From: an uncultured Gammaproteobacteria bacterium
GTDB lineage: Bacteria > Patescibacteriota > Microgenomatia > Levybacterales > GWA1-39-11
Direction of reading: 5' to 3'
Assembly (NCBI GenBank): GCA_964450885.1
Contig: CAYVFE010000001.1
Span: forward strand, 65,301-129,300
Length of the DNA stretch: 64,000 nt
Shown: positions 1-64,000 of the stretch, one piece after another
Numbering within the stretch: the stretch's first letter is position 1
How the letters are laid out: every line of letters begins with the position of its first letter
The notes under the pieces: generated by a model
Told to the model about the DNA's origin: nothing
Database searches by the model: none
What the model saw: only the letters and a program-made list of their open reading frames with translations
Program-made: the position numbers and the translations under genes

Positions 1-7
1 ATCGAAA

Positions 8-655
8 ATGCACGATAACCATTTAGAAATCATTCCAGGGATTCTCGAAAAAGAATGGGAACCGATCGAGGAGAAGCTGAACAAGATAAAGACTTTCGCA
101 AAATCAGCACACATAGATATAATCGACGGAAAATTTGTAGACAATCTAACGTGGCTTGATCCCAAACCATTCAAACCTTTTTCGGACAATATTCTTCTCG
201 AGGCGCACCTGATGGTAGAAAATCCGATCGACTATCTAAAACCCCTGGCGGATTCTGGATTCAAAAGATTTATCGGACACATCGAGAAGATGGAAAGAAT
301 TGCAGATTTTGTCGCTCAAGGACAGGTGCTCGGAGAAGTAGGGCTGGCTTTAGATGGTCCTACGGATCTTGCGATAATTGAGGATATAAATCCAGACGAT
401 CTAGACTGCATACTTATTTATGCGTCAGAAAAGGTGGGATTTGCTGGCCCTCCTATGCTTCCCGAAAGACTTGAGAAAGTCAAAACACTGCGCAAAAAAA
501 GTGAAAATTTACCTATAGAGGTAGACGGCGGAGTAAAAGACCATTCTCTTCCTATGGCTATAGAGGCAGGAGCAACACGATTTGTTGCGACGAGTTTTAT
601 CTGGAATAGTGATAATCCCAAGGAATCTTACAAAAAACTGCTTGAACTTTTATAA
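8..655 (+). CDS. rpe: ribulose-phosphate 3-epimerase
   Basis: 215-aa ORF. Typical Rpe motifs (HLMV, DGG) and TIM-barrel-like length. Confidence 0.8.
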   Translation: MHDNHLEIIPGILEKEWEPIEEKLNKIKTFAKSAHIDIIDGKFVDNLTWLDPKPFKPFSDNILLEAHLMVENPIDYLKPLADSGFKRFIGHIEKMERIADFVAQGQVLGEVGLALDGPTDLAIIEDINPDDLDCILIYASEKVGFAGPPMLPERLEKVKTLRKKSENLPIEVDGGVKDHSLPMAIEAGATRFVATSFIWNSDNPKESYKKLLELL

Positions 656-1507
656 CTCCCTGCTATCGTAGATTTCTTTAGCGACTTTTCCTATGGAGTC
701 ATGCGCGATGTCCTCATCAACCACTCCCTGAGTCATAACGACTAAGACAAAGGGCCTCTTGCCATCATCGATAATCCCTCCATCGTGAACCATATTATCT
801 GCGTCACCAATCTTATGATAGACTGTTACATTTTCCAGATAGCGGGGTATTCTATCCTCAAATTCGGTATCCGACATATAGTCCATAAGTTCTTTCTTCA
901 ATGCCTCTGACATAATTTCATTCTTATAAAACTTGGAGAAAAGTTGACCAATGTCCTTGGGAGATGTCTCGTTAAAAACTATGCTTGTTGCCTCAAGCCC
1001 CAGTGAGTCGACAAATGCCTGAATATTATCTTCACCCAGACGTATAGTTAGTAGATGTATAGCTGTATTATCAGAATGCTTAAAAGCAAGTTCTGCGAGA
1101 TTTTTCAATGTATAAACTCCTCCGGGCTCCTCGTATCTTAGCTTTCCAGTTCCATAATCCTGAACGTCTTCGGAAAGAAGCGTTATCTTCTCCTCGAGAT
1201 CTATCTCGCGTTTGTCGGCAAGAGAGTAAAGATAAAATATTACAGGAATTTTATTTAGTGATGCAGCTGTAAGAATATTGTTATGATTCAATCCGAACAC
1301 CTCACCTGTCATAAGATCTTCATAATATATGCTGTAATTCCCCTCAAATCCTGACGTCATCGTCTTTACTCTGTCACGTATCTCGTCGGATGAAAGGTTT
1401 GAGGTTGCAGTCTTTTCGGTCATATTAAGTGTTGGTAAAAATTCCAACTGTCGGCCTAAAAGAATCAGGAAAAATGTATAGAAAAGAAATAGTATAAATT
1501 TTTTCAT
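650..1507 (-). CDS. class A beta-lactamase-like serine hydrolase (membrane-anchored)
   Basis: N-terminal hydrophobic anchor. SxxK-like motif (ASLNK), SDN loop (HSDNTAIHLL, compare TEM MSDNTAANLL) and a KTG-like HKIGD near the C-terminus. Confidence 0.55.
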   Translation of the reverse strand: MKKFILFLFYTFFLILLGRQLEFLPTLNMTEKTATSNLSSDEIRDRVKTMTSGFEGNYSIYYEDLMTGEVFGLNHNNILTAASLNKIPVIFYLYSLADKREIDLEEKITLLSEDVQDYGTGKLRYEEPGGVYTLKNLAELAFKHSDNTAIHLLTIRLGEDNIQAFVDSLGLEATSIVFNETSPKDIGQLFSKFYKNEIMSEALKKELMDYMSDTEFEDRIPRYLENVTVYHKIGDADNMVHDGGIIDDGKRPFVLVVMTQGVVDEDIAHDSIGKVAKEIYDSREL

Positions 1508-3027
1508 AAGCTCTCAACCCCCCTGGGTCTATATTGTAACGCTTCCAGTATATGCTCTTTCTGTATGTCTTTGGCATTAGATAAATCAGCGATCGTTCTG
1601 GCGACCTTTAGAACCTTATGGAACGAACGGGCTGATAGACCAAGCCTGTCTGAAGCTTTTTTCATAAGATCCTTAACTTCACTTGATAGTATAAGAAAGT
1701 TCTTGATATCTCTTGCACTCATCTGACCGTTCGTTAGTACCTTAACATCATTGAACCTGTTTTTTTGTAATTTCAACGCCTTATTTATCCTCATCCTGAC
1801 TGTTTTTGAATCCTCAACGTCTTCTTCGTTGACCAATTTTTCCGTCTTTACAGCGGGCACATCTACATGAATATCTATTCTATCAAGAAGTGGACCGGAG
1901 AGACGCTTTTGATACCGGAGTATTTGAGTCGATGTGCAGATGCACTCACGAGTACTGTCTCCCTGATATCCGCATGGGCACGGATTCGCAGCTGCCACCA
2001 GCATAAAATCCGCTGGAAATGAAATTCTTTGTTTGGCCCTTGCTATCGAGACGACTCCGTCTTCAAGTGGTTGACGGAGTGACTCCAGAACATTTCTGGA
2101 AAACTCCGGAAATTCATCCAAAAATAGGACTCCGCGGTGAGCAAGTGATATCTCCCCAGGCTTTGGGCTGGCAGATCCACCTATAAGTCCGACATAAGAA
2201 GTAGTGTGGTGAGGGCTTCTAAAAGGCCTTGTCACCATAAAGCTTCCTCCTCCCAAAAGTCCTGAAATGCTGTAGATTTTTGTAACCTCCAGCGCTTCAT
2301 CAAAAGACAAAGGGGGCAGGAGTGAGGGAATCGTCTTTGCGATAAGCGTCTTTCCGCTGCCAGGAGGGCCTTTTAATAGTATATTATGTCCTCCTGCAAC
2401 GGCGACCTCTATCGCGCGCTTCACAGACTCCTGACCCTTTATATCCTTTAGATCCGTCTCATAAGTGCTTTCATCCTGAAGGCTTTCAAAATCTACACTT
2501 TCAATTTTTGAAAGAGTTTTTTTGTTATCGAGGAAAAGAACCAAATCCTTTAGATTTTCGACTGGATAAATGTCGACCCCATTTACCATAGATGCTTCAA
2601 ATTCGTTGTCTTTTGGTATAAAGACTCTTTTCAATTTTAATTTTTTGGCAAGCAATATCGCTGGCAGAACCCCTCGAGTGAGTCTAAAACTTCCATTTAA
2701 AGAAAGCTCTCCTATAAAAAGGCTATCTCCTATCTCACCAGTTAGCTGCTCTGATGCAAAAAGCATGGAGACTGCGATCGGCATATCAAAACTACTACCT
2801 TCTTTCTGAAGATCCGAAGGCGCTAAATTTACAGTAACTCGTTTAACTGGAAAGTCGACTCCGCTATTTTTTATTGCCGATCTGACTCTCTCGCGGGATT
2901 CTTCAACGGCCTTATCGGGAAGACCAACTACTGTAAAGGAGGGAAGACCATTTAGGATATCTGTCTCGACCTCGACCAAAAACCCATCGACTCCTATGAC
3001 GCTTGAGGACATTACGCGGGACACCAT
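1504..3027 (-). CDS. comM: YifB/ComM family Mg-chelatase-like AAA+ ATPase
   Basis: 507 aa. N-terminal Lon-like domain, Walker A GPPGSGKT, ChlI-type C-terminus. Overlaps the downstream gene by 4 nt. Confidence 0.8.
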   Translation of the reverse strand: MVSRVMSSSVIGVDGFLVEVETDILNGLPSFTVVGLPDKAVEESRERVRSAIKNSGVDFPVKRVTVNLAPSDLQKEGSSFDMPIAVSMLFASEQLTGEIGDSLFIGELSLNGSFRLTRGVLPAILLAKKLKLKRVFIPKDNEFEASMVNGVDIYPVENLKDLVLFLDNKKTLSKIESVDFESLQDESTYETDLKDIKGQESVKRAIEVAVAGGHNILLKGPPGSGKTLIAKTIPSLLPPLSFDEALEVTKIYSISGLLGGGSFMVTRPFRSPHHTTSYVGLIGGSASPKPGEISLAHRGVLFLDEFPEFSRNVLESLRQPLEDGVVSIARAKQRISFPADFMLVAAANPCPCGYQGDSTRECICTSTQILRYQKRLSGPLLDRIDIHVDVPAVKTEKLVNEEDVEDSKTVRMRINKALKLQKNRFNDVKVLTNGQMSARDIKNFLILSSEVKDLMKKASDRLGLSARSFHKVLKVARTIADLSNAKDIQKEHILEALQYRPRGVESL

Positions 3028-3111
3028 ATATATCTAGTGTATTGCGTAATCGGCTCTTTTGCAAAACCGTACTGGCCCGAGCGTGGTACAATACTTTCAG
3101 TAAATTTACCT

Positions 3112-4890
3112 ATGGATCCAGTAGAAAAGATAAAGCAAAAAATTGATATCGCAGACCTCATCGGTGAATACGTTACACTTAAAAAAGCTGGCCAAAATTT
3201 CAAAGGCCTGTGTCCATTTCATGGTGAAAAAACTCCCTCCTTTGTAGTATCGCCCGAACGTCAGGTGTGGCACTGTTTTGGATGCCAAAAGGGTGGCGAC
3301 CACTTCTCATTCATAGAAGATATCGAGGGAATAGGCTTTGCGGAAAGCCTAAAACTTCTTGCTGAGAAAGCAGGGGTAAAATTGACATCAACGCCTTTTC
3401 GCGATCAGGCAGATGCAGAAAAAAATACTCTTTACGAAATAAACCATCTGGCGGCCCAATACTATAATTTTCTACTTACCCAGCACAAAGTAGGCAAAGG
3501 AGCTCTGGAGTATCTGACATTCGAGAGGGGAGTAAATGAAAAACTCCTGCAGACTTTTTCGCTTGGATATGCACCAAATAGCTTTGACGCGTTAACAACA
3601 TATCTTTTGAAAAAAAAGGGTTATGACAGAAAGCAAATCCTAAATGCAGGAGTCGTAACCGAGCGAAATGGCAGGCTTTTTGATTTTTTCAGAAACAGGA
3701 TAATTTTTCCCATACAGGATCCCCGCGGCAACATAATCGGTTTTTCAGGAAGGGTATTTGGAGAATCAAACGAAAATAGCCCCAAATATATAAACACCAG
3801 AGAAACGCTAATTTATAAAAAATCGTATTCACTTTTCGGGATAAATTTTACGAAAGATCATATCAAAAAAGAGGGTAAGGCAATCCTTATGGAGGGAGAA
3901 TTTGATGTTCTTTCCTCAATCGCCAACGGCATCTCAAATGTTGTCGCGATAAAAGGAACCGCTCTCACCGAAGAACAGATAAATCTACTAAAACGTTTTA
4001 CCAGAAAAATCGTATTCTGCTTTGACACAGATATCGCAGGAATTGAGGCCCAAAAAAGATCGATCCAGCTGATCGAGGCCGAGGGGATGGCATCCGGCGT
4101 TGTAATCCCACCCAATGGAAAAGATCCGGACGAGCTGCTGCGAACAAATCCTGCAGAATTCAAGATTGCGCTAAAGCATGAGAAAAGTGTTTATGACTTT
4201 GTCATAGATCAGGCTTTAAAGGAGGAGAACAGGAAAAGCGCTGAGGGTAAAAAAAATATCTTATCTAAAACTCTCCCGCTTATATCGTCAATCGAGAACG
4301 AGATCATAAAAGAACACTATATAAAAAAACTGGCAAATGCGATCGACTCATCATTTGAATCGGTTGCAGCTGAGATCGATAAGATCCCTCAACAAAGAGT
4401 TAAAACTGTCTCTGTTATCGCACATGTCGTAAAAAGCCGCGAAGAGGCTTTGGAACAGCACCTTTTGGGGCTGATTATCCAGTCAGATAATCCATATGAA
4501 TCACTCGTTCTATCAGAAAGCCTCATAAAACCAGAACATTTCCAGACCGGTGCATACAAAAAGGTCTTTGAAAAGCTAAGTGAATACTTCAAACACCAGA
4601 ACTCATTTGACGCCAAAGCCTTTGGCGAAAGTCTTTCCGACGAACTATCCCACGCATTCGACCTGGCCTACCTTAAACCTCTTCCAAAATTCGAGTCAAA
4701 TATAGCCCGCACCAAAGAGCTTGAACGCACTATCTATGAGACTATAAAACTGTCGTTAAAAAGAAAACTTAGGGAAATTTCCGAAAAGATGAAAAATCTC
4801 GATGATGAAAAAGATGAAGATGAAACACAAAAGCTTCAAAAAAGATTCGCCGAGACAGCAGATGAGCTCAAAAGGATCTCTTCATTATAG
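3112..4890 (+). CDS. dnaG: DNA primase
   Basis: CHC2 zinc finger (CPFHGEKTPSF...HCFGCQKGGD) and TOPRIM region. The start is moved to ATG 3112 (MDPVEK); the ORF track begins earlier at 3037. Confidence 0.85.
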   Translation: MDPVEKIKQKIDIADLIGEYVTLKKAGQNFKGLCPFHGEKTPSFVVSPERQVWHCFGCQKGGDHFSFIEDIEGIGFAESLKLLAEKAGVKLTSTPFRDQADAEKNTLYEINHLAAQYYNFLLTQHKVGKGALEYLTFERGVNEKLLQTFSLGYAPNSFDALTTYLLKKKGYDRKQILNAGVVTERNGRLFDFFRNRIIFPIQDPRGNIIGFSGRVFGESNENSPKYINTRETLIYKKSYSLFGINFTKDHIKKEGKAILMEGEFDVLSSIANGISNVVAIKGTALTEEQINLLKRFTRKIVFCFDTDIAGIEAQKRSIQLIEAEGMASGVVIPPNGKDPDELLRTNPAEFKIALKHEKSVYDFVIDQALKEENRKSAEGKKNILSKTLPLISSIENEIIKEHYIKKLANAIDSSFESVAAEIDKIPQQRVKTVSVIAHVVKSREEALEQHLLGLIIQSDNPYESLVLSESLIKPEHFQTGAYKKVFEKLSEYFKHQNSFDAKAFGESLSDELSHAFDLAYLKPLPKFESNIARTKELERTIYETIKLSLKRKLREISEKMKNLDDEKDEDETQKLQKRFAETADELKRISSL

Positions 4891-4989
4891 CAATCCCGTG
4901 CTTTGATTTCTTGCGGATTCAGCCTAAATAAGGTACAATAGGTCACAATCCTTAGCAGCGGTATTTTTTATGGAAAAAATTCTGCGCTA

Positions 4990-6090
4990 ATGTATACCAC
5001 TATGAGAGCAGGAGCCATCAAAAACGAACAGGTAGAGGAACTTTTAAAGGACGCCAAGAAAAAAGGCTACATCACCCAGGACGAAATCCTAAAAAAATTC
5101 ACCAAACCGGAAAATCATATAGATGATCTCGATTATCTTTATGATCAGCTGATCCGCAAAAACATCGATATTTTTGAGAGCGTAGATCAGGAGAAAGAGG
5201 CGAAGCGCTCTATTGAGGACCTTGAGAAAGAACTTGAGTCACTAAATCTTCTAAGTAGTGCAGCAGTCTCTGATCCGGTCAGGATGTATCTGAAAGAAAT
5301 TGGTCGAATCCCACTTCTGACATTTGATGAAGAAGTCGATCTGGCAAAGCGCATTGAAAACGGCGAAGAGGCCGCGCGCAAAAAGTTAGTTGAATCTAAT
5401 TTGAGGCTTGTCGTATCTATCGCGAAAAAATATGTGGGGAGAGGCATGACACTACTTGACCTTATCCAAGAGGGTAATCAGGGGCTAATCCGCGCGGTCG
5501 AAAAATATGACTGGAAAAAAGGGTTTAAGTTTTCAACATATGCTACGTGGTGGATCCGCCAAGCGATAACACGTGCCATAGCAGATCAGGCAAGAACTAT
5601 CCGTATTCCAGTTCATATGGTCGAGAATATCAACCGCTTCATGAGGGTGCAGCGCCGTCTCATGCAGGAACTTGGCCGCCAACCTACACCTGAGGAAATT
5701 GCAGTTGAACTTGAAATCGAGCCAGATAAGGCCAGGGAAATTATCAAAATCTCACAGCAACCAGCATCTCTGGATACCCCCGTCGGAGACGAAGAAGACT
5801 CGTATCTTGGAGACTTTATCTATGACGTCACAGCTCCAACACTTTTTGATACCGCATCACGCGGACTACTCAAAGAGCAACTTGGATCAGTTCTAGGAAC
5901 ACTTTCTGATAGAGAGAAAAGGGTTCTGGAGGAAAGATTTGGACTAAGAGATGGCAAACCAAAAACACTTGAAGAGGTAGGAAAGATGTTTGCAGTAACA
6001 CGTGAGAGAATCAGACAAATTGAAGCAAAAGCGCTTCGAAAACTTCGCCATCCTTCACGCGGTAACAAACTAAAAGATTACCTAGAATAG
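4990..6090 (+). CDS. rpoD: RNA polymerase sigma-70 factor
   Basis: Regions 2-4 are conserved ([14 protein letters not shown], region 4 HTH). Classic dnaG-rpoD synteny. Confidence 0.85.
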
Positions 6091-6174
6091 GCTACTTATA
6101 ATTCACAAGAAACGTAATAAATACGCTAAGCTAAATAGATAAATAATCGAACTCAGAAAAATAGCTTCAACTAT

Positions 6175-6384
6175 TTATTTTTTCTTCTTACCACCTGTTG
6201 TTGAGTAGACATAGATACCGTAAACAGTAGAAAGTCCTACAAGAATGTAAACGATATTCGTAAGTCCTAATCCTCCAACCAGCATCTCGACCAGATTAAA
6301 ATCTCCGCCGAATAAACCTATGAGACCCCAATTCAGACCTCCAACCCAAACAAGTAGCATCGCGATCGTGTTAAGTGTTTTCAT
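6175..6384 (-). CDS. DUF378-like small membrane protein
   Basis: 69 aa with two TM segments and an NWGLIG motif typical of DUF378. Confidence 0.5.
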   Translation of the reverse strand: MKTLNTIAMLLVWVGGLNWGLIGLFGGDFNLVEMLVGGLGLTNIVYILVGLSTVYGIYVYSTTGGKKKK

Positions 6385-6540
6385 AAATTCTCACCTCCTT
6401 TCTATCTATATTTAGTAAGGCAGAGTTCGGATGTGCAGTCAAGAGACATTAACTGTGACGAAATGTATACATCTAATCAGAGGCTTTGCAAGTTCAAAAT
6501 AATTTTGTATAATGTGGTACTTAAGTGAAGCTTAGGATAT

Positions 6541-6612
6541 TCCCCTGTAGCTCAATGGTAGAGCAGGAAGCTGTTAACTTCAAGGTTTGAGGTTCGAATC
6601 CTCACGGGGGAG
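6541..6612 (+). tRNA. tRNA-Asn (anticodon GUU)
   Basis: Hand-folded cloverleaf: acceptor TCCCCTG/CGGGGGA, D arm GCTC/GAGC, anticodon loop CTGTTAA, T arm TGAGG-TTCGAAT-CCTCA. A TTGCAA-16-TATAAT promoter lies upstream. Confidence 0.75.
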
Positions 6613-6696
6613 CAATAGAAACTCTGACTTAAGCCTAAGGAATTTCTTACAAAAAACTAATACTAGAAGGTTTTACGATATGTTAGAATAAATAAC

Positions 6697-7197
6697 ATGA
6701 GTAGACTTATTACATGCATCTGGTTTGCCAATAATAATGGCGAAGAGGCAGCAAATTACTACATAGATACTTTCAATGCAGCCCCTGGCGAGCACAGCGC
6801 AAAAATAGGAGACATTACAAAAACACCTAAAGCATCCGAAGAAATTTCGGGTAGGCCTGAAGGGTCTATTATGACAGCTGAATGTGAGCTTGATGGAATT
6901 AGCTTTATGTTTTTAAATGGTGGGCCTGTTGAGCAATTCAAGCTTAATGGCGCGACATCTTACATTATCGAATGTGAAACACAAGAAGAGATCGACTACT
7001 TCTGGGAAAAACTCTCTGCGGTTCCCGAAGCCGAGCAGTGTGGATGGTGCACAGATAAATTTGGTGTCACATGGCAAGTAGCACCAAGGATTTTGGATGA
7101 AATGATGCGCGATCCTGAAAAAGCTGAGGCGGTAACCGCTGTATTTATGCCAATGAAAAAACTAGACCTTGAAGCAATCAGAAAAGCCGGCGAATAA
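6697..7197 (+). CDS. VOC/PhnB-like protein (3-demethylubiquinone-9 3-methyltransferase-type domain)
   Basis: 166 aa with a CGWCxDKFGVxWQV motif characteristic of the PhnB-like glyoxalase-fold family. Confidence 0.6.
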   Translation: MSRLITCIWFANNNGEEAANYYIDTFNAAPGEHSAKIGDITKTPKASEEISGRPEGSIMTAECELDGISFMFLNGGPVEQFKLNGATSYIIECETQEEIDYFWEKLSAVPEAEQCGWCTDKFGVTWQVAPRILDEMMRDPEKAEAVTAVFMPMKKLDLEAIRKAGE

Positions 7198-7336
7198 AGC
7201 CTGAATAGGCATTGAGTGGATGAGTGAATTTTCTCCTACTAAATGAGATCGTCTAGAAATAAATTCTGACATTTCCTAACAGACAGAACACTTTTTGTTT
7301 CCTTTTGATTTCTTCGAATTTTGATATAATAGCCTC

Positions 7337-7648
7337 ATGACTAAAGACATTTCAAGCGGTGTAGCACACAAGATCCCGGCTGACTTGCGGGAAGCTTTAA
7401 CTTCTGACCCAAAAGCGCTTAGCTTATGGGAGAGTCTCACTCCTCTTGCGCGCAATGAATGGATATGCTGGATCACTTTTGTCAAGAAAGACGAGACTCG
7501 ACGCGAACATGTCAAAAGGACGATCAGTGAGCTAAAGGAGGGGATGCGCAGGCCATGTTGCTGGCTAGGCTGCACCCATCGCAAAGACAAGGCTGTAAGC
7601 CCTTCGGTGCAATCAATTCTGAACAGGCGAGCTCCAAGCATGAAGTGA
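7337..7648 (+). CDS. YdeI/OmpD-associated family protein
   Basis: 103 aa. Pattern resembles the YdeI bacteriocin-protection family. Confidence 0.45.
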   Translation: MTKDISSGVAHKIPADLREALTSDPKALSLWESLTPLARNEWICWITFVKKDETRREHVKRTISELKEGMRRPCCWLGCTHRKDKAVSPSVQSILNRRAPSMK

Positions 7649-7649
7649 T

Positions 7650-8012
7650 ATGAAAGAAGAGAAAAAAACAGACTCAAAGGACTGGCAGGGAAAAATGATG
7701 TCACGGATCAGAAAACTTGTCAAATCAGCAGACCCCGAGATAGTCGAGGAAGTAAAATACAAAACCCCCACAAATCCTGCCGGAGTTTTTGTCTGGTATC
7801 GCGATGGAATGATCTCCACCGGTGAGAGTTATAAAAAACACCTGAGGCTGGCTTTCTCGAAAGGACCAGCACTTAAGGACCATGATCCAAAAGGACTCAT
7901 CAATAGTTATCGCGCGATTATCATTCATGAAGACGACGAGATCGACGAGAAGGCCTTTAAAGACCTCGTCCGCGCTGCAGTAAAACTAAATAGTAAGGGC
8001 AAAAAATCATAA
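7650..8012 (+). CDS. DUF1801 domain protein
   Basis: 120 aa, YdhG-like pattern. The start overlaps the preceding stop. Confidence 0.45.
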
Positions 8013-8377
8013 TGACAAAGCATCGCATCTACACAATGAGCTTTGCACGTGTCTATCCTCTGTATATTGCAAAAGCAGAAAGAAAAGGACGTACAAAAAT
8101 AGAAGTTGATGAAATCATCCGCTGGCTAACTGGTTATAGTAAGGAATATCTAAAAACTCAGATAGAAAAAAGAACAGACCTTGAGACCTTTTTTGCAAAA
8201 GCACCTAAACCTAATCCTTCTCGGAAATTAATTACGGGGATAGTCTGCGGCGTTAGGGTGGAAGATATTAAGGAACCGGTTATGCAGGAAATCCGCTATC
8301 TGGACAAACTGATAGATGAACTGGCAGCTGGTAAAGCAATGGAGAAAATCTTACGACGAGAAGCATCATCTTCCTAG
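8012..8377 (+). CDS. DUF2200-like protein
   Basis: 121 aa in the conserved small-protein pattern. The start overlaps the upstream stop. Confidence 0.4.
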
Positions 8378-8486
8378 TCTTTTTCATACTCTACCATTAG
8401 AATGAGGGTAACATAGTTTTCATTCCTTAGATCAAAAGCTTAAATTCTCGCATAATAGGCTCTGGTATTTTATAATAGGCAAAACC

Positions 8487-8777
8487 ATGACAGAACTGTT
8501 CCGGTCTCCCGAAGAATTTCTTAAGGGTTCTATCCAGACTTTTTTTGACAATAATATCTACTCGGGTTTTTCGCGTCCATTTCAATTAGACAGACTTGAA
8601 AAAGATGAGACCGTTACGCAGGTGAGACCAGGCAGTAATGCCTACAATTCATTATTAGTCGGAAACTGGGAAGAAATGATTAGCAAATCTGATAATGCAT
8701 GGGCAAAGGGACTCTATAACCTAGGAATGCAATTTGAGATGGAATTGCGTCTTCCATATTGGTATTTCGAAAAGTAG
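8487..8777 (+). CDS. hypothetical protein
   Basis: 96-aa ORF with no recognisable domain. Confidence 0.3.
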   Translation: MTELFRSPEEFLKGSIQTFFDNNIYSGFSRPFQLDRLEKDETVTQVRPGSNAYNSLLVGNWEEMISKSDNAWAKGLYNLGMQFEMELRLPYWYFEK

Positions 8778-8791
8778 TGTATAATACGCGT

Positions 8792-8917
8792 ATGGCAAAA
8801 AGACCAACAGGTGTCGGAAAGAGAAAAAAAATCCGATCCCCCAAAACAAAAAAGCGTCTTGAGATAAAACGCGAGATGTTAGCTGAAAAAGCTAAAAAGC
8901 GCGGCGGAAAAAAATAG
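8792..8917 (+). CDS. small highly basic protein (41 aa), possibly leaderless
   Basis: ORF MAKRPTGVGKRKKIRSPKTKKRLEIKREMLAEKAKKRGGKK, missing from the ORF track because it is under 60 aa. A TATAAT at 8780-8785 ends 6 nt before the ATG. Confidence 0.3.
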   Translation: MAKRPTGVGKRKKIRSPKTKKRLEIKREMLAEKAKKRGGKK

Positions 8918-8924
8918 CATATTC

Positions 8925-9728
8925 CTAGACGTAGGGAAGCGACCCCAAAGCTGAATATTTCTCATTTAGATCAGATAGTGTTTTCATGTCTTTATTTGAT
9001 AGCTCAAAATCAAATACATCTATGTCTTCCTTTAGATGATCTTTCTCGTCAGCTTTCGTGATTGGAATCACGCCTTGCTGCAGATTCCAACGTATCATAA
9101 CCTGAGCAGGAGACTTTCCATATTTGTCTGCTATTTGCTTTAATGTTTTGTTATTTAGCCTTTCTCCCCTAGTCAAAGGGCTATATGCCTGAATCAATAT
9201 TCTTTTATCCTGTGAATACGCTAGCATATCCATATCGTGACCAAAGGGACTCCATTCGATCTGATTTACGACTGGAGTTTCATTTGTCCTTTTTATCAAT
9301 TCATCAATCAGCTTTGCGGAATAATTGCTTACTCCGATATCACGAGTCAGGCCATCGTTGCGCGCTTTAATGAGATCCTCCCATAGCCTTACCCCAGCAC
9401 CATTTTTAGGTGGCCTATGAATAAGCATGAGGTCTGCATAATCGAGCTCTAGCTCCTTTAGGTTGGACTTCACGCGATCGTATGCAGCATCTGTCTCTTC
9501 GACTTTTGTCACCAAGTAGAAATCGTCTCTTTTGATTCCGCTACTTTTAATACCTTCAGCGATCCCAGGCTGACTGCCATAATCCGAAGAAGTATCTATC
9601 ATGGGGTAACCTAGATGTAGGGCATACTCGATCACTGCGGCAGTATCATTCATGACCTCCCAGCTCCCCAGACCGAGAACCGGGATTTCTCTTCCCGTAT
9701 GCAGCGCCAATGTAGACCTCTTATTCAT
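8925..9728 (-). CDS. aldo/keto reductase
   Basis: 267-aa AKR fold: GLGSW N-terminus and an LMLIHRP signature. Confidence 0.8.
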   Translation of the reverse strand: MNKRSTLALHTGREIPVLGLGSWEVMNDTAAVIEYALHLGYPMIDTSSDYGSQPGIAEGIKSSGIKRDDFYLVTKVEETDAAYDRVKSNLKELELDYADLMLIHRPPKNGAGVRLWEDLIKARNDGLTRDIGVSNYSAKLIDELIKRTNETPVVNQIEWSPFGHDMDMLAYSQDKRILIQAYSPLTRGERLNNKTLKQIADKYGKSPAQVMIRWNLQQGVIPITKADEKDHLKEDIDVFDFELSNKDMKTLSDLNEKYSALGSLPYV

Positions 9729-9824
9729 AACCCTAACTATAAAGCGAGTATATGTGCTGCAAAATAAATTAGGGTAAGAAGCCTGTAAAGCGCATCGAAA
9801 TAAAATTGACCAAAGCCTATACTG

Positions 9825-10760
9825 CTATAAATGACTATTTGGAGAATGTGGGGCCTGCAAAAAGGTCTGTCTCAGATCTACTCTATAAAATGGCCTCGTA
9901 TTTAGATTAAAATCTTCTTTCCATCCAAATGCTCCCGAGCCAGCATCATAAGTCTTCATGCCTTTTTTGATCGCATAATCAATTTTTAAAAGGGTAATAT
10001 ATTTACCTAAATTCTTTACCTTTGGATTGTACCCAGCATTGATTCCATAACAAATATCCTTGTAGGTCACCAAAAATCCAACTCCCTCTTTCTTTCCACC
10101 TATAGAGACAGTTATTATGTCCGAGTCAAATTTCTCCGCTACCTCGCGGTAAAAATCATGCCAGTGAGGTCTTTCAAAAAAACTTGAATGGTTTTTGAAC
10201 CTAACCTTATTCCACTTTTCCAGAATATCCAGATCTTCCATATTTCCATGAGAAATGACCACATCTGCCTGACTAAAAATCTTTCTTATCTGGTATTCAA
10301 TATTTCTCCTGCTTTCACCATGAAGATATTGATGTAAAAAATCCTCGTAGTTGATCAGTCCCTTAAGATCTATAAAATAATTGTAGTCGTGAATCTCAGA
10401 CTCGCTCAATTCTGCTGATCCATTCATATATTCAAGAAGTGCTGGCCTATTGATCGAATCCAAAAAATTCTCTCTATAACTCTCATAACCAGACTTTAGA
10501 AAAATAGCGTTGTCTTCCATATATTCGAATCCAGCGAAAAAATCGAGATAATTTTTCTCCTTGTCCAGCATCAAAGGCAAAAGCCCCACAGGCTCATCGT
10601 TTTCATAAGCTGTAATAAAAAATATTGGGTAGTTAAAGTACTTGTAGTATGCGTATCTAAAATCCCATTCATCATATAAAACTTTTCTAGGCGATAGGAG
10701 ATCCCAAACTTTTTTTGCTTCTTTTATATCGGTAACCGTTCTAAAAATTATCTTTTTCAT
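9825..10760 (-). CDS. GNAT-fold FemAB/CelD-like aminoacyl- or acyl-transferase (putative)
   Basis: 311 aa. Architecture resembles BioF2/FemAB-like acetyltransferase domains. Translationally coupled to the upstream ATP-grasp gene (2-nt gap). Confidence 0.35.
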   Translation of the reverse strand: MKKIIFRTVTDIKEAKKVWDLLSPRKVLYDEWDFRYAYYKYFNYPIFFITAYENDEPVGLLPLMLDKEKNYLDFFAGFEYMEDNAIFLKSGYESYRENFLDSINRPALLEYMNGSAELSESEIHDYNYFIDLKGLINYEDFLHQYLHGESRRNIEYQIRKIFSQADVVISHGNMEDLDILEKWNKVRFKNHSSFFERPHWHDFYREVAEKFDSDIITVSIGGKKEGVGFLVTYKDICYGINAGYNPKVKNLGKYITLLKIDYAIKKGMKTYDAGSGAFGWKEDFNLNTRPFYRVDLRQTFLQAPHSPNSHL

Positions 10761-10762
10761 TT

Positions 10763-12007
10763 CTAACTTATGACAAAACTTACTTTTGGATAGTTGGATT
10801 CCAAATTAGAGTGAGCAGACTGGGCAGACTCTCCTTTAGCAGTTATCCATCCTAGATAATCAAAATCCCTAGGTGGCATATATACTGCCTCATCCTTTTT
10901 TTTACTAATATGAACCTCCAAAACCCCATTGCTCTTTTTTGCCTCATCGTCTATGTCTATATCTACGATCTTTCCTTCTTTCTGTGGTAGAAAATATCTG
11001 CCTTCTAGATAGAGATTGGGAGTTTCGGGTTTGTGGACGCTGATTTTCTCTCCCAATGCAATCAGGACCGCATAATCCACCAAATCAACTCCCCAAGCGT
11101 GCTTTATAAAACTATAGACCTCGTCTCCCCCCATCCGAAGGTTGATCTCGATAGGGACAGGACCTTTTGATGAAGATTTTGCTTCAAAATGAATGCATCC
11201 ATTTCCTACATTTAATACTTTTAGTACTTTTGAAGCCATATAAATAAGAGCATCCTGTTTTTCTTTTGAGAGCGAAGAGGGCGCAGCTTGACCTGTTTCC
11301 ACGAAATAAGGCTCGTTCGTCTGAAAATTGTCCGTAATCGAAAAGAATTTTATTTCTCCATCTTGTAGCAGAATATCTATGTCGACTTCTTGTCCATCAA
11401 TATATTCCTCAACAAATACATTCGTATTTATCCACTCTGGAGCAAGCCAAAAAGACTCGATGTGCTTTTTGATTGTTTCATACTCCTCCCTTAATTCCTC
11501 TATGGAATCTACCTTAACGACAAATGCGCTCGCCGCACCATATACAGGCTTGATCACCAACGGAAATTTAAGGTTTTCCTGAATACTTATAAGATCAGCC
11601 TCAGAAGATAGCACAGCGTGATGTGGAACAGGGAGGTTATTTCTCTCGCATGCTTGCCTAAAAAAGTACTTATTCTTTATTTCCTCAGCTGTTTTTTTCG
11701 GGATTCCGACCCACCCGAACCTTTCTGTAATTTCCGCCGTAAGCGTCACAACTTCTTCCCAAAAAGTCAAAGCTCCGTCAATTCGATGTTCCTTGTGAGA
11801 CAAATAAGATTCTATCGCCCTTATACATGCGCTGTTATCGGACAAATCCGCAATTATCCAATCGTCTACGAGTCCGTCGGGACAATTCTTTTTACTATCG
11901 AGAATGATGACGTAGTAGCCCAGATCCTGAAGTCTTTTAAGCACCTGCTCCTTACTGGGGTAACCGCTTCGAACTAAAAGAACGTATTTATGATTGGATT
12001 CTTTCAT
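10763..12007 (-). CDS. ATP-grasp domain ligase
   Basis: 414 aa. Pre-ATP-grasp region followed by an ATP-grasp fold (PLVIKPVYGAASAFVVKV; EEYIDGQEVDID). Confidence 0.65.
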   Translation of the reverse strand: MKESNHKYVLLVRSGYPSKEQVLKRLQDLGYYVIILDSKKNCPDGLVDDWIIADLSDNSACIRAIESYLSHKEHRIDGALTFWEEVVTLTAEITERFGWVGIPKKTAEEIKNKYFFRQACERNNLPVPHHAVLSSEADLISIQENLKFPLVIKPVYGAASAFVVKVDSIEELREEYETIKKHIESFWLAPEWINTNVFVEEYIDGQEVDIDILLQDGEIKFFSITDNFQTNEPYFVETGQAAPSSLSKEKQDALIYMASKVLKVLNVGNGCIHFEAKSSSKGPVPIEINLRMGGDEVYSFIKHAWGVDLVDYAVLIALGEKISVHKPETPNLYLEGRYFLPQKEGKIVDIDIDDEAKKSNGVLEVHISKKKDEAVYMPPRDFDYLGWITAKGESAQSAHSNLESNYPKVSFVIS

Positions 12008-12345
12008 TTTTTCTTAGGAGCTACAAGGGAAGGTTAAAAATCTAAAGTTTCGCCGTTTGCAACGAGAGTCTTTCATGTTGTCTCTATTGTTTTAATAGAA
12101 AAAAAAAGTATACCACCGCCAAAAAAAGTTTCAAGTTTACGTAAAATGGCACACTTTTATATTTTTTGCAGGAGGAGTATAATTGTAGGAATGAAAATTT
12201 TTAGCTAACTTTTTGACTAAAAATTTCAATGCAACGGAAGCAGCAAAAGAAATAACACTGTAGTACGCTGCAAATGCCACCCCGCAACAGAGCACAGGTT
12301 TGTAAATCCTAAACCGAGAAGGAATGCTTCAACCACCTAAGTAAC

Positions 12346-12669
12346 TCACTTCTTTTTTAACATCAACTTGATCTCTTTTATATCTTGCTGCATCTTGTCC
12401 TGACTATCACGACTTTCATGACTCCCTTTATGGATTAGGTAAGTAGTCAGGACAACAAATGTCAAAAGCTGCAAGAACTCAGACTGCCAATTCTCAAGAG
12501 TTGAGGACCAAAAATCCGACATAAATTCACCAACCTCTGCCACTTGACCGTGCTGCGCTTGTTCGCTTACAAAGTGCTGCCATTGAAAATAGTATTGTCC
12601 TACCCAGCTAACTAAAAACATCGCAGCAAGCGTTATACTAAGCCCGTAATTTCTAAATAACTTATCCAA
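12346..12669 (-). CDS. hypothetical membrane protein
   Basis: 107 aa with two hydrophobic segments. Confidence 0.35.
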   Translation of the reverse strand: MDKLFRNYGLSITLAAMFLVSWVGQYYFQWQHFVSEQAQHGQVAEVGEFMSDFWSSTLENWQSEFLQLLTFVVLTTYLIHKGSHESRDSQDKMQQDIKEIKLMLKKK

Positions 12670-12780
12670 TTTTTATCACCACCTTTGTATTTATCTACTT
12701 ATAGCAACTAAAACGTCCAACCAGGTAATAGTGGTGTAAGAATCCTGCGTGAATGATAATCCTTTTGTTATAATTGCCTC

Positions 12781-13251
12781 ATGAAATACGTAGCATTACT
12801 TCGTGGAATTGGACCAGGAAATCCTAACATGCATCAGGCAAAACTCAAGGAATTTTTTGAAGACTTAGGCTTTAAAAATGTAAGACCTGTAATATCCTCA
12901 GGGAATGTAATCTTTGAATCAGAATCAAGCGACCAAATAGGTCTCGAGAAGAAAATAGAGATCGAACTACCTAAAAAACTCGGATTTACCAGCACAACTA
13001 TCATAAGGTCTGAAAAAGAGCTGGGAAGGTTGATTTCCAAAAATCCCTTCAAAGGAACTGCTGACGAAAAACCAAATTATCTACTAGTTACTTTTTTTAA
13101 AGACAGAAAACTAGAGTTGTGTAGTGTAATTGATTTAAGTAGCAGTAAGACACCGGATTTTATGGCAAAATTAGATCGAGAGTATAAAAAAAAGATAACT
13201 TCTCGAACATGGAAAACAGTACACAGGATCCTAAACAAAATGGGACAATAA
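12781..13251 (+). CDS. DUF1697 domain protein
   Basis: N-terminus MKYVALLRGIGPGN is typical of DUF1697. Confidence 0.55.
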   Translation: MKYVALLRGIGPGNPNMHQAKLKEFFEDLGFKNVRPVISSGNVIFESESSDQIGLEKKIEIELPKKLGFTSTTIIRSEKELGRLISKNPFKGTADEKPNYLLVTFFKDRKLELCSVIDLSSSKTPDFMAKLDREYKKKITSRTWKTVHRILNKMGQ

Positions 13252-13338
13252 CTTAGCCCCCGAAATTTTCAATTTCTTATCAAATTCTTACTATTTAACT
13301 CTTGACTTAATTAAGTGAATACTTTATTATATATCCAT

Positions 13339-13644
13339 ATGGATATATACGACGCGCTCGCAGAGCCCAGACGCCGCGAGATAATCGAGCTACTTGCAAA
13401 AAACGGAAAACTCGCATCATCAGACATCTCGAACAATTTTAAGATTTCTCCCCCAGCCATTTCACAACATTTAAAAGTTTTAAGAGAAGCGCGACTCGTT
13501 GATATGGAAAAACGCGCACAATCCAGAATTTACTCAATTAATACAAAAGGCTTACTGGAGCTTGAGCTTTGGAGCCGTAAAATGAAAAAAATGTGGGAAA
13601 AAAAATTTGATAAACTTGATAAAGTTCTTTCTGAGATGAAATAA
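13339..13644 (+). CDS. ArsR/SmtB family transcriptional regulator
   Basis: HTH region RRREIIELL...ISQHLKVLREARLV. Start set at the internal ATG (MDIYDAL). Confidence 0.75.
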   Translation: MDIYDALAEPRRREIIELLAKNGKLASSDISNNFKISPPAISQHLKVLREARLVDMEKRAQSRIYSINTKGLLELELWSRKMKKMWEKKFDKLDKVLSEMK

Positions 13645-13649
13645 GAGAG

Positions 13650-14075
13650 GTGAATATTATGAATGATAATAAAATTACAATTACTACAATAGTCAGCTCT
13701 CCGATTGAAAAAGTCTGGGAGTACTGGAACGAACCAAAGCATATTTCCGGCTGGGCTTTTGCGTCCGACGACTGGATGGCGGAAGGCAAAGAAAATGACG
13801 TAAAAGTTGGCGGAAAATTTAAAACGACAATGTCTGCAAAAGACAAAAGTGCAAGTTTTGATTTCGAGGGAGAGTACACTGCCGTTGAAAAGAATAAAGC
13901 TTTGGAATACGTCATGTCCGACGGACGCGAAGTAAAGATAGAATTTGTAGAGACTCCTGAGGGCGTAAGAGTCACAGAAACATTTGACCCTGAAAATGAA
14001 AACCCCTTAGATATGCAGCGGGACGGTTGGCAATCGATTCTAGACAACTTCAAAAAATATACTGAGAGGGGGTGA
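13650..14075 (+). CDS. SRPBCC (AHSA1/START-like) domain protein
   Basis: 141 aa; the xxKVWEYWNEP start pattern is typical. Lies downstream of ArsR. Confidence 0.65.
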   Translation: MNIMNDNKITITTIVSSPIEKVWEYWNEPKHISGWAFASDDWMAEGKENDVKVGGKFKTTMSAKDKSASFDFEGEYTAVEKNKALEYVMSDGREVKIEFVETPEGVRVTETFDPENENPLDMQRDGWQSILDNFKKYTERG

Positions 14076-14081
14076 AATAAA

Positions 14082-14579
14082 ATGGAAGAAGGAGTAAAAA
14101 TAGAACGTGTTTTTAATGCTACCCGCGAAAAAGTCTGGGAAGCATGGACGGATCCTGAGATCATTAAAAAATGGTGGGGACCTGAAGGATTTAGTGCGCC
14201 ATTAATAAAAGTAAACCTTGCAGTAGGGGAAAAATACATTTTTGCAATGCATGGGCCTGAGGGCTCTGAGTGGGATCGGGACATGTACTCAGCTGGAGTA
14301 TATAAAGAAATCGTTCCTAATGAAAAATTGGTTGTAACCGACTATTTTTCAGACAGCGAAGGAAACATGATAAACCCCGATGAGGAGGGACAGGATCAGA
14401 ATTTTCCGAAAGAACAAACTGTTACGGTTTTGTTTGAGGATGCAGGAGATGAAAAAACAAAACTCACAATCATCTATCCAAAACCGGAAACTGAGGAACA
14501 AATGGAAGCAATGATAAAGTCTGGCATGAAAGAAGGCTGGATGAGTTCGCTAGATAAATTAGAAAAGGCCTTGGAATAA
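14082..14579 (+). CDS. SRPBCC (AHSA1-like) domain protein
   Basis: 165 aa with the REKVWEAWTDPEIIKKWWGP signature. Confidence 0.65.
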   Translation: MEEGVKIERVFNATREKVWEAWTDPEIIKKWWGPEGFSAPLIKVNLAVGEKYIFAMHGPEGSEWDRDMYSAGVYKEIVPNEKLVVTDYFSDSEGNMINPDEEGQDQNFPKEQTVTVLFEDAGDEKTKLTIIYPKPETEEQMEAMIKSGMKEGWMSSLDKLEKALE

Positions 14580-14590
14580 TCCAGGGCTTT

Positions 14591-14959
14591 ATGGATCGAG
14601 GCGAGAATATGGCACAACAAATAATACCAAATCTTTGGTTTGATAATAATGCGCAAGAGTTGATGGAAAATAATAGAACACAAAGAGTTTGTTCACGGGG
14701 GCATAAGTTTTATCACAGTAGTGATTGTCCTGTGTGCCCTGTATGCTGGTCGGGATATTACAAGCAGAAAAACAATGGAGATTTTCCTGATAAACTTTCA
14801 GCTCCTGCGCTAAGAGCGCTTCTGGGTGAAAAGATATATAACTTAAAAAAGTTATCAGAGTACACCGAAGAGGAGATACTGAGGCTGCATGGAATGGGAA
14901 AAGCTTCTATTCCGATACTTAAAAAGGCTCTAAGAGAAAAAGGATTATCATTTAGGTGA
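14591..14959 (+). CDS. hypothetical zinc-ribbon plus helix-hairpin-helix (RpoA-CTD-like) protein
   Basis: CxxC...CPVCPVC cluster followed by an HhH-like region (EEEILRLHGMGKASI). The N-terminal 16 aa resemble a PhnB-like start. Confidence 0.35.
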   Translation: MDRGENMAQQIIPNLWFDNNAQELMENNRTQRVCSRGHKFYHSSDCPVCPVCWSGYYKQKNNGDFPDKLSAPALRALLGEKIYNLKKLSEYTEEEILRLHGMGKASIPILKKALREKGLSFR

Positions 14960-15321
14960 CTATGAGGATGCAAAACTTTAATACGATTGATGAATATATT
15001 TCGTCTTTTCCTGATGATGTTCAAAGTGTGCTTAGAAAGCTTCGTAAACTGATCCACAGCATCGAACCAGACGTGAAAGAGGATATGTCGTATAAGATGC
15101 CGTCATTCAAGCTCGATAAAAAGCCTCTTGTATATTTTGCAGCGTGGAAGAATCACATAAGTTTTTATCCAACACCAAATGGGATGGAGGAATTTGAAAA
15201 GGACCTTGCGCCTTATAAATCGGGAAAGGGCACAGCGCAATTTACTTTGAACAAACCTATTCCATACGAGTTAATAGAAAAAATTGTAAAGTTTAGAACT
15301 GAAGAAATTAATCAAAAATAG
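14956..15321 (+). CDS. DUF1801 domain protein
   Basis: 121 aa, YdhG-like. Confidence 0.45.
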   Translation: MTMRMQNFNTIDEYISSFPDDVQSVLRKLRKLIHSIEPDVKEDMSYKMPSFKLDKKPLVYFAAWKNHISFYPTPNGMEEFEKDLAPYKSGKGTAQFTLNKPIPYELIEKIVKFRTEEINQK

Positions 15322-15362
15322 CACTATCCACTTTCTTTTCTAACCTATATAATTTATTCCTA

Positions 15363-16661
15363 ATGAAAACATTTTATAAACTGCTTGCCTATGCACTAGT
15401 TGCAGGCACTACAAATAATTTTATCTGGTTTGCGCTAACTTTCTGGATTTACCTAGGCACAAAATCTGTTATCTCGACAGCTTTTATCGGAGGCATGTAT
15501 CTGGTGGCGACAGCTGGACTCGGACTTTGGTTCGGGTCTCTTGTCGATAACCACAGAAAAAAATCAGTAATGCTGGGATCAAGCGTAACTTCGCTGGCAA
15601 TGTTTACACTTGCCTTTCTGATCTATAACGCAACTCCCAAAGAAATGTTTGGCAGCATCACAAGCCCTATTCTTTGGATTTTTGCGTTTGTTCTTATGGC
15701 AGGAGTAGTTGCAGGGAATATCATTGCGATAGCTATTCCGACTCTAGTGACGCATCTTGTTGAAGAAAAAAGCCGGGACAAAGCAAATGGCATGTTTGGG
15801 ACAGTTTTTGGAATTTCTTTTGCCATAACATCGCTTGCCAGCGGTCTTATTTTGGGATTCTTCGGGATCTTCTGGGTGCTTGTTGTCGCCATAGCTTTTA
15901 CAGCCACAGCACTTTTCGTACTGACACTAATAAATATCCCCGAGAAGAAAATCATCCACGCTGATGATGGAGCAAGTAAGAAGATAGACATCGCAGGAAC
16001 ATTTAAGGTTGTGCGGGCGATCCCGGGGCTTTTCGCGCTTATCTTCTTTACAACTTTCAATAATTTTATAGGAGGAGTCTTTATGGCGCTGATGGATGCG
16101 TACGGACTTTCACTTATGTCAGTTCAACTCTGGGGTGCTTTCTGGGGATTTGTAAGCTTTGGATTCATCTTTGGAGGGCTTTTTATCGCAAAACGGGGGC
16201 TTGGAAAAAATCCGCTAAAAACCTTATTTACGGTTAACATTATCATATGGTTTGTATGTATCATCTTTCCACTTCAACCATCTATAATCCTGCTTGCCAT
16301 AGGCTCCGTAACCTGGATGGCACTCTTTCCATTCATCGAAGCGACAGAGCAGACTATCGTCCAGAAAGTCGTTCCTCCTGATCGCCAAGGTAGGGTTTTT
16401 GGATTCGCGCAGAGCATAGAGCAAGCAGCAAGCCCACTAACAGCTTTTATGATGGGCCCTCTCGCACAGATTTTCTTTATTCCCTATATGACAACCGGGG
16501 GTGGGGTGGATCTTATTGGGGGGTGGTTTGGTGTAGGCACCGGACGTGGAATCGCTCTAGTATTCATAACTGCTGGAATAGTAGGCCTTATCGCAACACT
16601 TATCGCAATGAGGTCAAATGCATACAAACTTCTCTCAAATAGATATCTAAAAGGGAAATGA
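15363..16661 (+). CDS. MFS transporter
   Basis: 432 aa, about 12 TM segments, major facilitator pattern. Confidence 0.7.
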   Translation: MKTFYKLLAYALVAGTTNNFIWFALTFWIYLGTKSVISTAFIGGMYLVATAGLGLWFGSLVDNHRKKSVMLGSSVTSLAMFTLAFLIYNATPKEMFGSITSPILWIFAFVLMAGVVAGNIIAIAIPTLVTHLVEEKSRDKANGMFGTVFGISFAITSLASGLILGFFGIFWVLVVAIAFTATALFVLTLINIPEKKIIHADDGASKKIDIAGTFKVVRAIPGLFALIFFTTFNNFIGGVFMALMDAYGLSLMSVQLWGAFWGFVSFGFIFGGLFIAKRGLGKNPLKTLFTVNIIIWFVCIIFPLQPSIILLAIGSVTWMALFPFIEATEQTIVQKVVPPDRQGRVFGFAQSIEQAASPLTAFMMGPLAQIFFIPYMTTGGGVDLIGGWFGVGTGRGIALVFITAGIVGLIATLIAMRSNAYKLLSNRYLKGK

Positions 16662-16665
16662 CATT

Positions 16666-17139
16666 CTATTGCTGATCAGAAGATGGTCTTTTAATCTTCA
16701 GGATGGTTTTCAACTTCTCGATACCTGCAGCAAGATAAAGATCCGCGACTGACGGGTTAAGGTGTTTGCGCTGAACATAAAGATAAATCACGACCGTAAA
16801 AGGAATCACTGCAAGAAAGGGGTTACTAAATAACGCAAATACGGTAAAAAGAGAGTATAGCCAGATAGACCACCTTTTGTGCTCGATTATTCCATAAGCA
16901 ATAGTTATCGAAATAACACCAGCAAGAGTCCTAAGGATAAAAAATGAGATATCGACCCTTGCAGGGTGAATTATATCCACGAATAGGCTCCCTATTATAC
17001 TGAGCCCTCCGATGAGCGTAAAGAAGGCGATAAGTCGCATCGGGGTCGGCAGATTCTGACCTGGCAGATTCACCTTGAATTCTTTGCTTATTCTGTCTGC
17101 GACCTGACTTTCTTCCTCGATATTTTCCTCAGGATTCAT
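16666..17139 (-). CDS. hypothetical membrane protein
   Basis: 157 aa with four hydrophobic helices. Confidence 0.4.
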   Translation of the reverse strand: MNPEENIEEESQVADRISKEFKVNLPGQNLPTPMRLIAFFTLIGGLSIIGSLFVDIIHPARVDISFFILRTLAGVISITIAYGIIEHKRWSIWLYSLFTVFALFSNPFLAVIPFTVVIYLYVQRKHLNPSVADLYLAAGIEKLKTILKIKRPSSDQQ

Positions 17140-17198
17140 TTTTCTATTTTATTTTATAAAGTCAAAACTCACAAGCTTTGTTTGCTATAATTGAGAAT

Positions 17199-17624
17199 AT
17201 GCAATACGCAAAGACGGAAGAAGAATACATAATCCGCCTAGAAAAAGGCGAGAACTTCATAAAAAAAATCGAAAACCTGGCCGAAATCGAGGACATCAAA
17301 ACTGGATTTTTCAATGCGATAGGAGCAGCTACCTCAGCGCAGATATCATTTTACGACCGGGATAAAAAAGAGTACATAAATAATAATCTAGACGAGGACC
17401 ATGAGATAATAAGCCTAACTGGAAATGTAACCACGGTTGAAGGCAAGCCATTTATACATGCGCACTGCGTTCTCTCGAATAAAAATTTCGAGTGTACAGG
17501 AGGGCATCTCAAAGAGGGAATTGTTGGCGCAACTTGCGAGATATATCTTAAAAAGCTTGATCTAAGAATCGGAAGGCAAATGGACGACGAAATCGGACTG
17601 AAACTTCTGGACTGCAAGCAATAA
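17199..17624 (+). CDS. PPC (DUF296) domain protein
   Basis: DUF296-like pattern. The track ORF starts at a TTG at 17178; the ATG at 17199 is more likely. Confidence 0.45.
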   Translation: MQYAKTEEEYIIRLEKGENFIKKIENLAEIEDIKTGFFNAIGAATSAQISFYDRDKKEYINNNLDEDHEIISLTGNVTTVEGKPFIHAHCVLSNKNFECTGGHLKEGIVGATCEIYLKKLDLRIGRQMDDEIGLKLLDCKQ

Positions 17625-17669
17625 ATCTTTCCACTTGCTATTATTTACGTTACGATATTAACATAGAGT

Positions 17670-18926
17670 ATGGCAAATCGTGTAGATGAAGGAAAAGTCA
17701 TCAATGAGCTTAATTCCACACGCGCAACTAGAATGCACCTGTTTAAGTCGCAGGAGGCAAAAAGACAGGGCTTTATCCTCCTCAAATTGCACCCAAAAGT
17801 CCAGAAGGAAATCATAAACAACATATCCGATGAGGAAATAATGACTATGCTAAATCCGCTGGATCCCGACAAGTCAACAGATATTCTTCAGATGCTCAGC
17901 AAGGAAAGGTCCAACAAATTAACCGCCAGTCTTAACGACAACGTAAAGGAAAAGGTCGAATTCCTTCTTAAGTTCAATCCGAAGGCCGCGGCAGGACTTA
18001 TGAACCTCAACTACATACTTATCGAAAAATCCACTCCGGTCAAAGACATCGTGACAGAGCTTGCCGACTATGAGAGTAAATCAGGCAAATTTCCCTCAAT
18101 ATTGATAGTGGAGGATGGGAAATTACTAGGAGAACTCCCTGGCTCCGCTCTGGCTATCCATAAAGAGAATGCGATAAAAGACCGTTATCTACGCAAAATT
18201 CCATCAATTAAATTCGATAGTGAGGCGCAAAGAATCATAAGATCATTCGTCAAAAACCCAAGGAGCAAGGTAGCAGTACTAGATCATGACGAAAGCGTTT
18301 TGGGAATTATACACTCAAGAGACATCCTGGCGCTTTTGGATAAGCATGCGATGCGCGACCTGTTTGGATTTGCTGGAGTTGACCGTGAAGAAAGCGCTCT
18401 CGATTCGATACTTACAAAAGTTAAATACAGGTATAAGTGGCTCATCCTAAATCTCGGGACATCATTTTTCGCTGCCTCGATAGTTGGCTTATTCGAAAGC
18501 ACGATAGCTCAGGTAACCCTTCTTGCGGTCTATATGCCAATCGTTGCCGGAATGGGAGGGAACGCAGGCACACAATCCATGGCAGTTGCTATACGAGGGC
18601 TTGTCTTAAAAGAAGTTTCGCTCAAAACCAGTGCAAAATTGGTTTTAAACGAGATGGGAGCAGGCGCGATAAACGGAATCATAAATGGAGCAATAGTTGC
18701 GGTTATCGCAACAGTCTTTAATAAATCCCCCATGTTCGGAGCTGTAATAGCCATAGCTATGGTCATAAATCTGGTGACTGCAGGATTTTTTGGCGCGATA
18801 GTGCCTCTTCTCATGAAGGCCTTGAAGAAAGATCCAGCGTCGTCTGCAACCATATTCATAACGACAGCAACGGACGTTATAGGATTTTTTGTATTCTTAG
18901 GACTCGCGAGTGTTCTCCTTCTATAA
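17670..18926 (+). CDS. mgtE: magnesium transporter MgtE
   Basis: MgtE N-domain, CBS pair and a C-terminal TM domain with PIVAGMGGNAGTQS. Confidence 0.85.
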   Translation: MANRVDEGKVINELNSTRATRMHLFKSQEAKRQGFILLKLHPKVQKEIINNISDEEIMTMLNPLDPDKSTDILQMLSKERSNKLTASLNDNVKEKVEFLLKFNPKAAAGLMNLNYILIEKSTPVKDIVTELADYESKSGKFPSILIVEDGKLLGELPGSALAIHKENAIKDRYLRKIPSIKFDSEAQRIIRSFVKNPRSKVAVLDHDESVLGIIHSRDILALLDKHAMRDLFGFAGVDREESALDSILTKVKYRYKWLILNLGTSFFAASIVGLFESTIAQVTLLAVYMPIVAGMGGNAGTQSMAVAIRGLVLKEVSLKTSAKLVLNEMGAGAINGIINGAIVAVIATVFNKSPMFGAVIAIAMVINLVTAGFFGAIVPLLMKALKKDPASSATIFITTATDVIGFFVFLGLASVLLL

Positions 18927-18952
18927 AACCGCAGCAGGCATCTGCCAAAAAG

Positions 18953-20080
18953 CTATTTTTTGTAATTTCTGAGGTAGACATATCCTCGCAGGAAAATCAA
19001 AAATACCGCTATCGCTGGAAAAAGCTCTGCTGCCTCTTCCCAAATATCAAACGAATTGTCTACCAAAAACCCATTTGTACCAAAATATTGAGCGGTAATT
19101 TCATGAAAATCCGTCAACGAATACCGCCATACGACATAACCGATGATAACCACAAAGTAGGGGATCAAATACCATCTGGAAAGGACTGGCCTCAAGTATT
19201 CGCTTATTTTAATCCCTCTAATTCTTAACGGAATATAAAACACCACCCAGGACAATATTCCATAAATTCCCATCAATAGATATGCATCATACACATATTT
19301 AAAGATAAAGCTGACATTGTGAAGGGTTGTTTCGTCTTGTTGGTTTATAGCCTTTAGCTCTTCGGGGGTGGAGATCCCAAATATTCTCTGGCCCCAGGAA
19401 ATCTCCTCACCGGCAAGAACCATGAGCACTATTGCACTTAGCAAAAGGAGGGCTAGCCATACATTTCTTAAGGTTTTTTTTACATTTAGCTTCCTGACAA
19501 CCGTAAAGGCAAGAAAAGAAAATATACCAGCTGCAAAAAAGAAAGACGATTGAGCATATTCTATTATGCTGTCTTCTCTATCAAGAGTGTAGAAAACGTC
19601 AGGCAATCTCCATTTCAAAAACACATAAAGACAGAACAGAATAATTCCTGAGGAAAAAATTGCCATTCTCCAGTTCTTCACGATTACATCAATCCGCAGG
19701 AAAGCAAGACTAAATAAAAGCATGAAAAAGGCAAAATCAAAAAAAGCATCCTGATGTATGTGCAGTAGTCCATATATGAAATTAGGGTGAATTACTATGG
19801 TAAAAACCTTCAATATAATAGCGATCGTGATAAATATTGGCGATACCACAAAAAGCATTTGGAAACATAGCCCCTTACTTAAAGAAACTTTCCAAAAAAC
19901 CCTTAAGATCATGGATAATGCCAAAATAGACCACCAAACATAGTGAAGCGGAAATCCGATATTTGACAGGAATGCCCCTTTGTATAAAAAAATATCCGGA
20001 AGGGATAGCACAGCCGCCACTACGAAAAGCAGCACGGGGAGAAAGTTTTGTGATCGCAATAAATTCCTAACTTGTCCCAT
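18953..20080 (-). CDS. polytopic membrane protein, hypothetical
   Basis: 375 aa with at least 9 predicted TM helices and no known motif. Confidence 0.45.
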   Translation of the reverse strand: MGQVRNLLRSQNFLPVLLFVVAAVLSLPDIFLYKGAFLSNIGFPLHYVWWSILALSMILRVFWKVSLSKGLCFQMLFVVSPIFITIAIILKVFTIVIHPNFIYGLLHIHQDAFFDFAFFMLLFSLAFLRIDVIVKNWRMAIFSSGIILFCLYVFLKWRLPDVFYTLDREDSIIEYAQSSFFFAAGIFSFLAFTVVRKLNVKKTLRNVWLALLLLSAIVLMVLAGEEISWGQRIFGISTPEELKAINQQDETTLHNVSFIFKYVYDAYLLMGIYGILSWVVFYIPLRIRGIKISEYLRPVLSRWYLIPYFVVIIGYVVWRYSLTDFHEITAQYFGTNGFLVDNSFDIWEEAAELFPAIAVFLIFLRGYVYLRNYKK

Positions 20081-20183
20081 GATTTATTCTATAACAAAAA
20101 CCCACCCACACAACCTTCTTACAAAGAGCATAAAGCATATTTACTGAAAAAAACTAATATATCAGACAGGAGGTGATAATTTT

Positions 20184-20336
20184 ATGCCGGCAAAATCTGA
20201 GAAGCAAAGAAATGCAGCAGGGGCTGCGCTTAGTGCAAAAAGAGGAGAACAAAAGAGAAGCAGTCTAAAGGGCGCGTCCAGACAGATGCTTTCGATGAGC
20301 GAAAAGGAGCTGTCTAAAATGGCAAGCAAGAACTAA
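20184..20336 (+). CDS. DUF3008-like small protein (50 aa)
   Basis: Unlisted ORF MPAKSEKQRNAAGAALSAKRGE... with a strong RBS (AGGAGGTGA) 6 nt upstream. Matches the DUF3008 pattern. Confidence 0.5.
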   Translation: MPAKSEKQRNAAGAALSAKRGEQKRSSLKGASRQMLSMSEKELSKMASKN

Positions 20337-22186
20337 ACTTTATACTTTTTACGGATAAGGTCCCTTACAGCAGATCTATTTCCGACGATCTTTCCGTTCT
20401 TAAGTAGCTCATCAGCCAGAAAAAGCCATTTTGTAGCATTTGCTATTGTTGTGGTTTCCGGATTCACATTCTCTTTTGCCTGTCGGCTCATCTCGTGATA
20501 AAGATCGAGATTCGTAAAGAGTTGATAGAGCTTATCTGCGACCTGTTCTGTCTTGCCGACAGGAATCAGAAATCCACTTACTCCATCTATTATCTGCAAA
20601 GGGATTCCTCCTGCCTTATAAGCGACAACCGGCTTTCCTTTCATAAGAGCCTCAGAAACCTTTACCTCAAAGCCCTCTTTGTGAGATAGCTGTAAAACAG
20701 CATGAGACTCACGCACCAAAGCATTTAGTATCTGGTCGACTGATGGAACGCGCATAACCTTAACGTCGGAGGCTATGTCTTTGTAGCTTTCTGAGCGAAG
20801 CAGTTCCATCGTGAGAGTATAGATAGGGATTCCATCAGGATCGTCTATAGAACCGTGACCCACGATCACCAGTTGTGGAATAGTCTTTCCATTTTTCTTA
20901 AGTTTTTCAACCAATATCCTGTACGATTCTATGACATCTGGAATTCCTTTCGAAGGATCGAACCGGGCAACCTGAATGACGTAAGGTCGGGTCTTATCCA
21001 AGGGGGATTGCTGCGTCTCAATAAGCATTTGGTCGAAAAGTTTTAGATAGTAGTCCGAATGACGCGACTTAAGCCGCTTATTTAACCCGTCAAGGGCATC
21101 AGTTGTAGCTGGCATAGTAACTGTCCTTTCAAATGGCACGACTGAGGGAATGAATGCCTCGATAGGGTGGCTTATAAAAAGATCTGCATCTTTTGCATTC
21201 TCCCAGATAAAACTCCACGTTTCATTCTGAGGAGTACCGGGAGTATCTATAAGGTGCGATTCGAGCTGAATATGCGACCTGTAGAGAATTTTAACCTTGG
21301 GATTTACTTTCTTAATATAAGGAATTAACCCTGTTGGCTGAGGATCATCAACAATAACCACGTCGGCATCGATATACACCTTTTCCAAGCGCTGTGCGTT
21401 TTGCTTTATCCATGAGCTATATGTTTCACGGTCAGAATCATTAAGCCTCGTCTCGGGATCAGCAACATTCTGCAAAACATTATGGAATTTTGTTTTTGTC
21501 ACATCGAAAGCTTCTTTTCTGGGATAAAGGACGTGCCAATGTGCATCAACACCAAGTAGATTATACAAACGTATAAGCGCGTGACGCATAATAGCCACGC
21601 CCCCGCCTTGAGGAGTGGCATTGATGAACACGATCTTTTTGCCCGCTAAATTCTTTGCAAGCGTTCTCAACAGTTCATACGCAGGCAAAGGAGTGATATT
21701 GCGATAATCCTCGAGCGTCACAAGCTCTGCAACCTCTACCTCGTTTTTCTTTGTCAAGACAATATTTGCTATCTGGTCTTCACGGAATCTGCCTACGATA
21801 TCCCAGACGCTTTCTTTATGGATAGTACTGGGATCGATAGAATGATTTGAAGGCTTAAAGAAGGGAACGACGTCCTCATTCAACCAAAGATCGGAAATAA
21901 TAGGCTTGAGCCATTTTTCACCCAATATCTCTGCAGCTACAACCTTTACGTTGCTCTCGACAGACCTCTTTTCTATCATGTTAACGAGGATATTTTTTAC
22001 ATTCCTTTCTCTTTTTATATCTGTGTGAAATATGATCTTTTTATCACCGAGCTCGGAGATGTTCAAAGTAGAGTGGTTGACCCATATCTTGAGGTATGAG
22101 GATATCGGAATATCTAATTTTTCGATCCTGCGTCTGGTTGATAAAAAGCGTTGAGCAAAATTTGGGACTGAAGAGAAAGAAACCAT
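20333..22186 (-). CDS. glycosyltransferase family 4 (GT-B) with N-terminal extension (trehalose-synthase-like?)
   Basis: 617 aa. C-terminal GT4 signature (EGFEVKVSEALMKGKPVVAYKAGGIP). Confidence 0.6.
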   Translation of the reverse strand: MVSFSSVPNFAQRFLSTRRRIEKLDIPISSYLKIWVNHSTLNISELGDKKIIFHTDIKRERNVKNILVNMIEKRSVESNVKVVAAEILGEKWLKPIISDLWLNEDVVPFFKPSNHSIDPSTIHKESVWDIVGRFREDQIANIVLTKKNEVEVAELVTLEDYRNITPLPAYELLRTLAKNLAGKKIVFINATPQGGGVAIMRHALIRLYNLLGVDAHWHVLYPRKEAFDVTKTKFHNVLQNVADPETRLNDSDRETYSSWIKQNAQRLEKVYIDADVVIVDDPQPTGLIPYIKKVNPKVKILYRSHIQLESHLIDTPGTPQNETWSFIWENAKDADLFISHPIEAFIPSVVPFERTVTMPATTDALDGLNKRLKSRHSDYYLKLFDQMLIETQQSPLDKTRPYVIQVARFDPSKGIPDVIESYRILVEKLKKNGKTIPQLVIVGHGSIDDPDGIPIYTLTMELLRSESYKDIASDVKVMRVPSVDQILNALVRESHAVLQLSHKEGFEVKVSEALMKGKPVVAYKAGGIPLQIIDGVSGFLIPVGKTEQVADKLYQLFTNLDLYHEMSRQAKENVNPETTTIANATKWLFLADELLKNGKIVGNRSAVRDLIRKKYKV

Positions 22187-22340
22187 GCTATGCGATTATT
22201 TTAACCTCCCTTTTCTTAAGCATGCGTACATTGTAGTAAAGAAGATGTATAAATTCAACACTCCATATGAGTAGTTTTGCGACCCTCAAACCAAAGTAAT
22301 AACCATGACCAATTCTTTGTCAGACCTAACTAGTGTTTTA

Positions 22341-22664
22341 CTATTTTCTTTTTCTAACGACCCTTTCCTCTGAACGATATGCAATTATATCTACCACCTC
22401 AACTATCAGATAGCCAATAAACGCGTAGACTATGACCGCAAATATCGCTGGAAAATCAACTATGAATCCGCCCTCAAGTCTTGTGACAGGAAATATTCCT
22501 GCAAAAGGCGCGAGAAGTGAATCTGATGATTCATATATCCACTGCACAAATGGCGTACTGGGATTTGCTCCGAAAAAACGTAACAAAATCCTAAGCCCCA
22601 GCAGAAAACCGATCACAGTAAATACAAAATTTACAAGGAAAAAAATAATACGCGACATTGCCAT
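22341..22664 (-). CDS. YggT family membrane protein
   Basis: 107 aa with two TM segments and the YggT pattern. Confidence 0.55.
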   Translation of the reverse strand: MAMSRIIFFLVNFVFTVIGFLLGLRILLRFFGANPSTPFVQWIYESSDSLLAPFAGIFPVTRLEGGFIVDFPAIFAVIVYAFIGYLIVEVVDIIAYRSEERVVRKRK

Positions 22665-22757
22665 ATATATTCACCTCCTTCCAATCGCACTATAGTCATT
22701 ATTACCGAAACTGGCTGTAATCTGCAATACAACTTACACTATTATTACAATCTAAAT

Positions 22758-24227
22758 TTAACTGCCGCACTTGATTTGTTTCGTCGACGAAAATGGTGAG
22801 AACTGATCACTTCCTGCATTTAGGTTGGTCAAATTTGCATATGCATAACGGGTATAGTATATAGTTCCGTTTATCATAGATGTATTTACGGCTAAATTTC
22901 CCCCAGATGAATTCTGCGTGGAGTTTGCGACCTGTATTCCGCCGTTTGATGTTCCTATCTGATACCAGTAGGATTTTGCACCCGAGACCCCATCAAAAGT
23001 TATAGTAGCATTCCAGCTCGAACCTGATTCGTTACCACAGGAAACTCCTATAGATCCACTGGGCGCACTCAGCGTCACTCCCGAATTAAGTGTAAATTGC
23101 ACACTAGTAGCAGGGGCTGCAAGCGATTGCATCGACGACGTTGCTACGTCCCTGTCAGAACCGTCACTTTGTCTTTGCTTTAGGACTGCGACCAGGTCGT
23201 ACCATGTCGAATGTGCAGGCTTTCCCCATTGCCACGTTGCACCGTCTACGGGAGTTATATTATCCACTGCCACCTGATAACTTGAAGAGTTGTAGGCTTT
23301 TTGTAGAACTACGATCCTCGAATTTGCCGGTGCAACACCATTAAACTTTATACTTCCCGAAATTACAGCTTTTTGAGGTATAGGGGTAGGCGTTGATGTA
23401 ACCTGGGTTTGCGATGTGTTAGGTGCTGGTGTAGTAGTAGGAAGTGGAGTAGGAGTAAAAGGTGCTATAGCCGTAGAATTTATGATCAAAGTCTCATTGA
23501 CCGCAGGCGCAGTAACCGTAAGAGTCGAGGAAGTGCCCAGTATAGTTGACTGATCTTTTGCAAAAAGGGTGCCGACCACCTCATATGTGACTCCTCCAAT
23601 AGCATTCGCGTAGCTTAAAAACTGTCTCGGCTGCCCTGGCAAATTTTTAGCGATATCCTCAAACTGCGCCTCTCCTAAAGACCTTCCCCTGACTGAAATA
23701 ACCGCACCATCTGGGATGTATCCATTTACAAGAATATTTCCAGAAATGACAGCATTTTGTTGCTGAACAGGCGCCTGAGACTCGATGTTTAGAGTCAGCA
23801 TCTCCCGCCTTGCTGGGACTGTCGCAACCACAGGACTTGAATACGAAACCTCCTGCCCATCTACAACAAGCTTTGCTTGAATCTCGTATGATTCTCCCAC
23901 GATAGCTTCATCGAAATTCCACCTGTCGCCATCATTTGGGACAAGTCCTGTTATAAAATCCTCTGGCTTACTACTGGATCCAGAGATTTTTTGAGAAAGT
24001 GAGATAGTAGCGCCTTCGGGAACTACGCCATTAATATCCAATGTTCCACTAAGCTGCCCCAAGCTTTTTCCAGAAATATTACTATCGGGAAGGGTCACAG
24101 GGTCTTTCTTGCCGAAAATCAAAAAACCTATGGCACTGACAAGAATTATTATCGCGCTAACCAAAAGGACTATGACTATTTTCGTGGGAAACGGCTTGCG
24201 TATATCAGCAGGAGTATTACTGTTCAT
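22758..24227 (-). CDS. cell-surface protein with three tandem Ig-like repeats and Thr/Pro-rich linker
   Basis: N-terminal TM anchor. Repeats LSGTLDINGVVPEGATISL / ISGNILVNGYIPDGAVISV / ISGSIKFNGVAPANSRIVV. TPTPLPTTTPAPN linker. Confidence 0.5.
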   Translation of the reverse strand: MNSNTPADIRKPFPTKIVIVLLVSAIIILVSAIGFLIFGKKDPVTLPDSNISGKSLGQLSGTLDINGVVPEGATISLSQKISGSSSKPEDFITGLVPNDGDRWNFDEAIVGESYEIQAKLVVDGQEVSYSSPVVATVPARREMLTLNIESQAPVQQQNAVISGNILVNGYIPDGAVISVRGRSLGEAQFEDIAKNLPGQPRQFLSYANAIGGVTYEVVGTLFAKDQSTILGTSSTLTVTAPAVNETLIINSTAIAPFTPTPLPTTTPAPNTSQTQVTSTPTPIPQKAVISGSIKFNGVAPANSRIVVLQKAYNSSSYQVAVDNITPVDGATWQWGKPAHSTWYDLVAVLKQRQSDGSDRDVATSSMQSLAAPATSVQFTLNSGVTLSAPSGSIGVSCGNESGSSWNATITFDGVSGAKSYWYQIGTSNGGIQVANSTQNSSGGNLAVNTSMINGTIYYTRYAYANLTNLNAGSDQFSPFSSTKQIKCGS

Positions 24228-24278
24228 AAAAGTCCTGCCTAGCTATTTATAGCACACAAATTTCTCCAAAAGCCATTT

Positions 24279-25022
24279 TTATATATAAAAGATAGGTAGT
24301 TTTTTGTTAACGCCAATCTTTGTTCTATTTATCGAAAATGTGACAGCGCCAGCTCCTGTGAACTGTCCCAGGCGGTGAACCAAAGACCTGACGTATCCAC
24401 CGGAGGAACATGTGAGCCCAAACCTTAGAACCTGAAAATCCTGATCCAAATCTAAAAGAAGCTTTTTCCATCCATTTAGAATTTCCTCCTGCCTAAAATC
24501 CCCAGTCACGGTGGCTATTTTTGAAGATACTATTTTCCCCAACCTCCTGCTGCTGATCAAGTCTTGTCCGTTAAGCTCGAGCTTTGATATATTTATTATT
24601 TTTTTTGGAGCAATAACTTTTTTATTTCTTCTTGCCCACCAGTAAAGAGGTTTTCCATCAACTTTTATCGACGAGTATGGGGGATACTCCTGAACTACTT
24701 CCCCCAGGCTATTGGCAACAAATTCGCTTATCTTATCCGTATCGACCTTATCTAAATTACCCAGCTTTGGGATTCCTAGCAGATCATATGTATCCGATTC
24801 TATGCCCAATAACGCCTCAAATTCATATTCCTTATCAAAGTGCTCAAGCTTGCGCCTATCTTTGTTCTCATCGTCAATCAAGATGAGAAGCAATCCCTCC
24901 GCCATCGGATCCAGTCTTCCGGCATAGGAAAGCTTCTTATCTGTAAATTCGGGATACATAGCCTTTAGCTTTTCGACTGCTTGCAGGGGGGTTAAGCCAA
25001 AAGGTTTATGCAGATAAATCAT
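24279..25022 (-). CDS. truB: tRNA pseudouridine(55) synthase
   Basis: KPFGLTPLQ...GRLDPMAEGLL catalytic-Asp motif. Start moved to the internal ATG (MIYLHKPFG); the track ORF extends to 25094. Confidence 0.8.
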   Translation of the reverse strand: MIYLHKPFGLTPLQAVEKLKAMYPEFTDKKLSYAGRLDPMAEGLLLILIDDENKDRRKLEHFDKEYEFEALLGIESDTYDLLGIPKLGNLDKVDTDKISEFVANSLGEVVQEYPPYSSIKVDGKPLYWWARRNKKVIAPKKIINISKLELNGQDLISSRRLGKIVSSKIATVTGDFRQEEILNGWKKLLLDLDQDFQVLRFGLTCSSGGYVRSLVHRLGQFTGAGAVTFSINRTKIGVNKKLPIFYI

Positions 25023-25081
25023 AGGTAGGATTCTACCACAAAGCTTTTGTTTTAGGTCAAATAAGACTATAATACACATAC

Positions 25082-26074
25082 ATGATAAGTGCATTTATTA
25101 CATACCTCGTTAAAAACCAGTTCGTCGCCGGAATACTATTTCTAGCTTTTGCCTGGTTACTTTTTCAAGTAAAAGAAATTATCATCGCGCTTTTCGCCTC
25201 CTATATAATAATGGCAGCCCTAAAACCCGCCGTCATATGGATGCAGTACAAGAATGTTCCCAGGGTAGCTGCAATAACGGTCTCTTATCTTTCTGTGCTT
25301 CTCCTTCTCGTGCTTCTTATCTTCCCGCTTGTTCCTTTTTTTACAGAACAGGTAAATAAGCTGCTTCTTAACTTTCCTACTTTTGTAAACAATGCAGCAC
25401 AGGCTTTCGGACTTGAAATAGACGAAGGAAGCATCTCCCAGGTCTTTCCTGTAGAGGGAGTGGGGCAAAACCTATTCGCTTTTGCCGGTGGCGTGTTCGG
25501 AGGGCTGTTCTCGATTATCGCTGCTTTTGTAATAAGCATCTATATGCTTGTCGAATACACATCGATAAGAGAAGGCCTCTTGGACTTTTTCCCCAAAAAT
25601 AAACGCGCCAAGGTAGGATCCATTGTCGACCAAATAGAGGATAAGCTTGGAGCCTGGTTCAGAGGACAAATAGTCCTGTCTATCTTCATCGGCATAGTCA
25701 CCTGGATCGCACTTACTGCTCTGCAGCTTGGGCAGTATGCGCTACCCCTCGCGGTGCTTGCCGGGATGCTTGAAATCGTGCCCACAGTAGGACCGATCCT
25801 TGCAGCAATTCCAGCTGTCATCATCGGGCTTAGCATCTCTCCTACACTTGCACTAATTCTTGTTCTGGTCTATGTAGGGATACAAATTCTGGAAAACAAT
25901 ATCCTTGTTCCTAGAATCATGCAAAGAGCAGTTGGTCTTAGTCCCATTGTCGTAATCCTGGGAATAACTATCGGGAGTAAATTCTTCGGCATTGCCGGAG
26001 CACTGCTTTCCATCCCTTTTATATCGCTTTTGATAGTCATATATAAGAACGTAAGGGAAGAAAAAGCCGACTAA
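25082..26074 (+). CDS. AI-2E family transporter (UPF0118/PerM-like)
   Basis: 330 aa, 7-8 TM, with the C-terminal LVPRIMQRAVGLSP pattern. Confidence 0.7.
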   Translation: MISAFITYLVKNQFVAGILFLAFAWLLFQVKEIIIALFASYIIMAALKPAVIWMQYKNVPRVAAITVSYLSVLLLLVLLIFPLVPFFTEQVNKLLLNFPTFVNNAAQAFGLEIDEGSISQVFPVEGVGQNLFAFAGGVFGGLFSIIAAFVISIYMLVEYTSIREGLLDFFPKNKRAKVGSIVDQIEDKLGAWFRGQIVLSIFIGIVTWIALTALQLGQYALPLAVLAGMLEIVPTVGPILAAIPAVIIGLSISPTLALILVLVYVGIQILENNILVPRIMQRAVGLSPIVVILGITIGSKFFGIAGALLSIPFISLLIVIYKNVREEKAD

Positions 26075-26089
26075 CTACTTGACAAAAAG

Positions 26090-26098
26090 TTATCCACA
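26090..26098 (+). promoter_or_regulatory. consensus DnaA box TTATCCACA upstream of dnaA
   Basis: Exact 9-mer 62 nt upstream of the dnaA start codon. Confidence 0.6.
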
Positions 26099-26159
26099 TT
26101 CCTATACTGCATACTACTGCTTATTGTGTTAGTATGGTTATCCTGCCAGAGAATAAATC

Positions 26160-27497
26160 ATGGAAGAATTATGGAAATCTATTCTTGCTGAAATTGAAGT
26201 ACAAGTAAGCAAGCCTCAATATATCACCTTTTTTAAAGGAACTAGTCTTGTTTCTCTTGAAAATTCCATCGCCACGATCTCTTCGCCAACACATATGACG
26301 GCAGACTATATAGAAAAAAGATACTATTCGATCATAAAGCAGTCTCTTGATAAAAAGACCGGTGAAAATATTAGTCTGGTATTTGTAACAAAAAGACAAA
26401 CGACCCCACAAGCAGAGGAGACAGGTCCGCTTTTCACACCTATAAAACGCAGCGCTGCCATAGACAGGCCACTGAGAATCAGAGAGGACTATACCTTCGA
26501 CAACCTAGCAGTCTCCGAGAGCAATCAGCTCGCGTATACCGCAGCATCCGCTGTCGCGCTGGAACCAGGAACAAAATACAATCCACTGTATCTTTACGGA
26601 ACGGTAGGAGTTGGAAAAACCCATCTTATGAATGCCATCGCAAATGATCTTTTCGAAAAAAACCCCAAGGCAAAAATTATCTACATGACAACTGAGGAAT
26701 TCACAAATGATATAGTAGAATCCATCCGCGACAAACAAACCACCCAGATGAGAAAGCGCTTCAGAAACGTCGACCTGTTGCTTCTTGACGATATACAATT
26801 CCTAAGTGGAAAAGAAAAGGTCCAGGAAGAACTCTTTCATACATTTAACACCCTGATAGACAACAAGAAACAGGTCGTCTTTTCATCAGACAGGCCACCT
26901 CACGAAATAAAAAAGATAGAGGCGCGTCTCGCTTCGCGACTCGAAGGAGGACTTAAGATCGATATTCAAGCACCAGATTTTGAACTCAGAACAGCAATAC
27001 TCCTTTTAAAGGCCGAAAAGTATAAGATAAAATTGCCTGTAGAGCTTGCAAAGCGCGCGGCAGAAAAGATAGAGGATGCAAGAGGACTTGAGGGATTTGT
27101 GTTCAAAATATCCGGACTTTTGGAGATATCTGGTGAAGCAGAAGTCACACAGAACCTTATCGACAAGGCAATAGGGCTCAAAAAGGAAGAGAGGAAAAGA
27201 ATCCATCCCGACGACGTGATAAATATAATATGCGATTACTTTGGTATCAAACCCACGCAGCTTAAGGGCAACAAAAGAACGTCAAGTCTCGTACAGGCAC
27301 GCCATATCTGTATGTATTTTCTCAAGGAAGAACTGGGGCTAACCTATGTCGATGTAGGAAATATCCTGGGTGGAAGAGATCACACAACGGTCATGCATGG
27401 TGTGGAAAAGATACGACTTTTTACCCTAGACAAGGATCGGGAACATGGGGAAATCGCGTATATAAAAAAGCAACTAAAGGAGTCTTTTTCACAATGA
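26160..27497 (+). CDS. dnaA: chromosomal replication initiator DnaA
   Basis: AAA+ Walker A (GTVGVGKTHLMNAIAN), domain IV HTH (LGGRDHTTVMHG). Confidence 0.9.
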   Translation: MEELWKSILAEIEVQVSKPQYITFFKGTSLVSLENSIATISSPTHMTADYIEKRYYSIIKQSLDKKTGENISLVFVTKRQTTPQAEETGPLFTPIKRSAAIDRPLRIREDYTFDNLAVSESNQLAYTAASAVALEPGTKYNPLYLYGTVGVGKTHLMNAIANDLFEKNPKAKIIYMTTEEFTNDIVESIRDKQTTQMRKRFRNVDLLLLDDIQFLSGKEKVQEELFHTFNTLIDNKKQVVFSSDRPPHEIKKIEARLASRLEGGLKIDIQAPDFELRTAILLLKAEKYKIKLPVELAKRAAEKIEDARGLEGFVFKISGLLEISGEAEVTQNLIDKAIGLKKEERKRIHPDDVINIICDYFGIKPTQLKGNKRTSSLVQARHICMYFLKEELGLTYVDVGNILGGRDHTTVMHGVEKIRLFTLDKDREHGEIAYIKKQLKESFSQ

Positions 27498-27627
27498 AAA
27501 CCGTCACATATCGATATCAACAATCTTTTCACAATTATTTCCACAGCTTTTCAACAGTTTTTCACGCTCACGTTATTGCGTCTATCCACTTGTCCACCTA
27601 TACTACTACTAATACTATTAAATATAT
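27498..27627. promoter_or_regulatory. candidate oriC segment (DnaA-box-like motifs plus AT-rich unwinding stretch)
   Basis: CTATCCACT, TTGTCCACC, ATTTCCACA, then TACTACTACTAATACTATTAAATATATATG immediately before dnaN. Confidence 0.4.
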
Positions 27628-28722
27628 ATGGAAGTAGAGCTATTAACAGAAAACATAGAAAAGTATTTGTCTACTCTTGTAAAGATACTACCAACTAATT
27701 CTCAAGTACCAGTTCTTTCAAATATTCTGCTTGAAGCAAATGATGAAGGGTTTTATATCAAAGCAACGGATCTTGAGATAGGGATAATAATAAAAATTCC
27801 AGCAAAAATAAATAAAAAAGGTGCGCTTACTGTACCTGGTAAGCAGTTTATTGAAGCTGTTACGAATTTGCCCAAAGACAGGATCTTGATGTCTGAGGAT
27901 AAGGAAAAGCTTAGGATATCGATAAGAGAAAGTAAGTTGTCTTTTCAGACGCTTAGCTCTATGGAGTTTCCGGAGCTCATGAAGAAAAAAGGTGAGAAGA
28001 TCATTTCTTTGAAAAAAGAGGTGTTTGATAAGCTTTTTGACCATCTATCCTTCTCGGCGTCAACGGATGACATAAGACCCCATTTAACGGGCGTATACAT
28101 AGTGAAAAACGGGAGGCTGGTTGACATGGTAACGACCGATGGATACAGATTAACGGTAAAGTCCGCAGACAGCGACAATATGTCAAAGATTGAAGAGCCG
28201 ATTATAATATCTATTCAAGTAATAAGTGAGGCTATGGGTATAAAATCTGCGAACATCGATATGTATGTTAATGTGGAAGAGAGCCAAGTAGTATTTGAGG
28301 GTGGAGACATTATATTGATCGGGAGGCTTATTGATGGCAAATTTCCGCCATATGACAAGGTTATGCCTCAGGATACATCTACAAAAGCAACGGTTGATAG
28401 GGAAGAGTTTATTCAGAATGTAAGACTTGCAAGCGTGTTTGCAAAAGATCAGTCAAATGTAGTGGGGATCGAGATAAAAGGATCAGAGTTAAAGCTTAGT
28501 GCAAAAACCTCCGGGGTCGGTGAGGGAGAATTTGTAACGGATTGCGAGAAAGAAGGGGACGATAACACAATCGCTTTCAATATCCGCTATCTTATGGACG
28601 CGTTAAAAAATTTTGAAGGAAAAAAAATAACACTCGGGGTAAATGGCCCAACTCAGCCAGCGCTTCTAACTGACGATAAGAACTCCTTTAAACACGTCAT
28701 AATGCCGATAAAAACTGACTAG
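27628..28722 (+). CDS. dnaN: DNA polymerase III beta sliding clamp
   Basis: 364 aa, three-domain clamp pattern. Sits directly after dnaA. Confidence 0.85.
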   Translation: MEVELLTENIEKYLSTLVKILPTNSQVPVLSNILLEANDEGFYIKATDLEIGIIIKIPAKINKKGALTVPGKQFIEAVTNLPKDRILMSEDKEKLRISIRESKLSFQTLSSMEFPELMKKKGEKIISLKKEVFDKLFDHLSFSASTDDIRPHLTGVYIVKNGRLVDMVTTDGYRLTVKSADSDNMSKIEEPIIISIQVISEAMGIKSANIDMYVNVEESQVVFEGGDIILIGRLIDGKFPPYDKVMPQDTSTKATVDREEFIQNVRLASVFAKDQSNVVGIEIKGSELKLSAKTSGVGEGEFVTDCEKEGDDNTIAFNIRYLMDALKNFEGKKITLGVNGPTQPALLTDDKNSFKHVIMPIKTD

Positions 28723-29243
28723 GGGTGGGCGTGATTTAACTCTTCAGGGGAAAGAGTTGGAATAGAGGTGACGATTGAATAAGTATATGGTCTTAATAGG
28801 CGCTTTCCAGAAACGGAGCTCGTTGCTTGAAGAAGTGTTATGTATGTTCTTCCGTTTGCCCACAAGGTTTTAGGGATAATAAAAACCTGATTATTGTTGG
28901 ATCCCCTAATAACATTGACTTCTGTAGGGGGTGAAATTTCAATAGTTAGGTCTTCTGGTAGTATTTCGTCATTGAATTGGAGTGTGACTTTTTGAATAGG
29001 AAGAAATGACGCATCCGAGTCTTCTGCTGGAAGCTCTGATACAACAATTAATTCGTTTTCTCCCGGGGTAGTAGAGGGAACGAGTGTTGGTGTCTGAAAG
29101 GGGGTCTGATTTTGAATTGTCGCAGTTCTATTTTGGCGGATATTAATAAGAAAAATAAGCATAAAAATAACACTTACAATAATAAGAGCTGCTATAATTA
29201 ATAAAACCATTGTTTTTCTATCCATAATACTTATCCTACGCAA
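28719..29243 (-). CDS. membrane-anchored hypothetical protein (T4SS-like locus, distal end)
   Basis: 174 aa, N-terminal TM. Overlaps the upstream gene by 13 nt. Confidence 0.4.
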   Translation of the reverse strand: MRRISIMDRKTMVLLIIAALIIVSVIFMLIFLINIRQNRTATIQNQTPFQTPTLVPSTTPGENELIVVSELPAEDSDASFLPIQKVTLQFNDEILPEDLTIEISPPTEVNVIRGSNNNQVFIIPKTLWANGRTYITLLQATSSVSGKRLLRPYTYSIVTSIPTLSPEELNHAHP

Positions 29244-29824
29244 AAATACAACGGTGCTTCAAGTGGAGTTTCTGATCCATTAGAATTAATCCTCCAAAAT
29301 TCTATATGTGTATGGGGACCGGAGCCGTTACTGCAAGGTTCGATACACATATTTACAGCTATATCTCCTGACTGTTTTGTGCCACCTCCACTACCAGGAA
29401 GAGAGTGGTGAAATCTGATCTTATACTGTTCGCCAGTTTCGGGGTTGGTTCCAGCGTATGCAATATATGAAGTACGCGAATCATTCGGTGTTTCGCTCAA
29501 CCAAGCCCATGTGATTACGTCTCCGTATATAGTAGGTAGGTATACGGGGTCACCTTCTGCTCCACCGATATCTAGCGCATAAGCAAGAGATTCATAACAT
29601 CCCCCATATGCAGAGCAGTAGCTTGCGCTCCCATGTGCACATCCACCCCTAGGATGGTTTCTGCTTCCGCAACTAAGAGGGCCACCAGGGACTGGACAGT
29701 CGGACGCGTTGGTTGTAGGATTCCCGACTCTGGTTCTTACTTCGTTACTTTCAGACTGCTGTTGGGCAATGACAATCGAAGGAAATAGCAAAGCAAGCGA
29801 TAGTATTATCAGTATTTTTCTCAT
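29231..29824 (-). CDS. secreted M23/LytM-like peptidase domain protein
   Basis: Signal peptide. M23 blocks ALDIGGAEGDPVY, KIRFHHSLPG and GPHTHIEF. The first His of HxxxD is replaced by Ala (AYALD). Confidence 0.55.
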   Translation of the reverse strand: MRKILIILSLALLFPSIVIAQQQSESNEVRTRVGNPTTNASDCPVPGGPLSCGSRNHPRGGCAHGSASYCSAYGGCYESLAYALDIGGAEGDPVYLPTIYGDVITWAWLSETPNDSRTSYIAYAGTNPETGEQYKIRFHHSLPGSGGGTKQSGDIAVNMCIEPCSNGSGPHTHIEFWRINSNGSETPLEAPLYFCVG

Positions 29825-29827
29825 TGT

Positions 29828-30394
29828 TTATTGAAGCCATTGCTCGGCCATCTCTCTTTCATAGGCCCTGTCTCCCCACGAGATATAGATTCTTGATGTA
29901 TCTGCTCCCTTTGATTCAAGCCAGTTTAGAACGAGCCCTGCAGCCTCGATAAAAGAATCTCTGTTTAGTTGGTACTGAGGATCGTCATCAGTTGTCCTGT
30001 AATCAACACCAGTGATATAAACTGTCAGTATCCATGGAGTATTCTCCAGTAGGTTGTCAGGAATAGAAATATCAATTAGTAGACCTGTCGATAGCGTATG
30101 GGAGGAAAAGTAGGGGAGGTGCTCCTTGATCTTTTCAAGTTCGGTAATTGACGCCTGTATTGCCTGATCTTCAAGGTCTGCCCCTCCACCTTCCTCGACG
30201 GGTTTTACTGGAATACTTTCAACTTTTTCAGGAAGTTTCTCACCAATATCTCTAATAGGTGAAAGTGTGGGCGTCGGTATGTTGGGCTGAGTAACAGGGG
30301 AGAGGGTTTTTACAATATTTGAAATCATAAAAATAACAAATATAATTCCTAGACAGATTACAATAAAAGCGATTATTAGTTGTTTTTTGCCCAT
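29828..30394 (-). CDS. membrane-anchored hypothetical protein
   Basis: 188 aa, N-terminal TM then an acidic ectodomain. Confidence 0.4.
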   Translation of the reverse strand: MGKKQLIIAFIVICLGIIFVIFMISNIVKTLSPVTQPNIPTPTLSPIRDIGEKLPEKVESIPVKPVEEGGGADLEDQAIQASITELEKIKEHLPYFSSHTLSTGLLIDISIPDNLLENTPWILTVYITGVDYRTTDDDPQYQLNRDSFIEAAGLVLNWLESKGADTSRIYISWGDRAYEREMAEQWLQ

Positions 30395-30398
30395 ATTA

Positions 30399-31652
30399 TT
30401 ACAAATATTTAGATATCCCTAGTATAGCAGAGAGGGTACCAGCTCTCGAATCCAGATAGGGATCCTTGTATCCGTCTCCCGCATATATAACATACATATC
30501 CTCATGCATCGCATCATAAAAATTCATAACATAAGGATTGTCGTCACCGATAAAGCGGGGTGGACAATTCCCAGCAGTTTGTCCCCACGGGGCACCATGA
30601 TGACAGTTTGAATTTCCAGGATAGCCATTGTATCTTGCGAGGCCGTTGGCAACGTCCTCGTAGGTTTGCGGGATTTTTCCTCCTATTTTTCCTTTAAAGT
30701 GTTCTGCTGCATAAACTGCACTATCAGCAAATGTTCTAAATCCGCAACCCCCACCAATTGCTACAGCCTTTCCTGGTGTGTACGTCGAAGTACAGCTTCC
30801 AGCAGGTATATCAGGTTCAACATTGCCTATAGGTCTTCCGCTTACCAGAGATCCGTTAGGGTTAAAGTCTCCTTCTCTGTAGTGAATGCCTGCGAGAATT
30901 TGCCAAGGAAGACCGGTGGCGGCTTCAGCCTCCTGGTAGGCGGCAATTAGATTTGGCAATCCGCGCAATGTGCTCGCTATCTCCTGTTGTTTTGCGTCAC
31001 CCCTACTTGAGGCGCCAGACTGAGGTGGGAGAAGTGTTGCAATATCTCCTCCGGCACCCGCAGCTGTCGTTCTTGCATAGGCCTTCACAGCAAATAATAT
31101 ATCATCCTTGGTGGGTCTTAGTGTTAGTGTGATAGATGTTTGGTTTGTTGGGTTTTCAAGAGGCCAGGATACTGTCCCAGAAGAATTGGTGGAGGCGCCG
31201 CTTGCGGATTCGTAGGTGGCATTTTGTGGTAAATCAAAATAAATGGTTATGCTTTCAAGTGGAACTACTGCGACTACATCATCATACTCGTAGGAAATCG
31301 TATATTGAATCAGTTGGCCATTATCCACAGTGGTTGGGCCAGTGAGGGTTAGGGTGAATCCCTGAATGGGGGGGCGTGTGGGTGCTCCTGCTATGGGGGT
31401 TGGCTCTACCGGGGTTGGCGAGTGATTCAATCCGCTTCCGCTGCCACCTGAGAAGAAAAACATTATTATTATGAAGAAAAACCCACCGACCCCTATCAGA
31501 AGTGGAGCTTTAGAATATACTTGTTTTTTAATAAAGCTCTTTAGCTTCTTTTGAACTAGGGTTTGAGGATAATTGTCCTGACTATTTCTGCGTCTGTTTT
31601 GTCTGGGCGCAGGCGCTTGCTGTTGATTGGGTTGAGGTCTGTTATCGTCCAT
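30399..31652 (-). CDS. secreted Pro-rich protein with lytic-transglycosylase-like (SLT-like) motif, putative VirB1-like cell-wall hydrolase
   Basis: Pro/Gln-rich N-terminus, one TM, LPWQILAGIHYREGDFNPNGSL resembling SLT ESxxNPxAxS, and a Cys-rich C-terminus. Confidence 0.35.
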   Translation of the reverse strand: MDDNRPQPNQQQAPAPRQNRRRNSQDNYPQTLVQKKLKSFIKKQVYSKAPLLIGVGGFFFIIIMFFFSGGSGSGLNHSPTPVEPTPIAGAPTRPPIQGFTLTLTGPTTVDNGQLIQYTISYEYDDVVAVVPLESITIYFDLPQNATYESASGASTNSSGTVSWPLENPTNQTSITLTLRPTKDDILFAVKAYARTTAAGAGGDIATLLPPQSGASSRGDAKQQEIASTLRGLPNLIAAYQEAEAATGLPWQILAGIHYREGDFNPNGSLVSGRPIGNVEPDIPAGSCTSTYTPGKAVAIGGGCGFRTFADSAVYAAEHFKGKIGGKIPQTYEDVANGLARYNGYPGNSNCHHGAPWGQTAGNCPPRFIGDDNPYVMNFYDAMHEDMYVIYAGDGYKDPYLDSRAGTLSAILGISKYL

Positions 31653-33927
31653 TGTTCAATCCACCAACTCCTGTGTTTTGGTGGCCAGGGTTACTAACCT
31701 GCTGCACGTTTTGAGCTGTACCATTGGACACGTTGGAGCCGCTCGTGGCAGCTGGTTTGGCAAAGTAATTTTCGGACGCATGGTTTTGTGTTTGAAATTG
31801 ACCCTGCGATTCATTGATATTTATCTCAGTTCCTTGCGCCATGGCAGGAGCCGTGGGGGTCATTGAAGCTTGTGGCATAGGTGGGACAGTAGGCGTCTGG
31901 GCAGCAGGTTGCATCACTACAGGTGTCTGCTGGACAGGGGGCGTAGACGGATTTTGATTGATCTGAGTGTTGGGCTGCTGCATCATTTGGCCAGTGTCTG
32001 GCGTCATCGGCTCCGGTTCTGTGGGAGTAGGAGGTATGGAGGCTTCGCTTTGCTGCTCTAAAATGTCTTGTGGTTTTGAGGTTATCAGGTCGTATTCGAA
32101 TTGGGAAGAAATGAATTGTGCAGTGACGTGATTCTGTCCCGCAAACAGAAGTCCCTCTCCCACCTGCGCTGTGAGCAGATACTGTTTTTCTCCTCCAGAT
32201 AGATTTAACGTCTTTGCGAGGGTCTCTACCTCGGAAGATCCCTGTTTCAAAAGTATTTGTATAGAAGAATTCGAAAGAATAGCTTTGCCATAGTCACTTC
32301 CGAGAAAGTCTTCGATGTCTTGTGTTAGAGTTGTTACTCCCAAATAGTATTTTCTAGCCCTTTTCGCGATCCCCTGTAGGAAGGCTGCAGAATCGGGATA
32401 GCGCATCATGTACCAGGCCTCGTCAACTACAAGTATCCTTTTCTTTAGTTTTGTTCTAACTCTTGACCATACGAAGTCCAGAATGACGTGCATAGCGATA
32501 GGACGTAGGACGTCTTCCAGCTGGCGGAGAGAAAAGACAGTCATCTTATTCTGAACATCGTAATTTGTTTGTTGATTAAATAATCCCGCGAAACCTCCCT
32601 TTACATACTTTTCGAGTCTAAATGCGAGCTCTTTTGCCTCCGATTCTTCCATGTTAAGAAGCGTTTTGTATAGATCTTCTAGGATCGGTGGTTCATTCTT
32701 GTATGTTGATGGGTCTGGTGTGATGCCTTTTTGTTTGTAGGACAGGACAAGCGCCCTGTCCATTATGGCTTCTTGCGTTGCGCTCATTTCTCCAAGCATG
32801 GTTTTTAGCAGTCCATGAATAGACAGGATTTTCAAGCTTAGCTGATTTTCGGACACGTCGTCAGAAAGAAGCGCGAAGGGGTTTATTTTTACCTCAGAGT
32901 CTTTTGAGAATGTGATATATTCTCCTCCCAGAGAGTCGCAAAGCGCCTTGTATTCGTCCTCAGGGTCAATGATAATAATTTCTGTGTCAAACATATACTG
33001 GCGCATGAGCTCGAGCTTGACGAGGAAAGATTTTCCAGATCCGGACTTTCCAAATACCACCTCGTTGGCATTTTCCAGAGAAAATCTGTCTACTATAACA
33101 AGCGAATTATTTAATGTGTTGACACCATACAAAATTCCATTCGGATGGGATATTTCGTAGCTCGTGAACGGAAAAGTAGACGCAACCGAGGTCGTATCCA
33201 TATTTCTTGTTATAAGAAGCTTGTCATCTCCTTTTGGAAGCGTTGTTTTGAAACCATCTTCCATTTGAAGCGTCGCGGGTTTTATGACTAGAAGGTTTGA
33301 CGCAAGAAGTGACGTCAGTTCTTTTGTCTTTAAGTTCAGTTCCTCAAGGTTATCTGCAGACAACGTCACGTAGAGCCCAAACTGAAAGAATCTTTCGAGT
33401 CCCCGTGCGAGTTCCTCTCTGAGTGCGACTGCATCTTCTAGAGACGCTTGAATTTTAGGATCTGGGACAATGCCGTTTTGCGCGTCAGATTGCAGCGTCG
33501 CCTCCATTTCCGCTATTTTTCGTCTTAGGTTCGACAGGACGTCCTTGCTTTCGACTGGATACAAAAACATAGAGATATTCATCGTTTCTTTATGGTCGAT
33601 AAGAATCGAAAGCCAGTTGGGGGATACCTGTCGAGGGTAGTCCACGACGAAAAACGTTCTATAGAATTTGTCACTAACCCTTATGTGTCTAAAGTCTACT
33701 TCGACGGATGATGGGGCTATTATGTCGACTATCGAAACAGAACCTTTTCTTAGCTCTTCCATGTGCTTTTGGGGTGCAGGCTTTTTTGCGCCCTTTTGTT
33801 GTGGTGGTGGAGCGGGTTGGGCAGGCGGTGTAGTCTGTCCTGGTTGTTGCGCAGGGGTAGCATTAGGTGCTTGTTGCTGATTTGGCACCTGTTGTTGTGG
33901 TTGTTTTTTATTTCCGATTCCAAACAT
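31642..33927 (-). CDS. VirB4/TrbE/CagE-family T4SS ATPase
   Basis: 761 aa. N-domain FFVVDYPRQV...WLSIL. Walker A GKSGSGKS, Walker B LVVDEAWYMM. Pro/Gln-rich low-complexity N- and C-tails. Confidence 0.8.
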   Translation of the reverse strand: MFGIGNKKQPQQQVPNQQQAPNATPAQQPGQTTPPAQPAPPPQQKGAKKPAPQKHMEELRKGSVSIVDIIAPSSVEVDFRHIRVSDKFYRTFFVVDYPRQVSPNWLSILIDHKETMNISMFLYPVESKDVLSNLRRKIAEMEATLQSDAQNGIVPDPKIQASLEDAVALREELARGLERFFQFGLYVTLSADNLEELNLKTKELTSLLASNLLVIKPATLQMEDGFKTTLPKGDDKLLITRNMDTTSVASTFPFTSYEISHPNGILYGVNTLNNSLVIVDRFSLENANEVVFGKSGSGKSFLVKLELMRQYMFDTEIIIIDPEDEYKALCDSLGGEYITFSKDSEVKINPFALLSDDVSENQLSLKILSIHGLLKTMLGEMSATQEAIMDRALVLSYKQKGITPDPSTYKNEPPILEDLYKTLLNMEESEAKELAFRLEKYVKGGFAGLFNQQTNYDVQNKMTVFSLRQLEDVLRPIAMHVILDFVWSRVRTKLKKRILVVDEAWYMMRYPDSAAFLQGIAKRARKYYLGVTTLTQDIEDFLGSDYGKAILSNSSIQILLKQGSSEVETLAKTLNLSGGEKQYLLTAQVGEGLLFAGQNHVTAQFISSQFEYDLITSKPQDILEQQSEASIPPTPTEPEPMTPDTGQMMQQPNTQINQNPSTPPVQQTPVVMQPAAQTPTVPPMPQASMTPTAPAMAQGTEININESQGQFQTQNHASENYFAKPAATSGSNVSNGTAQNVQQVSNPGHQNTGVGGLNNGR

Positions 33928-33928
33928 A

Positions 33929-34567
33929 TTAGATTATTACGTTTTTTATATCTTTTGAATCAAAATTTAGATTTATTATGTCGTCGTTTAGGAGCTCATA
34001 AAACACTTTTATAAGTTCCTCGTGAGAAAGCTTTCTGGGAGCAAGCCCCATTCTTTCGATTTGCGACATTACAACGCTCGTCTTGGATAAAAGTGCTGCT
34101 TTTGCCTGATCCCCAAAATTAAGCTTCGCATTGGTCTTGTTGGGTTGAGCGGTGTTAGTTACCCCACCTTCCAGATAGGAGTAGGGAATGACGATATAGA
34201 TTTTTTTGTCCAAAAGTCCTTCTCCTTTAACAAGTTCCTGTATAAACTCCTTGTAGTACAGAAGGTGTTCTTTTATTTGGGGATGTTGGGTTGTTGAGAT
34301 TTTTTTGTCGAGATTGTCTATATAGCCTTCCATGTCGATTTTTTTCGAAACGATAAGTATCTGGATGGCAAAAGAAAGAGAATTGATAAGCGACATATAG
34401 CCATAGACTCTCGCGTTTTGCTCATCAGCAGACAGGAGGAAGAAGTTAACAGAAGACACGTCTATAAGCATGCACGCGCGTTTGTTTTTAAGCAGCACGA
34501 CATCGTCGACTATGTCAACAATTTCTGTGAAGCTTTGTGTTGTTGATTTTATATCTTTTTTCGCCAT
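33929..34567 (-). CDS. hypothetical protein resembling VirB4 N-terminal domain
   Basis: 212 aa. TQSFTEIVDIVDDVVLL...DVSSVNFFLLSADEQ parallels the VirB4 N-domain. Ends 1 nt before the VirB4 start. Confidence 0.4.
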   Translation of the reverse strand: MAKKDIKSTTQSFTEIVDIVDDVVLLKNKRACMLIDVSSVNFFLLSADEQNARVYGYMSLINSLSFAIQILIVSKKIDMEGYIDNLDKKISTTQHPQIKEHLLYYKEFIQELVKGEGLLDKKIYIVIPYSYLEGGVTNTAQPNKTNAKLNFGDQAKAALLSKTSVVMSQIERMGLAPRKLSHEELIKVFYELLNDDIINLNFDSKDIKNVII

Positions 34568-34569
34568 AT

Positions 34570-35670
34570 TTATTGCTGGACGGTGTTTCTGCCAAATAAT
34601 TCCTGTCTGAGCTTTTCTCTTTGATCGGTTGAGATAATTTCAAGTGGCTGGAATATTTCGTTATTCATTTCGATATCAATAGGGCTGAACTCATGAATGC
34701 GTCTGATGTCCTCAAGTAGTATCTGGTAGTTGCCTGCAGGAAGTGGTGTTGCAGATGAAAATTGCCCCAGTGCATTTGTCTTGAATGCTCTTACGGGGTT
34801 CCCTGTAGTATCGATGACCTCGACTATGATATTTGGTAAGACTTTCCCTCTTGCGTCTTTTACGATTCCCAGTACTACATTTGGGGTATCGGGAATCTGC
34901 GGGAAACCACTGGCGATCTGATTTTCTGGCGCGACAGATACTGCAGGAGTAGAGGGCATGCTGACAGTCTCTTGGGGGACAGGGATGGCTGGTGTTTCGA
35001 CTGGAGCAGGCATCGGTTGTTCTGCGACCGGTTCCTGAGCGGGCGCAGGTGTATATGCATCTGCCTTTATGGGCTCTGGGGAGCTGTGTGTTGGTGGTCT
35101 GACGATAACGCTTGGTTTTGTGTCCTCCTGAGGACTGCCAGTGTCGATGCTGCTCATCCCTGTGACTGGTGTCTGGGTATCATTGAATATTCCACTTATG
35201 GCATTTAGCTGGTCGCGTTCCTCCGCGTCAACTTTATAGGATGTGTTTTTTCTTACCAGCTGATTTAAGAGCAGTTGTTTCCTACTATCTTTTTGAGCAG
35301 GAGTGGGGCCGGCTGGAGCTTTCTGCATTTGCTGTGGGATGAAGTAGTCATGTAGGAGCGCTTCAGCACCTTTTTTCCGGAAGATATATCTGTTTTCTGC
35401 TGGTAATGCTTTCAAAAAGTTTATGAGCATAACATCCATTGGACGTCCTTCTATCGGCAGGAATGCAAGTCCTGCACCAAGTGACGCGATGACCATTATC
35501 GCTGGCCATTTGATCAGAAATGATATCGGCATGATGAAAAACACGCCACAAAGCGCCCCAGCTCCGAGGATGTACAGAAACTGTTTTACTGTAATTGAGC
35601 CTATGAGCCGAAATTTGAACCCAGTAACATCTTGAGGTATAGGATGATTTTCCATAAATAAGAGCACCAC
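34570..35670 (-). CDS. PrgI/VirB3-like membrane protein fused to Pro-rich linker and C-terminal domain
   Basis: N-terminus FKFRLIGSITVKQFLYILGAGALCGVFF with two TM segments, as in Gram-positive PrgI/TcpE. Pro/Ala-rich middle region. Confidence 0.45.
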   Translation of the reverse strand: MVLLFMENHPIPQDVTGFKFRLIGSITVKQFLYILGAGALCGVFFIMPISFLIKWPAIMVIASLGAGLAFLPIEGRPMDVMLINFLKALPAENRYIFRKKGAEALLHDYFIPQQMQKAPAGPTPAQKDSRKQLLLNQLVRKNTSYKVDAEERDQLNAISGIFNDTQTPVTGMSSIDTGSPQEDTKPSVIVRPPTHSSPEPIKADAYTPAPAQEPVAEQPMPAPVETPAIPVPQETVSMPSTPAVSVAPENQIASGFPQIPDTPNVVLGIVKDARGKVLPNIIVEVIDTTGNPVRAFKTNALGQFSSATPLPAGNYQILLEDIRRIHEFSPIDIEMNNEIFQPLEIISTDQREKLRQELFGRNTVQQ

Positions 35671-35771
35671 ACCATATCGATGTGGTGAATAAAGCGTATA
35701 ACGTGAAAATTTTTAATACAAGCGTATCAGAGTAGAGCAAACTATATGATAATTTGAGGCTAGTGTGAAAA

Positions 35772-37865
35772 TTAAGTAGCTTTACCTATTCCGGTTGCAG
35801 CAACTCCTACAGCTCCAGCGCCAACTGTGGCCACAGCGCCAGCGCCTATAATAGCGATTAGAATATAGATGAGCCATTTCATCTTCGAGTCTGGTTTTAT
35901 CCCGGAGGCCTCAAGGTTCTTTAGGACATTTCCTGCTTCTTTGGATTTTGCCAGGCCGCTTGCGAGTTGTCCTCGGAAGTTTTCCTCAAGCATACGCCAC
36001 TCGTCTTTGCTGAGTCCAAGCTTGTCGCTTCCGGGTACCCAGCCCTTGAGTTTGTCTTTAAGAGTCTTTGAAGCAAAGAAGTCTTTCATGAGTTTATTTC
36101 TGTAAGTGTCTGCATGTTTGTTGTATGCGTCATCAAGCCTCTTTTTTTGCTCTTCAGTAAGCCTATTAAGGTCGATATTCTCATAAGTTTCCCTTTCATA
36201 AAGATCCTCGAAAGCGCCTGGGATTGGATTGCCGCTTGCGTCAAGCTTCGGGATTTGAAGCTGCATCTCACGCAGAAGCAGCCTTTTAAGTCCGTCTTCT
36301 CCTTTATACGCAATGGTGAGCATATCTTCTTGAATTCTCACCGTGCTTACCGATTTTGTTCTGGTCTCTCTGTCAAATTTAATCCAGTTTTCTCTCATCG
36401 ACTCAGCTATCGCCTTGTCATCGGCAGTAATTCCTTCCTTCGCGTCCTTTTCTCGTCCTTTCTCGTCAAGTTCAGCTAGTTGTTCGTAGCGTTTCAAGAG
36501 TACTTCCTGCGCTGATTCTGAGAAGATGTTCTCAACTTCGTCTACCAAATCAGATTCAGCTTGAAGCCTAGCGTTGCGGCTGTCTCTCTCGTTCGTATTT
36601 GGATTCGCTCTTTTATCCGCTATTATCGTGTCTAGTTCTCTAATTCTGACTTGATTTTGGTAAAGCTCAGCAAGCTTTGCGCCTATCTCAGAATTGGCGG
36701 CTCCTGCAGTAGGGTATCTTCTGTCAAAGTCGACGAATTTATCGTAATCGGGACGATTTTGATTTACTGTATTCATCAGAGCATCATATTCGTTGCTAAG
36801 AGTTTCGTATTGGGAATACAGCTTATTGGCGGCATCTACTGCTGCTTGATTCGGAATAGCGTTCTTGTTCATTGTTGTAGGGATTTTCCCCTGATTCCAT
36901 CGTGCAAACGCTTCGTCAGTCCGGTTTTTTAGTTCCGAAATTTTTGAGAACTCAGCGTAGTGGGGCACTTTTTCCACAGTCAATTGGCGAATCTGTCGAA
37001 GAATTTGTTCTGGGGTCGCTCCATTTCCTATCGCATCCTCGATAGCTTTTTTTTCAGCAGGGTCAAGCGGTTGTCCGGTATCCGTCTCGATAGATTTGAC
37101 TATCTGATCGACTCCTTCCTGAGCCTTTGTTTTTGCAGATTTCTGTTCTTTCTCGGCATTCTTTAACTCGTCATCTTTTGCGACTTCTGGCAGCGCTTCG
37201 GCGCGTGCTGACAGCTCTCTAAACTTTGTAGCGATTGTTGTTCTGAGGCCTATTTCCCTGCCCAGGGTTTTTTCGATATATTTCCTTTTGTATTCTGGAT
37301 GCATTGAGGGGTCTGCTAGTTCCGGGAAGAGCGATTTTATATATCCGCTTGAGAGTAAGGCATCAAGCCCGGCTATTCTCTGCCTATCATATTCAGCTGC
37401 GCTTTTGATACTTGTATCACCCCTGGCAACTCTCGATCGGATGGTATCTGGTATGCTGATTCCGGTTCTTTCCGATTCTGCCAGGATGCTTGAGTATTGT
37501 AGAAATGCAGATGCTTGCTCTGCAGCTCTTTTTGCTCTTTCAAAGGACGCCTTTTCTGCAGGAGTTGCATTTGCTTTCGCTTCGACGAGATGGGTTGCTG
37601 GATTCTCTTCGGTTTCCCCAGCTCCGAATTTTAGCTCAAATGCATTTAGCTGAAGTCTACCAAAAGACGTCTCCCTCGTAGTTTCTGATGCCATTTGGAG
37701 ACCTTCTTTACCGCTCTTTCCATCTTTACGGAGCTGTTCTAAGTCCTTTTGGCGTTGAAGCTGCTCTGGGGTTATGCCTGGGAGATTTACGCTAGTGTCT
37801 CCCGCCTGCAGGACTTCTTTTGGTGTAAATTTTGGCGCTTCGGGCGCTGATGTTGCATCCGGCAT
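35772..37865 (-). CDS. long coiled-coil, C-terminally tail-anchored protein
   Basis: 697 aa, helical and charged, with a single C-terminal TM (WLIYILIAIIGAGAVATVGAGAVGVAATGIG). Confidence 0.45.
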   Translation of the reverse strand: MPDATSAPEAPKFTPKEVLQAGDTSVNLPGITPEQLQRQKDLEQLRKDGKSGKEGLQMASETTRETSFGRLQLNAFELKFGAGETEENPATHLVEAKANATPAEKASFERAKRAAEQASAFLQYSSILAESERTGISIPDTIRSRVARGDTSIKSAAEYDRQRIAGLDALLSSGYIKSLFPELADPSMHPEYKRKYIEKTLGREIGLRTTIATKFRELSARAEALPEVAKDDELKNAEKEQKSAKTKAQEGVDQIVKSIETDTGQPLDPAEKKAIEDAIGNGATPEQILRQIRQLTVEKVPHYAEFSKISELKNRTDEAFARWNQGKIPTTMNKNAIPNQAAVDAANKLYSQYETLSNEYDALMNTVNQNRPDYDKFVDFDRRYPTAGAANSEIGAKLAELYQNQVRIRELDTIIADKRANPNTNERDSRNARLQAESDLVDEVENIFSESAQEVLLKRYEQLAELDEKGREKDAKEGITADDKAIAESMRENWIKFDRETRTKSVSTVRIQEDMLTIAYKGEDGLKRLLLREMQLQIPKLDASGNPIPGAFEDLYERETYENIDLNRLTEEQKKRLDDAYNKHADTYRNKLMKDFFASKTLKDKLKGWVPGSDKLGLSKDEWRMLEENFRGQLASGLAKSKEAGNVLKNLEASGIKPDSKMKWLIYILIAIIGAGAVATVGAGAVGVAATGIGKAT

Positions 37866-37866
37866 A

Positions 37867-38241
37867 TTAGATTGAGTTCAGTTTTTCTCTTGTCGCATCA
37901 AGCGTGCTGGCTTCTTGTTTTTGAGTATCATTATCTTTGTATTTCAGATAAGTATCCTTGTAGACGGGCCATCTGTTTGCCAGGTCTTGCAAGAAAAATA
38001 ACATCGAATCTTCGCTATCTATCTTGTCCAGGGACTCAAGTATAAACTCTGCTGAGAATTGAGAGTCTTCATGTGAGAGGGTGCTTGTTTGAAGACCGGT
38101 AAGTAGAGCGTCATAGAGTTCGTTATAGAGATTATTCTTTTGTTCTTCCGAAACGCTGGTATTGTCCATATATAAACAATACGTCAAATCTAGTGGTTGT
38201 GTCAACGAATTAGAACGTAGGGTTGGTGATCTGACCGACAC
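37867..38241 (-). CDS. hypothetical acidic protein
   Basis: 124-aa ORF. Its 1-nt gap to the gene at 35772-37865 is seen; co-transcription with its neighbours is inferred. Confidence 0.35.
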   Translation of the reverse strand: MSVRSPTLRSNSLTQPLDLTYCLYMDNTSVSEEQKNNLYNELYDALLTGLQTSTLSHEDSQFSAEFILESLDKIDSEDSMLFFLQDLANRWPVYKDTYLKYKDNDTQKQEASTLDATREKLNSI

Positions 38242-38506
38242 CAGTGACTGATGCTATCAGATTGAGAATCGCAAAAGACAGTAGTATAAGAAGAAGTCCG
38301 ATTATCGCATAGGTAAGAGTTTTTTTAGCATTGTCTACCTCCTGTGGGTCACCTTTACTGGTCACGAACTTGAACCCCGCAAAGATTATAAGAAAGAGAG
38401 CGACGACGCCCGCAAAGATAAGCGCCCATTGTACGACATTTTTTATGACTATCGGAACACATCTGAGTGTGGCGACATCGCCTTCAAGACAGGAAGCCCA
38501 TTCCAT
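38210..38506 (-). CDS. T4SS pilin-like (VirB2/TrbC-like) protein, paralog 1
   Basis: 98 aa, two hydrophobic helices flanking GDPQEVDNAKK, then IIGLLLILLSFAILN. Confidence 0.55.
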   Translation of the reverse strand: MEWASCLEGDVATLRCVPIVIKNVVQWALIFAGVVALFLIIFAGFKFVTSKGDPQEVDNAKKTLTYAIIGLLLILLSFAILNLIASVTGVGQITNPTF

Positions 38507-38515
38507 ATAGAGTTA

Positions 38516-38944
38516 TTATTGTATTAATTCGTCGAGACGAGGCAGTGTTAGATTTGTAAGTCCTCCTTCTACTCCAAAAACTGTGAGCAGTACATTTAGG
38601 ATGAAGAAGGAAAGAAAGACTACAACAAGCCCTATGACGGCTGCGATTATCTGATTTCTTGCGGCTTCTACTTTAGAAGAATCTCCAGAAGATGTAATCC
38701 ATTTGATACCGCCTATTATAAGCCAGAGTAGAGCGATTATGACAGCTATGACGAAAAAGACTATGACTATGGCACCTATTACTGCGCCGAAATTCCCGTC
38801 ATTTATTTGACAGACGATATCGAACTGTCCGCCGGGGCAAAGGTTGATTGATGATCCTCCTGGAGGGGTTGAGGTCTGAGCATACGCAAGCTTCGGAAAA
38901 AGAAAGTATAACGGTGAAGAAAGGAGAGCAAATAGTCTTTTCAT
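38516..38944 (-). CDS. T4SS pilin-like protein with signal peptide, paralog 2
   Basis: 142 aa. Signal peptide ...KLAYA-Q, Cys-containing head, then SSGDSSKVEAARNQIIAAVIGLVVVFLSFFILN. Confidence 0.6.
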   Translation of the reverse strand: MKRLFALLSSPLYFLFPKLAYAQTSTPPGGSSINLCPGGQFDIVCQINDGNFGAVIGAIVIVFFVIAVIIALLWLIIGGIKWITSSGDSSKVEAARNQIIAAVIGLVVVFLSFFILNVLLTVFGVEGGLTNLTLPRLDELIQ

Positions 38945-38990
38945 AAGGTCTTATTAATTGTTATCAGCTTTTATTTCCTTTGTCAAGAAG

Positions 38991-39308
38991 TTATATGAAT
39001 TTGATGCCAAATATTCCGCCGAGGATGTTTATTATCGCAAACGCAAGAAGGGCAACTATCAGTCCCAAAACCGCAAAGATTATCTGTTTTCTCGCCTCAT
39101 CTACTCTTTGAGGGTCACCATTCGACTGAATCCAGCGGATCCCAGCCCAGATAAGATATCCGAGAGAGGCGAGGATCACGACTATCAAAAAAATCTGCAT
39201 TCCTACAGAGATTATCGTCTCAAGAGTATTTGCACCTCCGCCGGGAACGCCATCTGGGGCTTTCACCTCTCCATATCCTGGAATTTGTAGTTGTGCAAGC
39301 TGTTTCAT
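38991..39308 (-). CDS. T4SS pilin-like protein, paralog 3
   Basis: 105 aa with NGDPQRVDEARKQIIFAVLGLIVALLAFAIIN, the same motif family. Confidence 0.6.
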   Translation of the reverse strand: MKQLAQLQIPGYGEVKAPDGVPGGGANTLETIISVGMQIFLIVVILASLGYLIWAGIRWIQSNGDPQRVDEARKQIIFAVLGLIVALLAFAIINILGGIFGIKFI

Positions 39309-39311
39309 ATT

Positions 39312-40850
39312 TTATGGATTTGGCGGAGGAAACTCTATGTCGGAAACTGTTTCATCATCGACCATATCTACGCTCGTTTCATTTGTATTCTCCGGTTCGT
39401 TAAATCCAGGTATTTGTAGTATATCACCTGCGATAACTTGAAGAATAACGAATGAGAAAATGATAAAAAGTAGACCTATTATTGCAGCTGTGATAATCTC
39501 GCGGGCATGTTTTATCTTTTCGGGATCGCCGCGTGAAACCATGTAGTTATATCCACCGTATATTATAAGAAGCAGGGCAGCCACCCCTGCTATAGAGAGC
39601 ACATATGTGAAGATGCTAAGTACGAATTCGTCTAGGTCAAGCCCTATCGTACCCAGCGCGGTTTCAATCTTTGCGCAGTCGGCAGGATTTGTTACATCGT
39701 TTTCTCTTCCTGGTAATTGATGAAGAGGATCAGGGACGGCACCATCCTTTAGCTCGGCGCACGGGAGTCTGGTACCACCGCTAGAGAGCCCCAGTTCCAC
39801 GAAAAGCTGCGCCATGGAATTTAGATCTTTTCCCTCAGGATCTATTATGGGATCTCCACACACATTTGCTGTAGGGTCACTTCCTGGTATTCCGACATGA
39901 CAGTGAATTTCTGCGTAGACGAACCCCCCAAGACAGTCATCGTAGTTATGGGATTCATTTATCTGCTCACGAAGCCTAATTACATAATCTCCAGCTAGAG
40001 TAACCCCCTCTTCATCCGTCGGGAATACTTTTGTGACCTGTTCTCCTGGAGCCGAGAAGCTTATGCATGACTGGTTGTTTCCTGGATTTAGAATAGCTTG
40101 ATGTAAGACATCATTTCTCATCCCCGGTCCGTCTACGATGATCTGGTAGTTATTCCTATTCTTTTTATCGCCATTTCCGTTATTGCGGATTTTGGGAGAC
40201 GATACATTAACTGTGAATTTTCCACCAGGAGTAAGATTATTGCTGGGGCTTACCGTCATCTCGGGCACTCCATGATTTACAAAAAACCCCGCTACTGTAT
40301 GGAGTATGAATACATCGCCTGCCTTCTGATAAAGAGAGAGGAGATAGACACTGCCTGGATAAAAATAGTCTTTGTCGTTATTTTCACCGTTTTCGTCTCC
40401 TGCGCACTCCTTGCTTCCATTTCCATTAGTAAATCTTTCGGGGGTCTTTAATTTTGAGTCTCCGTCTCCACAGACTATGATGGTCTTGGATTCGTCGTCG
40501 AATTTATAGCGTTGAAGAGTTTTCTCGTCGACCTGGTCGTCTGTGAGTCCGCGTGTAGCTTGTCCTACGTACTCCAGGTTGCCTTCAAATATCCCATCTT
40601 TTACGTCATCATCGTCTATACATAAATCCTGTTCCATACATATATATAGATCGTTAACACTTAGGGAATCGATGAGGTCTCCTTGGAAGGTGACACTTAC
40701 TGTGCTCAGGTAGTCATTTATTTCCTCGAGAGGAGGCTTCACTGTAAAAGTTGATTCCTGAGCATGGGAATTATTCGGAAATAGGAGAAATAGAGAAAAA
40801 AGCGCGAAAAATAAAACAATAAGCCTTCTTGTCATATTCCTATCATACAC
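39312..40850 (-). CDS. large secreted Cys/Asp/Gly-rich ectodomain fused to C-terminal T4SS pilin-like domain (candidate tip adhesin or minor pilin)
   Basis: 512 aa with a signal peptide and a roughly 400-aa ectodomain. C-terminus ...SRGDPEKIKHAREIITAAIIGLLFIIFSFVILQ is the pilin motif. Confidence 0.55.
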   Translation of the reverse strand: MYDRNMTRRLIVLFFALFSLFLLFPNNSHAQESTFTVKPPLEEINDYLSTVSVTFQGDLIDSLSVNDLYICMEQDLCIDDDDVKDGIFEGNLEYVGQATRGLTDDQVDEKTLQRYKFDDESKTIIVCGDGDSKLKTPERFTNGNGSKECAGDENGENNDKDYFYPGSVYLLSLYQKAGDVFILHTVAGFFVNHGVPEMTVSPSNNLTPGGKFTVNVSSPKIRNNGNGDKKNRNNYQIIVDGPGMRNDVLHQAILNPGNNQSCISFSAPGEQVTKVFPTDEEGVTLAGDYVIRLREQINESHNYDDCLGGFVYAEIHCHVGIPGSDPTANVCGDPIIDPEGKDLNSMAQLFVELGLSSGGTRLPCAELKDGAVPDPLHQLPGRENDVTNPADCAKIETALGTIGLDLDEFVLSIFTYVLSIAGVAALLLIIYGGYNYMVSRGDPEKIKHAREIITAAIIGLLFIIFSFVILQVIAGDILQIPGFNEPENTNETSVDMVDDETVSDIEFPPPNP

Positions 40851-40874
40851 TTAATGAAAATTTCATTGCAAATT

Positions 40875-42200
40875 CTACGAACTAAGCTTATAGCCAGTGC
40901 CTTTTATGGTTTTGATGAATGTAGGATTTGCAGGATCAGTTTCAATCTTTTTTCTGAGCCTGTGCATTATCTGATCAAAAGCCTGATCACTGACGCCTTC
41001 CTGGGTCTTCTGGTCCGTCCACACGGCATTTATGAGCTCGTTTTTACTGAGTACCTTGTCTTTATTCTCAAGCATAAATTTTAAGAGCTTAAATTCTGAC
41101 GATGAAAGTAATTGGGTGATCGGATTGTTTGCCTTAAGGATTTCATTTCTCTGGGCATCGTACTTAATCGATTCGTCGACATCGATTTTTTTGCTTTCGA
41201 TAAAGTCTACAAGTAGGGGAATCGACAGTTTTTTTCCTACCACAAGACCTGTTTTTGTGAGATATTTTTCTGAAAGGTTCTCAAAATCTTTATTTTTCAA
41301 TGCCAGCTTTTCGCTGGGAAGCAGGCTTTGCCAGACTTCACCTAGGGCACTTATTATAGTAGGCTTATCGAGGAGATATTTTTTAATGTCAGTTATTTTC
41401 TCGTCTTCCGTGACAAATTTTTCGTAAGCAAGCTTTGTCAGCTTTGAATGCCCCCCTGTTAGGTCCAGAATTTTTTCTGCGGTATCCTTTCCTAGAGACT
41501 TTCTGGACATCTTTTCTATGTATTTTGTCCTAAAGGAGATTGCGATAGGATCATAAATTGCGATATAGATTTCATTTCCTGTAACTATATCTGAAAAATC
41601 AGTAAGTATGTTTATGTCCACGGTTTCATCGAGCGGCCTTTTAAGTGAAAATATGGCTCCAAATCTATACTTTGCCAGATTCCTAAAAGTCTTAAGGTTG
41701 GCAAAGAAGTCTTCGGTCAGGTTAGGTGCGATCGTGTCAAACCTATCAAAGAGCAGGATCAGTGAGAGTTTTTTTTCGATAGTCAGAAATTCAATCGCTT
41801 TTTTTAAGAACTGCATCATCAGAAATTCGTCATTCATCGAGATTGCTTCTTGAAGAAGGGATCTTACCTTCGTGGACTCCTCCAAAAGTTGCCTTTCGCT
41901 CAAAGAAAATGCGATGGAAGAAAAGATGAGTTTTATTATGTCTATGTGATCTCTTCCCTTTGCCTCTGCTGAGTCTATATAGACAAAATGCATCAATTTC
42001 TCGTACGTTTTCAAGTGATATTTTCTGGCGTCTGTGTTGTATGCGAGGAGTCTGAGGAGGTTGTTTTTCCCCGTTCCCGGAAGTCCTATGATTTGCGCAG
42101 AAAGCCCTTTTTTAAGAAAGGTCAGATATTGGTGAATCTCTTTTTCGCGGGAATTTTCAGGATATAACGATTCAAAGTATTTTAGTGGTGTAAGTGTCAT
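40875..42200 (-). CDS. P-loop ATPase fused to C-terminal OmpR/PhoB-type winged-helix DNA-binding domain
   Basis: Walker A-like GLPGTGKNN near the N-terminus. C-terminal trans_reg_C pattern (ELINAVW...DQIMHRLRKKIE...IKTIKGTGYKL). Confidence 0.6.
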   Translation of the reverse strand: MTLTPLKYFESLYPENSREKEIHQYLTFLKKGLSAQIIGLPGTGKNNLLRLLAYNTDARKYHLKTYEKLMHFVYIDSAEAKGRDHIDIIKLIFSSIAFSLSERQLLEESTKVRSLLQEAISMNDEFLMMQFLKKAIEFLTIEKKLSLILLFDRFDTIAPNLTEDFFANLKTFRNLAKYRFGAIFSLKRPLDETVDINILTDFSDIVTGNEIYIAIYDPIAISFRTKYIEKMSRKSLGKDTAEKILDLTGGHSKLTKLAYEKFVTEDEKITDIKKYLLDKPTIISALGEVWQSLLPSEKLALKNKDFENLSEKYLTKTGLVVGKKLSIPLLVDFIESKKIDVDESIKYDAQRNEILKANNPITQLLSSSEFKLLKFMLENKDKVLSKNELINAVWTDQKTQEGVSDQAFDQIMHRLRKKIETDPANPTFIKTIKGTGYKLSS

Positions 42201-42346
42201 GTAAATATAGTATCACGCAAAATCCATTTGTAAGGCAAGTGTTAGATAGACGTCAAGATGATTATAGCTTCATAGTTTATATTGATCACATTATGGAGCG
42301 ATTGACACGTACGCACACGCTGGCATATCCTTTAGAAAGGAGCATT

Positions 42347-45300
42347 ATGGAAACAGGAAATGAAAGAGGGGGAGTACCCCAATCTAGCGACAAGAATAAC
42401 AAGTCAACAAATCTTGAGGCTTCAAAATCCCGGATGGAGCGGATGGTGGATCGTTTTAAAAAAGATAACGAAAAAACTCCGAGTGGGAACGGCAGCCTAA
42501 GAGATAAAGATGAGAATAAGTCTGCAGAAAGACCTTCGTCTGCTACTGTTGGGACAAGTAAGAGTGGTTTTAATCCCGAAAGGTTTAAAGAAAATCCATA
42601 TTTGCATGTGTTGGCGATGAGGGTAAGGGCCGCGGAGCAGGAGGGGAGAATCGACAACAAATTTCTCGATGAGCTTCGGCAGCAGACATACGAAGGAGTG
42701 GGAGAAGGAAGAATTTCGGATAACTGGGCATTTCAGTTCATCAGGGATATAGATAGAAATTATGTTGTGAATGCCAGCATCCAAAAAGAACACGATGACT
42801 CCAAAGAGCTCTCAAAAGATATAGAGGCGATAGTTGAGCAGAGAAAACAAAGAAGGCTTACTGCAGAGGAAATCGAGGCAAGTCGCGTCGCGCTGGAGAG
42901 CGCGTTCGGAAGAAAGCTTACGACATCCGAGCTTGATCGCGTAACAAGAGGTTCAAAAATCACTGAGAGCGGGAGGAATGCAGAAGCCTTTGGGGCTCAA
43001 ATCCAGACGATCGAAAAGCTTGTGGATAACCCTGATAGATTTGCGGCCTTCGAGTCTTCTCTGTCATCCCAAAGTCCGGATCAATTAAAAAGATTGCTAG
43101 GCGGAGATGGCGGGAGGCTGGTGCTGGGAGCATTACTTGGTGATATAGCTGAGAGGAGTAAGTATTTCCAAAGACTTGAGGAGATATTGAGCAAAGATCA
43201 GGCAGGGATGAAGGACGGATTGATTGCCTTATCAAGAGATATAAAAAGAGATGAGCAGGCAGCAAAACCTAAGGTCGACCCAGAAAAAGCAAGGCTTGCA
43301 AGAGAGCAGGCAGAGAAGTGGATTGAGGAGCAGAGGAAAAAACGTCAGGTTACGGCTGAGGAAGTAGATGCGATTCTCGCGAATGCGGAGAGGGGTGTAG
43401 GGCTTATTATGGGAGGCTCCGACTATAACGAGAACGCGGCAAATATAATGGAGCAGGTTGATATGATTTCAGATGAGACTGGGGAGGCTTTCACCAGAGC
43501 GAGGGACCTTTTAGTCGACGACGATTTGGTGAATGTTTTGGCAGAAGAAATATATGGAGTCGATCTTCCAAATATCAGGGCTGAAAAAAGTAAATTTCTT
43601 GATCTTAAAAATATCGATGACCCAGCAGTATTCAAGTCTCGTTACAAAAGTCTTCTTTCAGATCTACTAGCCAGGGCAAACACGGCAGCATCCGACCCAA
43701 GACGTTTGGAGGAAAGAGTGCAGGCTCAAAAAGACGCTGAGGAATTCACTGCAACGGGCGAGAAGACAAAGGGAGGGAAGACCTTTAATTTGCGAGGCCT
43801 TGAAGAAATAGTCAATAGCATATCACCGCCGCGTCCGGGAGAGCGTCCATTCTTTGAGCGCGAGCCCCGAAATATTAAAGAGGTTGCAGCATGGATTATG
43901 GCAGGGGATGATAGAAGCATTTGGGGGCCGGACGGGAGATATCCGATATTTAGCTGGGGTGAGGGGATAAATCCAGAAACAGAAGCAAGAAACGTTGATT
44001 TTCATGCCCAGAACTTAATACTCTGGCTACGCAATAAGTCTTTGGAGCATCATGCCGATAATCCTAACGACCCGCTAAATCTACTACAAGGAGTTGCGAT
44101 AGAGACTCTCTATAAATCGATAAGCATACTCACGATGAAGTATAACAAGCAAAAGTATTTTGCCGACGAAGAGGGCCGCCCGTTATCAAACCTTGCGGAC
44201 GAAGTCATAAATGAGGCTTGGCTTTTTGGAACCAGAAGAAACAAAAACCTTGGTTATATCCAGGCGATGAATAGCGACGAGAAGTTGTTTGAGGCGATAG
44301 TTGAGCTTAGTGGTAAAAATGATCATACAAACGGTAAGACTTTGTCTGGTCACCTTCAGATGGGTGAGAACTTTAGCGATACGGAAGGCAATGAGGACAA
44401 TAAGGTGGGGGATGCGATGCTGGCTGCAAATCTTATATATAGAAACCTTTCTGATATAGAAAAGCTAAGAGAGGTTTTGCCCGAAGGGTCGCAGATGTTA
44501 ACGCTTGAAGGTTTTAAAAAAGCTTCAAGATATTTGAATGAAGAAGGTTTTTCAGAAGACACTAATGGTTATGGAAACCTAAAGATAGAAGGAAATAGGG
44601 TTTATTTTCTGAATCCACAAACTAAGGTTAGGACGGAGATATTTAATAACGACGGAAAGCTTGTAAGTGATGCAAATCTTATAAAGTTTTTGAACTTCTT
44701 TCCGGAGGCAACTCCTCAAGAGACGAATGAGGCATTTGTGAGAGAGCTTGTCAAGCAAAGTATCGCAGGCATGGTTGGGTTTGATTCTGGAATGGAAAGC
44801 GAAAAATACGAGGAATTTATCGCGGAGCGCAAGGAGGCGCTCGGTAACGCTTATAAAGATATAAGCATTGCGGATTATAGGAAGATTCAGAGGATGAATC
44901 TTGAGTGGGCGGAGACGAATTCGTGGGTGGAGCAGCGATGGAATGGAGCTGCAGCCAGAAACGATACAGGATATAGGGGTTATGATGCGTGGACGAAGAT
45001 GTATGCGCAGTATTACCGCGAGCGTCAGTCTGGGGAGGGAACCGCTGGTCCTATCGGTAATCCCCATGATCTGCAGATATTTCGTCTCCTAACGCCCGAT
45101 ATGTGGCTTGCGATACGTACAGAATCCGGAGAGTCCGTCCAGGAAGTCTTTGAAGAGCTTCACATGCACAATCTTAAGCTATATCAACTTGGTCCGGAGC
45201 AAAAAAATGAAAGGGAAGCTATAGAAAATAAAAAGAAAAAAGTATACGAGAAGTTAAAATTTCCTCGGTGGACGGAGTCTGACTGGGCTGCAAACGGAGT

Positions 45301-46099
45301 CAAGCGTCAGGCAGAGGTTTGGCACAATATAATGAACACTGAGGATCTAAAGTTCAACGAGCTTGTGAAAAGAGACAACTGGGGAATACTAAGATATGAC
45401 AGACAGAAATTTGAAGAAGTCGTAAAGGACGACTTTATAAAAAAACGACGCTACGCTTTTTCATCTAATAACGCCATAAATTATGGAGCGGTGACGCGCA
45501 TGAGGGTAAGAAGCAGCTCAGATAAGGCTATAGACGGTTTTGAATTTAAGGATATGTATGTTGGAGAAGCTATGTTCGGAGAGGTAGTGATGGGATCTAT
45601 CAGACGGGATTGGTTCGATGGTAATCTGCAGTACGATGCAGCAGATGAGAATGGGATGGCTGTTAAAAAGAGTGCCCCTAAAAAGGGTGAGAAGTTCGAT
45701 CCAAAAAAACATGGAACTTTTCAGGAATATCTCAACTCGCGCTCCGGTAGGGGAAAGATACTCAAGAATGTATGTAGGGCGGGAATCGCTGCGCAGATTA
45801 ATGCGCATAGACAGCATACGGGCACCACTGAGAGATGGGATGCTGAAACGATTAGAAATCTTTTAGAGTCATTACATACAATGCCACAGTATGAGGAGGA
45901 CCCTGTTACAGGAGTAGAGGTAAAAAACGAACACGCTCAGTTCTTTTCCAAGGAAGACATAAAGTGGATAAGACAGCAGACAAGAACAACCAAGGGGTGG
46001 CTTATATTTGAGGATGCGAGGCATATTGGTTGGGATGCAGCAGCAGAGGGAATTCCAGAGATGTTCAAGATATTCTTCAAGGATGTTCTCTCTTCCTAA
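42347..46099 (+). CDS. very large (about 1250 aa) charged hypothetical protein, candidate secreted substrate
   Basis: Only long plus-strand gene in the locus. No TM or signal peptide. RBS GAAAGGAG before the ATG at 42347. The track ORF starts at 42194 and overlaps the neighbour's start. Confidence 0.5.
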   Translation: METGNERGGVPQSSDKNNKSTNLEASKSRMERMVDRFKKDNEKTPSGNGSLRDKDENKSAERPSSATVGTSKSGFNPERFKENPYLHVLAMRVRAAEQEGRIDNKFLDELRQQTYEGVGEGRISDNWAFQFIRDIDRNYVVNASIQKEHDDSKELSKDIEAIVEQRKQRRLTAEEIEASRVALESAFGRKLTTSELDRVTRGSKITESGRNAEAFGAQIQTIEKLVDNPDRFAAFESSLSSQSPDQLKRLLGGDGGRLVLGALLGDIAERSKYFQRLEEILSKDQAGMKDGLIALSRDIKRDEQAAKPKVDPEKARLAREQAEKWIEEQRKKRQVTAEEVDAILANAERGVGLIMGGSDYNENAANIMEQVDMISDETGEAFTRARDLLVDDDLVNVLAEEIYGVDLPNIRAEKSKFLDLKNIDDPAVFKSRYKSLLSDLLARANTAASDPRRLEERVQAQKDAEEFTATGEKTKGGKTFNLRGLEEIVNSISPPRPGERPFFEREPRNIKEVAAWIMAGDDRSIWGPDGRYPIFSWGEGINPETEARNVDFHAQNLILWLRNKSLEHHADNPNDPLNLLQGVAIETLYKSISILTMKYNKQKYFADEEGRPLSNLADEVINEAWLFGTRRNKNLGYIQAMNSDEKLFEAIVELSGKNDHTNGKTLSGHLQMGENFSDTEGNEDNKVGDAMLAANLIYRNLSDIEKLREVLPEGSQMLTLEGFKKASRYLNEEGFSEDTNGYGNLKIEGNRVYFLNPQTKVRTEIFNNDGKLVSDANLIKFLNFFPEATPQETNEAFVRELVKQSIAGMVGFDSGMESEKYEEFIAERKEALGNAYKDISIADYRKIQRMNLEWAETNSWVEQRWNGAAARNDTGYRGYDAWTKMYAQYYRERQSGEGTAGPIGNPHDLQIFRLLTPDMWLAIRTESGESVQEVFEELHMHNLKLYQLGPEQKNEREAIENKKKKVYEKLKFPRWTESDWAANGVKRQAEVWHNIMNTEDLKFNELVKRDNWGILRYDRQKFEEVVKDDFIKKRRYAFSSNNAINYGAVTRMRVRSSSDKAIDGFEFKDMYVGEAMFGEVVMGSIRRDWFDGNLQYDAADENGMAVKKSAPKKGEKFDPKKHGTFQEYLNSRSGRGKILKNVCRAGIAAQINAHRQHTGTTERWDAETIRNLLESLHTMPQYEEDPVTGVEVKNEHAQFFSKEDIKWIRQQTRTTKGWLIFEDARHIGWDAAAEGIPEMFKIFFKDVLSS

Positions 46100-46114
46100 C
46101 AAATAAGAGAAGCA

Positions 46115-48388
46115 TTACGAACTACTAGTCCGTTCCCTTAAGTTATTTATTGCTTCTAGTCTTATATTAGTTCTTTCTTCATCTGACATGTTCGTTAGTC
46201 CTCGATCATTCTTAATTATTTCTACTTCGTTTGTAATTTCCTCCTCAGTAAAAGCAGATGGAGCAGGTCCGCCTGTTGTTGGGGGCGTTGCAGGCCCACC
46301 TGTGGATGGGTTTCCAGATGCTATTCCAGAGCCTAGCGCAGACCCTTTCCTATTTTTAATAAGTTGTGGGAGTGGTGTACTTAACACTCGTTGAAATCTT
46401 GATAGACGACTTCCCCCTCCAGTTGGAGAGCCACCTGATGGGGGTGGAGTACCGCCGGATGGAGGAGTGGAAGACCCTCCTTCGTCATCTCCCGGTTCTT
46501 CTGGTTTCGGATTATTTCTTTCTGCCTCAGCCAGTAATATAGCTTTTCTCTCTTCGGATTTTTCACGCCTTTTCTTTCTTGCTTCGGGAGTGCTAAATTT
46601 ATCTCGCAGCTTGTTAAGAGTTGGGATTTTTTCCATTCTTTCAGTAAACTTTTCCCCACTCCATGCCTTTAGTCTTCCAGACTCACCAGTATGAGGATTG
46701 GTGTACCATAATGATTTTCTTATTCCTCCGAATGCTCCTCCGACTACTCCGCTTCCTACGCCCAAAGACTTGCCCATGCCACCAATAAGTCCTCCTGTAT
46801 CGGGAGCCTTTAATGCGCTTTTCACGATATTAAGTGCCTCAGGCATTATGAGTACTACTCCAAGCCCTATGATTGAGGCGAACCCCGAGGCTGGGTTGTC
46901 TCCAAGCTCACCCACGAATGGCGGGATAAGTATTTCTTGAGGAGAAGAAAAGGCCTGTTCCTGAATAGATTTACCTATTAGAAAAAGGAGTAGTACTGTC
47001 GGGAATGCTGCGAGATTTGCGATTATCATTCTTAGCCAGGAGCCAATCCCCCCTCCAACTCCAGGAAGAATGCCGGCAAGTATCCAAAATGGAGCAAATA
47101 TCGTCCCTACGAGGACCATGATAAATGCCTTAATAAGCATTATCCATGTCCGAAATAGTGCGGAAAGCACCGCGATAAGTATAACAAGGTATGCTATCAG
47201 AAATGCGACTAGTTTTATGAAGCTTCCAGCAGTAGCAACACCTATTGCTCCGCCAGCTGCACCTCCGACAAGGCTTCCGATAGTTGATCCTGCAAGTGCT
47301 CCAGATCCTACACCAGCACTTACTGCCATAATAGCAGGAATTAACGCTAGACTAGCTCCTCCTGTGGGGAGGGCTAAGAAAGCAGCTACGCCTCCCAAGA
47401 CAAGTCCGCCAATGCCTCCTAGTAGCTTTCCTATCCCGGCGCCGGCTGACCCGCCGATAATTCCTCCTAATGCCTTAGTAAGGAAGTTCCCGAGTCCACC
47501 ACCAAGATTACCGTCAAATATTCCGCCTAGCGCATTTCCAGCGCCCGTCGCTACAGGTTCTGTTATCGCGTTTATTCCACCTAAACCTCCAACCGCATTT
47601 ATGGGGTTAGTATCTATGCTAGGGATAGTTGCAAGTGCTCTTGAGTCAAAGATATTTATGATCAGATACATAAGCACATACATAGTGTCGACCAAAAAAC
47701 CGACTATCGCATACGAAAGAGTGATGAGAACGAGCGCTACAATTATCCGAGGCAGTTGGTTCTGGATTGTCATGACGCTCCTTGCGTCCAGATTTAGTCT
47801 GAACATGATCCCCAGTCCCAGGACGATAAACACTATTAGAAATAGAAAATACGTAATATCTCTAAATACTTCCCAAAGTTTCAGTATGGGCTTCAATCCC
47901 GCAAACCCGACACCCTGAGCATATGCATTCTGAGAGATGCCAAAATTTTCAGCAAGGTAGCCTCCATAGTGAGTTGAAGAAAGTGGGATATTGTAGGTTG
48001 CTCCAATCATATCTCCCGCGACCGCAATAAGCCCTCCATCAGGCTCAGCGTAACCGAGCTTTTTTGTGACGGGATTTACCCCAAGGCATCTACCGTCTAT
48101 GCTGAGTGGGTTAAATCCTGCCATAAAACACGATCCTGCTCCAAGGATTTCTATAAAGACACTCTGGGTATAGGTCGATAAGTTTTGCGGCACATCAGGC
48201 TCTGTGTTAAGAGGCAGCTGTTGCGGATTTTGAATTTGAGCACCCTGAGCTTCTTGTAGATTTTGGTTTTGAATAATTTCATTTGCGGAGGATGAGGATT
48301 CTGCCTGAGCAAATACAGACGACGAAGAAAAATATAGGAAGAACAGGGCACCTAATATAATAAATAAAAATTGCGATAATTTTTTCAT
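46115..48388 (-). CDS. VirB6/TrbL-like polytopic membrane protein
   Basis: 757 aa. Signal peptide, multiple TM helices, Gly-rich stretches, C-terminal Pro/Gly-rich tail. Confidence 0.5.
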   Translation of the reverse strand: MKKLSQFLFIILGALFFLYFSSSSVFAQAESSSSANEIIQNQNLQEAQGAQIQNPQQLPLNTEPDVPQNLSTYTQSVFIEILGAGSCFMAGFNPLSIDGRCLGVNPVTKKLGYAEPDGGLIAVAGDMIGATYNIPLSSTHYGGYLAENFGISQNAYAQGVGFAGLKPILKLWEVFRDITYFLFLIVFIVLGLGIMFRLNLDARSVMTIQNQLPRIIVALVLITLSYAIVGFLVDTMYVLMYLIINIFDSRALATIPSIDTNPINAVGGLGGINAITEPVATGAGNALGGIFDGNLGGGLGNFLTKALGGIIGGSAGAGIGKLLGGIGGLVLGGVAAFLALPTGGASLALIPAIMAVSAGVGSGALAGSTIGSLVGGAAGGAIGVATAGSFIKLVAFLIAYLVILIAVLSALFRTWIMLIKAFIMVLVGTIFAPFWILAGILPGVGGGIGSWLRMIIANLAAFPTVLLLFLIGKSIQEQAFSSPQEILIPPFVGELGDNPASGFASIIGLGVVLIMPEALNIVKSALKAPDTGGLIGGMGKSLGVGSGVVGGAFGGIRKSLWYTNPHTGESGRLKAWSGEKFTERMEKIPTLNKLRDKFSTPEARKKRREKSEERKAILLAEAERNNPKPEEPGDDEGGSSTPPSGGTPPPSGGSPTGGGSRLSRFQRVLSTPLPQLIKNRKGSALGSGIASGNPSTGGPATPPTTGGPAPSAFTEEEITNEVEIIKNDRGLTNMSDEERTNIRLEAINNLRERTSSS

Positions 48389-48492
48389 GGCAGGCCTACA
48401 ACTTAGTATGACAACTTATATAGTCAAAAATCAAGTTTTACTGGATTTTTAACCTTGACTTTGCTGGCCTCAAGGCTTAGTATTGAGTTGTC

Positions 48493-49107
48493 ATGATAAG
48501 GCTAGGAATTATCGCTACTTTACTGCTTATTCTGTTTTCTTCTCTCTCAATTAATGTCTATGCACATCCTGGACACCTAGAGCACGACGGCATTGCGCAA
48601 GCAGAATCAGAAGAACCCCTTTCCGATGAAGAATCTACAGAATCGGCGCAAATGGAAGTGGAGCAGAATGTGCAGTACGAACTTGCTTATCCCGGGATGC
48701 TCCCTGATAATCCTTTGTATTTTCTAAAGACGATGCGCGATGCAGTCGTAAGATTCTTGATTTCTGATTCGCTAAAAAAGGCAGAGTTTAATCTACTTAC
48801 TTCGGACAAGAGGATCTATGCAGCGCAGCTTTTGGCGGATAACGATAAGTCAGAATTGGCACTGGAGACCCTTTTGAAGAGCAACAATTATATGCATGAA
48901 GCAGTAGTTTCTCTTTCAAAAGCGAAAGAAGAAGATAAGAATATCAATCCGATACTCTCGAACCTGAAAACCTCCGTGAAAAAACACAGAGAGGTCGTTT
49001 CACGACAAATTGCGCCTAATATGCCGGAGAATATGAGCGACATGATAAATAGAGAATTAGATCGTCTTGAAGACATAGAAAAATCGGCGGATAATCTTGC
49101 CTCATAA
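48493..49107 (+). CDS. secreted DUF5667-like protein
   Basis: Signal peptide and a YPGMLPDNPLYFLK motif common in CPR DUF5667 proteins. Confidence 0.4.
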   Translation: MIRLGIIATLLLILFSSLSINVYAHPGHLEHDGIAQAESEEPLSDEESTESAQMEVEQNVQYELAYPGMLPDNPLYFLKTMRDAVVRFLISDSLKKAEFNLLTSDKRIYAAQLLADNDKSELALETLLKSNNYMHEAVVSLSKAKEEDKNINPILSNLKTSVKKHREVVSRQIAPNMPENMSDMINRELDRLEDIEKSADNLAS

Positions 49108-49234
49108 TAACTGTCATAATAATCTCTTTTGTGCAACAAAAGTAGACACGTCAGAGAGACCATTTTTCTTAGATAATTTTTTGAGTTCAAAATATAAATT
49201 GGGAGTGTTTGATATAGATGTTAGTAGTTGACGG

Positions 49235-49279
49235 TAGTGATTTAGTGTACTACGATGGATTTCGACACTAAATATAGTT
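49235..49279 (+). promoter_or_regulatory. putative paired NrdR boxes
   Basis: GACACTAAATATAGTT at 49264-49279 resembles the NrdR box consensus. A reverse-orientation partner TGATTTAGTGTACT sits about 30 bp upstream. Confidence 0.4.
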
Positions 49280-49385
49280 CTTTTACAAGTTACGGTTAGT
49301 CAGGCAGAAAAGGTAAAAAAGGATTTATTATTTTTAAGTTTTACCTTCTTGCCAGACTTTAAATGTTTTCTTTTAATTTTTTAAT

Positions 49386-49838
49386 ATGCATTGTCCATAC
49401 TGTAATAGTGACCAAACAGAAGTAGTAGAGACCAGGGTTTCTGATGAAGGAGTAAATATAAGACGCAGACGTCTTTGCAGTTCGTGTAGAAAACGTTTTA
49501 CGACCTATGAGAGGATTGAAAATATTACTCTTTTAGTGAAGAAGAAGGACAAGAGGACAGAGCAGTTTAGCCGCGAAAAATTAAAAGGAGGGATACTTAA
49601 ATCTTCTGAGAAGACTACCGTAACACCAAAGAACGTTGAAGATATAGTCGACGATGTCGAACGCGAACTTTTAGGAGGAGAGACTGTCGAAGTAGATAGC
49701 ACCAAAATCGGGAGGATCGTTGCTACAAGACTTAAGAAAATCGACAAAATCGCCTATATAAGATTTGCAAGCGTCTTCAAGCACTTTGTCGACGTAGAGG
49801 ACTTCGAGAAAGAGGTCAAAAAACTAATAAAAAATTAA
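49386..49838 (+). CDS. nrdR: transcriptional repressor NrdR
   Basis: N-terminal zinc ribbon (CPYC...CSSC) and ATP-cone. Confidence 0.85.
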   Translation: MHCPYCNSDQTEVVETRVSDEGVNIRRRRLCSSCRKRFTTYERIENITLLVKKKDKRTEQFSREKLKGGILKSSEKTTVTPKNVEDIVDDVERELLGGETVEVDSTKIGRIVATRLKKIDKIAYIRFASVFKHFVDVEDFEKEVKKLIKN

Positions 49839-49839
49839 T

Positions 49840-52245
49840 ATGGATACACAACTGGACGGAATAAGAAAAAAAGTATTTTTAGATAGATACGCTTTAAAAG
49901 ATAAAGAAGGGACGCTTATCGAAAGCACTCCTGAGCAGATGTGGAGAAGGGTTGCAAAAGGAATAGCGCGCATCGAAAAAGTAAAAGATAGAGAAAAGTG
50001 GGAGGAAAAATTCTACAATGTCTTAACAGACTTCAAATTCGTTCCCGGAGGAAGAATCCTTTCGGGTGCTGGGACAGGATATGAGGTCACATACTTCAAC
50101 TGCTTCGTAATACCGTCTCCTAAAGACTCGAGAGAAGGAATCATAGATAGTCTTAAGCAATTAGTTGAGATCCAAAGCCGCTCCGGCGGAGTTGGCCTCA
50201 ATCTTTCATCTCTTCGACCCCGCGGTGCGAGGGTTAAAAAAGTTAATGGAACCTCGTCTGGCCCTGTCACCTGGGCGGGGCTTTTTTCATATGCGACGCA
50301 CGACGTCGTGCAGCAAGGCGGAACCCGCAGGGGTGCTACTATGCTTATGCTCTGGGATTGGCATCCTGATATCGAGGAGTTTATTACTGTTAAAGAGGAC
50401 CTGACGAAAATAAATGGAGCCAACCTATCAGTATGCGTAAGCGACGCCTTCATGAAGGCGGTAAAAGAAGACGGAGACTGGGATCTGGTGTATCCAGATC
50501 TTTCGGATCCTGATTATGATGAAAAATGGGACGGGGACATAACAGAATGGAAAGAGTCTGGAAGGAAAGTAAAACTATATAAGACCGTCAAAGCGCGGGA
50601 GCTTTGGGATAAGATCTGCACAGCTGCATGGAAATCGGCAGAGCCAGGGCTTCATTTCCTAGAGCGTTCAAACAAGCAAAGCAACACCTGGTATTTCGAA
50701 AAATTAATCGCGACAAATCCATGTGGAGAGCAGCCTTTGGGCGGATGGGCAGTATGTAATCTCGGAGCGATGAACTTGGCCCAGTATGTAAACGATAAGC
50801 AATTTGACTACGAGAATTTTTCACAGGATGTAAAGGTTGCTATGAGGCTTTTGGACAACGTGATCGATGATACGTATTACTTTTTTGAGCAAAACGAAAA
50901 ATGCGCCAAGGAAATCCGCAGGACAGGGTTGGGAATTATGGGTATCGCCGACGCGCTTATAAAAATGGAGCTTCGTTATGGAAGTGATGAGGCCCAAATC
51001 GTAATCGAAAAGATATTCAAGACGCTCCGCGACAACGCATATGATGCATCCTCAGATATAGCAAAAGAAAAAGGATCTTTTCCAAAATTTGATAAAGAAA
51101 AATATCTTCAGGGATATCATATAAAAGCTCTTCCTAAAAGAATCCGCGAAAAGATTGAGACGCAGGGGATAAGAAATGCAGTCCTTCTAACCATCGCTCC
51201 GACAGGAACCACGAGCTTGGTATCTGGAGTATCGTCCGGAGTGGAGCCTGTTTATGAGTTTGTCTTCAAGAGAAAGTGGAGAGGTGGAGAAGAGACTTTA
51301 TATCATCCACTATTCGAGCAATGGAAGAAAGAGAATCCAGACGCGGAAGTTCCAGAGTATTTTGTCTCAGCAAATGACCTGACGCCTATCGAACACGCAA
51401 AGGTGCAGGCTGTTGCGCAGAAATATATAGACTCGTCGATCTCAAAGACAGTCAATGCACCGAACGCACATACGATAGAAGACGTAAAGACTCTTTATAT
51501 GATGGCTTATGACATGGGGCTAAAAGGGATTACCTATATGAGAGACGGTTCGCGTCAGGGAGTCTTGGAGAGAATCGACGACAAGAAAAAAGAAGAAGAG
51601 GTCAAGAAACAGCCGATTCTAAAAAGACCATCAGTCCTGCACGGATTTACAGTAGAGAAAAAGACTCCTATCGGAAATACTTTCGTGACTATAAATCAGG
51701 ATGAGGATGGAAATCCATTCGAAGTATTTATGACCATGGGAAAGTCCGGATCCGATGTCGCAGCGATGGCGGAGGCTTTGGGCCGCACGATATCTCTTAT
51801 CCTCCGAATGCAAAGCCCTGTGGAGCACCGTGAGCGCATGCGTCAGATCGTTGCACAGTTGTCAGGCATAGGAGGACAGCGCAGCGTGGGATTTGGGGAA
51901 AATCGTGTCCGTTCACTTCCGGATGCAGTCGCAAAAACACTTGCCGAGGTCTATGAATTCAGGGTAAACGGCCGTGTAGAGGATAAGAATCCTGCAGGCG
52001 CAAATGGTAATGGCCACTCAAATGGTAATGGGAATGGTAACGGTTCTTACAAGAAGTTGACGTCATCTGCTCCAGTAGATATGCCTCTGGAGGATAATTC
52101 TGGTGTAGAGCCATCTTTGCAGACGATCGCTCCGATGTCAGAAGAAGCACATAACGGAGATATATGTCCAGAGTGTGGATCCGCAAGTTTCGTACATGAA
52201 GAAGGCTGCGCCAAGTGCTATGCATGCGGCCACGCCGAATGCTAG
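49840..52245 (+). CDS. nrdJ: class II adenosylcobalamin-dependent ribonucleotide reductase
   Basis: 801 aa. NPCGEQPL active-site motif. C-terminal Zn-ribbon (CPECGS...CAKCYACGH). GNGHSNGNGNGNG linker repeat. Starts 1 nt after nrdR. Confidence 0.8.
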   Translation: MDTQLDGIRKKVFLDRYALKDKEGTLIESTPEQMWRRVAKGIARIEKVKDREKWEEKFYNVLTDFKFVPGGRILSGAGTGYEVTYFNCFVIPSPKDSREGIIDSLKQLVEIQSRSGGVGLNLSSLRPRGARVKKVNGTSSGPVTWAGLFSYATHDVVQQGGTRRGATMLMLWDWHPDIEEFITVKEDLTKINGANLSVCVSDAFMKAVKEDGDWDLVYPDLSDPDYDEKWDGDITEWKESGRKVKLYKTVKARELWDKICTAAWKSAEPGLHFLERSNKQSNTWYFEKLIATNPCGEQPLGGWAVCNLGAMNLAQYVNDKQFDYENFSQDVKVAMRLLDNVIDDTYYFFEQNEKCAKEIRRTGLGIMGIADALIKMELRYGSDEAQIVIEKIFKTLRDNAYDASSDIAKEKGSFPKFDKEKYLQGYHIKALPKRIREKIETQGIRNAVLLTIAPTGTTSLVSGVSSGVEPVYEFVFKRKWRGGEETLYHPLFEQWKKENPDAEVPEYFVSANDLTPIEHAKVQAVAQKYIDSSISKTVNAPNAHTIEDVKTLYMMAYDMGLKGITYMRDGSRQGVLERIDDKKKEEEVKKQPILKRPSVLHGFTVEKKTPIGNTFVTINQDEDGNPFEVFMTMGKSGSDVAAMAEALGRTISLILRMQSPVEHRERMRQIVAQLSGIGGQRSVGFGENRVRSLPDAVAKTLAEVYEFRVNGRVEDKNPAGANGNGHSNGNGNGNGSYKKLTSSAPVDMPLEDNSGVEPSLQTIAPMSEEAHNGDICPECGSASFVHEEGCAKCYACGHAEC

Positions 52246-52432
52246 ATAGCTAGTTGCTAGCTATGTGAATTTAAGATAATATATCAAAGGTTAATTTAGG
52301 TAAGTAGGGTGTGATTCCCTCTCAGTGCCGCTACCGTAAAGACGGAAAACGAATTAACTTTTACGCTCGAGCAAGCATTTCTACAACCTAATCCAGACTG
52401 CAGAAATCCTTCTCGAGTAGAGGGATTTTTTT

Positions 52433-52987
52433 ATGGCTATTTATACAAAAAAAGGAGATAAAGGTAGGACATCTTTGGGAAATGGTGTTCGTGTGTGGAA
52501 AGACAGCAGGCGTGTGGATGCCTACGGTACAATAGACGAATTAAATGCGCTGCTGGGAGTTATCGAATCAGAGTTAAGCCTAATCAATAGGAAGTATGCA
52601 AAGTACGTAAGAGAAATCATAATAACTGTCCAGAACGACCTCTTTTGCATCGGTTCTTATCTTTCTAATCCTGCAAATCGTGAACTTATCTCCCATCTGT
52701 CTGAAAACACTCTAGAGTTTGAGAAAAAAATAGATGAGATGACGCAAAAGCTTCCTGAGCTCACGAACTTTATTCTTCCTGGAGGGACCATCGTTGGTGC
52801 GAATCTGCAGATAGCAAGAGCTGTCAGTCGTCGTGCTGAGCGAAAGCTGATAAGTCTTATCCGCCGCGAGAAAGTTAATCCTGATGTGGTCCAATATATA
52901 AATAGACTTTCAGATCTATTTTTCACGCTATCGCGTTTCACGAACTTTGAGGCAAAAAAGAAAGAGATTATCTGGAAAAAAAGATAA
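52433..52987 (+). CDS. PduO-type ATP:cob(I)alamin adenosyltransferase
   Basis: N-terminus MAIYTKKGDKGRTSL...RVDAYGTIDELN, the canonical PduO/MMAB signature. Confidence 0.75.
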   Translation: MAIYTKKGDKGRTSLGNGVRVWKDSRRVDAYGTIDELNALLGVIESELSLINRKYAKYVREIIITVQNDLFCIGSYLSNPANRELISHLSENTLEFEKKIDEMTQKLPELTNFILPGGTIVGANLQIARAVSRRAERKLISLIRREKVNPDVVQYINRLSDLFFTLSRFTNFEAKKKEIIWKKR

Positions 52988-54109
52988 ATGGTAGAAGTAT
53001 TAAGAAATTTTGATATAGCCCACGAAGAAGCTCGAGTTCAAAAAGAGCTTTCGAATATCAGCTCATATGAAAGTTACCGCAAAAGACGCGATGCTCTAAT
53101 TTCTTATAACACTGACCAGATGATAACCAATCTTGGTGAGAGATTTAATGTCCTTTTGAGTAACTATGAATACGACATAAAAGATGGGCAGCTTTGGGGG
53201 AAGGATATGGACGAGCCAGCAATAGATTCTTTTGTGAGAGGAAGGGATTATAGGCGTGAACATGGAAAGCAGGTAGATTTTGGACGTGAAGAAGCTGAAG
53301 TAATCGGTTTTAAAAAAATTCAGGATATTATGACGGATGAAACTACACCTGAGGGTACGATTATGATGTCTGTATCTAGGCCGGGTCGTGCAGGGAGCAC
53401 ATACGAGCACAATTTTATAGATTTTCACACGAAAAAAACCGGAAAGGACGGGAGAGTTTATATGGAAAGCCAGAGGGTCAGCTCTGGACTTACAGAAAGT
53501 GAAACACTGGATAAAATCAGTGCGTTTGCGAAATTGGATATAGACGAAAACGACGTTGCAGCCTCACTTTTGGAGCAGCCAGTTATGATAACAGAGGGGC
53601 TTTCTATAGAAGACGTCAGGTTCTATCTTTATCGGGATCATGACTATATGGATGAAAGAGCTTTTGAGGTAATAAAAAATAGCGTCTCGCATTTGACAGC
53701 TGAGTACGCAAAAAGTTTAGTAGTTAGGCCCGATGACAGAAATTACCACAGGATTCTATTTAATACGATATTGAATAAAGCGGATGAGGTTGCCGAGGGG
53801 ATAAAGATAGATGGGATTGATCTCTGGCGTAATAGGATTCCGATTTCGACAGAGTATTATGTAAAGCAGGAAATAGAAAATTACGGCTATAATGAGGTGA
53901 AGGAGATAAGAGCTGGGTGTGGAGTATCGGGAGGGTTTGATATTGAACTTACTGAAAGCCCGCTTAGTGTCAGTGAATACGGTACAAAAAAAGATAAATA
54001 CGGCGAGCGGTCGTTTAAGTGTCCTGCCTGTAACAAGGAAAATGTGAGACCGCATAACAAGCTTTTGTCTCATTGTCAGCACTGTAGGAGTACGGAGGTG
54101 GCATGTTAA
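52988..54109 (+). CDS. hypothetical protein with C-terminal zinc-ribbon
   Basis: 373 aa. KCPACNKEN...CQHCRS at the C-terminus. Confidence 0.4.
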   Translation: MVEVLRNFDIAHEEARVQKELSNISSYESYRKRRDALISYNTDQMITNLGERFNVLLSNYEYDIKDGQLWGKDMDEPAIDSFVRGRDYRREHGKQVDFGREEAEVIGFKKIQDIMTDETTPEGTIMMSVSRPGRAGSTYEHNFIDFHTKKTGKDGRVYMESQRVSSGLTESETLDKISAFAKLDIDENDVAASLLEQPVMITEGLSIEDVRFYLYRDHDYMDERAFEVIKNSVSHLTAEYAKSLVVRPDDRNYHRILFNTILNKADEVAEGIKIDGIDLWRNRIPISTEYYVKQEIENYGYNEVKEIRAGCGVSGGFDIELTESPLSVSEYGTKKDKYGERSFKCPACNKENVRPHNKLLSHCQHCRSTEVAC

Positions 54110-54273
54110 TTATGGATGACTGCGATAGATGTTATCAGATAATATGTGGAGGTTGCGGTTGGAAAGCGACAGACCGGGATATTCTTATGATCCAGGCGGG
54201 ATATATGAAAGAATGCCCTGATTGTGGATGGATGCCGGGAGATATTGTTGAAAATGAGGCTGAAATAACATAA
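54103..54273 (+). CDS. small zinc-ribbon protein (56 aa)
   Basis: Unlisted ORF MLIMDDCDRCYQIICGGCGW...CPDCGWMPG. RBS GGAGGTG upstream. Its ATG overlaps the upstream TAA (ATGTTAA). Confidence 0.35.
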   Translation: MLIMDDCDRCYQIICGGCGWKATDRDILMIQAGYMKECPDCGWMPGDIVENEAEIT

Positions 54274-54393
54274 ATAACTTATAGTTTTAGTATGAGTTTG
54301 TGGACAACTTGCGGACAACCTAAATACCTAGTCTTATAGTTTTAGTTCAAAATATAATAAATAATTCTACCGAAAATATCTATAATTATAGAT

Positions 54394-55104
54394 ATGAAAG
54401 AGCTGCTTCTCTCGATACTTTTCCCTAAAAGATGCGTTAACTGTAAAAGATTCGGCAAATACATCTGTGATGACTGCTTTGCACGCATTCACTATCTGGA
54501 TTTTTCAAAGTGCATAGAGTGTATGAAGCCATCGGTCAGCAGTCTCACACACGCGAAGTGCAAGAGGAAAAATAGCATGGATGGAGTTTTTGTTGCAGTA
54601 GAGTATAAAAGCGTAATCAAAAAGGCAGTGTACTCCTACAAATACGAGCCCTATATTTATCATCTGGGCGAAATATTCTCTAGGCTGATGTATGAGTCTC
54701 TCGTTCAAAATGAAGTAGCGCAAAACGTGCTTTCGGTATCCTCTAATGTGTGGATAACTTGTGTACCGCTTCATGAAAAGAGGCTGCGAAAAAGAGGATA
54801 TAACCAGAGTGAAATATTAGGAAGGAAGTTGTCTGAAAAAATGAAATTACGCTTCAATTCGAATCTTCTCATACGCACTAGAAATACTATTGCCCAGTTC
54901 AAATTGAAAAAGGAGGAGAGGGCAAAAAATATAGTAGGTGCATTTGAGATCACGCCTAAATATAGTGAAAAAATGCGCGGGAAAACAATCTTTATAGTAG
55001 ATGATGTCTTTACGAGTGGTGCGACATTGCGTGAATGTGGAAAACTTTTGAAGAAAGCAGGCGCGAAAGCGGTCTACGGCCTCATATTCTCCATGGAACA
55101 GTAA
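54394..55104 (+). CDS. comFC: ComF family protein (phosphoribosyltransferase domain)
   Basis: N-terminal Cys4 (CVNCKRF...CDDC). C-terminal PRTase motif IFIVDDVFTSGATL. Confidence 0.7.
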   Translation: MKELLLSILFPKRCVNCKRFGKYICDDCFARIHYLDFSKCIECMKPSVSSLTHAKCKRKNSMDGVFVAVEYKSVIKKAVYSYKYEPYIYHLGEIFSRLMYESLVQNEVAQNVLSVSSNVWITCVPLHEKRLRKRGYNQSEILGRKLSEKMKLRFNSNLLIRTRNTIAQFKLKKEERAKNIVGAFEITPKYSEKMRGKTIFIVDDVFTSGATLRECGKLLKKAGAKAVYGLIFSMEQ

Positions 55105-55121
55105 TTTTTGAGTCTACCAGC

Positions 55122-55150
55122 TTGATTCTATAGGCCTATTTTAGTATAAT
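55122..55150 (+). promoter_or_regulatory. sigma-70-type promoter for tmRNA
   Basis: TTGATT-17 nt-TATAAT, ending 9 nt before the tmRNA 5' end. Confidence 0.5.
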
Positions 55151-55159
55151 ATTCGTCCT

Positions 55160-55546
55160 GGGGATGTATTGATTCGACAGGATTTGTACTTTAAAAACTG
55201 CAAGCCGACAATGATACTAGTCGTAAACGCGTATCAAAAATACATGCTAAACCTAGTTTTAGCGGCGTAAAGCGATTTTTCGCTGATCGTATGCCAACAG
55301 CTAACCCTGTTGGTTATATGCCAGCTTTCGCATAAGCCTGTTCGCTCTCACTCGCTTCTCACACGAGAGAACGAGCATAAACCTGTGAGAAAACTTAACG
55401 GGATTGGTTGAACCGTTTCGTATAAAACCTTTGTCTGGCTTTTCCAGTTAGTAGGATCGAAATTAGACGAGATTAAATACTAACTAAGCTTGTAGATGTT
55501 TAGGAGACAAGTTTTGGACGCCGGGTCACACTCGGCCATCTCCACA
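55160..55546 (+). ncRNA. ssrA: tmRNA
   Basis: 5' GGGGATGTATTGATTCGACAGG. The acceptor stem pairs with 3' CATCTCC-A-CA, and the T arm GCCGG-GTCACAC-TCGGC is adjacent. Internal ORF ...GCG TAT CAA AAA TAC ATG CTA AAC CTA GTT TTA GCG GCG TAA gives tag AYQKYMLNLVLAA. Confidence 0.7.
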
Positions 55547-55548
55547 TT

Positions 55549-56001
55549 TTAGATCAATTCTTTGAGTTCGCGTTCCTGTACGCGCTCTATAGCAGCTCTT
55601 TTGCTGTCTTTTCTTTTTTCGTAAGACTTTTTGCCTTTTGAGATCGCCACTTCTACTTTAAAATTTCCTTTACTTATGAATATCTTGAGAGGAACTAGGG
55701 TATAGTTACCAGTTTCGAGTTTGCTTTTTATCGCTTGAATTTCTTTTCTATGAAGCAGTAATTTTCTACTTCTGTCTTCCTGGTAGTTATCGATTCTTGA
55801 GAATTTGTAGGGGAAGATCTTTGCATTCACCAGAAAAGCCTCGCCACCTATGATTTTCACATAGGACGAGTTGAGGTCGACGTGGCCAGAACGTACAGCC
55901 TTTACCTCTGATCCTAAAAGGACGATTCCTGCGACCATTTTTTCATTTATCTGAAAATTTTTAGGTGCAGTTTTGTTAAATATCTTTATATTATCTTGCA
56001 T
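55549..56001 (-). CDS. smpB: SsrA-binding protein
   Basis: 150 aa with typical SmpB sequence and a basic C-tail. Convergent with and abutting the tmRNA 3' end. Confidence 0.85.
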   Translation of the reverse strand: MQDNIKIFNKTAPKNFQINEKMVAGIVLLGSEVKAVRSGHVDLNSSYVKIIGGEAFLVNAKIFPYKFSRIDNYQEDRSRKLLLHRKEIQAIKSKLETGNYTLVPLKIFISKGNFKVEVAISKGKKSYEKRKDSKRAAIERVQERELKELI

Positions 56002-56135
56002 CTAAGAAAGTATTATAACGCATTGCGCGGAGCAGAGGGGAGAGCAAAGTGCTAAAGTGAGGCTGCAATTACTATAGACTATATCATACTATAACACCGT
56101 TTCACAAGAATGTGGATAACTTTTCACGAGAATAA

Positions 56136-57962
56136 TTATAGGTCGTAGGAATAAACCTGATCATCTATGACCACGTATGCTTTGGTTTCATCAGGGCTTA
56201 CTGTAAATGATTTTGCTTTTTGTAAATCTAGGGAATTAAATTGTTTGACGATACTTCCACTGGTGCTTATTTGCGCTATGCTCGCGTTGTCTATATCGAG
56301 TATGTAGACATTGCCTAAATTTTCATTTGCATATAATAGGGCGTTTGGAGATATTTTTAGCGTAGGATCAAGCTCAAATTCGTCATTATTTGTACCTCGA
56401 GTGAATTTTCGGATATTGCCGTCGTCGGTCAATATATAAATTGAGCTATCAATCGCAAACGATATAGGTTTTCCAGAAAGATTTATATCATCTGAAAAAT
56501 AATTCGACTCGGAAAAGCTGCTCCCTGAATATTTTTTTACTACCTCTCCCCCATTATTTAACAAATAAATGTTGGAGCCAAAATATGAAATGTCGATAGC
56601 ATCCGCATCCTCAATTATCTCGCTTTTGTTGCCGTTTGATATAGTTATGCGGTTGACAGAGGTGCCCAGCAGATAAAGGTAGGTATCATCACTTATCATG
56701 CGCTTTATTTCTACATCTTCGAATTCTTCCTCAGACTCGATGTCTCCATCTGAGTTAAGTGCCGCGAAGCCTCTATTTCCAGCGATGATAAGATTGTCTC
56801 CGCTTTGTGATATCCCAGAAATACTATCCAGGACGTTGGAATCTGACGCATCAAAAATAACTGCCCCTGCGATTTGACTACCTCCGCCTAGCTCATCACG
56901 AAGATTTTTTAACTGACTCAACAGATCTGATAATTTTTTGTATTCCTCTGATCCTTGCGAAAATTTATCGAGATTATTTTCAATGTTACTGATTGCTTCA
57001 CTTACCTCCTCAAGCGCCCTGCCTCTATTTAGACTAGAAAGATTCTTTGCGCTTTCAAGCTTTTGTGAAGATGCATCATAAACGATATTGAATTGTTCGG
57101 AAGCAATCTTTCGTTGTTCCATATATTTTTCAGTAAATAAGCTTGCTAAAAGTAAAAATACTATAAGGATGGCAAAGATAATAATCCCCTTTTGTTTTTT
57201 AGAAATATTCCTAAATCTATTTTTGAAGCTTTCAAGTAGGCCCCGGTTTTTTATTTCACCACCATTTTCTTCCCGATCCTCAATAGTGTTTTTTCCGCTA
57301 TCTGTTATTTGCTCATGTTCGGATTCATGGATGGTAGTCTCAGAGGGATCAGATGTAGGAGTTGGCGGTATTGTGTGTTGGTTCGGATTTTTGAAATGGA
57401 CTATTATCGCGGCCTCTTCCCCTTTGGAATCTTCGAGGATAAAGGGGGCGATATCTTCAGCCAGTTTTTGGCTGTCATGACTACCAGTGTACTCGGCAAG
57501 TAATTTGTTTGATATTTTTTTATTGAATTCATTTGTCTGGAGGATTATCATGTCGTCCTGTCTTAATCTTCCGGAGAAGCCGATAATTTTATTCTGCTCT
57601 CCCCTAGCGACCTCAGCAAGGTTGTTGTCACGCTCGATGAGGACCACAGCTGAAGAGGCAGTTACTATGTATAGAATGTCGTCTTTGATAGCACCAATAA
57701 CAGCTGAGTAGTTGATATCATTTTCAAGAGGAGAGAAAACTTTTTCGACAGCATTTTTAATTTCCAAAAGATTTTTATCGTCGATTGCGAAAAATTCTCT
57801 CTGGATTTGCTCCAAGATATTTTTTCCTTTAGATATTATCCCTTCGCTTTCATTCGTCGAAGATAGTCCGAGTGCAATATACAGTTTGCCCGTTGAGCTC
57901 GCTTGCGACCAAGAAGTCTGACTAGGCGTGCCGACTATTTTTGAGATCAGTATGTCATTCAT
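56136..57962 (-). CDS. bitopic membrane protein with C-terminal beta-propeller-like repeats, hypothetical
   Basis: 608 aa. Central TM (GIIIFAILIVFLLLASLF). Repeated YIL/NGG/DDG blades in the C-terminal half. Confidence 0.4.
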   Translation of the reverse strand: MNDILISKIVGTPSQTSWSQASSTGKLYIALGLSSTNESEGIISKGKNILEQIQREFFAIDDKNLLEIKNAVEKVFSPLENDINYSAVIGAIKDDILYIVTASSAVVLIERDNNLAEVARGEQNKIIGFSGRLRQDDMIILQTNEFNKKISNKLLAEYTGSHDSQKLAEDIAPFILEDSKGEEAAIIVHFKNPNQHTIPPTPTSDPSETTIHESEHEQITDSGKNTIEDREENGGEIKNRGLLESFKNRFRNISKKQKGIIIFAILIVFLLLASLFTEKYMEQRKIASEQFNIVYDASSQKLESAKNLSSLNRGRALEEVSEAISNIENNLDKFSQGSEEYKKLSDLLSQLKNLRDELGGGSQIAGAVIFDASDSNVLDSISGISQSGDNLIIAGNRGFAALNSDGDIESEEEFEDVEIKRMISDDTYLYLLGTSVNRITISNGNKSEIIEDADAIDISYFGSNIYLLNNGGEVVKKYSGSSFSESNYFSDDINLSGKPISFAIDSSIYILTDDGNIRKFTRGTNNDEFELDPTLKISPNALLYANENLGNVYILDIDNASIAQISTSGSIVKQFNSLDLQKAKSFTVSPDETKAYVVIDDQVYSYDL

Positions 57963-58189
57963 AGTGTTAATAGAATTGTAAGTATCAGAATAATTACAGC
58001 TCCTACATTCAAAAATCCAATCAGTTGGAATATAGGCGCAAATCCTTCTTGAGTTATTATCTTATTGTACGTTGTTATTTGGATAGATAAAACCAGTGCG
58101 TAGAATCCATAGATGATAAGTAATATCAAGATGACTATAGATACAAATGTATCTTGAGTAATTAAAGTGAAAAAATCTGGTAGTTGCAT
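57959..58189 (-). CDS. small membrane protein, hypothetical
   Basis: 76 aa with two TM segments. Overlaps the downstream gene start by 4 nt. Confidence 0.3.
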   Translation of the reverse strand: MQLPDFFTLITQDTFVSIVILILLIIYGFYALVLSIQITTYNKIITQEGFAPIFQLIGFLNVGAVIILILTILLTL

Positions 58190-58193
58190 AAGT

Positions 58194-58877
58194 TTATTTA
58201 TGAGTCCTCAGCATATTTCCGATAATTTTTGCAATCCTTGCTGGTTGTGGTGCCCTGTCAAATTCTATATTTGGTTCTGCTCCTGCGGTTTGGATATAAA
58301 CATCACCAAAATTAAAAAGAGACGGCAAAAATCCCACCTGACTGTATTTAACATCTTGTATCAGATTTATTCTGCTTTCTGCAGTGTCTTTGTATAATAC
58401 TCCACGGATGTCAATATCCTTAATGCGTTTGTTCGTCACAATTCCGATATGGAAATACCACAGTGAAAATTTAGTTAACATAAATCCAAAAACAACCAGC
58501 AGATAGAATGCTATGAGTATAGTGGATTGGATGGGGGTCAGCGGGGCGATGGGTAAAGAGGCGATCATGAACGGGAATAGGATGGGGCCTATAATCGCCA
58601 GAAAGACACCGGTTGCAATCCAGGGTAGGTTGACTATAAAACGCCTTCTTATGAGAAGTATTATTTCCTCATCGTGTTCTTGGTTTATAAATTTTACATT
58701 TTTGGGGTAGTAACAATATGATGAATAGAAGTGGGGGGAGGATTTTTTTTCGGGTTTGACAAGTCCGTAGTCGTGTTCCTCCTTTACTGGTGTACTTTCT
58801 ATTGCGGTCGAAGCTTCGGCTGGCGATAGATTTTCTCCTTCCAGTTCAAATTCTCCAGATAAGGTATTTTCAGACAT
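58194..58877 (-). CDS. bacterial PH-domain (YdbT/bPH_2-like) membrane protein
   Basis: Two TM helices followed by a PH-like pattern. Confidence 0.5.
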   Translation of the reverse strand: MSENTLSGEFELEGENLSPAEASTAIESTPVKEEHDYGLVKPEKKSSPHFYSSYCYYPKNVKFINQEHDEEIILLIRRRFIVNLPWIATGVFLAIIGPILFPFMIASLPIAPLTPIQSTILIAFYLLVVFGFMLTKFSLWYFHIGIVTNKRIKDIDIRGVLYKDTAESRINLIQDVKYSQVGFLPSLFNFGDVYIQTAGAEPNIEFDRAPQPARIAKIIGNMLRTHK

Positions 58878-58930
58878 ATGGCTAATTATAGCAAATCAGC
58901 CGGTTATTAGCTGGGATTTTGGAGTTATGG

Positions 58931-60625
58931 CTACTTTTTCTCGATGTTGAAGAAAGCGAATCCGCTTTGGGGGATAGATAGTCTTCCTGGCGCACGCAGG
59001 TTAAAGGCTTTCTTGAATTCTTCCCCAGACATAGATACTCCATTTATGGTGACACTGTTCGTGTTTCCGTTTCCTTGAGTTACAGTAACACTTGTTGCCT
59101 GGCTTATTCCTCCTCTTCCAGATACTAAATTCTTTAGCTCATCCATGCTGTATGGATTTCCTCCCCAGCAAGAAGTCGTAACAGGTGTTATCCGCCCAGT
59201 ATCTATGCCGTCGCTATTTTTCAGTGCTATCGCAGCATTTACGATATCTGCCATTTCGTTAGGGCTAAGCCATGGATTTGAACGTCCGCATGTGTCGCCT
59301 GAGTTGCTATACCCCTGCCTCCACCAGGCTTTATATAACCAGGGAGAGCCCCCGATTTTGTCATATGCTCTGTCTATAAAATCTCCCCCACCTTTTCCAT
59401 CGGTCGTATCCCAACCTATCGGACTTGCAAAACCACCGTGAGTCGAAGCGTAATAGGTGACGACATCTTCAAGGACCTTCCCGCGCGTGTCCTCGACTGC
59501 TTGTCGCCATGCATCGGGAGGATTATCAGCTTTACCAGAATTAAATACCTGGCACGCCTCATTTGTACAAATTTCAAGACCGTCCCTTTTGTAGCGATAA
59601 GCATAAGTTCTTGCTGCAATCGCTTGGGCTTTTAGCGCTTCAGGATGCCAACTTGATGGCATTTCTGCGATTCCCAAAAGATAGCGCCCCTCGAAATCCA
59701 TTTCTCCGTAACCTGCTACTTTTATATTGCCTCCTGTATCTTTGTCAACAGGTTCTTTGCCATAATATGCGTTAAGAATTTGATTTACGTTTTGACCGCT
59801 TTGTGCTCTTCCCCGCGCTCCATATTGACTCATACCCTTTCTATGTGTATATCCTCCGAATGAAAAAACAGCAAAATAACCACCAGGCGCGGATTCGTTA
59901 AAGCCTTTGATGGAGGAGAGATATTCATCTGCCAGCTCGCCCGATCCTATAGATGCAGTAAATCCTCCTGAGCGGGCATTTATAATCTCGTTTTGTCGGG
60001 CAGACAGGTCTGCTATCTGACCTGTCAGGGTGGACTGGTATTCCTTGGCTCCCAATACGACCTTTTCTATCTCGTCGCGTTCTTTGTCTAACGCAGATTT
60101 GGCACTGGCCAGCATCTTTTCTTCGCTTTCGAGCTTTGTCCTTCTTTCTTCTAGGTCGACAAGCTTCAGGGCAGTACTTGTTATTGCTGATTTATCACGT
60201 TCAGCATCCCGTTTTTGATATGTCAGAAACTTTATGAATTCCGATGGATCGGCGCTTGAAAAGAAAAGTAGAAGCGGAGAAAGAGAATAAGTTTTTATAT
60301 AGGAGTTTTTGACTATCGCATTAAAGTTCTCTTGCTGCTCCCCAAGTTCTTCGTATCCTTGGGCGATATTTTCTCTTTTTACGGCAAGATCTGCTTCTAT
60401 GGCGTTAACCCTTGCTTCGATATTTGAAAGCCGGGATTTTAAGTTATTCAGCTGTCCCTCGAGCGGAACTGTAGCTTTTTTTGAGGCATCAAGTGCTTGT
60501 TGAAGCTCTGCAATTTCCTTTGTTATCTCATCGAGCTCATCAGAATAAACTGGAGAAAGGTTAGTATAAAAAAGTGCCCACAGAGGGATAAGAGTCATAA
60601 GAATTATGATCAGGAATTTTTTCAT
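58931..60625 (-). CDS. SpoIID/LytB domain protein with N-terminal coiled coil
   Basis: Signal/TM, a long coiled-coil, then the SpoIID/LytB motif GYTHRKGMSQYGARG. Confidence 0.65.
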   Translation of the reverse strand: MKKFLIIILMTLIPLWALFYTNLSPVYSDELDEITKEIAELQQALDASKKATVPLEGQLNNLKSRLSNIEARVNAIEADLAVKRENIAQGYEELGEQQENFNAIVKNSYIKTYSLSPLLLFFSSADPSEFIKFLTYQKRDAERDKSAITSTALKLVDLEERRTKLESEEKMLASAKSALDKERDEIEKVVLGAKEYQSTLTGQIADLSARQNEIINARSGGFTASIGSGELADEYLSSIKGFNESAPGGYFAVFSFGGYTHRKGMSQYGARGRAQSGQNVNQILNAYYGKEPVDKDTGGNIKVAGYGEMDFEGRYLLGIAEMPSSWHPEALKAQAIAARTYAYRYKRDGLEICTNEACQVFNSGKADNPPDAWRQAVEDTRGKVLEDVVTYYASTHGGFASPIGWDTTDGKGGGDFIDRAYDKIGGSPWLYKAWWRQGYSNSGDTCGRSNPWLSPNEMADIVNAAIALKNSDGIDTGRITPVTTSCWGGNPYSMDELKNLVSGRGGISQATSVTVTQGNGNTNSVTINGVSMSGEEFKKAFNLRAPGRLSIPQSGFAFFNIEKK

Positions 60626-60667
60626 GCAACTTAATTATAACAGGGATAATAAAGTCGTGCGGTGAGG

Positions 60668-60739
60668 TGGGCATGCTTGGAATTGAACCAAGGACATCCA
60701 TTTTATAAGAATGGCGCTCTACCCCTGAGCTACATGCCC
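60668..60739 (-). tRNA. tRNA-Ile (anticodon UAU)
   Basis: Reverse complement folds as GGGCATG-TA-GCTC-AGGGGTA-GAGC-G-CCATT-CTTATAA-AATGG-ATGTC-CTTGG-TTCAATT-CCAAG-CATGCCC-A. Anticodon TAT. Confidence 0.65.
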
Positions 60740-60785
60740 GCAATAACCCAAAAGTTATACGTTGCTTATTATAACAAAGATTTAT

Positions 60786-63173
60786 CTATCTGCGAGGGAC
60801 CCCTGGAATAGAGCTTGATGTAGGCGGTGGAATATCCAGGTCTGATCGGGAATTTATCTCTTCTTCGACGATATCCCGCGCCCGTCCATACTTGAGTCTT
60901 GAGAGCTCTTTAATAAGCTCTGCGACTCTAGGGTTTTCTCTTGCTTTCTCTTCCTCTATATCACGAGTCAGATCCATAGAGAATGGGGTTGTTGGCTCTC
61001 CTCCTACAAGAGTTTTTACATATGCATGGAAACGTTCGACATTTATAAGGTCTGCTTCTGCAAATGTGGGTTGAAATTCATGTTGAAGATAATTTGCATC
61101 ACTGACACCTACTCTAAACGAAGCTATAGTTCCTACATTTCCAAATATGGCATTTTTTACTTCTTCATCAATTTGTCCTATGAATTGATTTGCGACTGTC
61201 AAATTTAGTCTATATTTTCGCGCCTCAGAGAGTATTTGCGCAAAGTCGGGGGTAGCAAAATTCTGGAACTCATCGACATAGAGGAAGAAGTCACGGCGTT
61301 TATCCTGAGAAATATCTTGTCGACTCATGGCAGCAACTAGGAGTCGTGGTACCATAAGAAGCCCTAAAAAGCTTGAGTTTTCTTCTCCAATTTTACCTTT
61401 TGCGAGGGAAATTAGAAGTATCTTACCTTCATCCATGACTTGCCGGAAATCAAATGAGCTCTTGCTTTGTCCTATCATATTCCTCATCATTTTATTTGTG
61501 ACGAACCTTCCGAATTTAGAAGTTATATAGTCTAGGACTTCGGATTTATGAAAGTCTGATGTCTGTGCGATTTGATCTGTCCAGTAGCGTCTAATGATAG
61601 GATCAGACACTTTGGGTAGGAGTTTTTGAACATAGTTTTGGTCAGTAAGCACGCGAACAAGTTCAACAAAAGTCGTACCCGGTTCGCTCATAACAGTAAG
61701 CATCGCATTGCGGACTGCATGCTCAAATCTAGGACCAATTATCCCGGTTCTTTGTGGGTCATAGAGCTTGTAGAAAAGATTGATGATAGAACCAGTGACA
61801 AAATGTTTTTGGTCCTCAGTCTCAGCGTCAAGCATATTTATACCCATAGGACGCTCTGTGTCTGATGGGTCAAAAAGGATTACGTCCTCAGCTCTTTCAG
61901 GTGGGATAAGAGGTAATATCTGATCGATAGTATCATGTGGATCTATAAAACATACTCCCTCACCATTTCTGATGTCCTGTAGGATCATATCTTTTAGAAA
62001 TTCTGATTTTCCGACACCAGTTTTTCCTATGATGTACATGTGACGTCTTCTGTCATCGCGTTCGATAAATACTTTTTTCTCCTGACTTCTATATATGCTT
62101 TTTCCAAGATACAGTCCTGTCGTAGGCATTTTTGCAGGCGCTGGTGCAGTGCGGGCTGCAAGCCAGTTGATATGAGGATTTTCGATTGCCTTGTTAGGGA
62201 AATGGAAAATTGCTGCTAATTCTTCGGGATTGAGAACAGACCCTTTTTTGAGAAGCGGGACATGGCGGTAGATAAAATCTACCATCATCATGCCTTTAAA
62301 AAATTTCGGCGAGTATTTAGTGAATGAATTGAAAGACGAAAACTGAGTGAAGGCACCAACTATATTTCCTAGGTGTGCCTCAGCTGCTTCTTTGCTGGAT
62401 GACACAGTGACTATCCTTATATAAGTGGAGAATCCTGGTTTTGAGATCTTATTTTCGATTGCTTCAAGCTCTTTCTGGTCTGTTGAATAACTTGCGGTCT
62501 CGGGGTCTGCTTCATTTTTCTTTTCTTTTGAGATGTGGGCCCGTCCAGCCTTACTCCATTTGGAATCTGCGGGAGTTATTAAGATTTGTATCGCAGCAGA
62601 TTCTCCTTCCTGCATTTTTCCTAAAGTACTGACGACAGTTGCCATAGGATCTACTGCAAGGTCCTTATAGAATTTGATCGGCAGATAATCTGATTTTTTG
62701 AGATGAAGACTTGTGAAGGCTACTTTTCCGTTGTCGGTCTCGAAGATATTATAATCTTCCATTTCCTGAATATGGGCGTCGGGGTAAGCTCCATTTATCT
62801 GTTTTTCAACCATATCTTGAAGTTTTCTGGGAACTCCAACATAAAATCTGATGTCTCCGGGCTTTGCTACAATCTCGAAAGTAATGCTATCTGGAACCTT
62901 TGAAAAACTCAGCATGCCCTCAGCTGTAGAAAGAGATGCAAAACTTGAAAAGAGCTGTTCTGCCGCATCTATCTTTATTTCGTTATCGCGGGGTAATTTT
63001 ACTTCAATAAGGACAGATTCAAGCGATCTTTTATGCCTGTCTCGGGCCCGAAACCAGACTCCGGACCCGAAAACTGATGCTATAGCACCAGCAACTATAA
63101 GACCGGAGATAATAATCCCGATTACTAGCGTTTGAATAAGTTGGATTATGCCTGAAGCATCTAGTAGTTCCAT
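60786..63173 (-). CDS. VirD4/TraG-like type IV coupling protein (T4CP) ATPase
   Basis: 795 aa. Two N-terminal TM helices, Walker A GKTGVGKSEF, Walker B FFLYVDEF, and a C-terminal RKYRLNLTVANQFIGQ block typical of T4CPs. Confidence 0.7.
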   Translation of the reverse strand: MELLDASGIIQLIQTLVIGIIISGLIVAGAIASVFGSGVWFRARDRHKRSLESVLIEVKLPRDNEIKIDAAEQLFSSFASLSTAEGMLSFSKVPDSITFEIVAKPGDIRFYVGVPRKLQDMVEKQINGAYPDAHIQEMEDYNIFETDNGKVAFTSLHLKKSDYLPIKFYKDLAVDPMATVVSTLGKMQEGESAAIQILITPADSKWSKAGRAHISKEKKNEADPETASYSTDQKELEAIENKISKPGFSTYIRIVTVSSSKEAAEAHLGNIVGAFTQFSSFNSFTKYSPKFFKGMMMVDFIYRHVPLLKKGSVLNPEELAAIFHFPNKAIENPHINWLAARTAPAPAKMPTTGLYLGKSIYRSQEKKVFIERDDRRRHMYIIGKTGVGKSEFLKDMILQDIRNGEGVCFIDPHDTIDQILPLIPPERAEDVILFDPSDTERPMGINMLDAETEDQKHFVTGSIINLFYKLYDPQRTGIIGPRFEHAVRNAMLTVMSEPGTTFVELVRVLTDQNYVQKLLPKVSDPIIRRYWTDQIAQTSDFHKSEVLDYITSKFGRFVTNKMMRNMIGQSKSSFDFRQVMDEGKILLISLAKGKIGEENSSFLGLLMVPRLLVAAMSRQDISQDKRRDFFLYVDEFQNFATPDFAQILSEARKYRLNLTVANQFIGQIDEEVKNAIFGNVGTIASFRVGVSDANYLQHEFQPTFAEADLINVERFHAYVKTLVGGEPTTPFSMDLTRDIEEEKARENPRVAELIKELSRLKYGRARDIVEEEINSRSDLDIPPPTSSSIPGVPRR

Positions 63174-63176
63174 AAT

Positions 63177-63452
63177 TTAAAAATTTTGAGATAGTGGATT
63201 TTTTTGGAGATCGGATGATTGTGACGCTTTTTCGTCAATTTCAAACTGCTCTTCGTTTATAGAATCATCTGTAATAAGCACACTATCTCCCACGTGTTCT
63301 GCTCCAAAATCCTTTAAATCCTCATGTAGGTGGTGGCTGTCTACGTGCTCATTGTTAAAGGAAATAAACTCATCGAGTTCTATATCAATCTCAGGAATAA
63401 AAATATCTGATGTGTATTCAATGTGAGGATACAGTTTTCTAGGCTGATTCAT
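63177..63452 (-). CDS. small acidic protein upstream of VirD4-like gene
   Basis: 91 aa, acidic (E/D-rich). Ends 3 nt before the T4CP gene start. Confidence 0.35.
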   Translation of the reverse strand: MNQPRKLYPHIEYTSDIFIPEIDIELDEFISFNNEHVDSHHLHEDLKDFGAEHVGDSVLITDDSINEEQFEIDEKASQSSDLQKNPLSQNF

Positions 63453-63798
63453 ATATATAATGATAACATAGTAGGCGTTTTATTAGAAGTAAAGTGGATT
63501 ACAAAAAAGTACGAATTATCGCCTATTCTTTGTTATAATACTTTAGCGAAATTGTGAAGACTTTATACTCGCAATTCAAAAAAGTAAATTGCTCGTTTTG
63601 CAGTCTAAATTTCGCTTCTTAATCCCGATTGGCGGGATTACAGCAAAATCTCGTAGAGATTTTGAGTCAGAAAAAGTCCGTTAGAGTTTGGCATTTTGAT
63701 TTAATGCAAACTCCGAAGGAGTTTGAGTAAGGAGAAATACTCTGATAATTTGAAGTTTCGATTTATCGAAGCGAAAAGTTAAAGAGTAATTTTGACGA

Positions 63799-63887
63799 GG
63801 AGGAGTCGCATAGAGGCCCATTGCGGGGGTTTGCTAAATCCCTGAGTCGCAAGGCTCGCGCAGGTTCGAATCCTGTCTCCTCCGCCA
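63799..63887 (+). tRNA. tRNA-Ser (anticodon GCU)
   Basis: Acceptor GGAGGAG/CTCCTCC, anticodon loop TTGCTAA, long variable arm, T arm CAGG-TTCGAAT-CCTG, encoded CCA. Confidence 0.75.
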
Positions 63888-64000
63888 CGTCGCAAGTGGA
63901 CAACTGCTTTTTGTCTCTTGTTCCTTTATTAAAAATGCTAAAGCATTTTTACAAATTGCTGCGCAATTTAATAAAGAGGCGTATTTGTTATATAGCTGTA

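Follow-up and report, generated by a model that had tools for sequence, protein, structure and literature searches.

A T4SS-type locus beside dnaN-dnaA in Levybacteria: a copy of the Patescibacteria apparatus with a few undescribed accessory genes

A cluster of VirB4, pilin and membrane-protein genes lies beside dnaN and dnaA on a Candidatus Levybacteria chromosome (class Microgenomatia, CPR/Patescibacteria). The closest genomes are those of Candidatus Levybacteria and other Microgenomatia. Does the cluster belong to a conjugative element, or is it an apparatus fixed in the chromosome? An earlier note on this DNA had read it as the chromosomally fixed, non-conjugative T4SS/pilus-like apparatus of a CPR episymbiont. 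This reading is supported by the relatives, by synteny, by the lack of a relaxase, an integrase or an att repeat, and by the essentiality of the corresponding genes in Southlakia epibionticum (PMC10633639). We put at roughly 85% the probability that the locus is the Levybacteria version of the Patescibacteria-type T4SS, a monoderm, MPF_FATA-derived system that is permanently chromosomal beside the origin and non-conjugative.

The system as a whole was formerly called poorly described, a view that papers of 2023-2025 have made out of date (PMC10633639, PMC12102498, PMC12857230). They describe MPF_FATA-like VirB4, TrsD, PrgI, VirB6 and arrays of VirB2, no relaxase and proximity to dnaA/dnaN. Wang 2023 (Cell) found the T4SS genes of S. 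epibionticum to be essential, for epibiotic growth (PMC10633639); essentiality is known for this one Saccharimonadia species only. Quinonero-Coronel 2025 (Microb Genom) reached the same conclusions in a phylum-wide census of Patescibacteria T4SS (PMC12102498), and a 2025 FEMS review also covers these systems.

The locus occupies 28.7-48.4 kb of the window, the 64-kb stretch of a 588-kb contig that was analysed. An uninterrupted series of fourteen minus-strand ORFs occupies 28719-42200, as the earlier note had counted; beyond its single divergent gene, a plus-strand ORF of 1301 aa (42194-46099), lies a further minus-strand ORF (46115-48388). The features, with one distant gene, are as follows.

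28719-29243, minus strand: g174, a transmembrane (TM) helix (residues 4-38) and an uncharacterised domain of ~130 aa
29231-29824, minus strand: g197, secreted Cys-rich candidate LAS/M23-like metallopeptidase (motifs, domain fusions)
29828-30394, minus strand: g188, a TM helix (residues 1-35) and an acidic extracytoplasmic domain
30399-31652, minus strand: g417, candidate lysozyme-like/VirB1-like wall hydrolase (TM residues 45-75; family matches)
31642-33927, minus strand: VirB4 ATPase of monoderm type (Pfam, NCBIfam and PDB matches)
33929-34567, minus strand: TrsD-like protein, equivalent of a detached VirB4 N-terminal domain (NCBIfam)
34570-35670, minus strand: PrgI/VirB3-like membrane protein (Pfam PrgI)
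35772-37865, minus strand: g697, tail-anchored, highly charged protein (C-terminal TM residues 661-691)
37867-38241, minus strand: g124, small, acidic and cytoplasmic, the constant partner of the tail-anchored protein
38210-38506, minus strand: VirB2-like pilin paralogue 1, 98 aa (PF18895 T4SS_pilin, 2.6e-12)
38516-38944, minus strand: VirB2-like pilin paralogue 2, 142 aa, signal peptide (PF18895, 7e-10)
38991-39308, minus strand: VirB2-like pilin paralogue 3, 105 aa (PF18895, 1e-8)
39312-40850, minus strand: g512, pilin-domain fusion (PF18895, 7.3e-9, residues 408-473)
40875-42200, minus strand: g441, regulator with an OmpR/PhoB-type wHTH at its C-terminus (Trans_reg_C, 2.4e-20)
42194-46099, plus strand: g1301, large soluble protein encoded divergently from the regulator (start codon uncertain)
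46115-48388, minus strand: g757, divergent "extended" VirB6/TrbL-like polytopic membrane protein (structure model)
60786-63173, minus strand: T4CP/VirD4-like ATPase (Pfam), 12 kb from the locus, beside a tRNA-Ile gene

Packing is tight, but the many overlaps of 1-13 nt reported before are in fact few. They occur between g174 and g197 (13 nt), between g417 and VirB4 (11 nt) and, given a GTG start, between g124 and the first pilin (32 nt). The remaining junctions are gaps of 1-46 nt, plus a single gap of 101 nt.

Profile searches matched VirB4, PrgI and T4SS_pilin, in agreement with the names first given to these genes. VirB4 matched P-loop_TraG (Pfam, 1.2e-36), the NCBIfam model conju_CD1110 (419 bits against a cut-off of 325, with only profile positions 176-732 aligned) and the VirB4 structure 4AG5 (PDB, 1.1e-46). 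The protein has Walker A and B motifs and Q/P-rich tails, and its usual N-terminal domain is absent. The TrsD-like protein aligned with positions 99-282 of VirB4_plasma (1.8e-9), positions 18-181 of conju_CD1110 and positions 12-200 of 201 of TrsD (6e-5, below cut-off; all NCBIfam), and has a weak precomputed match to TraC-like PF26593. The PrgI match (4.3e-7, 30.8 bits) exceeds the Pfam cut-off of 27. This protein has two TM helices, a Pro/Ala-rich linker and a C-terminal CarboxypepD_reg-like beta-sandwich domain (Pfam, 4.2e-6, 27.5 bits, below the 32.3 cut-off). The assignment of g757 as VirB6/TrbL-like holds at the level of the fold: its model, of medium confidence (pLDDT 68.8), superposes best on TrwI/VirB6, with Foldseek E-values that are not significant. 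Besides a signal peptide and six or more TM helices, the protein contains a Gly-rich loop and ends in a hydrophilic tail. The model suggests a divergent VirB6 family in Microgenomatia, a small new point; VirB6 is scarce in this class according to the census (PMC12102498).

Four PF18895 domains were found, in the three small proteins and at the C-terminus of the 512-aa protein, so that the four pilin paralogs claimed earlier are all accounted for. The domains are 37-40% identical to the first one in the alignment. Paralogues 1 (which has two hydrophobic helices) and 3 also pass the cut-off of 40 bits for the Mbov_0395 pilin-like family (NF045849), with 42.8 and 43.2 bits; this match to Mycoplasma ICE pilin-like proteins is a further small new point. 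The fusion protein g512 consists of an N-terminal hydrophobic segment/signal peptide, a Cys-rich extracytoplasmic domain of ~380 aa and the pilin domain, with 10 Cys. It heads the pilin array and is conserved in 33 loci, and might act as a minor pilin or as an adhesin on the pilus.

Whether these genes are mobile was addressed by gene content and by synteny. The reported lack of a relaxase, integrase, VirB11 and replication genes was confirmed with Pfam: no ORF of at least 110 aa in the 64-kb window, the locus included, matched a relaxase, integrase, recombinase, VirB11 or replication initiator. The unassigned ORFs contain no HUH-like motif, and no direct or att-like repeats were found flanking the locus. 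The GC content of the locus resembles that of its flanks, and the GC-skew minimum lies at dnaA/dnaN. Pfam identified the neighbours as dnaA, dnaN, nrdR and nrdJ, the first two and the last having been named before. Nucleotide salvage and reduction genes (nrdR, a B12-dependent RNR and a ComF-like phosphoribosyltransferase) flank the locus.

The synteny sample comprised 80 related species-level genomes, in most of which the gene order next to dnaN-dnaA is kept. VirB4 was present in all 80 loci, the TrsD-like gene (immediately upstream of VirB4) in 75, PrgI in 69, dnaN in 66 and dnaA in 63. PrgI, TrsD and VirB4 are colinear in 66/69 loci, and VirB4 is convergent with dnaN-dnaA in 61/66, with dnaN downstream at a median distance of 3.3 kb. 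These two results indicate that the locus is chromosomally fixed and not an ICE. The position beside dnaN-dnaA is kept among genomes down to ~50% VirB4 identity, which is incompatible with a recently mobile element.

The small envelope genes at the dnaN end are less readily named. The last operon gene, g174, is convergent with dnaN (4-nt overlap) and conserved beside it in eight Levybacteria loci; it has no Pfam or NCBIfam match, and by position its counterparts in S. epibionticum are probably SEML1_0004/0005, which are exported beta-sandwich proteins. No family matches were found for g188, which has homologues in two loci only. The two cell-wall hydrolases claimed earlier, g197 and g417, had no significant Pfam, PHROG, NCBIfam or PDB-sequence match, and we treat them as candidates on the evidence of motifs, fusions and naming. 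The N-terminus of g197 is signal-peptide-like, and its family alignment has invariant H64, D85, H139-H140 and H171xH173, with M23-like spacing and without the HxxxD histidine. Two loci encode fusion proteins of 738-840 aa in which a lysozyme-like 'WIEESG' domain precedes this one, and in S. epibionticum a protein of Hedgehog/DD-peptidase fold adjoins VirB4. In g417, a TM helix is followed by a DUF11-type Ig-like middle domain and a conserved C-terminal domain with invariant Glu260. Among its 34 family members, DUF11 was matched in six, CHAP in one and SLT_3 in one (E 0.0066), and one homologue was named 'lysozyme family protein' by JGI. The middle domain lies directly downstream of VirB4 in 18 loci.

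Other accessory genes lie between the core and the VirB6-like gene. The 697-aa protein is tail-anchored, as proposed, with one C-terminal TM helix; it is fast-diverging, consists of ~32% K/R/D/E and has no family matches. In other Levybacteria loci its slot holds a gene of equal size and architecture in either orientation. Homologues of its partner g124 (no TM helix, no family match) occur in eight loci, several of which have the pair in inverted orientation; this orientation-switching two-gene module is a small new point. As to the supposed ATPase-wHTH regulator g441, the wHTH half stands. PDB matches (RegX3, 8.7e-12, and PhoB) cover the DNA-binding domain only, and NCBIfam matches, VirG among them, the wHTH only. 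The ATPase half lacks HMM support: the N-terminal ~340 aa have no receiver domain and show a deviant P-loop-like GxxGxGKN spotted by eye. The gene lies upstream of the pilin array in 19 loci. Possible starts of g1301 are GTG at 42194 and ATG at 42293, 42347 or 42434. A charged low-complexity N-terminal half precedes a conserved C-terminal module of ~750 aa. Members of this family (~1,000-1,600 aa) always adjoin VirB6, the regulator or both; their predicted fold is confidently modelled and has no PDB match, and no resemblance to a relaxase or primase fold was seen in the g1301 model. The family is another small new point.

The T4CP-like gene does not appear in the earlier note. It is intact, and its product combines Walker A and B motifs with a TM helix at the N-terminus. 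DUF87, TraG-D_C and TrwB_AAD_bind (Pfam) all match just over their cut-offs, whereas SXT_TraD (4e-13) and conju_CD1115 (7e-9; NCBIfam) are below theirs; the PDB matches are TrwB and DotL only (E 0.017-0.044). Homologues directly adjoin PrgI in three related loci. With such an ATPase 12 kb away and T4SS-adjacent homologues in relatives, the apparatus is not necessarily free of substrate recruitment.

These components suggest how the apparatus might work. Judging from its position, g441 may regulate the pilin operon and perhaps also g1301 on the other strand. The candidate enzymes g417 and g197, once secreted, would open the peptidoglycan locally in a VirB1-like role. By analogy with R388 and pCF10, the homologous VirB4, TrsD-like and PrgI/VirB3 proteins would assemble into an energising inner-membrane complex, with the VirB6-like g757 as membrane channel or platform. 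VirB4 would drive extraction and polymerisation of the four VirB2-like pilins into a pilus or conduit, on which the 512-aa fusion may bear an adhesive head. The filament or channel would touch the host and permit contact-dependent macromolecule exchange for an epibiotic life style. A cultivated member of the phylum has been seen to bear tubular structures 'that may be T4SS pili' (bioRxiv 10.64898/2026.06.21.733656). As to direction and cargo, protein export has a slight edge over the uptake of host nucleic acids or nutrients. The distant T4CP-like ATPase would recruit the protein substrate or substrates, and g1301 might be cargo or a cytoplasmic accessory. The S. epibionticum T4CP homologue is non-essential while its T4SS is essential (PMC12102498), which weakens the export step.

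It is possible, if doubtful, that the apparatus is a ComB/Ced-like importer, which takes up host DNA, RNA or other macromolecules for a cell unable to make nucleotides and to which the T4CP-like gene and g1301 are unrelated. The census paper (PMC12102498) and the FEMS review favour this hypothesis, and a 2026 preprint reports that a cultivated member feeds on host RNA and that VirB4 forms a monophyletic clade (bioRxiv 10.64898/2026.06.21.733656). The flanking nucleotide genes and the contrast in essentiality between T4SS and T4CP also fit. However, the locus has no recognisable component for binding DNA or RNA and no recognisable nuclease, and the T4CP-like gene is intact and T4SS-adjacent in three relatives. 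VirB4 does match the DNA-import ATPases CedB/CedD (NCBIfam), but far below cut-offs, as generic P-loop similarity, and no monoderm VirB4 system of the Patescibacteria clade is known to act in import.

It is unlikely that VirB4 only builds a VirB2-type filament for host attachment or recognition and translocates nothing. In diderm VirB/Trw systems, VirB4 by itself suffices to drive the making of a pilus. The four divergent pilin paralogues, one fused to a large Cys-rich extracellular domain, and the absence of a relaxase would suit such a role, and pilin arrays, common in Microgenomatia, have been proposed as host-surface adaptation (PMC12102498). Nevertheless, conservation extends to a VirB6-like channel protein and to a T4CP-like ATPase, Patescibacteria already adhere by type IV pili (PMC10633639), and the whole S. 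epibionticum cluster is essential despite these pili.

An ICE or its decayed remnant, with relaxase, oriT and integrase outside the window or too divergent (g1301 being one candidate), is very improbable and largely refuted by synteny. In its favour, conjugation genes of Firmicutes and of Mycoplasma ICEs have homologues here in VirB4, TrsD, PrgI and the pilin-like proteins, the T4CP-like gene adjoins a tRNA gene, g1301 is a large uncharacterised cytoplasmic protein and relaxases are reported in 103 Patescibacteria genomes (PMC12102498). Against it stand the null searches for mobility genes (ORFs of at least 110 aa in the 64-kb window), for HUH-like motifs in the unassigned ORFs and for flanking repeats, the flank-like GC content, the g1301 model and, above all, the adjacency to dnaN-dnaA in 61/66 species-level genomes.

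Like H. pylori ComB and Sulfolobales Ced, the locus is relaxase-free, chromosomal, driven by a VirB4-family ATPase and repurposed away from conjugation, although it shares only generic P-loop similarity with CedB/CedD and has no ComB/Ced-specific components. With A. tumefaciens VirB and R388 Trw it shares VirB2-type pilins, VirB3, VirB4, VirB6 and an OmpR-family wHTH regulator analogous to VirG. It differs in lacking VirB5, VirB7-VirB11, an outer-membrane core and a receiver domain in the regulator, and in its "extended" VirB6 with a Gly-rich insert and long tail. [quoted passage not shown] The locus resembles MPF_FATA systems (pCF10 Prg/Pcf, pIP501 Tra, pGO1 Trs, CTn2 CD1110 type) in a VirB4 that scores above the cut-off of the CD1110-family model, in its TrsD-like and PrgI-like proteins, in the absence of VirB7/9/10 and VirB11, and in encoding wall hydrolases, here candidates, with the system. 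In contrast to them, the locus has VirB2-like pilins, no relaxase, oriT or PrgB-type adhesin, a chromosomal position fixed beside oriC and an unlinked T4CP-like gene.

The T4SS of S. epibionticum ML1 (SEML1_0004-0019) and the Patescibacteria clade share with the locus the origin-adjacent position, the head-on arrangement to dnaA-dnaN and the lack of a relaxase. The S. epibionticum order, dnaA-dnaN, beta-sandwich proteins, lysozyme/peptidase, VirB4, TrsD-like, PrgI, VirB6-like and six pilins, is also found here. Nevertheless, Levybacteria has three small pilins and the 512-aa fusion, whereas S. epibionticum has six small pilins, encoded on the opposite strand. Unlike those of S. epibionticum, the hydrolase candidates are small, split, HMM-unrecognisable and placed after VirB4, and no NTF2/VirB8-like protein was recognised. 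The regulator and g1301 intervene between the core and the single VirB6-like gene, while two VirB6/ARM-repeat proteins adjoin PrgI in S. epibionticum. The OmpR-type regulator, the g1301 family and the g124/tail-anchored pair are extras absent from the S. epibionticum cluster annotation and undiscussed in the main text of the census (PMC12102498). The locus is a Levybacteria copy of a published system, important and, save for these few undescribed accessory genes, not new.

The T4SS-like locus at 28719-48388 is a vertically inherited fixture of the chromosome beside oriC and not an integrative conjugative element (ICE). Its genes, and one ATPase gene outside it, are arranged as follows (ORF listing for the first three).

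28719-42200, minus strand: 14 consecutive ORFs
42194-46099, plus strand: g1301, a divergent ORF of up to 1301 aa
46115-48388, minus strand: ORF of g757, the VirB6-like protein
60786-63173, minus strand: T4CP/VirD4-like ATPase, outside the locus and 12 kb from it, adjoining tRNA-Ile (60666-60739)

The earlier note had described fourteen tightly packed minus-strand genes, many of them overlapping, with one divergent giant gene. The fourteen ORFs, their tight spacing and the divergent giant were confirmed, whereas true overlaps are few in the ORF listing: 13 nt between the genes of g174 and g197 (locus proteins are designated by their length in amino acids), 11 nt between those of g417 and VirB4, and possibly one between those of g124 and the small pilin pil98. 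Promoter and terminator scans of the window gave no signal above shuffled sequences, and operon boundaries are therefore not claimed.

Relatives were collected by a scan with the VirB4 protein, taking one genome per species, which gave 80 loci. The best VirB4 relatives belong to Candidatus Levybacteria/Levyibacteriota, with up to 85% identity, and the rest to other Microgenomatia (Shapirobacteria, Beckwithbacteria); the named records among these 80 closest relatives are overwhelmingly CPR/Microgenomatia. Many TPA MAG records among L003-L080 that clearly fall within Microgenomatia carry evidently wrong titles (“uncultured Gammaproteobacteria”, Pseudomonadales, Nevskiaceae, Bathyarchaeia), and the taxonomy labels of these records are unreliable. 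An identical copy of the VirB4 gene of the window occurs on a contig from run SRR8449813. When the window proteins were compared with the 80 loci by tblastn, VirB4 was found in all 80, the TrsD-like g212 in 75, PrgI in 69, dnaN in 66 and dnaA in 63; other genes of the locus were less frequent (pilins 33-34, regulator 19, g417 18, g757 12). Of the 69 loci with PrgI, 66 keep PrgI, TrsD and VirB4 colinear. In 61 of 66 loci dnaN is found downstream of VirB4 in convergent orientation, with a median separation of 3.3 kb; in the window, dnaN ends at 28722 and the T4SS operon at 28719. Along the window, cumulative GC skew is lowest at dnaA/dnaN, and the DnaA-box count was not above chance. The operon lies on the strand opposite to dnaA-dnaN and is thus head-on to replication beside the origin, an orientation on which the published gene-dosage idea is silent.

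No relaxase, integrase, recombinase, VirB11 or plasmid replication gene was detected by Pfam among the 59 ORFs scanned, which include every ORF of at least 110 aa in these 64 kb of the 588-kb contig, and the ORFs left unassigned were negative for HUH-type motifs. No att-like repeats bracket the locus, the direct repeats found being short pairs at chance level, and the tRNA genes, at 6.5, 60.7 and 63.8 kb, are away from its borders. With position and gene order kept across the 80 species-level genomes in the synteny comparison, we rejected the reading of the locus as an ICE. These results support the earlier note on the missing mobility genes and on chromosomal fixation, and they confirm the housekeeping neighbours, which Pfam gives as dnaA, dnaN, nrdR and a B12-type ribonucleotide reductase (RNR); the other ORFs of the window assigned by Pfam are likewise housekeeping genes only (dnaG, rpoD, truB, pduO, smpB and spoIID, among others).

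Several observations concern these neighbours themselves. Downstream of the RNR, which carries a TSCPD domain and had been called nrdJ in the earlier note, an AdoCbl-II (cobalamin) riboswitch (52288-52360, plus strand) lies just upstream of a PduO-type cobalamin adenosyltransferase gene (52433-52987). In two further related contigs, L083 (17480-20668) and L086 (7491-9686), a gap of about 1.1 kb interrupts the tblastn match to the window RNR, which suggests that their nrdJ genes carry an intein or other insertion with no counterpart in the window gene. A tmRNA gene (55160-55547, plus strand; Rfam 104.7 bits) is directly beside smpB (55549-56001, minus strand) and convergent with it. An 18-nt motif, TTT[GT]AGTTCAAAATATAA, occurs at 49180-49197 and 54340-54357, in intergenic positions upstream of nrdR and a ComF-like gene, and with 83% identity at 27096-27113. 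These copies may represent a common promoter or operator element.

Profile searches confirmed VirB4 and the PrgI/VirB3-like protein. The VirB4 matches P-loop_TraG (1.2e-36) and conju_CD1110 (419 bits, cut-off 325), and its closest solved relative is the VirB4 of the monoderm Thermoanaerobacter (PDB 4AG5, 1e-46). The PrgI/VirB3-like protein matches PF12666 (30.8 bits, cut-off 27). In NCBIfam, the alignment of the window VirB4 to conju_CD1110 is confined to positions 176-732, while g212 matches the N-terminal part of VirB4 models (VirB4_plasma positions 99-282, 1.8e-9; conju_CD1110 positions 18-181, 1.6e-3) and reaches 6e-5 with the TrsD model, below its cut-off. Since g212 fits the N-terminal part of the model and VirB4 the remainder, VirB4 is, as judged from these alignments, split in two, with g212 as a TrsD-like N-domain. 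The g212 gene adjoins VirB4 in 75 of the 80 loci. The PrgI/VirB3-like protein (34570-35670) also carries a C-terminal CarboxypepD_reg-like beta-sandwich, which at 50-59% identity is better conserved than the linker; as the protein has two TM helices, this domain and the N-terminus would face the same side of the membrane. No locus protein has a Pfam match to VirB9, VirB10 or T2SSE.

The T4CP/VirD4-like ATPase was absent from the earlier note. Its Pfam domains are just over their cut-offs, its NCBIfam matches are below theirs, and its PDB matches to TrwB and DotL have E values of about 0.02. In three related loci (L057, L058 and L067), homologues of this gene directly adjoin PrgI and are divergent from it.

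The four pilin paralogs proposed earlier are four T4SS_pilin domains (PF18895, E values from 2.6e-12 to 1e-8), the others being 37-40% identical to the first. Two pilins of this array (38210-39308 and 39312-40850), pil98 and pil105, pass the curated NCBIfam cut-off of NF045849, the Mbov_0395 family of pilin-like conjugal transfer proteins from Mycoplasma ICEs. This suggests that the VirB2-like pilin may belong to the monoderm T4SS lineage from the outset and need not have been acquired from diderm systems.

The VirB6/TrbL-like assignment of g757 was kept in a modified form. This protein has no match in Pfam or in the PDB profile search, each of its 121 homologues is named “hypothetical”, and of 42 family members just 2 match TrbL/VirB6. 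Structure prediction covered two proteins of the locus; Foldseek on the g757 model ranked VirB6 chains at the top, with E values above 1 that are not significant. The gene adjoins T4SS genes in 12 related loci. We accept g757 as a divergent, extended VirB6.

The two cell-wall hydrolases of the earlier note were not borne out by direct searches: g197 and g417 gave no match in Pfam, NCBIfam, PHROGs or the PDB, the last searched with both the single sequence and the family profile. In the g197 family alignment, D85, H139/H140 and H171xH173 are invariant with M23/LAS-like spacing; two loci, L009 and L014, encode fusions in which this domain follows a lysozyme-like “WIEESG” domain. In the g417 family a C-domain is conserved, and its Glu260 is invariant; weak transitive matches were obtained to SLT_3 (0.0066) and to CHAP, in one homologue each, and one homologue bears a “lysozyme family” name. 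In Candidatus Southlakia epibionticum, lysozyme-like and Hedgehog/DD-peptidase-fold proteins occupy the equivalent position (Wang 2023, PMC10633639, supplementary tables). On this indirect evidence, g197 and g417 are candidate wall hydrolases.

The proposed ATPase-wHTH regulator, g441, kept only its second half. The OmpR/PhoB-type wHTH at the C-terminus was confirmed, whereas the N-terminal 340 aa contain only a deviant P-loop-like motif; there is no receiver domain. The tail-anchored protein, g697, is indeed tail-anchored and is highly charged. It is paired with the small acidic g124; the two evolve fast, and in other Levybacteria such a pair fills the equivalent slot in one orientation or the other. 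In the window this module lies at 35772-38241, between the pilin array and PrgI; its tail-anchored partner has 600-700 aa. The module shares the strand of the operon in L004, L005, L011, L016, L019 and L064 and is inverted in L006, L012, L013 and L037. The slot tolerates insertions, since in the close relative L083 (GCA_039738455.1) the space between the tail-anchored protein and PrgI (1394-3281) holds an inserted AbiEii/DUF6922 toxin-antitoxin pair together with a 23S_rRNA_IVP gene.

The giant g1301 has no TM helix and belongs to no NCBIfam, PHROGs or Pfam family, and PDB sequence and profile searches matched its low-complexity region only. Proteins of its family have roughly 1,000-1,600 aa, and 43 members gave no informative Pfam domain. 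A C-terminal module of about 750 aa is common to 191 representative clusters (exhaustive HMMER search) and was modelled at pLDDT 90, with no fold match in the PDB. Nine VirB4-centred loci contain a family member, in each case at the margin, past the regulator and in divergent orientation to it. Six further contigs, with identity down to 21-24%, have the gene next to the regulator, to the VirB6-like gene or to the two together; a metagenome scan with a narrower alignment (A7) gave 4 loci only. Since g1301 accompanies the regulator or the VirB6-like gene in all 15 contexts examined, its linkage to the T4SS is conserved. On this ground the family could be a component dedicated to the Microgenomatia T4SS that had so far escaped recognition, a reading to which we give a low probability; it might act as cargo or effector or as a cytoplasmic substrate-processing or docking factor in place of the missing relaxosome. 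If this were true, g1301 and the divergent VirB6 family would supply the parts still “missing” from the Microgenomatia system.

For the ATPase, the anchor, the channel and the pilins, homology is established, as are fixation in the chromosome and the lack of mobility genes in the 64 kb. A working sequence can be proposed, in which g417 and g197 would open the wall locally, VirB4, TrsD, PrgI and VirB6 would assemble as a membrane complex, and VirB4 would drive polymerisation of the VirB2-like pilins, giving a filament or conduit that touches the host and allowing contact-dependent exchange of macromolecules. Protein export via the T4CP-like ATPase is slightly favoured over import of host nucleic acid. 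The conserved orphan giant g1301 and the OmpR-type regulator are candidates for cargo and control. To our knowledge, the T4SS of Patescibacteria is the only one currently known to be essential to the life of its carrier bacterium, and we know of no Levybacteria in culture. The window provides a clean and complete Levybacteria example, with concrete leads on the Microgenomatia version.

The earlier note considered the system poorly described. The same system has already been reported in S. epibionticum (PMC10633639), in the census of Quinonero-Coronel et al. 2025 (PMC12102498) and in a 2025 FEMS review, so that every element of that interpretation is already published, and the window is a further member of the published system and no new kind. 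The S. epibionticum T4SS (SEML1_0006-0019) is essential, has a pilin series and no recognisable relaxase; the need for it in epibiotic growth comes from Tn-seq in this organism alone (PMC10633639). Its cluster order next to dnaA-dnaN in the supplementary tables matches that of the window. The census described a monophyletic Patescibacteria VirB4 clade related to MPF_FATA, with TrsD, PrgI, VirB6 and VirB2-like arrays widespread and the arrays especially abundant in Microgenomatia; relaxases are near absent, T4CPs mostly unlinked and the T4SS near dnaA/dnaN (PMC12102498). In the review it figures as a new type of T4SS, possibly a conduit for uptake or signalling.

The window has the features of the Patescibacteria type: a monoderm-type VirB4, a TrsD-like gene beside virB4, PrgI, a VirB6-like protein, a PF18895 array, no relaxase in 64 kb and proximity to dnaA/dnaN. 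In the searches described above it shows neither the relaxase, integrase, att repeats and variable presence and position among relatives that mark conjugative T4SSs and ICEs, nor the outer-membrane core VirB7/9/10 and VirB11 of the diderm VirB/D4 type (MPF_T). The regulator, the g1301 family and the flipping pair are treated neither in the main text of the census (PMC12102498) nor in the S. epibionticum cluster annotation (PMC10633639). In Microgenomatia, the census found VirB6 scarce and VirB3 mostly not associated with VirB4 (PMC12102498), whereas here a divergent VirB6 family is identified and, in most of the 80 loci from Microgenomatia, PrgI is the neighbour of TrsD-VirB4.

Follow-up and report, generated by a model that had tools for sequence, protein, structure and literature searches.

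A fixed cassette of four pilin-like genes, one carrying a large divergent head, in the type IV secretion cluster of a probable Levybacteria-type Patescibacterium

VirB2-like pilin arrays of the Patescibacterial type IV secretion system (T4SS) were published in 2023–2025 (PMC12102498; PMC10633639). The pilin array itself is thus not new, which an earlier reading of the present DNA, made from the sequence only (the sequence-only reading), had overlooked. Arrays were defined as at least two PF18895 or PF04956 genes, in tandem or one gene apart, near virB4 in a Patescibacteria genome; they are enriched in Microgenomatia, and their paralogues share 25% identity on average (PMC12102498). The pilin series of S. 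epibionticum (SEML1_0014-0019) is essential (PMC10633639), and high expression of PF18895 proteins has been reported in other Patescibacteria (PMC10936435). According to the literature, a pilus has yet to be seen in any Patescibacterial T4SS, pili are normally absent from monoderm T4SSs, and the role of the Patescibacterial system was recently called completely unknown. No PrgB-like adhesin was detected in the Patescibacterial clusters, and the adhesin role is therefore unfilled. Patescibacteria account for a large share of the diversity of bacteria, and the members that have been studied live attached to host cells.

The window, a 64-kb stretch of DNA to which all coordinates refer, appears from its homologues to come from an ultra-small, Levybacteria-type Patescibacterium; relatives are Levybacteria, Levyibacteriota and Microgenomates MAGs, and the contig that encodes the large pilin, of 588 kb, agrees with the small genomes reported for this group. 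The window contains a chromosomal cluster adjoining dnaN/dnaA (replication origin), which is a monoderm-type, MPF_FATA-like T4SS. Its four adjacent PF18895 genes, at a distance of 4.3 kb from virB4, fall within the array definition of PMC12102498, and Microgenomatia is the class of this window. The genes for PrgI/VirB3, a TrsD-like protein and VirB4 lie 2.5–6.5 kb downstream of the pilins on the same strand, an order kept in related loci, and every gene given with coordinates here is on the minus strand. These three genes encode a PrgI/VirB3-like membrane protein with an extra CarboxypepD_reg-like domain (34570..35670; PF12666, 30.8 bits against a cut-off of 27; syntenic), a TrsD-like protein that resembles the VirB4 N-terminal domain (33929..34567; NF041427, 6e-5, and NF045975, 1.8e-9, both below cut-off; syntenic), and a VirB4-type ATPase, the signature T4SS motor (31642..33927; PF19044, 1.2e-36; PF12846, 7.3e-13). 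As in the published Patescibacterial arrays, the PF18895 genes are in tandem by virB4 and PrgI, close to dnaA/dnaN, and neither a relaxase nor a coupling protein is encoded near the cluster. A putative dedicated regulator of 441 aa, with a P-loop N-domain and an OmpR/PhoB-type winged-helix C-domain (40875..42200; PF00486, 2.4e-20; NCBIfam response-regulator C-domains), is encoded 24 nt upstream of the large pilin, and directly upstream of it in nearly all related loci.

The sequence-only reading had claimed four tandem paralogous pilin-like ORFs, and this was confirmed: all four match PF18895 (T4SS_pilin) above the Pfam gathering cut-off of 26.6 bits, with E values from 2.6e-12 to 1e-8. An HMM made from 33 modules matched exactly these ORFs (E = 1e-30 to 1e-35) and no other PF18895-type module in all six frames of the 64 kb, a match far beyond chance. 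The class 1 gene, a 512-aa ORF (39312..40850; 36.0 bits at residues 408–473), encodes a two-domain pilin identical to P0001. Its probable start is the ATG at 40835, giving 507 aa, and the public annotation likewise starts at M6 (P0001, 507 aa). From the N-terminus, it encodes a signal peptide (..NSHA/QE; about 40758-40835), a head of FN3/Ig-like beta-sandwiches assigned from fold matches and conserved Cys (about 39678-40757), a pilin module with two helices, an SRGDP turn and an IPGF motif (about 39417-39677), and an acidic disordered C-tail (39315-39416). Class 2, a short pilin of 105 aa (38991..39308; 35.5 bits; assigned also by positional orthology), starts 3 nt past the class 1 stop, has no signal peptide, and carries the motif MKxLLSLxIPG...APxGIPTGG ahead of helix 1. 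Class 3, of 142 aa (38516..38944; 39.3 bits; class alignment), has a Sec signal peptide (..LAYA/Q) and two conserved Cys (C36 and C45), followed by the module. Class 4, of 98 aa (38210..38506; 47.1 bits), has no signal peptide and begins with the class-wide motif MxWxxCLxxGVATLxCIP, which contains its two conserved Cys (C6 and C16); its AF2 model is a hairpin of helices 12-49 and 54-88.

Alignment of the four C-terminal modules gave 35–37% identity to the first sequence and 12 invariant columns, and two hydrophobic helices around a charged turn are present in each protein, as had been described. Other details needed correction. The turn proposed as (S/N)GDP is real, with the consensus S-x-G-D-(P/S)-x-x-(V/I)-x-x-A-(R/K), but the invariant Ser lies two before the Gly and the residue directly before GD varies (K, S, N or R). 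Not one but two of the proteins, of 142 and 512 aa, have a classical signal peptide, and the paired head Cys attributed to one protein, which does occur in the 142-aa pilin, has a conserved counterpart in the 98-aa pilin. None of the four contains an LPXTG motif or a lipobox.

The designation "VirB2/TrbC-type" is supported only indirectly, by gene context, topology and a bridge through Saccharibacteria. PF04956 (TrbC/VirB2) did not match any of the four modules, and a TrbC match to the 512-aa protein (21.3 bits, below 27.9) was rejected, as it covers residues 6–52, which are the signal peptide. Searching the PDB with the 33-module profile did not find a solved VirB2, TraA or TrbC pilin, the best match being an unrelated protein (E = 0.19). 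Probabilities from hhalign were 0.4% for A. tumefaciens VirB2 and 0.1% for F TraA, a weak test with single target sequences. The best-covering structural match to the module hairpin was 8dfu, a conjugation pilin of Aeropyrum pernix, which was not significant (Foldseek E of at least 0.89) and was equalled by generic designed hairpins. The bridge is provided by S. epibionticum SEML1_0018 and 0019, which match PF18895 and PF04956 over the same region. Homology of the modules to canonical VirB2 is thus only indirect. VirB2 (T-pilus), TraA (F-pilus), TrbC and archaeal Ced/8dfu would share with the four proteins a small hairpin of two hydrophobic helices, a short polar turn and predicted N-out/C-out topology, and canonical conjugative pilins are likewise encoded beside VirB3 and VirB4. 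Unlike the canonical systems, this locus has a signal peptide in only two of four pilins and no VirB5-type tip protein, the cell is monoderm, and four fixed classes replace one major pilin.

Two of the short pilins also match NF045849, the Mycoplasma ICE pilin-like (Mbov_0395) family, at 42.8 bits (98 aa) and 43.2 bits (105 aa) against a cut-off of 40, while the 142-aa and 512-aa proteins fall below it (32.6 and 31.8 bits). That family is likewise monoderm, of MPF_FATA type, with VirB4- and TrsD-like partners; its members sit in mobile conjugative elements, whereas the present cluster is chromosomal and origin-proximal, with no relaxase nearby. We know of no head-bearing member in the Mycoplasma family. 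The match suggests that the pilins may be of monoderm MPF_FATA heritage, the alternative in the literature being that they were borrowed from diderm systems.

In the large protein, a signal peptide is followed by a disulfide-type head of FN3/Ig-like beta-sandwiches and then by the pilin module. Its AF2 model (pLDDT 79.6) has a beta-rich region at residues 30-400 and helices at 401-433 and 438-472. The head, about 360 aa in the window, is a tandem FN3/Ig-like beta-sandwich, which is a fold class and not a sequence family. The claim that it has no recognisable homology holds for sequence families but not for fold. A match of the ectodomain to a housekeeping enzyme, which would have refuted the sequence-only reading, was not found: none of the fold matches listed was catalytic, and the head as an enzyme was rejected. 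It had been described as Asp/Gly/Cys-rich. Asp and Gly are indeed abundant (Gly/Asp/Asn-rich, net charge −32), but "Cys-rich" was overstated, the 10 Cys of the large protein amounting to 2.7% of the head. Across 36 aligned full-length homologues, five Cys are conserved throughout and a further two in 33 or more. The head is rare, with 66 representatives in 1.84 billion proteins. The module is present in 62 of these, the other four being two truncated fragments and two marginal matches to repeat proteins; every complete representative has the head fused to the module. All but two of 97 homologues of the large protein have a precomputed PF18895 match.

Conservation was examined in 80 related Levybacteria/Microgenomatia loci. 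The order is fixed: the regulator comes first and the large pilin second, and pilins of about 110, 138 and 104 aa follow. Exactly four pilin ORFs are present in 60 of the 80 loci and exactly one large ORF in 69. The nearest neighbour belongs to the same positional class in 182 of 184 cases, and module identity is 0.38–0.53 within classes versus 0.26–0.33 between them, the large class having the most conserved module (0.53). Each class keeps its own length, signal-peptide status, Cys pattern, N-terminal signature and C-terminal motif across the lineage. Nearest neighbours thus group by position: the four positions are separate orthologous classes, old paralogues with distinct roles and not recent variants. 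Homologues are 28–39% identical and synonymous sites are saturated.

Variation of the head across related genomes, which the sequence-only reading had proposed to look for, was found: heads of different species are divergent or have been replaced, the module remaining conserved, with mean identities within the family of 0.33 (head) and 0.64 (module). Heads of the 80 loci form 32 BLAST clusters, and head length within the family ranges from 290 to 544 aa. In most other clusters, head profiles recover only the first 60–105 or so positions, and a subdomain of about 100 residues is recovered at the N-terminus of many otherwise divergent heads; 16 heads were not recovered by any profile, and these have from 4 to 35 Cys. 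Fast divergence of the head could stem from weak constraint rather than host-driven diversification.

Compared with the published arrays, what is added here is the fixed four-class cassette, its positional orthology and the rare, fast-evolving head fused to the module. The published accounts describe 2–11 pilins, small and variable, for which antigenic or host variation is suggested, while here the cassette is fixed, and its first member has a head of about 360 aa; the six S. epibionticum pilins are all of about 190 aa or less. No description of a head-pilin fusion was found in the searchable literature text.

The evidence supports identification of the four genes as paralogues that encode pilin-like components of a type IV secretion apparatus. 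Our main reading, to which we give a probability of roughly 0.5, is that they are the pilin set of the T4SS and that the large class displays a host-binding head on a surface filament or stalk. Each pilin would insert in the membrane so that its turn faces inward and its two termini outward, a topology for which the positive-inside charge bias is weak. Classes 1 and 3 would enter via Sec, classes 2 and 4 by insertion of a short-tailed hairpin. VirB4 as the motor, together with VirB3 and TrsD, would then extract the pilins and stack them into a surface filament or short stalk. The three short classes would form its shaft, one of them as the major pilin and the others as adaptor or minor subunits. 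Docking by its pilin module, the large class would show its head outward as the host-binding element, at the tip if it were the first subunit incorporated. That it is a pilus-tip adhesin or specificity determinant, as the sequence-only reading proposed, is plausible but unproven; it is plausible because a fast-evolving or replaced head sits on a conserved module in a conserved slot, and because the head is of an adhesion-type fold and is joined to the module in every complete representative. The head-bearing pilin is thus a good candidate for host recognition by these epibionts, and in the sole genetically tractable Patescibacterial species the T4SS and pilin series are essential. Four distinct subunits are implied by the fixed cassette, and the fibre or stalk is accordingly predicted to be heteromeric.

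By analogy, the large protein fits a FimH-like two-domain adhesin-pilin. FimH/PapG, GspK, CofB, TcpB and the tip pilins of sortase pili are built on the same principle, with a fibre-plugging pilin domain and, fused to it, a receptor-binding head, and in those systems too a small fixed set of minor pilins is co-encoded with the major pilin and the head outpaces the pilin domain in evolution. The likeness is analogy only, as there is no relationship in fold, assembly machine or pilin domain; here, unlike in those systems, the pilin part is C-terminal and a membrane hairpin, and tip location is a proposal. Tentatively, class 1 might be the first two-domain adhesin on a VirB2-type pilin module, a FimH-like tip subunit of a monoderm T4SS pilus whose interchangeable FN3/Ig-like head sets the host cell for attachment and feeding, the three short classes being a fixed major-plus-minor set comparable to the priming complexes of type IV pili and T2SS; we consider this a minority possibility.

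The alternative that survives best, though we consider it doubtful, is that the proteins are membrane-anchored surface proteins and not a filament, the PF18895 hairpin being a C-terminal two-helix anchor that the T4SS may recognise, the large protein a cytoplasmic-membrane adhesin and the short ones channel subunits. It would account for the lack of any observed pilus in Patescibacteria, for monoderm T4SSs without pili, for the failure of profile and hhalign searches to detect homology to VirB2, and for the many unrelated large ectodomains, such as ones with PKD and CARDB domains, that carry PF18895 C-terminally, as expected of an anchor or sorting domain. However, a plain anchor would not require a fixed order of four conserved classes linked to VirB3/VirB4, and the pilin series is essential in Saccharibacteria. 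Furthermore, the turn and the motifs of both helices are conserved across classes and the large-class module is 0.64 identical, which implies specific protein-protein packing.

It is unlikely that the large protein is instead an envelope-spanning stalk or cap, a chain of beta-sandwiches across the wall or S-layer standing in for VirB5/VirB9/VirB10-like parts and not a host adhesin. Pfam scans found no VirB5, VirB9 or VirB10 homologue in the cluster, many divergent heads share the N-terminal subdomain, and the large-class module, the most conserved of the four at 0.53, would also fit a role inside the machine, which counts against the host-binding model. A core part should nonetheless be conserved, whereas between species the greater part of the head is unrecognisable or has been replaced, with wide variation in head length and Cys content.

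Still less probable is that the four genes are interchangeable major-pilin variants serving antigenic or host-range variation, as in Bartonella and Anaplasma. The authors of PMC12102498 suggested this, and the low identity among paralogues, both here and in the literature, agrees with it. The positional-orthology test largely refutes it and led us to reject recent duplication or antigenic variation, against which the fixed cassette also speaks: recent diversifying duplicates would group by genome, whereas each position is an old orthologous class, and essentiality of the S. epibionticum series argues against redundancy. Membership of a different pilus family (PilD-processed type IV, Flp/Tad or sortase pilins), for which the sequence-only reading had named type IV and Flp pilins as a possible refutation, was rejected by motif and architecture tests and has a negligible chance of being correct, nothing having been found in its favour: the type IV motif G/(F/M)xxxE (class III signal peptide, with one hydrophobic helix behind it) occurs in 0 of 184 cassette pilins, the Flp pattern G/xxxxEY gave one chance match among them, sortase and lipoprotein signals are absent from the four proteins, and the hydrophobic module is a C-terminal hairpin, not an N-terminal single helix.

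The remaining genes of the cluster are less well characterized, permissive Pfam scans having given nothing usable for x757, x417, x188, x197, x174, x212, x697 and x1301. Promoter-like sites in a promoter and terminator scan were at chance level (24 found, 24.0 expected), and operon boundaries were therefore not drawn from it. Between the pilins and PrgI is a variable insert (35772..38241), present in only some related loci and with no family matches, which encodes x124, a soluble protein (37867-38241), and x697 (35772-37865), which is long and hydrophilic and has a membrane anchor at its C-terminus, both classified by hydrophobicity scan. Between VirB4 and dnaN (28719..31652) are x417 (bitopic), x188, x197 (signal peptide, 8 Cys) and x174, which are partially syntenic and all membrane-anchored or secreted. 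On the other side of the pilins, x757 (46115..48388) is syntenic in most loci and by hydrophobicity scan has a signal peptide, at least seven hydrophobic segments and a hydrophilic tail; it may be a divergent VirB6-like channel subunit.

Four adjacent ORFs on the minus strand form a pilin cassette: class 1 (512 aa, 39312–40850), class 2 (105 aa, 38991–39308), class 3 (142 aa, 38516–38944) and class 4 (98 aa, 38210–38506), separated by 3, 46 and 9 nt from the 512-aa ORF onward. Each ends in a hydrophobic helix pair flanking a charged turn, S-x-G-D-(P/S)-x-x-(V/I)-x-x-A-(R/K), and alignment of the four modules gave 12 invariant columns and 35–37% identity to the first sequence. Scores against Pfam PF18895 "T4SS_pilin" (gathering cut-off 26.6 bits) were 47.1 bits for the 98-aa, 39.3 for the 142-aa, 35.5 for the 105-aa and 36.0 for the 512-aa protein. 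A six-frame search of the whole 64-kb window with an HMM built from 33 modules matched only the four cassette ORFs. Because all four pass PF18895 and the 33-module HMM matches nothing else in the window, the quartet is real and not a chance pattern, and the sequence-only reading of four adjacent paralogous pilin-like genes with a common two-helix C-terminal module was correct. It had seen a signal peptide, together with two Cys, in one pilin; the peptide is present, but Sec-type signal peptides were found in two pilins (142 aa and 512 aa), and while the Cys pair occurs in the 142-aa class, the 98-aa protein has a conserved Cys pair too.

The large protein was modeled with AF2 on 36 full-length homologues (mean pLDDT 79.6, pTM 0.65). 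In the model the signal peptide is a helix, beta structure dominates between residues 30 and 400 or so, two long helices (401–433 and 438–472) make up the pilin hairpin, and the acidic C-terminal tail (39315–39416, minus strand) is disordered. This tail follows IPGF, reads ..TGvDRVDDGT..sElPP, and is common to a subset of class 1 pilins (the window protein and the database homologues P0002, P0007, P0009 and P0010). The ectodomain, or head, between signal peptide and pilin module (residues about 32–391) is FN3/Ig-like at the level of fold, and its net charge is −32. Gly, Asp and Asn are abundant, in partial agreement with an earlier description of the ectodomain as Asp/Gly/Cys-rich, but the 10 Cys make up only 2.7% of the head; 7 of the 10 Cys in the large protein are each conserved in 33 or more of the 36 homologues.

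A search of 1.84 billion representative proteins using the head only gave 66 relatives at E ≤1e-3. The pilin module was present in 62; of the other four, two are truncated fragments and two are giant repeat proteins whose local matches are marginal. In every complete representative the head was fused to the module. Mean identity within the family was 33% for the head versus 64% for the junction plus module. For comparison across genomes, 80 related loci from species-representative genomes were annotated using HMM and phmmer scripts. Heads occupying the same slot in these loci formed 32 BLAST clusters; iterated profiles recovered only the first 60–105 or so model positions (signal peptide and first subdomain) in most other heads, and 16 heads, with 4 to 35 Cys, were recovered by no iterated profile. 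Slot and anchor are thus conserved, while the head they carry is fast-evolving or replaced.

[quoted passage not shown] Each pilin would enter the membrane so that its turn faces inward and its two termini outward, a topology that is forced in the 142-aa and 512-aa pilins because of their signal peptides; the charge bias for it is weak in the two pilins lacking one. VirB4, with VirB3 and TrsD, would then extract the pilins and assemble them as a fibre or short stalk on the cell surface, whose shaft would be made of the three short classes (one of them the major pilin, the others minor or adaptor subunits). Class 1 would dock by its module and show its head to the host, on the principle of two-domain adhesins of the FimH type or of large minor pilins; its placement at the tip is doubtful. 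It is possible, with perhaps half the weight of the fibre or stalk, that class 1 is a plain membrane-anchored adhesin and the short pilins are small channel subunits, with no filament formed. A structural role for the large protein, as an envelope-spanning stalk or cap, is rather less probable again. The head-bearing pilin is a concrete, testable host-recognition candidate in a system whose T4SS role has been "unknown" and in which "no adhesin" was "detected".

The conserved order in the 80 loci is x757, x1301 (opposite strand; both are ORFs without a family name, designated by length in aa), a regulator, the large pilin, pilins of about 110, 138 and 104 aa, an optional variable insert, PrgI, a TrsD-like protein, VirB4 and further genes, then dnaN/dnaA. 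Exactly four pilin ORFs were found in 60/80 loci and exactly one large pilin (383–647 aa across related loci) in 69/80. Positional orthology was tested in the window together with 45 loci whose cassette was a clean 1+3. Module identity across genomes was 0.53, 0.38, 0.46 and 0.48 within positions and 0.26–0.33 between positions, and the nearest neighbor of a module had the same position in 182/184 cases. Each class has its own signature: signal peptide, head, Cys-x4-TAIG junction, module and C-terminal IPGF motif in class 1; N-terminal MKxLLSLxIPG...APxGIPTGG with no signal peptide in class 2; signal peptide and Cys pair in class 3; and MxWxxCLxxGVATLxCIP in class 4. Since identity follows position and signatures are class-specific, the four pilins are ancient paralogues with separate roles, which argues against the antigenic or host-variation reading published for such arrays. 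That the four are interchangeable variant pilins is accordingly improbable, as the positions are old orthologous classes. Two homologues of the large protein contain tandem modules (three in the 474-aa P0025, two in P0095) and represent genuine fusions between pilins or else merged gene calls.

Quinonero-Coronel et al. 2025 (PMC12102498) described an MPF_FATA-like T4SS close to the replication origin in Patescibacteria; the window cluster is this system, and the array itself was already known. In that study VirB2-like pilins were detected by PF18895 and PF04956, and 441 arrays of 2–11 pilin genes were enriched in Microgenomatia and Saccharimonadia. T4SS genes, including a predicted pilin series, are essential in Southlakia epibionticum (Wang et al. 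2023, PMC10633639). None of the six S. epibionticum array pilins is longer than about 190 aa, in contrast to the head-bearing class 1 here; the head-bearing class is therefore a feature of the Levybacteria-type cassette and not of all Patescibacterial arrays. The array is of the published kind, and its finding overturns nothing already established. The large protein is identical to an existing public database protein encoded on a 588-kb contig (run SRR8449813), and one homologue is already named "pilin". Three features appear undescribed in searchable literature text: a fixed cassette of four positionally orthologous classes, the pilin class with a hypervariable FN3/Ig-like head, and the link to a Mycoplasma ICE pilin-like family. 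Named homologues of the large protein come from Candidatus Levybacteria/Levyibacteriota and "Patescibacteria group" MAGs. Many species-representative MAG records clearly of this Levybacteria/Microgenomatia lineage (L004–L012 and many other loci) are titled "uncultured Gammaproteobacteria bacterium", an apparent mislabelling on deposition.

The proposed VirB2/TrbC-type identity is supported by name, gene context and indirect bridges, but direct sequence tests were negative: PF04956 matched none of the four modules, the module profile found no pilin among solved structures, and hhalign against VirB2 and TraA, a weak test with single sequences as targets, was negative. A lone TrbC match was discounted as VirB2 evidence, as it falls on a signal peptide. 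As bridges, two S. epibionticum array pilins match PF18895 and PF04956 over the same residues, and two of the four cassette pilins pass NCBIfam NF045849 (Mycoplasma ICE "Mbov_0395 pilin-like conjugal transfer protein"), the others approaching its cut-off. A pilin-like subunit homologous to these thus seems to exist in Tenericutes MPF_FATA elements; the sequence link suggests that such subunits may belong to the monoderm MPF_FATA heritage, and it qualifies the statement that the MPF_FATA class is without VirB2-like pilins (PMC12102498). Type IV (PilD), Flp, sortase and lipoprotein signals were not found in the cassette pilins, and membership of another pilus family, including the type IV or Flp identity that the sequence-only reading had named as its refutation, can be dismissed for practical purposes.

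The window is chromosomal, with dnaA, dnaN, tmRNA, tRNAs and a class II ribonucleotide reductase. Downstream of the pilins on the same strand lie x124 and x697 (both unannotated; x697 has a C-terminal membrane anchor), a PrgI/VirB3-family protein, a TrsD-like protein resembling the VirB4 N-domain and a VirB4-type ATPase (PF19044 match, 1.2e-36), followed by four small membrane or secreted proteins and, on the opposite strand, dnaN and dnaA. The cumulative GC skew minimum (about −0.35) is at 24000–28000, the site of dnaA and dnaN, consistent with a replication origin immediately beside the T4SS cluster. The x124 and x697 insert (35772–38241, minus strand) between pilins and PrgI varies among related loci: some lack it, some have a different one, and it can reach about 5 kb.

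Immediately upstream of the large pilin, in the window and nearly all related loci, is a 441-aa protein (40875–42200, minus strand) with a P-loop N-domain (GLPGTGKN), an OmpR/PhoB winged-helix C-domain and no receiver domain; it is likely to serve as the cassette's own regulator. Divergently transcribed from it, x1301 (42194–46099, plus strand) is a 1301-aa soluble protein with no family match and no hydrophobic segment, its synteny kept in many related loci; one possibility is that it is a T4SS substrate. In the x757 protein (46115–48388, minus strand) a signal peptide is followed by at least 7 hydrophobic segments, at residues 178–522 or so, and then by some 230 aa of hydrophilic tail. The protein gave no Pfam match even at E ≤5, is syntenic with the cassette in most related loci, has a homologue in locus L026 that scores with the pilin-module HMM, and could represent the divergent VirB6 that is "missing" in Microgenomatia.

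Elsewhere in the window, an AdoCbl-II riboswitch (52288–52360, plus strand; 37.4 bits, narrowly above the gathering score of 36.5) lies directly downstream of the B12-dependent class II ribonucleotide reductase (49840–52245) and upstream of two unannotated ORFs (52433–52987 and 52988–54109). A tRNA-Ile with anticodon UAU (ARAGORN "tat"), an uncommon bacterial means of reading AUA codons, is encoded at 60666–60739 (minus strand).

Follow-up and report, generated by a model that had tools for sequence, protein, structure and literature searches.

In the window (the whole stretch of 64,000 nucleotides analysed here) a gene for a putative transcription factor separates a T4SS-like pilin operon from a large divergent gene. 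This raises the question of which of the two it controls, and whether nucleotides have a part in that control. To our knowledge, gene regulation in Patescibacteria is almost unexplored. In the one relative that can be manipulated genetically, epibiotic growth requires the T4SS-like system of these bacteria, pilin array included (PMC10633639, PMC12102498). The original prediction described the regulator as a P-loop ATPase with a C-terminal OmpR/PhoB winged helix that leads the pilin operon and might serve as an NTP-dependent switch for the whole locus.

On the pilin side of the regulator the window encodes a 512-aa protein with a C-terminal T4SS_pilin domain, three small T4SS pilins, PrgI, a TraC-like protein and VirB4. 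On the other side are a 1301-aa ORF, a 757-aa polytopic membrane protein, DUF5667, NrdR and RNR. These neighbours are unchanged around homologs at 44–53% identity. The regulator gene and the parts of its product are as follows.

40875..42200, minus strand: regulator coding sequence, 441 aa, taken from the ORF list, with stop codon TAG at 40875–40877 and an N-terminus that can be aligned with 43 homologs
41556..42200, minus strand: P-loop nucleotide-binding domain, residues 1–215
42063..42086, minus strand: Walker A, GLPGTGKN, residues 39–46; family consensus G-L-P-G-x-G-[K29/R15]-[S35/N7/G2] in a 44-member alignment
41736..41759, minus strand: Walker B, ILLFDRFD, residues 148–155; D152 invariant, position 155 D or E in 42/44
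41409..41549, minus strand: helical lid domain, residues 218–264, with invariant FR224 and TGGH251xKL in the alignment
41181..41387, minus strand: winged-helix-like domain of the NOD module, residues 272–340, with conserved W290, P295 and E297
40878..41168, minus strand: OmpR/PhoB-type winged-helix DNA-binding domain, residues 345–441
40941..40997, minus strand: recognition helix GVSDQAFDQIMHRLRKKIE, residues 402–420 (G402–E420), family mean column identity 0.92

We found that residues 365–439 of the regulator match Pfam Trans_reg_C (PF00486) with 72.8 bits (cut-off 26.2; E 2.4e-20). The C-terminal fold consists of an N-terminal beta-sheet, three helices and a C-terminal hairpin wing, and it superposes on solved OmpR/PhoB members. 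All sequence matches of the regulator to solved structures were DNA-binding domains of response regulators, ToxR or CadC. Similarly, the NCBIfam models for RpaB, PhoB, VirG and MtrA aligned via their C-terminal parts only (PhoB model, E 8e-14). The DNA-binding domain is thus Trans_reg_C and not an HTH of the LuxR/GerE type. A Pfam search for a receiver domain gave no Response_reg match and the N-terminus has a P-loop NTPase fold, in agreement with the predicted absence of a receiver. There was also no match to a BTAD domain, and the C-terminal position of the DNA-binding domain confirms that the domain order is inverted relative to SARP/AfsR proteins.

The N-terminal 340 residues matched no Pfam model above threshold. 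In a confident AF2 model this P-loop module grouped with STAND/Orc-Cdc6-type NTPases, and the helical and winged-helix domains directly follow the P-loop domain in the order NBD-HD-WHD. Neither Pfam nor the model revealed sensor repeats (TPR, WD40, LRR), and the chain ends with the winged helix-turn-helix at residue 441. The archaeal Walker-type ATPases PABY2304 (2qen), SSO1545 (2fna) and Orc1/Cdc6 have only 13–15% identity to the regulator; their C-terminal winged helix belongs to another type than OmpR/PhoB, and they have roles in replication initiation or an unknown function. These results show that the regulator is a STAND-class transcription factor in which a NOD module is joined directly to a C-terminal OmpR/PhoB winged helix. 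The predicted combination of P-loop ATPase and winged helix is therefore borne out, both by the Trans_reg_C match and by the STAND-type model.

A database search returned at least 435 homologs of uniform length (~440 aa), all with PF00486, and every homolog with a source name was labelled Levybacteria or Patescibacteria. When one genome per GTDB species was scanned, at least 181 species-level Levybacteria genomes carried a relative of the regulator. By tblastn, pilins lie within 8 kb of it in 72/83 loci, the remainder being short contigs. The same fusion is thus found beside T4SS-like loci in other CPR genomes, where it had been suggested to look for it. The regulator goes unmentioned in a published survey of T4SS loci in Patescibacteria.

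We also compared a profile of the N-terminal module with 1.84 billion cluster representatives and obtained 1200 proteins at E≤1e-3. Among these were a core clade of ~60 and a large shell of equal length at E 1e-22 to 1e-38. In a sample of the shell (n=78), Trans_reg_C was present in 73/78 and Pfam nSTAND1 in 38/78, with a best E of 1.2e-11. The window protein itself had no nSTAND1 (PF20703) match, and 3/44 close relatives had one at E≤1. This suggests that the NOD module is distantly related to the nSTAND1 clade, with clade membership reached by transitivity only. Kaur et al. (2021) gave nSTAND1 its name, for a clade of STAND proteins from conflict systems (PMC8195603). A fusion with an OmpR-type domain is mentioned neither there nor in the companion paper of 2020, and we did not find the architecture described in the literature on nSTAND1/TCAD9 with winged helix-turn-helix domains or on STAND-OmpR fusions.

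The definition of nSTAND1 in conflict systems brings up a role in defence. In such a role the regulator would be a counter-invader STAND sensor of this clade and its large neighbour an effector switched on by infection, and indeed the neighbour has no known fold and distant relatives of the regulator adjoin TCAD9-kinase proteins. We consider this highly improbable. PADLOC models gave no match at E≤0.01 for the regulator, the large gene product, p757, p697 or the large pilin, and the regulator has no sensor or effector-associated domain. Moreover, the neighbourhood is a fixed part of the core genome in at least 181 species, with NrdR/RNR on one side and the T4SS on the other, and not a variable island.

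The original prediction drew attention to an atypical Walker A with Asn in place of Thr or Ser. We found that this substitution is real and is confined to the subclade of the window; in 44 members the last Walker A position is S in 35, N in 7 and G in 2, and the family consensus is GKS. Departures from GKS are GRS in 14 members, GKN in 6, GKG in 2, GRN in 1, and a degenerate AAPAxGRS loop in 2/44. The Walker A Lys is replaced by Arg in 15/44 (34%), and it is unusual for a member to have more than one deviation. In the Walker B-like strand the pattern is hhhF-D152-[R/K]-F-[D/E]155, and G44 and D152 are invariant in the 44-member alignment. We had considered R153 as the sign of a lost catalytic acid and a dead ATPase, and dropped this since D/E155 is conserved and the D-x-F-D pattern (hhhFD-x-F-D) resembles the extended Walker B of NACHT-type proteins. 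In the distant shell the Walker A Lys is changed to Ile or Leu in 19/77 and the Walker B Asp is lost in 18/77, and E, R and Q follow this Asp at similar frequencies.

Conservation in the regulator is highest in the DNA-binding domain, and the P-loop variants coexist with a near-invariant recognition helix. The change of Lys to Arg in 34%, the Asn of the window and the AAPAxGRS loop of two members weaken the case for nucleotide control. From the alignment, this variability speaks for hydrolysis being dispensable, with binding perhaps dispensable too in some lineages. The NTP dependence of the regulator is therefore uncertain, and an NTP-dependent switch is not a safe generalisation for the family when Arg replaces the Walker A Lys in 15 of the 44 members. 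It is possible, if doubtful, that the NOD module is a nucleotide-independent oligomerisation scaffold (iSTAND-like), in which case the regulator, with the same targets as proposed below, would be a constitutive autoregulated activator or repressor and not a switch. The P-loop variants beside an invariant DNA-binding helix, the losses of Walker A Lys and Walker B Asp in the shell and the absence of a sensor domain all point this way. On the other hand, G44 and D152 are invariant, D/E155 is nearly so and members mostly deviate at one position or none, which suggests that the nucleotide pocket is still under selection.

We compared the arrangement of genes among loci. In the commonest arrangement, which includes the window (type A), the large gene is on the minus strand when the regulator and the pilins are on the plus strand. 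In ~15 loci (type B) the arrangement is flipped, with pilins on the minus strand and regulator and large gene on the plus strand. The most divergent core members have the flipped arrangement, and in them too the regulator lies between the VirB2-like pilin operon and the large gene. Thus the place of the regulator between both units is kept and its orientation varies. On the pilin side the window has the following features.

39312..40835, minus strand: large pilin gene, C-terminal T4SS_pilin domain by Pfam; probable start at ATG 40835 by promoter geometry
40842..40871, minus strand: predicted pilin-operon promoter from a sigma-70 scan, −35 TTGCAA (40866–40871), 18-nt spacer, −10 TATGAT (40842–40847)

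The regulator is immediately upstream of the pilin operon and co-oriented with it in most loci. It could accordingly be an NTP-dependent master switch of the pilin/T4SS-like operon downstream, and the Gly and Lys of Walker A and the Asp of Walker B are largely conserved. In addition, we found no terminator between the regulator and the pilin gene in the window, so that some co-transcription or read-through is possible. However, the near-consensus −35 and −10 of the pilin promoter fit within the 39-nt gap between the two genes, with 6 nt from TATGAT to the pilin ATG at 40835, and an equivalent layout recurs in ~30/66 loci under a strict pattern. A scan of 2.2 Mb with the weight matrix described below found neither the repeat array nor a matrix match upstream of pilins. 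Furthermore, the regulator is divergent from the pilins in ~15 loci, Arg replaces the Walker A Lys in 34% of members and two members lack the glycine-rich loop. We therefore think it unlikely that the pilin operon is under such a switch. The idea that the regulator simply leads this operon is not supported, given a canonical promoter, TTGCAA-18-TATGAT, between both genes and without the array.

On the other side of the regulator, the intergenic region and the start of the large gene contain the following elements.

42204..42212, minus strand: −10 region of the regulator promoter, candidates TACTAT or TATATT, 3–6 nt before the ATG at 42200
42228..42234, plus strand: repeat R1, TTGTAAG; its reverse complement is at the −35 position of the regulator's own promoter
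42239..42245, plus strand: repeat R2, GTGTTAG, 11 bp after R1
42250..42257, plus strand: promoter-proximal element E3, ACGTCAAG (family consensus ATATCAAG), in phase (+22) and at the −35 position of promoter P1
42278..42283, plus strand: −10 box of P1, TATATT, at the family's fixed offset from the repeats; no −35
42293..42295, plus strand: ATG1 of the large gene, 9 nt past the P1 −10, a leaderless geometry
42302..42331, plus strand: promoter P2, TTGACA (42302–42307)-18-TATCCT (42326–42331), canonical, inside the ATG1 ORF; the sigma-70 scan agrees independently
42338..42349, plus strand: Shine-Dalgarno AGGAG (42338–42342) and ATG2 (42347–42349) of the large gene; the second Met recurs in homologs
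42293..46099, plus strand: large gene, the predicted target, encoding a soluble protein of 1268 aa (1250 aa from ATG2)

The intergenic region of the window taken alone contains repeated 9-mers at chance level only. Its site is weak, with a matrix score of 12.1 bits, and the window as a whole has 10 matches at ≥10 bits vs 6.4 expected. As the window site is not significant by itself, the case rests on comparison among loci. The regions upstream of type-A regulators have in common the block CTTGATAT-N3-C-CTnACAA-N4-CTnACAA(T). When 29 loci were aligned on CTTGA, the non-anchor columns proved to be two 7-bp direct repeats (CTnACAA-N4-CTnACAA), exactly 11 bp apart. In these 29 loci the middle and outer repeats are equally informative, and the information lies in the TGTnA cores and not in the spacers. 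From the alignment we built a position weight matrix (PWM) of 20 columns (20 nt) and scanned 2.2 Mb with a cut of 14 bits. This gave 78 matches at or above the cut, 31 of them directly upstream of a regulator gene.

Matches in other arrangements indicate which gene the repeats belong to. Thirteen loci not used for training have a small ORF inserted between regulator and large gene, and there the match is 450–550 bp upstream of the regulator. At one locus with such a small ORF (L207), the sole match in 14.5 kb adjoins the large gene and not the regulator. In nine type-B loci the match is just past the stop codon of the regulator, on the opposite strand. Our first view of the repeat block as the promoter or operator of the regulator itself was revised for these reasons: it lies 450–550 bp off beyond an intervening ORF in some loci and downstream of the regulator in type B. 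Relative to the large gene the array reads (A/T)TTGTAAG-N4-TTGTnAG-G-N3-ATATCAAG, followed by ~20 nt, TAnnnT, 6–9 nt and the ATG. It is upstream of the large gene and in constant relative orientation in all four gene arrangements. The suggestion of a switch for the whole locus needs revision here: wherever the regulator lies, also when it is flipped or separated by another ORF, the array stays with the promoter of the large divergent gene.

An extra repeat, which the PWM does not include, lies exactly at −11 in 13/58 loci vs 0–1 at any other upstream offset. Taken together the array consists of 3–4 direct repeats with a TGTnA core, spaced 7+4 bp with an 11-bp period. The presence of direct repeats within 42201–42346, which had been predicted, is thus supported by cross-locus comparison as an array phased at 11 bp. 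The pho-box half-site CTGTCAT, with its 7+4 spacing, fits the consensus YTGTnAK. Variants of the predicted operator follow phylogeny, and their covariation with the recognition helix was uninformative. A second PWM match in the window, at 20106–20125, was rejected as an ordinary −35/−10 promoter without the third element and its spacing.

We found that in 56/62 non-redundant loci the −10 of P1 keeps a constant distance of 31 ± 1 nt from the repeats, or of one helical turn more, and that an ATG follows 6–9 nt after it; in 53 of those 56 this ATG opens the long ORF. The best −35 match of P1 averages 2.1 of 6 vs 2.7 of 6 in random DNA from the same loci. P1 thus appears to be a −35-less, leaderless promoter behind 3–4 helically phased direct repeats. 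Past ATG1, TTGAC(A/T) occurs in frame as Leu-Thr in 54/56 loci, and in 50/56 it is followed 17 or 18 bp later by TAnnnT and then by a Shine-Dalgarno-like stretch and a second Met. The P2 −10 is kept at either spacing whatever the frame, with the peptide changing, which indicates selection on the DNA. The predicted target would thus be expressed in two forms, a leaderless long form from the repeat-dependent P1 and a Shine-Dalgarno-led short form from the canonical P2. In the window, the predicted transcription starts are ~42290–42293 (leaderless), ~42337–42339, 40835 and 42200. Across the family the product of the large gene is 1000–1350 aa long, with no known fold assigned.

Read on the other strand, the array of type-A loci falls on the core promoter of the regulator. 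In many of them E3 reads as a −35 TTGATA and R1 as a −10 TACAAT of the regulator gene, 18 bp apart, and in the group of the window R1 is at the −35 of the regulator promoter. Since the array overlaps this core promoter, its occupancy should interfere with the regulator's own transcription. The outer elements of type-A loci thus double as promoter hexamers of the regulator, and part of their conservation is plain promoter sequence. Such overlap counts in favour of another view, in which the array is no operator of the regulator and is either inherent in the promoters (divergent promoters that overlap, curvature from phased T-tracts) or a binding site for a different factor, with the true targets of the regulator elsewhere. 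The A/T-rich spacers would suit this explanation. In type B, however, where it cannot be a regulator promoter, the array has the same orientation and spacing relative to the large gene. Conservation extends to the middle repeat and to the extra one at −11, which belong to neither promoter hexamer, and the information is concentrated in the TGTnA cores and not in the spacers. We judge a non-operator origin of the array improbable.

We also carried out the reciprocal search, using the operator pattern alone against metagenome contigs, which gave at least 80 loci. Among the 80 matches listed, 51 lacked the P1 geometry and were chance-like, with a regulator match in only 3/51. The other 29 listed matches had the P1 geometry, and 21 of these carried a regulator at the predicted position and strand. 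Of the remaining eight, four had too short a flank and four had an adequate flank and no adjacent regulator (L107, L121, L133, L154). In L107 and L154 a complete array with P1 precedes an unrelated 183-aa ORF with no regulator nearby; these sites, which count in favour of a non-operator array, could instead be additional members of the regulon. The operator pattern alone is not specific in metagenomes. Regulator, array and large gene are always syntenic, so their co-occurrence does not tell which protein binds the array. We infer the link between regulator and predicted operator from their adjacency and from the fit to the OmpR/PhoB mode of binding, in which direct repeats are contacted in tandem every 10–11 bp or so.

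On balance we favor, with modest confidence, a model in which an oligomer of the STAND-OmpR/PhoB regulator binds the array, activates the large gene through P1 and represses its own gene, the pilin operon not being the primary target. In this model the DNA-binding domains of the oligomer would sit head-to-tail on the 3–4 TGTnA direct repeats. The array ends at the −35 position of P1, and bound regulator may there recruit RNA polymerase as PhoB, MalT and AfsR do. Because the array of the window covers the core promoter of the regulator on the other strand, the regulator would, once bound, repress its own gene as well. If AfsR and MalT are a guide, the NOD module would gate the DNA-binding domains or bring them together, probably through nucleotide binding and not hydrolysis. 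The pilin operon would be served by its own, constitutive-looking promoter.

MalT of E. coli is the prototype STAND transcription activator of the LAL family. It has an N-terminal NOD and a C-terminal DNA-binding domain, the same order as in the regulator, and acts at multi-box, −35-less promoters. It differs in that its DNA-binding domain is a LuxR-type HTH and not an OmpR/PhoB winged helix. MalT also has a large SUPR/TPR-like sensor domain that binds maltotriose, whereas the regulator is sensor-less and half the size. AfsR and the large SARPs of Streptomyces, like the regulator, combine an OmpR-type winged helix and a STAND NOD in one polypeptide. The OmpR-type domain of AfsR binds direct repeats overlapping the −35, and its NOD and TPR domains inhibit activation until ATP binds (PMC10936776). 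By this analogy AfsR appears to be the nearest studied precedent. Its order is DBD-BTAD-NOD-TPR, in contrast to the reversed order of the regulator, which lacks BTAD and TPR, and its NOD belongs to the NB-ARC/AP-ATPase clade whereas that of the regulator is nSTAND1-like. The DNA-binding domain of PhoB/OmpR response regulators is homologous to that of the regulator, and the predicted operator has pho-box geometry, with 7-bp direct repeats plus 4 bp in place of the −35. Unlike these proteins, the regulator has no receiver and no phospho-acceptor Asp, and control, if any, would be through the P-loop NOD. We rate the regulator as a new variation on the MalT/AfsR type of STAND transcription factor.

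More tentatively still, the regulator may be a sensor-less STAND bidirectional switch in an ultrasmall CPR bacterium, whose nucleotide-dependent oligomers on the array would turn the leaderless long 1300-aa isoform on and the regulator's own promoter off. If so, the T4SS neighbourhood of Patescibacteria would have its first known dedicated regulator, and an nSTAND1-OmpR fusion family of ~1200 clusters its founding characterised member. The 1300-aa target, a companion of the T4SS-like machinery for host interaction, would have a novel fold. A transcription factor that is conserved throughout a lineage at a fixed place in the T4SS neighbourhood, with a predicted operator, predicted transcription starts and a predicted target, provides hypotheses that can be tested without cultivation.

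The STAND-OmpR fusion is not peculiar to CPR and is common to ~1200 cluster representatives. Non-CPR proteins with nSTAND1 and Trans_reg_C have the full-length architecture and size of the regulator at 19–28% identity, and we found them neither studied experimentally nor described in the literature. Their context is different, a PocR-HK / RR / GAF-HK / RR-kinase-TCAD9 operon that lacks both a T4SS and an operator of this kind. STAND-type control of an OmpR/PhoB domain thus exists in a minimal form, with the NOD first, the DNA-binding domain last and no sensor, and this form is widespread in other bacteria, where it is annotated only as 'winged helix protein'.

We found that the large gene, which diverges from the regulator, carries two promoters in tandem (P1 and P2) and two start codons in the same frame (window 42278-42349, + strand):

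P1 of the large gene, + strand: leaderless start from sequence, ATG1 at 42293
P2 of the large gene, + strand: canonical promoter, TTGACA-18-TATCCT, followed by a Shine-Dalgarno sequence and ATG2 at 42347

P2 sits inside the reading frame that encodes the long form, where its TTGAC(A/T) always reads as Leu-Thr. The -10 box of P2 is retained at a spacing of 17 or 18 bp whatever the frame, which indicates that the constraint acts on the DNA. From this arrangement the large gene is predicted to give two isoforms whose N-termini differ by approximately 18-35 residues. We rejected a GTG at 42194 as an ORF start (42194-42292, + strand); it is an artefact of a frame that is merely open through the promoter region, and the overlap of that ORF with the start codon of the regulator is not real.

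A -10 box lies only 3-9 nt 5' of the ATG, with no Shine-Dalgarno sequence, in three cases:

40833-40871, - strand: large pilin
42198-42212, - strand: regulator
42278-42295, + strand: large gene from P1

Since this layout recurs in three genes, the sequence suggests that leaderless mRNAs are common in the locus. Unlike the P1 start, the second start of the large gene has an AGGAG.

The full repeat array with P1 geometry was also observed 5' of an unrelated 183-aa ORF on two metagenome contigs (L107, ~8601-8700; L154, ~10759-10860). There the layout is TTGTGAG-N4-TTGTAAG ... GATATCAAG ... TATAAT ... ATG, and no regulator was found near the array on either contig. The 183-aa ORF may be a further member of the regulon. 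Outside the CPR, distant nSTAND1-wHTH relatives (L084, 963-8572; L208, 1089-9365) are the last gene of a conserved operon that also encodes a PocR histidine kinase, a response regulator, a GAF histidine kinase and a response-regulator/APH-kinase/TCAD9 protein. The same fusion appears to be wired into a phospho-signalling cascade in these relatives.

Two other proteins encoded in the window have membrane segments:

46115-48388, - strand: 757 aa, Gly-rich polytopic membrane protein, N-terminal hydrophobic segment
35772-37865, - strand: 697 aa, one C-terminal membrane anchor

The 757-aa neighbour is a candidate VirB6-like component, a component reported to be difficult to detect in Microgenomatia. 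A small ORF (~117-142 aa) matching PF05635 (23S_rRNA_IVP, four-helix bundle) is absent from the window and recurs at this locus in many Levybacteria, either among the pilins or between the large gene and the regulator:

L002, 9509-9937: PF05635 ORF
L207, 6577-6930: PF05635 ORF
L206, 2031-2420: PF05635 ORF

For many species-representative genomes with this Levybacteria-type locus (TPA binchicken assemblies; L005 and L007-L015 among many others), the title reads 'uncultured Gammaproteobacteria bacterium'; these records are evidently mislabelled.

Follow-up and report, generated by a model that had tools for sequence, protein, structure and literature searches.

The gene and its neighbourhood

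The window, a stretch of 64,000 nucleotides, carries on its plus strand (42347..46099) a coding sequence of 1,250 amino acids plus stop, whose product is soluble and lacks a transmembrane (TM) segment, a signal peptide and a Walker A motif. As the preliminary description had stated, it is the sole long plus-strand gene in a minus-strand block reaching from 28719 to 48388, the remaining plus-strand open reading frames (ORFs) there being short shadow ORFs. The absence of TM segments and of a signal peptide, claimed there as well, agrees with a maximal hydrophobic window of 1.12, below the TM level, and the high charge with a share of D, E, K and R of 31.8% of residues. The length of 1301 aa given there belongs to the maximal form of the ORF, which opens at GTG 42194 and ends with the stop at 46099; the protein read from ATG 42347 has 1,250 aa.

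GTG 42194 overlaps the start codon of a divergent regulator gene (40875..42200, minus strand), which encodes 441 aa with a P-loop-like motif, GLPGTGKN, and a C-terminal OmpR-type winged helix. On the other side, and convergent, lies the gene of a polytopic membrane protein of 757 aa with six to seven hydrophobic segments (46115..48388, minus strand), a VirB6-like candidate. The position between the regulator and VirB6 that had been proposed held for the two flanking genes. The VirB6 identity is weakly supported by matches to Pfam TrbL (PF04610) in three of ten members of the neighbour's family (E ≤ 8e-4), the window protein itself giving none.

Beyond the regulator, a type IV secretion system (T4SS) block occupies 28719..40850 on the minus strand. 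It encodes bitopic proteins, VirB4 (31642-33927, P-loop_TraG at 1.2e-36), a TrsD/TraC-like protein related to the VirB4 N-terminus (33929-34567), a PrgI/VirB3-like protein (PrgI, 34570-35670), a 697-aa protein and four VirB2-like pilins; small two-TM proteins, orthologues of which carry PF18895, are encoded at 38210-39308 and a T4SS_pilin domain at 39312-40850, all on the minus strand. Genes dnaA and dnaN lie at 26160-28722. It should be added that a T4CP-like ATPase with TraG-D_C and TrwB_AAD_bind domains, Walker A and an N-terminal TM segment is encoded at 60786..63173 (minus strand), about 15 kb from the 1,250-aa gene.

Two reports (Quinonero-Coronel et al. 2025, PMC12102498; Wang et al. 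2023, PMC10633639) deal with chromosomal T4SSs of Patescibacteria (CPR), which are related to conjugation systems of the monoderm MPF-FATA type. The window locus has the corresponding composition, with VirB4 accompanied by nearby TrsD-like and PrgI/VirB3 genes and with the VirB2-like pilin array (PF18895) near dnaA. It agrees with the published systems in VirB4, the TrsD-like protein, PrgI/VirB3, the pilin array and the proximity of dnaA/dnaN, and furthermore in the absence of a relaxase from its vicinity and the remote position of a T4CP-like gene. Unlike in these accounts, whose available text makes no mention of either, the locus includes a large soluble protein and a triad of regulator, soluble protein and VirB6-like protein (PMC12102498, PMC10633639). 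Likewise, the annotation tables of the Southlakia T4SS cluster SEML1_0006-0019 list no evident counterpart.

Promoter and translation start

The earlier reading of a TTGACA at 42302-42307, a ribosome-binding site and an ATG at 42347 holds when the sequence is read directly. The -35 hexamer TTGACA (42302..42307, plus strand), also returned by the promoter scan, is followed after 18 nt by the -10 hexamer TATCCT (42326..42331), the pair giving 10 of 12 matches in that scan, and the Shine-Dalgarno sequence GAAAGGAG (42335..42342) ends 4 nt before the ATG. Among the 23 loci with the upstream region, TTGACA is exact in 20 and a one-base variant in three, and in all 23 the -35 box is followed by N17/18 and TAnnnT. 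In the codon usage here TTG makes up just 10% of the codons for Leu and ACA 32% of those for Thr, so that the conservation of the -35 box lies at the DNA level. Equivalents of the -10 box (TATCCT, TACACT, TATGCT, TATTCT) are conserved as DNA and fall into different reading frames in different clades, and AGGAG of the Shine-Dalgarno sequence is kept within the clade of the window. By these patterns the gene has its own sigma-70-type promoter, conserved at the DNA level across the family.

An alternative in-frame ATG at 42293 would give a protein of 1,268 aa. The corresponding extension MERLTRTHTLAYPLERSI (42293..42346, plus strand) is used by public gene calls and contains the promoter; it is probably untranslated, although its reading frame is retained. 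Public gene calls for the family are mostly over-extended in this way across the promoter of the gene. A conserved N-terminal peptide, M..LT..Y..M, was considered as a possible signal and rejected in favour of promoter DNA, because the codons behind its L and T are TTG ACA in every case, whereas the reading frame across the -10 box differs.

The protein family and its predicted architecture

The protein had been described as an orphan, which proved wrong: an exhaustive search returned 191 representatives (50% clustering) that share residues ~500-1250, 80 of them at E < 1e-30. Family members are about 1,000-1,900 aa long and occur singly in each sampled locus, the window containing no paralogue of the 1,250-aa protein. 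At least one lineage carrying the family belongs to the Microgenomates group of Patescibacteria (a Candidatus Levyibacteriota locus), and a narrow-alignment metagenome scan delivered seven loci.

The absence of a recognisable domain, on the other hand, was confirmed by zero matches in Pfam, NCBIfam, PHROGs, PADLOC and PDB sequences. Pfam, including hits up to E ≤ 10, gave no match for the whole protein, its halves or six long family members, and recognised no toxin or enzyme domain in the 1,250-aa protein; the sole NCBIfam match was a chance one to GrpE, far below cut-off. PHROGs and PADLOC models did not match, and PDB sequences returned low-complexity noise only, whether the query was the protein itself or a 66-sequence profile. 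In these searches the protein had no homology to housekeeping proteins, nor to any T4SS component in Pfam, NCBIfam and PDB sequences. Comparison of the predicted structure by Foldseek found no fold match in PDB (best E 0.06, TM ≤ 0.11) or in BFVD (best E 5e-3, TM 0.08). The candidate gene, locked to a VirB6-like gene and a dedicated regulator, encodes a protein for which neither PDB nor BFVD yielded a fold relative, and it defines a new protein family that could enter domain databases.

Several identities were rejected in the course of these comparisons. VirB4 or VirB11 ATPases are disfavoured by the lack of a P-loop motif and of any Pfam, PDB or fold match, and a Walker A reading of GEKTKGGKT fails in its spacing and in conservation. 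Conjugative relaxases (HUH, Rep_trans, PD-(D/E)XK MOBC, tyrosine-recombinase-like) have neither sequence nor fold similarity to the protein. An anti-phage or phage protein was dismissed after PADLOC, PHROGs and the phage and plasmid records had all remained without a match. Origin from a mobile element was rejected too, as collections of plasmids, phages and viral contigs held no copies of the family and the sequence has no composition break.

The first 74 residues (42347..42568, plus strand) form a low-complexity tail with low model confidence and 19-30% identity in close relatives. AF2 and family comparison place after it a lineage-specific all-helical domain (residues ~75-470, 42569..43756); it has about 20 helices and contains QRKxxxLTAEE as a short internal repeat. 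A coiled-coil or disordered N-terminal half was rejected in view of these confident helices packed as a domain, low confidence being confined on this side to the first ~72 residues. The N-terminal ~500 aa are altogether lineage-specific and hypervariable between family members. Residues 500-1215 (43844..45991) constitute the conserved alpha/beta module that defines the family. It contains the most conserved motif, RWxGAAARNDTxxxGYDAWTKx5YRxRQS...GPIGNP (residues 864-906, 44936..45064). Arg, Lys, Tyr, Asp and His predominate among the near-invariant positions of the family, which include N556, W560, R562, R631, Y637, Y698, D703, N783, R864, D873, D880, K884, Y890, K1032, R1035, Y1036, R1051 and H1154. 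The last residues, 1216-1250 (45992..46096), make up an amphipathic C-terminal helix with falling pLDDT.

Gene order, divergence and candidate roles

Gene order is constant in the roughly 20 loci for which flanking sequence exists, at identities from 74% down to ~22-25% and down to E = 4e-18: the VirB2-like pilin array, the P-loop/winged-helix regulator, the gene of the family and, immediately downstream of it, the convergent VirB6-like gene, with VirB3, TrsD and VirB4 upstream. The idea of variable cargo at this position was not borne out, the same family filling the slot in all loci examined; variability is nonetheless found inside the family, in the hypervariable N-terminal half and in one lineage with a very divergent subtype. 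Nor is the gene a recent insertion, since all related loci examined have it in this place.

Housekeeping genes share this constancy, because relatives are collinear along the whole stretch, which starts with dnaA/dnaN, includes the T4SS and goes on to NrdR, RNR, cobalamin adenosyltransferase and ComFC. The protein could therefore be a lineage-specific cytoplasmic protein unrelated to secretion, e.g. in nucleic-acid or envelope metabolism, held in place by frozen gene order near the replication origin of a reduced genome, and its lack of homology to T4SS components would fit. We regard this as unlikely, as the tight triad survives in the distant loci L011, L012, L023 and L024, where the outer genes differ (in L012 and L024 with the regulator co-directional and directly upstream), and pilin genes flank it in all loci with enough sequence.

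We tentatively favour, with somewhat less than even confidence, a dedicated non-ATPase partner at the cytoplasmic face of this T4SS. Regulator, family protein and VirB6-like protein form a fixed three-gene module beside the VirB2-pilin/VirB3/TrsD/VirB4 operon, in which a conserved sigma-70-type promoter of its own serves the gene of the family protein. This protein is predicted to combine a rapidly evolving all-helical N-domain with the conserved alpha/beta module of ~700 aa, whose near-invariant Arg, Lys, Tyr, Asp and His may provide a putative binding or catalytic site for the cargo of the machine, and the terminal amphipathic helix may anchor the protein at the membrane or at the VirB6-like/VirB4 assembly. 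The existence of the family, its synteny, the promoter, the solubility, the confident fold, the lack of known relatives and the amphipathic tail are shown, whereas we infer that the protein associates physically with the T4SS, where it acts and what activity it may have. Against such a partner, genes in small, highly syntenic genomes can be inherited side by side though they share no function, and the gene forms a transcription unit of its own with divergent orientation. In characterised T4SSs, structural subunits that are large, soluble and not ATPases are, to our knowledge, unusual.

Like T4CPs (VirD4/TraG/TraD) and adaptors, the partner could link cytoplasmic substrate to channel, its gene lying beside a VirB6-like one. 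It differs from T4CPs in that it lacks Walker A and a TM segment and matches no T4CP model of Pfam even at E ≤ 10, and the window encodes a separate T4CP-like protein. Because the slot between a regulator and a channel-like protein is constant, the family is a strong candidate for a missing part of the T4SS or for its dedicated cargo. Published surveys stress that relaxases and several core parts are seemingly absent from Patescibacteria T4SSs (PMC12102498), and Saccharibacteria genetics found the system essential for epibiotic growth (PMC10633639). The gene is a concrete, testable candidate for one of the missing parts or for the main cargo.

Where T4SS loci encode large soluble proteins, these are typically substrates, as is the case for CagA, relaxases and Sog-type primases. 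The main rival to a partner is a dedicated translocated substrate, an effector or pilot protein, which we consider possible but doubtful: its flexible C-terminal tail would be recognised by the T4CP-like ATPase 15 kb away for delivery to a host bacterium, in which the activity would lie with the conserved module and the adaptation to host targets with the variable N-domain. The size and solubility, the missing signal peptide, the strong promoter apart from the apparatus operon, the T4CP-like gene within the window and the low model confidence at the C-terminal tail all fit. The protein resembles Helicobacter CagA, conjugative relaxases and pilot proteins in exceeding 1,000 aa, in being soluble and devoid of a signal peptide, in its T4SS-locus gene and in combining a conserved and a variable part; unlike CagA-type substrates and relaxases, it has no sequence or fold similarity to them and no relaxase motifs, and its variable part is N-terminal and folded.

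Divergence bears on the same question. In close relatives the conserved module is 71-76% identical, compared with 64-73% for the PrgI-like protein and 65-68% for the regulator; it evolves about as fast as membrane apparatus genes, which speaks for a partner. In the lineage of L018/L019 the family protein is 30% identical versus 60-89% for its neighbours, and this excess looks more like a host-facing protein. Together with the hypervariable N-terminal half it speaks for a substrate; against one, no toxin or enzyme domain is recognised, and the gene stands in every sampled locus in the same slot, unlike most effector repertoires, without the patchy presence among related loci that is typical of effectors.

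The near-invariant R, K, Y, D and H and the conserved NrdR/RNR and ComFC-like neighbours would also suit a new nucleic-acid-processing enzyme coupled to the T4SS, either a relaxase-like export pilot or a Ced-like import DNA processor feeding nucleotide salvage; we hold this very unlikely. Stated more generally, it is distinctly improbable that the family is a new class of enzyme, coupled to the T4SS and with a fold not seen before; one possibility under this reading, consistent with the NrdR/RNR/ComFC neighbourhood, is that the family is the 'missing' substrate-processing or pilot protein of the Patescibacteria T4SS, either a relaxase-like exporter or a processor of imported host DNA for nucleotide salvage. 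If true, it would explain the working of an essential, relaxase-less T4SS in episymbiotic ultrasmall bacteria.

The C-terminal tail is amphipathic (p ≤ 0.05 versus shuffles) in 61% of 160 members, with a median z of 2.06 versus 0.19 for internal control segments, and AF2 confidence drops there. C-terminal amphipathic membrane-targeting helices are known from MinD/FtsA-type proteins, and as in these the terminal helix spans ~15-30 residues and conserves amphipathicity, not sequence; in contrast to them, the net charge of the family tail varies, and its membrane binding is putative. The C-terminal helix is a candidate membrane-docking tail, partner-docking tail or secretion signal, and the preferred partner reading has to allow that it might just as well dock to a protein or signal secretion as tether the protein to the membrane. 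A recognisable C-terminal signal of a T4SS effector would be an unstructured tail that is positively charged or rich in Glu; the tail here has low model confidence and is amphipathic, but its last 30 residues lack a conserved net charge, being net positive in 44% of members and net negative in 41%, which counts against a substrate. The tail of the window protein is net negative, and many family members terminate in motifs such as KDFFKGSFK or FKAFFKGL.

Conserved gene order of the secretion locus

The large plus-strand gene ending at 46099 encodes a soluble protein of a new family, and comparison of related loci showed this protein to be core, co-inherited and in fixed genetic linkage with the T4SS regulator and the VirB6-like gene. 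The gene is enclosed by minus-strand genes (28719 to 48388) of a secretion block that adjoins dnaA and dnaN (26160-28722) and encodes VirB4 (31642-33927), a TrsD/VirB4-N-like protein (33929-34567), a PrgI/VirB3-like protein (34570-35670), three small two-TM proteins orthologous to PF18895 pilins, a 512-aa protein with a PF18895 domain and the 441-aa regulator (40875-42200, minus strand). The latter carries a P-loop-like GLPGTGKN motif at the N-terminus, with Asn replacing Ser/Thr, and an OmpR-type winged helix at the C-terminus; no receiver domain was found in it. Downstream of the large gene follow a convergent polytopic protein of 757 aa (46115-48388, minus strand) and, further on, a DUF5667 protein, NrdR and class II ribonucleotide reductase. 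A T4CP-like protein of 795 aa (60786-63173, minus strand; TraG-D_C, TrwB_AAD_bind and DUF87), with an N-terminal TM and Walker A GKTGVGKS at residue 383, is separated from the T4SS core by housekeeping genes, about 15 kb apart. This architecture matches the T4SS of Patescibacteria as characterised in PMC12102498: an MPF-FATA-like system close to dnaA that has pilin arrays, lacks a relaxase and has its T4CP elsewhere. One related locus is titled Candidatus Levyibacteriota, a lineage of the Microgenomates group of Patescibacteria. We regard the locus as a Patescibacteria T4SS with an additional conserved component.

Synteny was assessed in about 20 loci with flanking sequence, which were collected by scanning genomes and metagenomes and by looking up family members exactly; they span 74% down to ~22% identity and include one member detected at E=4e-18. 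All showed the order pilin array, regulator, large gene, convergent polytopic protein, with VirB3, TrsD and VirB4 upstream and DUF5667, NrdR and RNR usually downstream. The regulator accompanied the large gene in every locus sequenced on that side and was usually directly adjacent; it was co-directional and directly upstream in L012 and L024, and separated by one or two unrelated genes in L011 and L023. Given this constancy, the slot was never empty and never held unrelated cargo, contrary to the variable cargo for which the preliminary description had proposed a check. Frozen synteny, with no functional link of the protein to the T4SS, would also yield a stable order, and we consider it unlikely. 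The polytopic neighbour forms a separate conserved family; its earlier designation as VirB6 is plausible though weakly supported, with Pfam TrbL/VirB6 matched weakly by three of ten sampled members (best E 8e-4).

Start codon and promoter

The preliminary description had correctly recognised a real gene, except for its length: 1,301 aa is the size of the listed ORF (42194..46099, plus strand), counted from a GTG at 42194 that overlaps the start codon of the divergent regulator. Direct sequence reading on the plus strand places a -35 box TTGACA at 42302-42307, a -10 box TATCCT at 42326-42331, GAAAGGAG at 42335-42342 and an ATG at 42347, translation from which gives 1,250 aa. Public gene calls of homologues begin 18 codons further upstream (MERLT...), equivalent to an ATG at 42293. 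The pattern TTGAC[A/T/G], 17-18 nt, TAnnnT was present in all 23 loci with an upstream region (exact TTGACA in 20), in a genome where just 10% of Leu codons are TTG and 32% of Thr codons are ACA; the -10 box reads Tyr-Pro in one clade and Thr-Leu in another. We therefore dropped a family-wide conserved N-terminal peptide 'M..LT..Y..M' in favour of a DNA-level pattern, which is, judged by its conservation, the phylogenetic footprint of a sigma-70-type promoter and backs the -35 box and ATG first proposed. Several distant loci have their ATG 7-10 nt past the -10 box, an arrangement characteristic of leaderless mRNAs.

The promoter sits inside an open, in-frame upstream extension (42293-42346 in the window, with equivalents in L001-L024). 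In about eight of ten lineages, as we grouped the loci, 39, 45 or 51 nt separate the -35 box from the ATG, a multiple of three that keeps the upstream frame open; the difference between 17- and 18-nt spacers is made up downstream. A promoter by itself would not account for the frame being kept, so a long isoform is conceivable, as is a repeat bound by a regulator. The sequence CATTATGGA is present at both 42289-42297 and 42343-42351, at an interval of 54 nt.

Protein family and predicted fold

A word-indexed search reached close relatives only. Exhaustive HMMER search of 1.84 billion cluster representatives returned 191 proteins at E<=1e-3 (151 at E<=1e-10, 80 at E<=1e-30), so that the protein is no orphan, as it had been called. 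Matches span residues ~500-1250 (hereafter the module), and the first ~500 residues were matched by the closest relatives alone. Among members longer than 700 aa, lengths run from 707 to 1,890 aa; the N-terminal extensions measure 103 to 831 aa (median 35% charged residues), and no convincing TM segment was seen in them. No member bore a Pfam domain or a name other than 'hypothetical protein'; collections of plasmid, phage and viral sequences gave no match, and the window contains no paralogue. The family and its fold are apparently undescribed so far, and the consulted parts of PMC12102498 and PMC10633639 do not describe the protein.

As initially noted, the protein is highly charged (31.8% of residues) and has no TM-strength hydrophobic stretch (maximum 19-residue hydropathy 1.12). 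AlphaFold2 modelled the module, on a 66-sequence alignment, with mean pLDDT 91.8 and pTM 0.90, and residues 51-1250 with pLDDT 88.0 and pTM 0.73; about 20 confident helices make up residues ~75-470, and low confidence is limited to the first ~72 and last ~15 residues. Foldseek with whole multi-domain models, which small sub-domain likenesses may escape, found no relative in PDB (best E 0.06, TM at most 0.11) or BFVD (best E 5e-3, TM 0.08). No Walker A motif was found, and the protein is not a T4CP, VirB4, VirB11 or known relaxase, the test for each being negative. The helical N-domain contains a repeat QRKxxxLTAEE (42836-42886 and 43328-43378; residues 164-180 and 328-344), kept in close relatives.

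Among 83 distant members, near-invariant residues were N556, W560, R562, R631, Y637, T661, Y698, D703, N783, R864, N872, D873, D880, Y890, D918, K1032, R1035, Y1036, R1051 and H1154, and the strongest motif was RWxGAAARNDTxxxGYDAWTKx5YRxRQS...GPIGNP. This set, polar or aromatic for the most part, suggests a putative binding or catalytic site; that the protein is a new nucleic-acid-processing enzyme seems to us quite improbable. The last ~30 residues are variable in sequence and amphipathic far oftener than shuffled controls (p<=0.05 in 61% of 160 members; median z 2.06, against 0.19 for internal control segments), with no net charge conserved across members.

Divergence, possible role and neighbouring features

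Identity to close relatives is 71-76% in the module, 44-71% in the helical N-domain and 19-30% in the first 74 residues. Across loci, the protein has evolved more rapidly than the regulator and VirB4, at a pace similar to that of the VirB6-like protein. Two metagenome contigs, Ga0066639_10006551 (L018) and Ga0210057_1006762 (L019), stand out: all neighbours share 60-89% identity with the window clade and the module only 30%, nor is it close to any other sampled member, which indicates either subtype replacement or a burst of divergence at this one gene. The VirB6-like protein of the window shows 37-49% identity to its counterparts in L001, L002, L014 and L016, which are mutually 56-71% identical and, in the two with called genes, ~630 aa long versus 757 aa; in the window lineage this partner gene is likewise, by these comparisons, unusually diverged.

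Large soluble proteins from T4SS loci generally tend to be cargo. This rule, together with the separate promoter, the variable N-domain and the divergence in L019, makes a dedicated translocated substrate the main rival reading, albeit a doubtful one, against which speak the presence of the gene in every sampled locus and the unconserved charge of the tail. We tentatively favour a non-ATPase partner, which would work on the cytoplasmic face of the T4SS machine.

Small genes for the four-helix-bundle Pfam domain 23S_rRNA_IVP, absent from the window, recur close to the T4SS genes and the large gene in several relatives (L001 1394-1768, L011 395-829, L012 1260-1622, L023 1300-1692). An AdoCbl-II (B12) riboswitch (52288-52360, plus strand), just above the Rfam gathering threshold (37.4 versus 36.5 bits), is flanked on one side by the B12-dependent class II ribonucleotide reductase and on the other by a PduO-type cobalamin adenosyltransferase (52433-52987). 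A ComFC-like protein with a double zinc ribbon and a phosphoribosyltransferase domain (54394-55104, plus strand) is followed by tmRNA (55160-55547, plus strand); relatives such as L022 share the whole stretch of NrdR, RNR, adenosyltransferase and ComFC-like genes, collinear with the T4SS. Bacterial AUA is usually decoded by a lysidine-modified CAU tRNA; ARAGORN predicted a tRNA-Ile with anticodon TAT, to our knowledge uncommon in bacteria, at 60666-60739 (minus strand).
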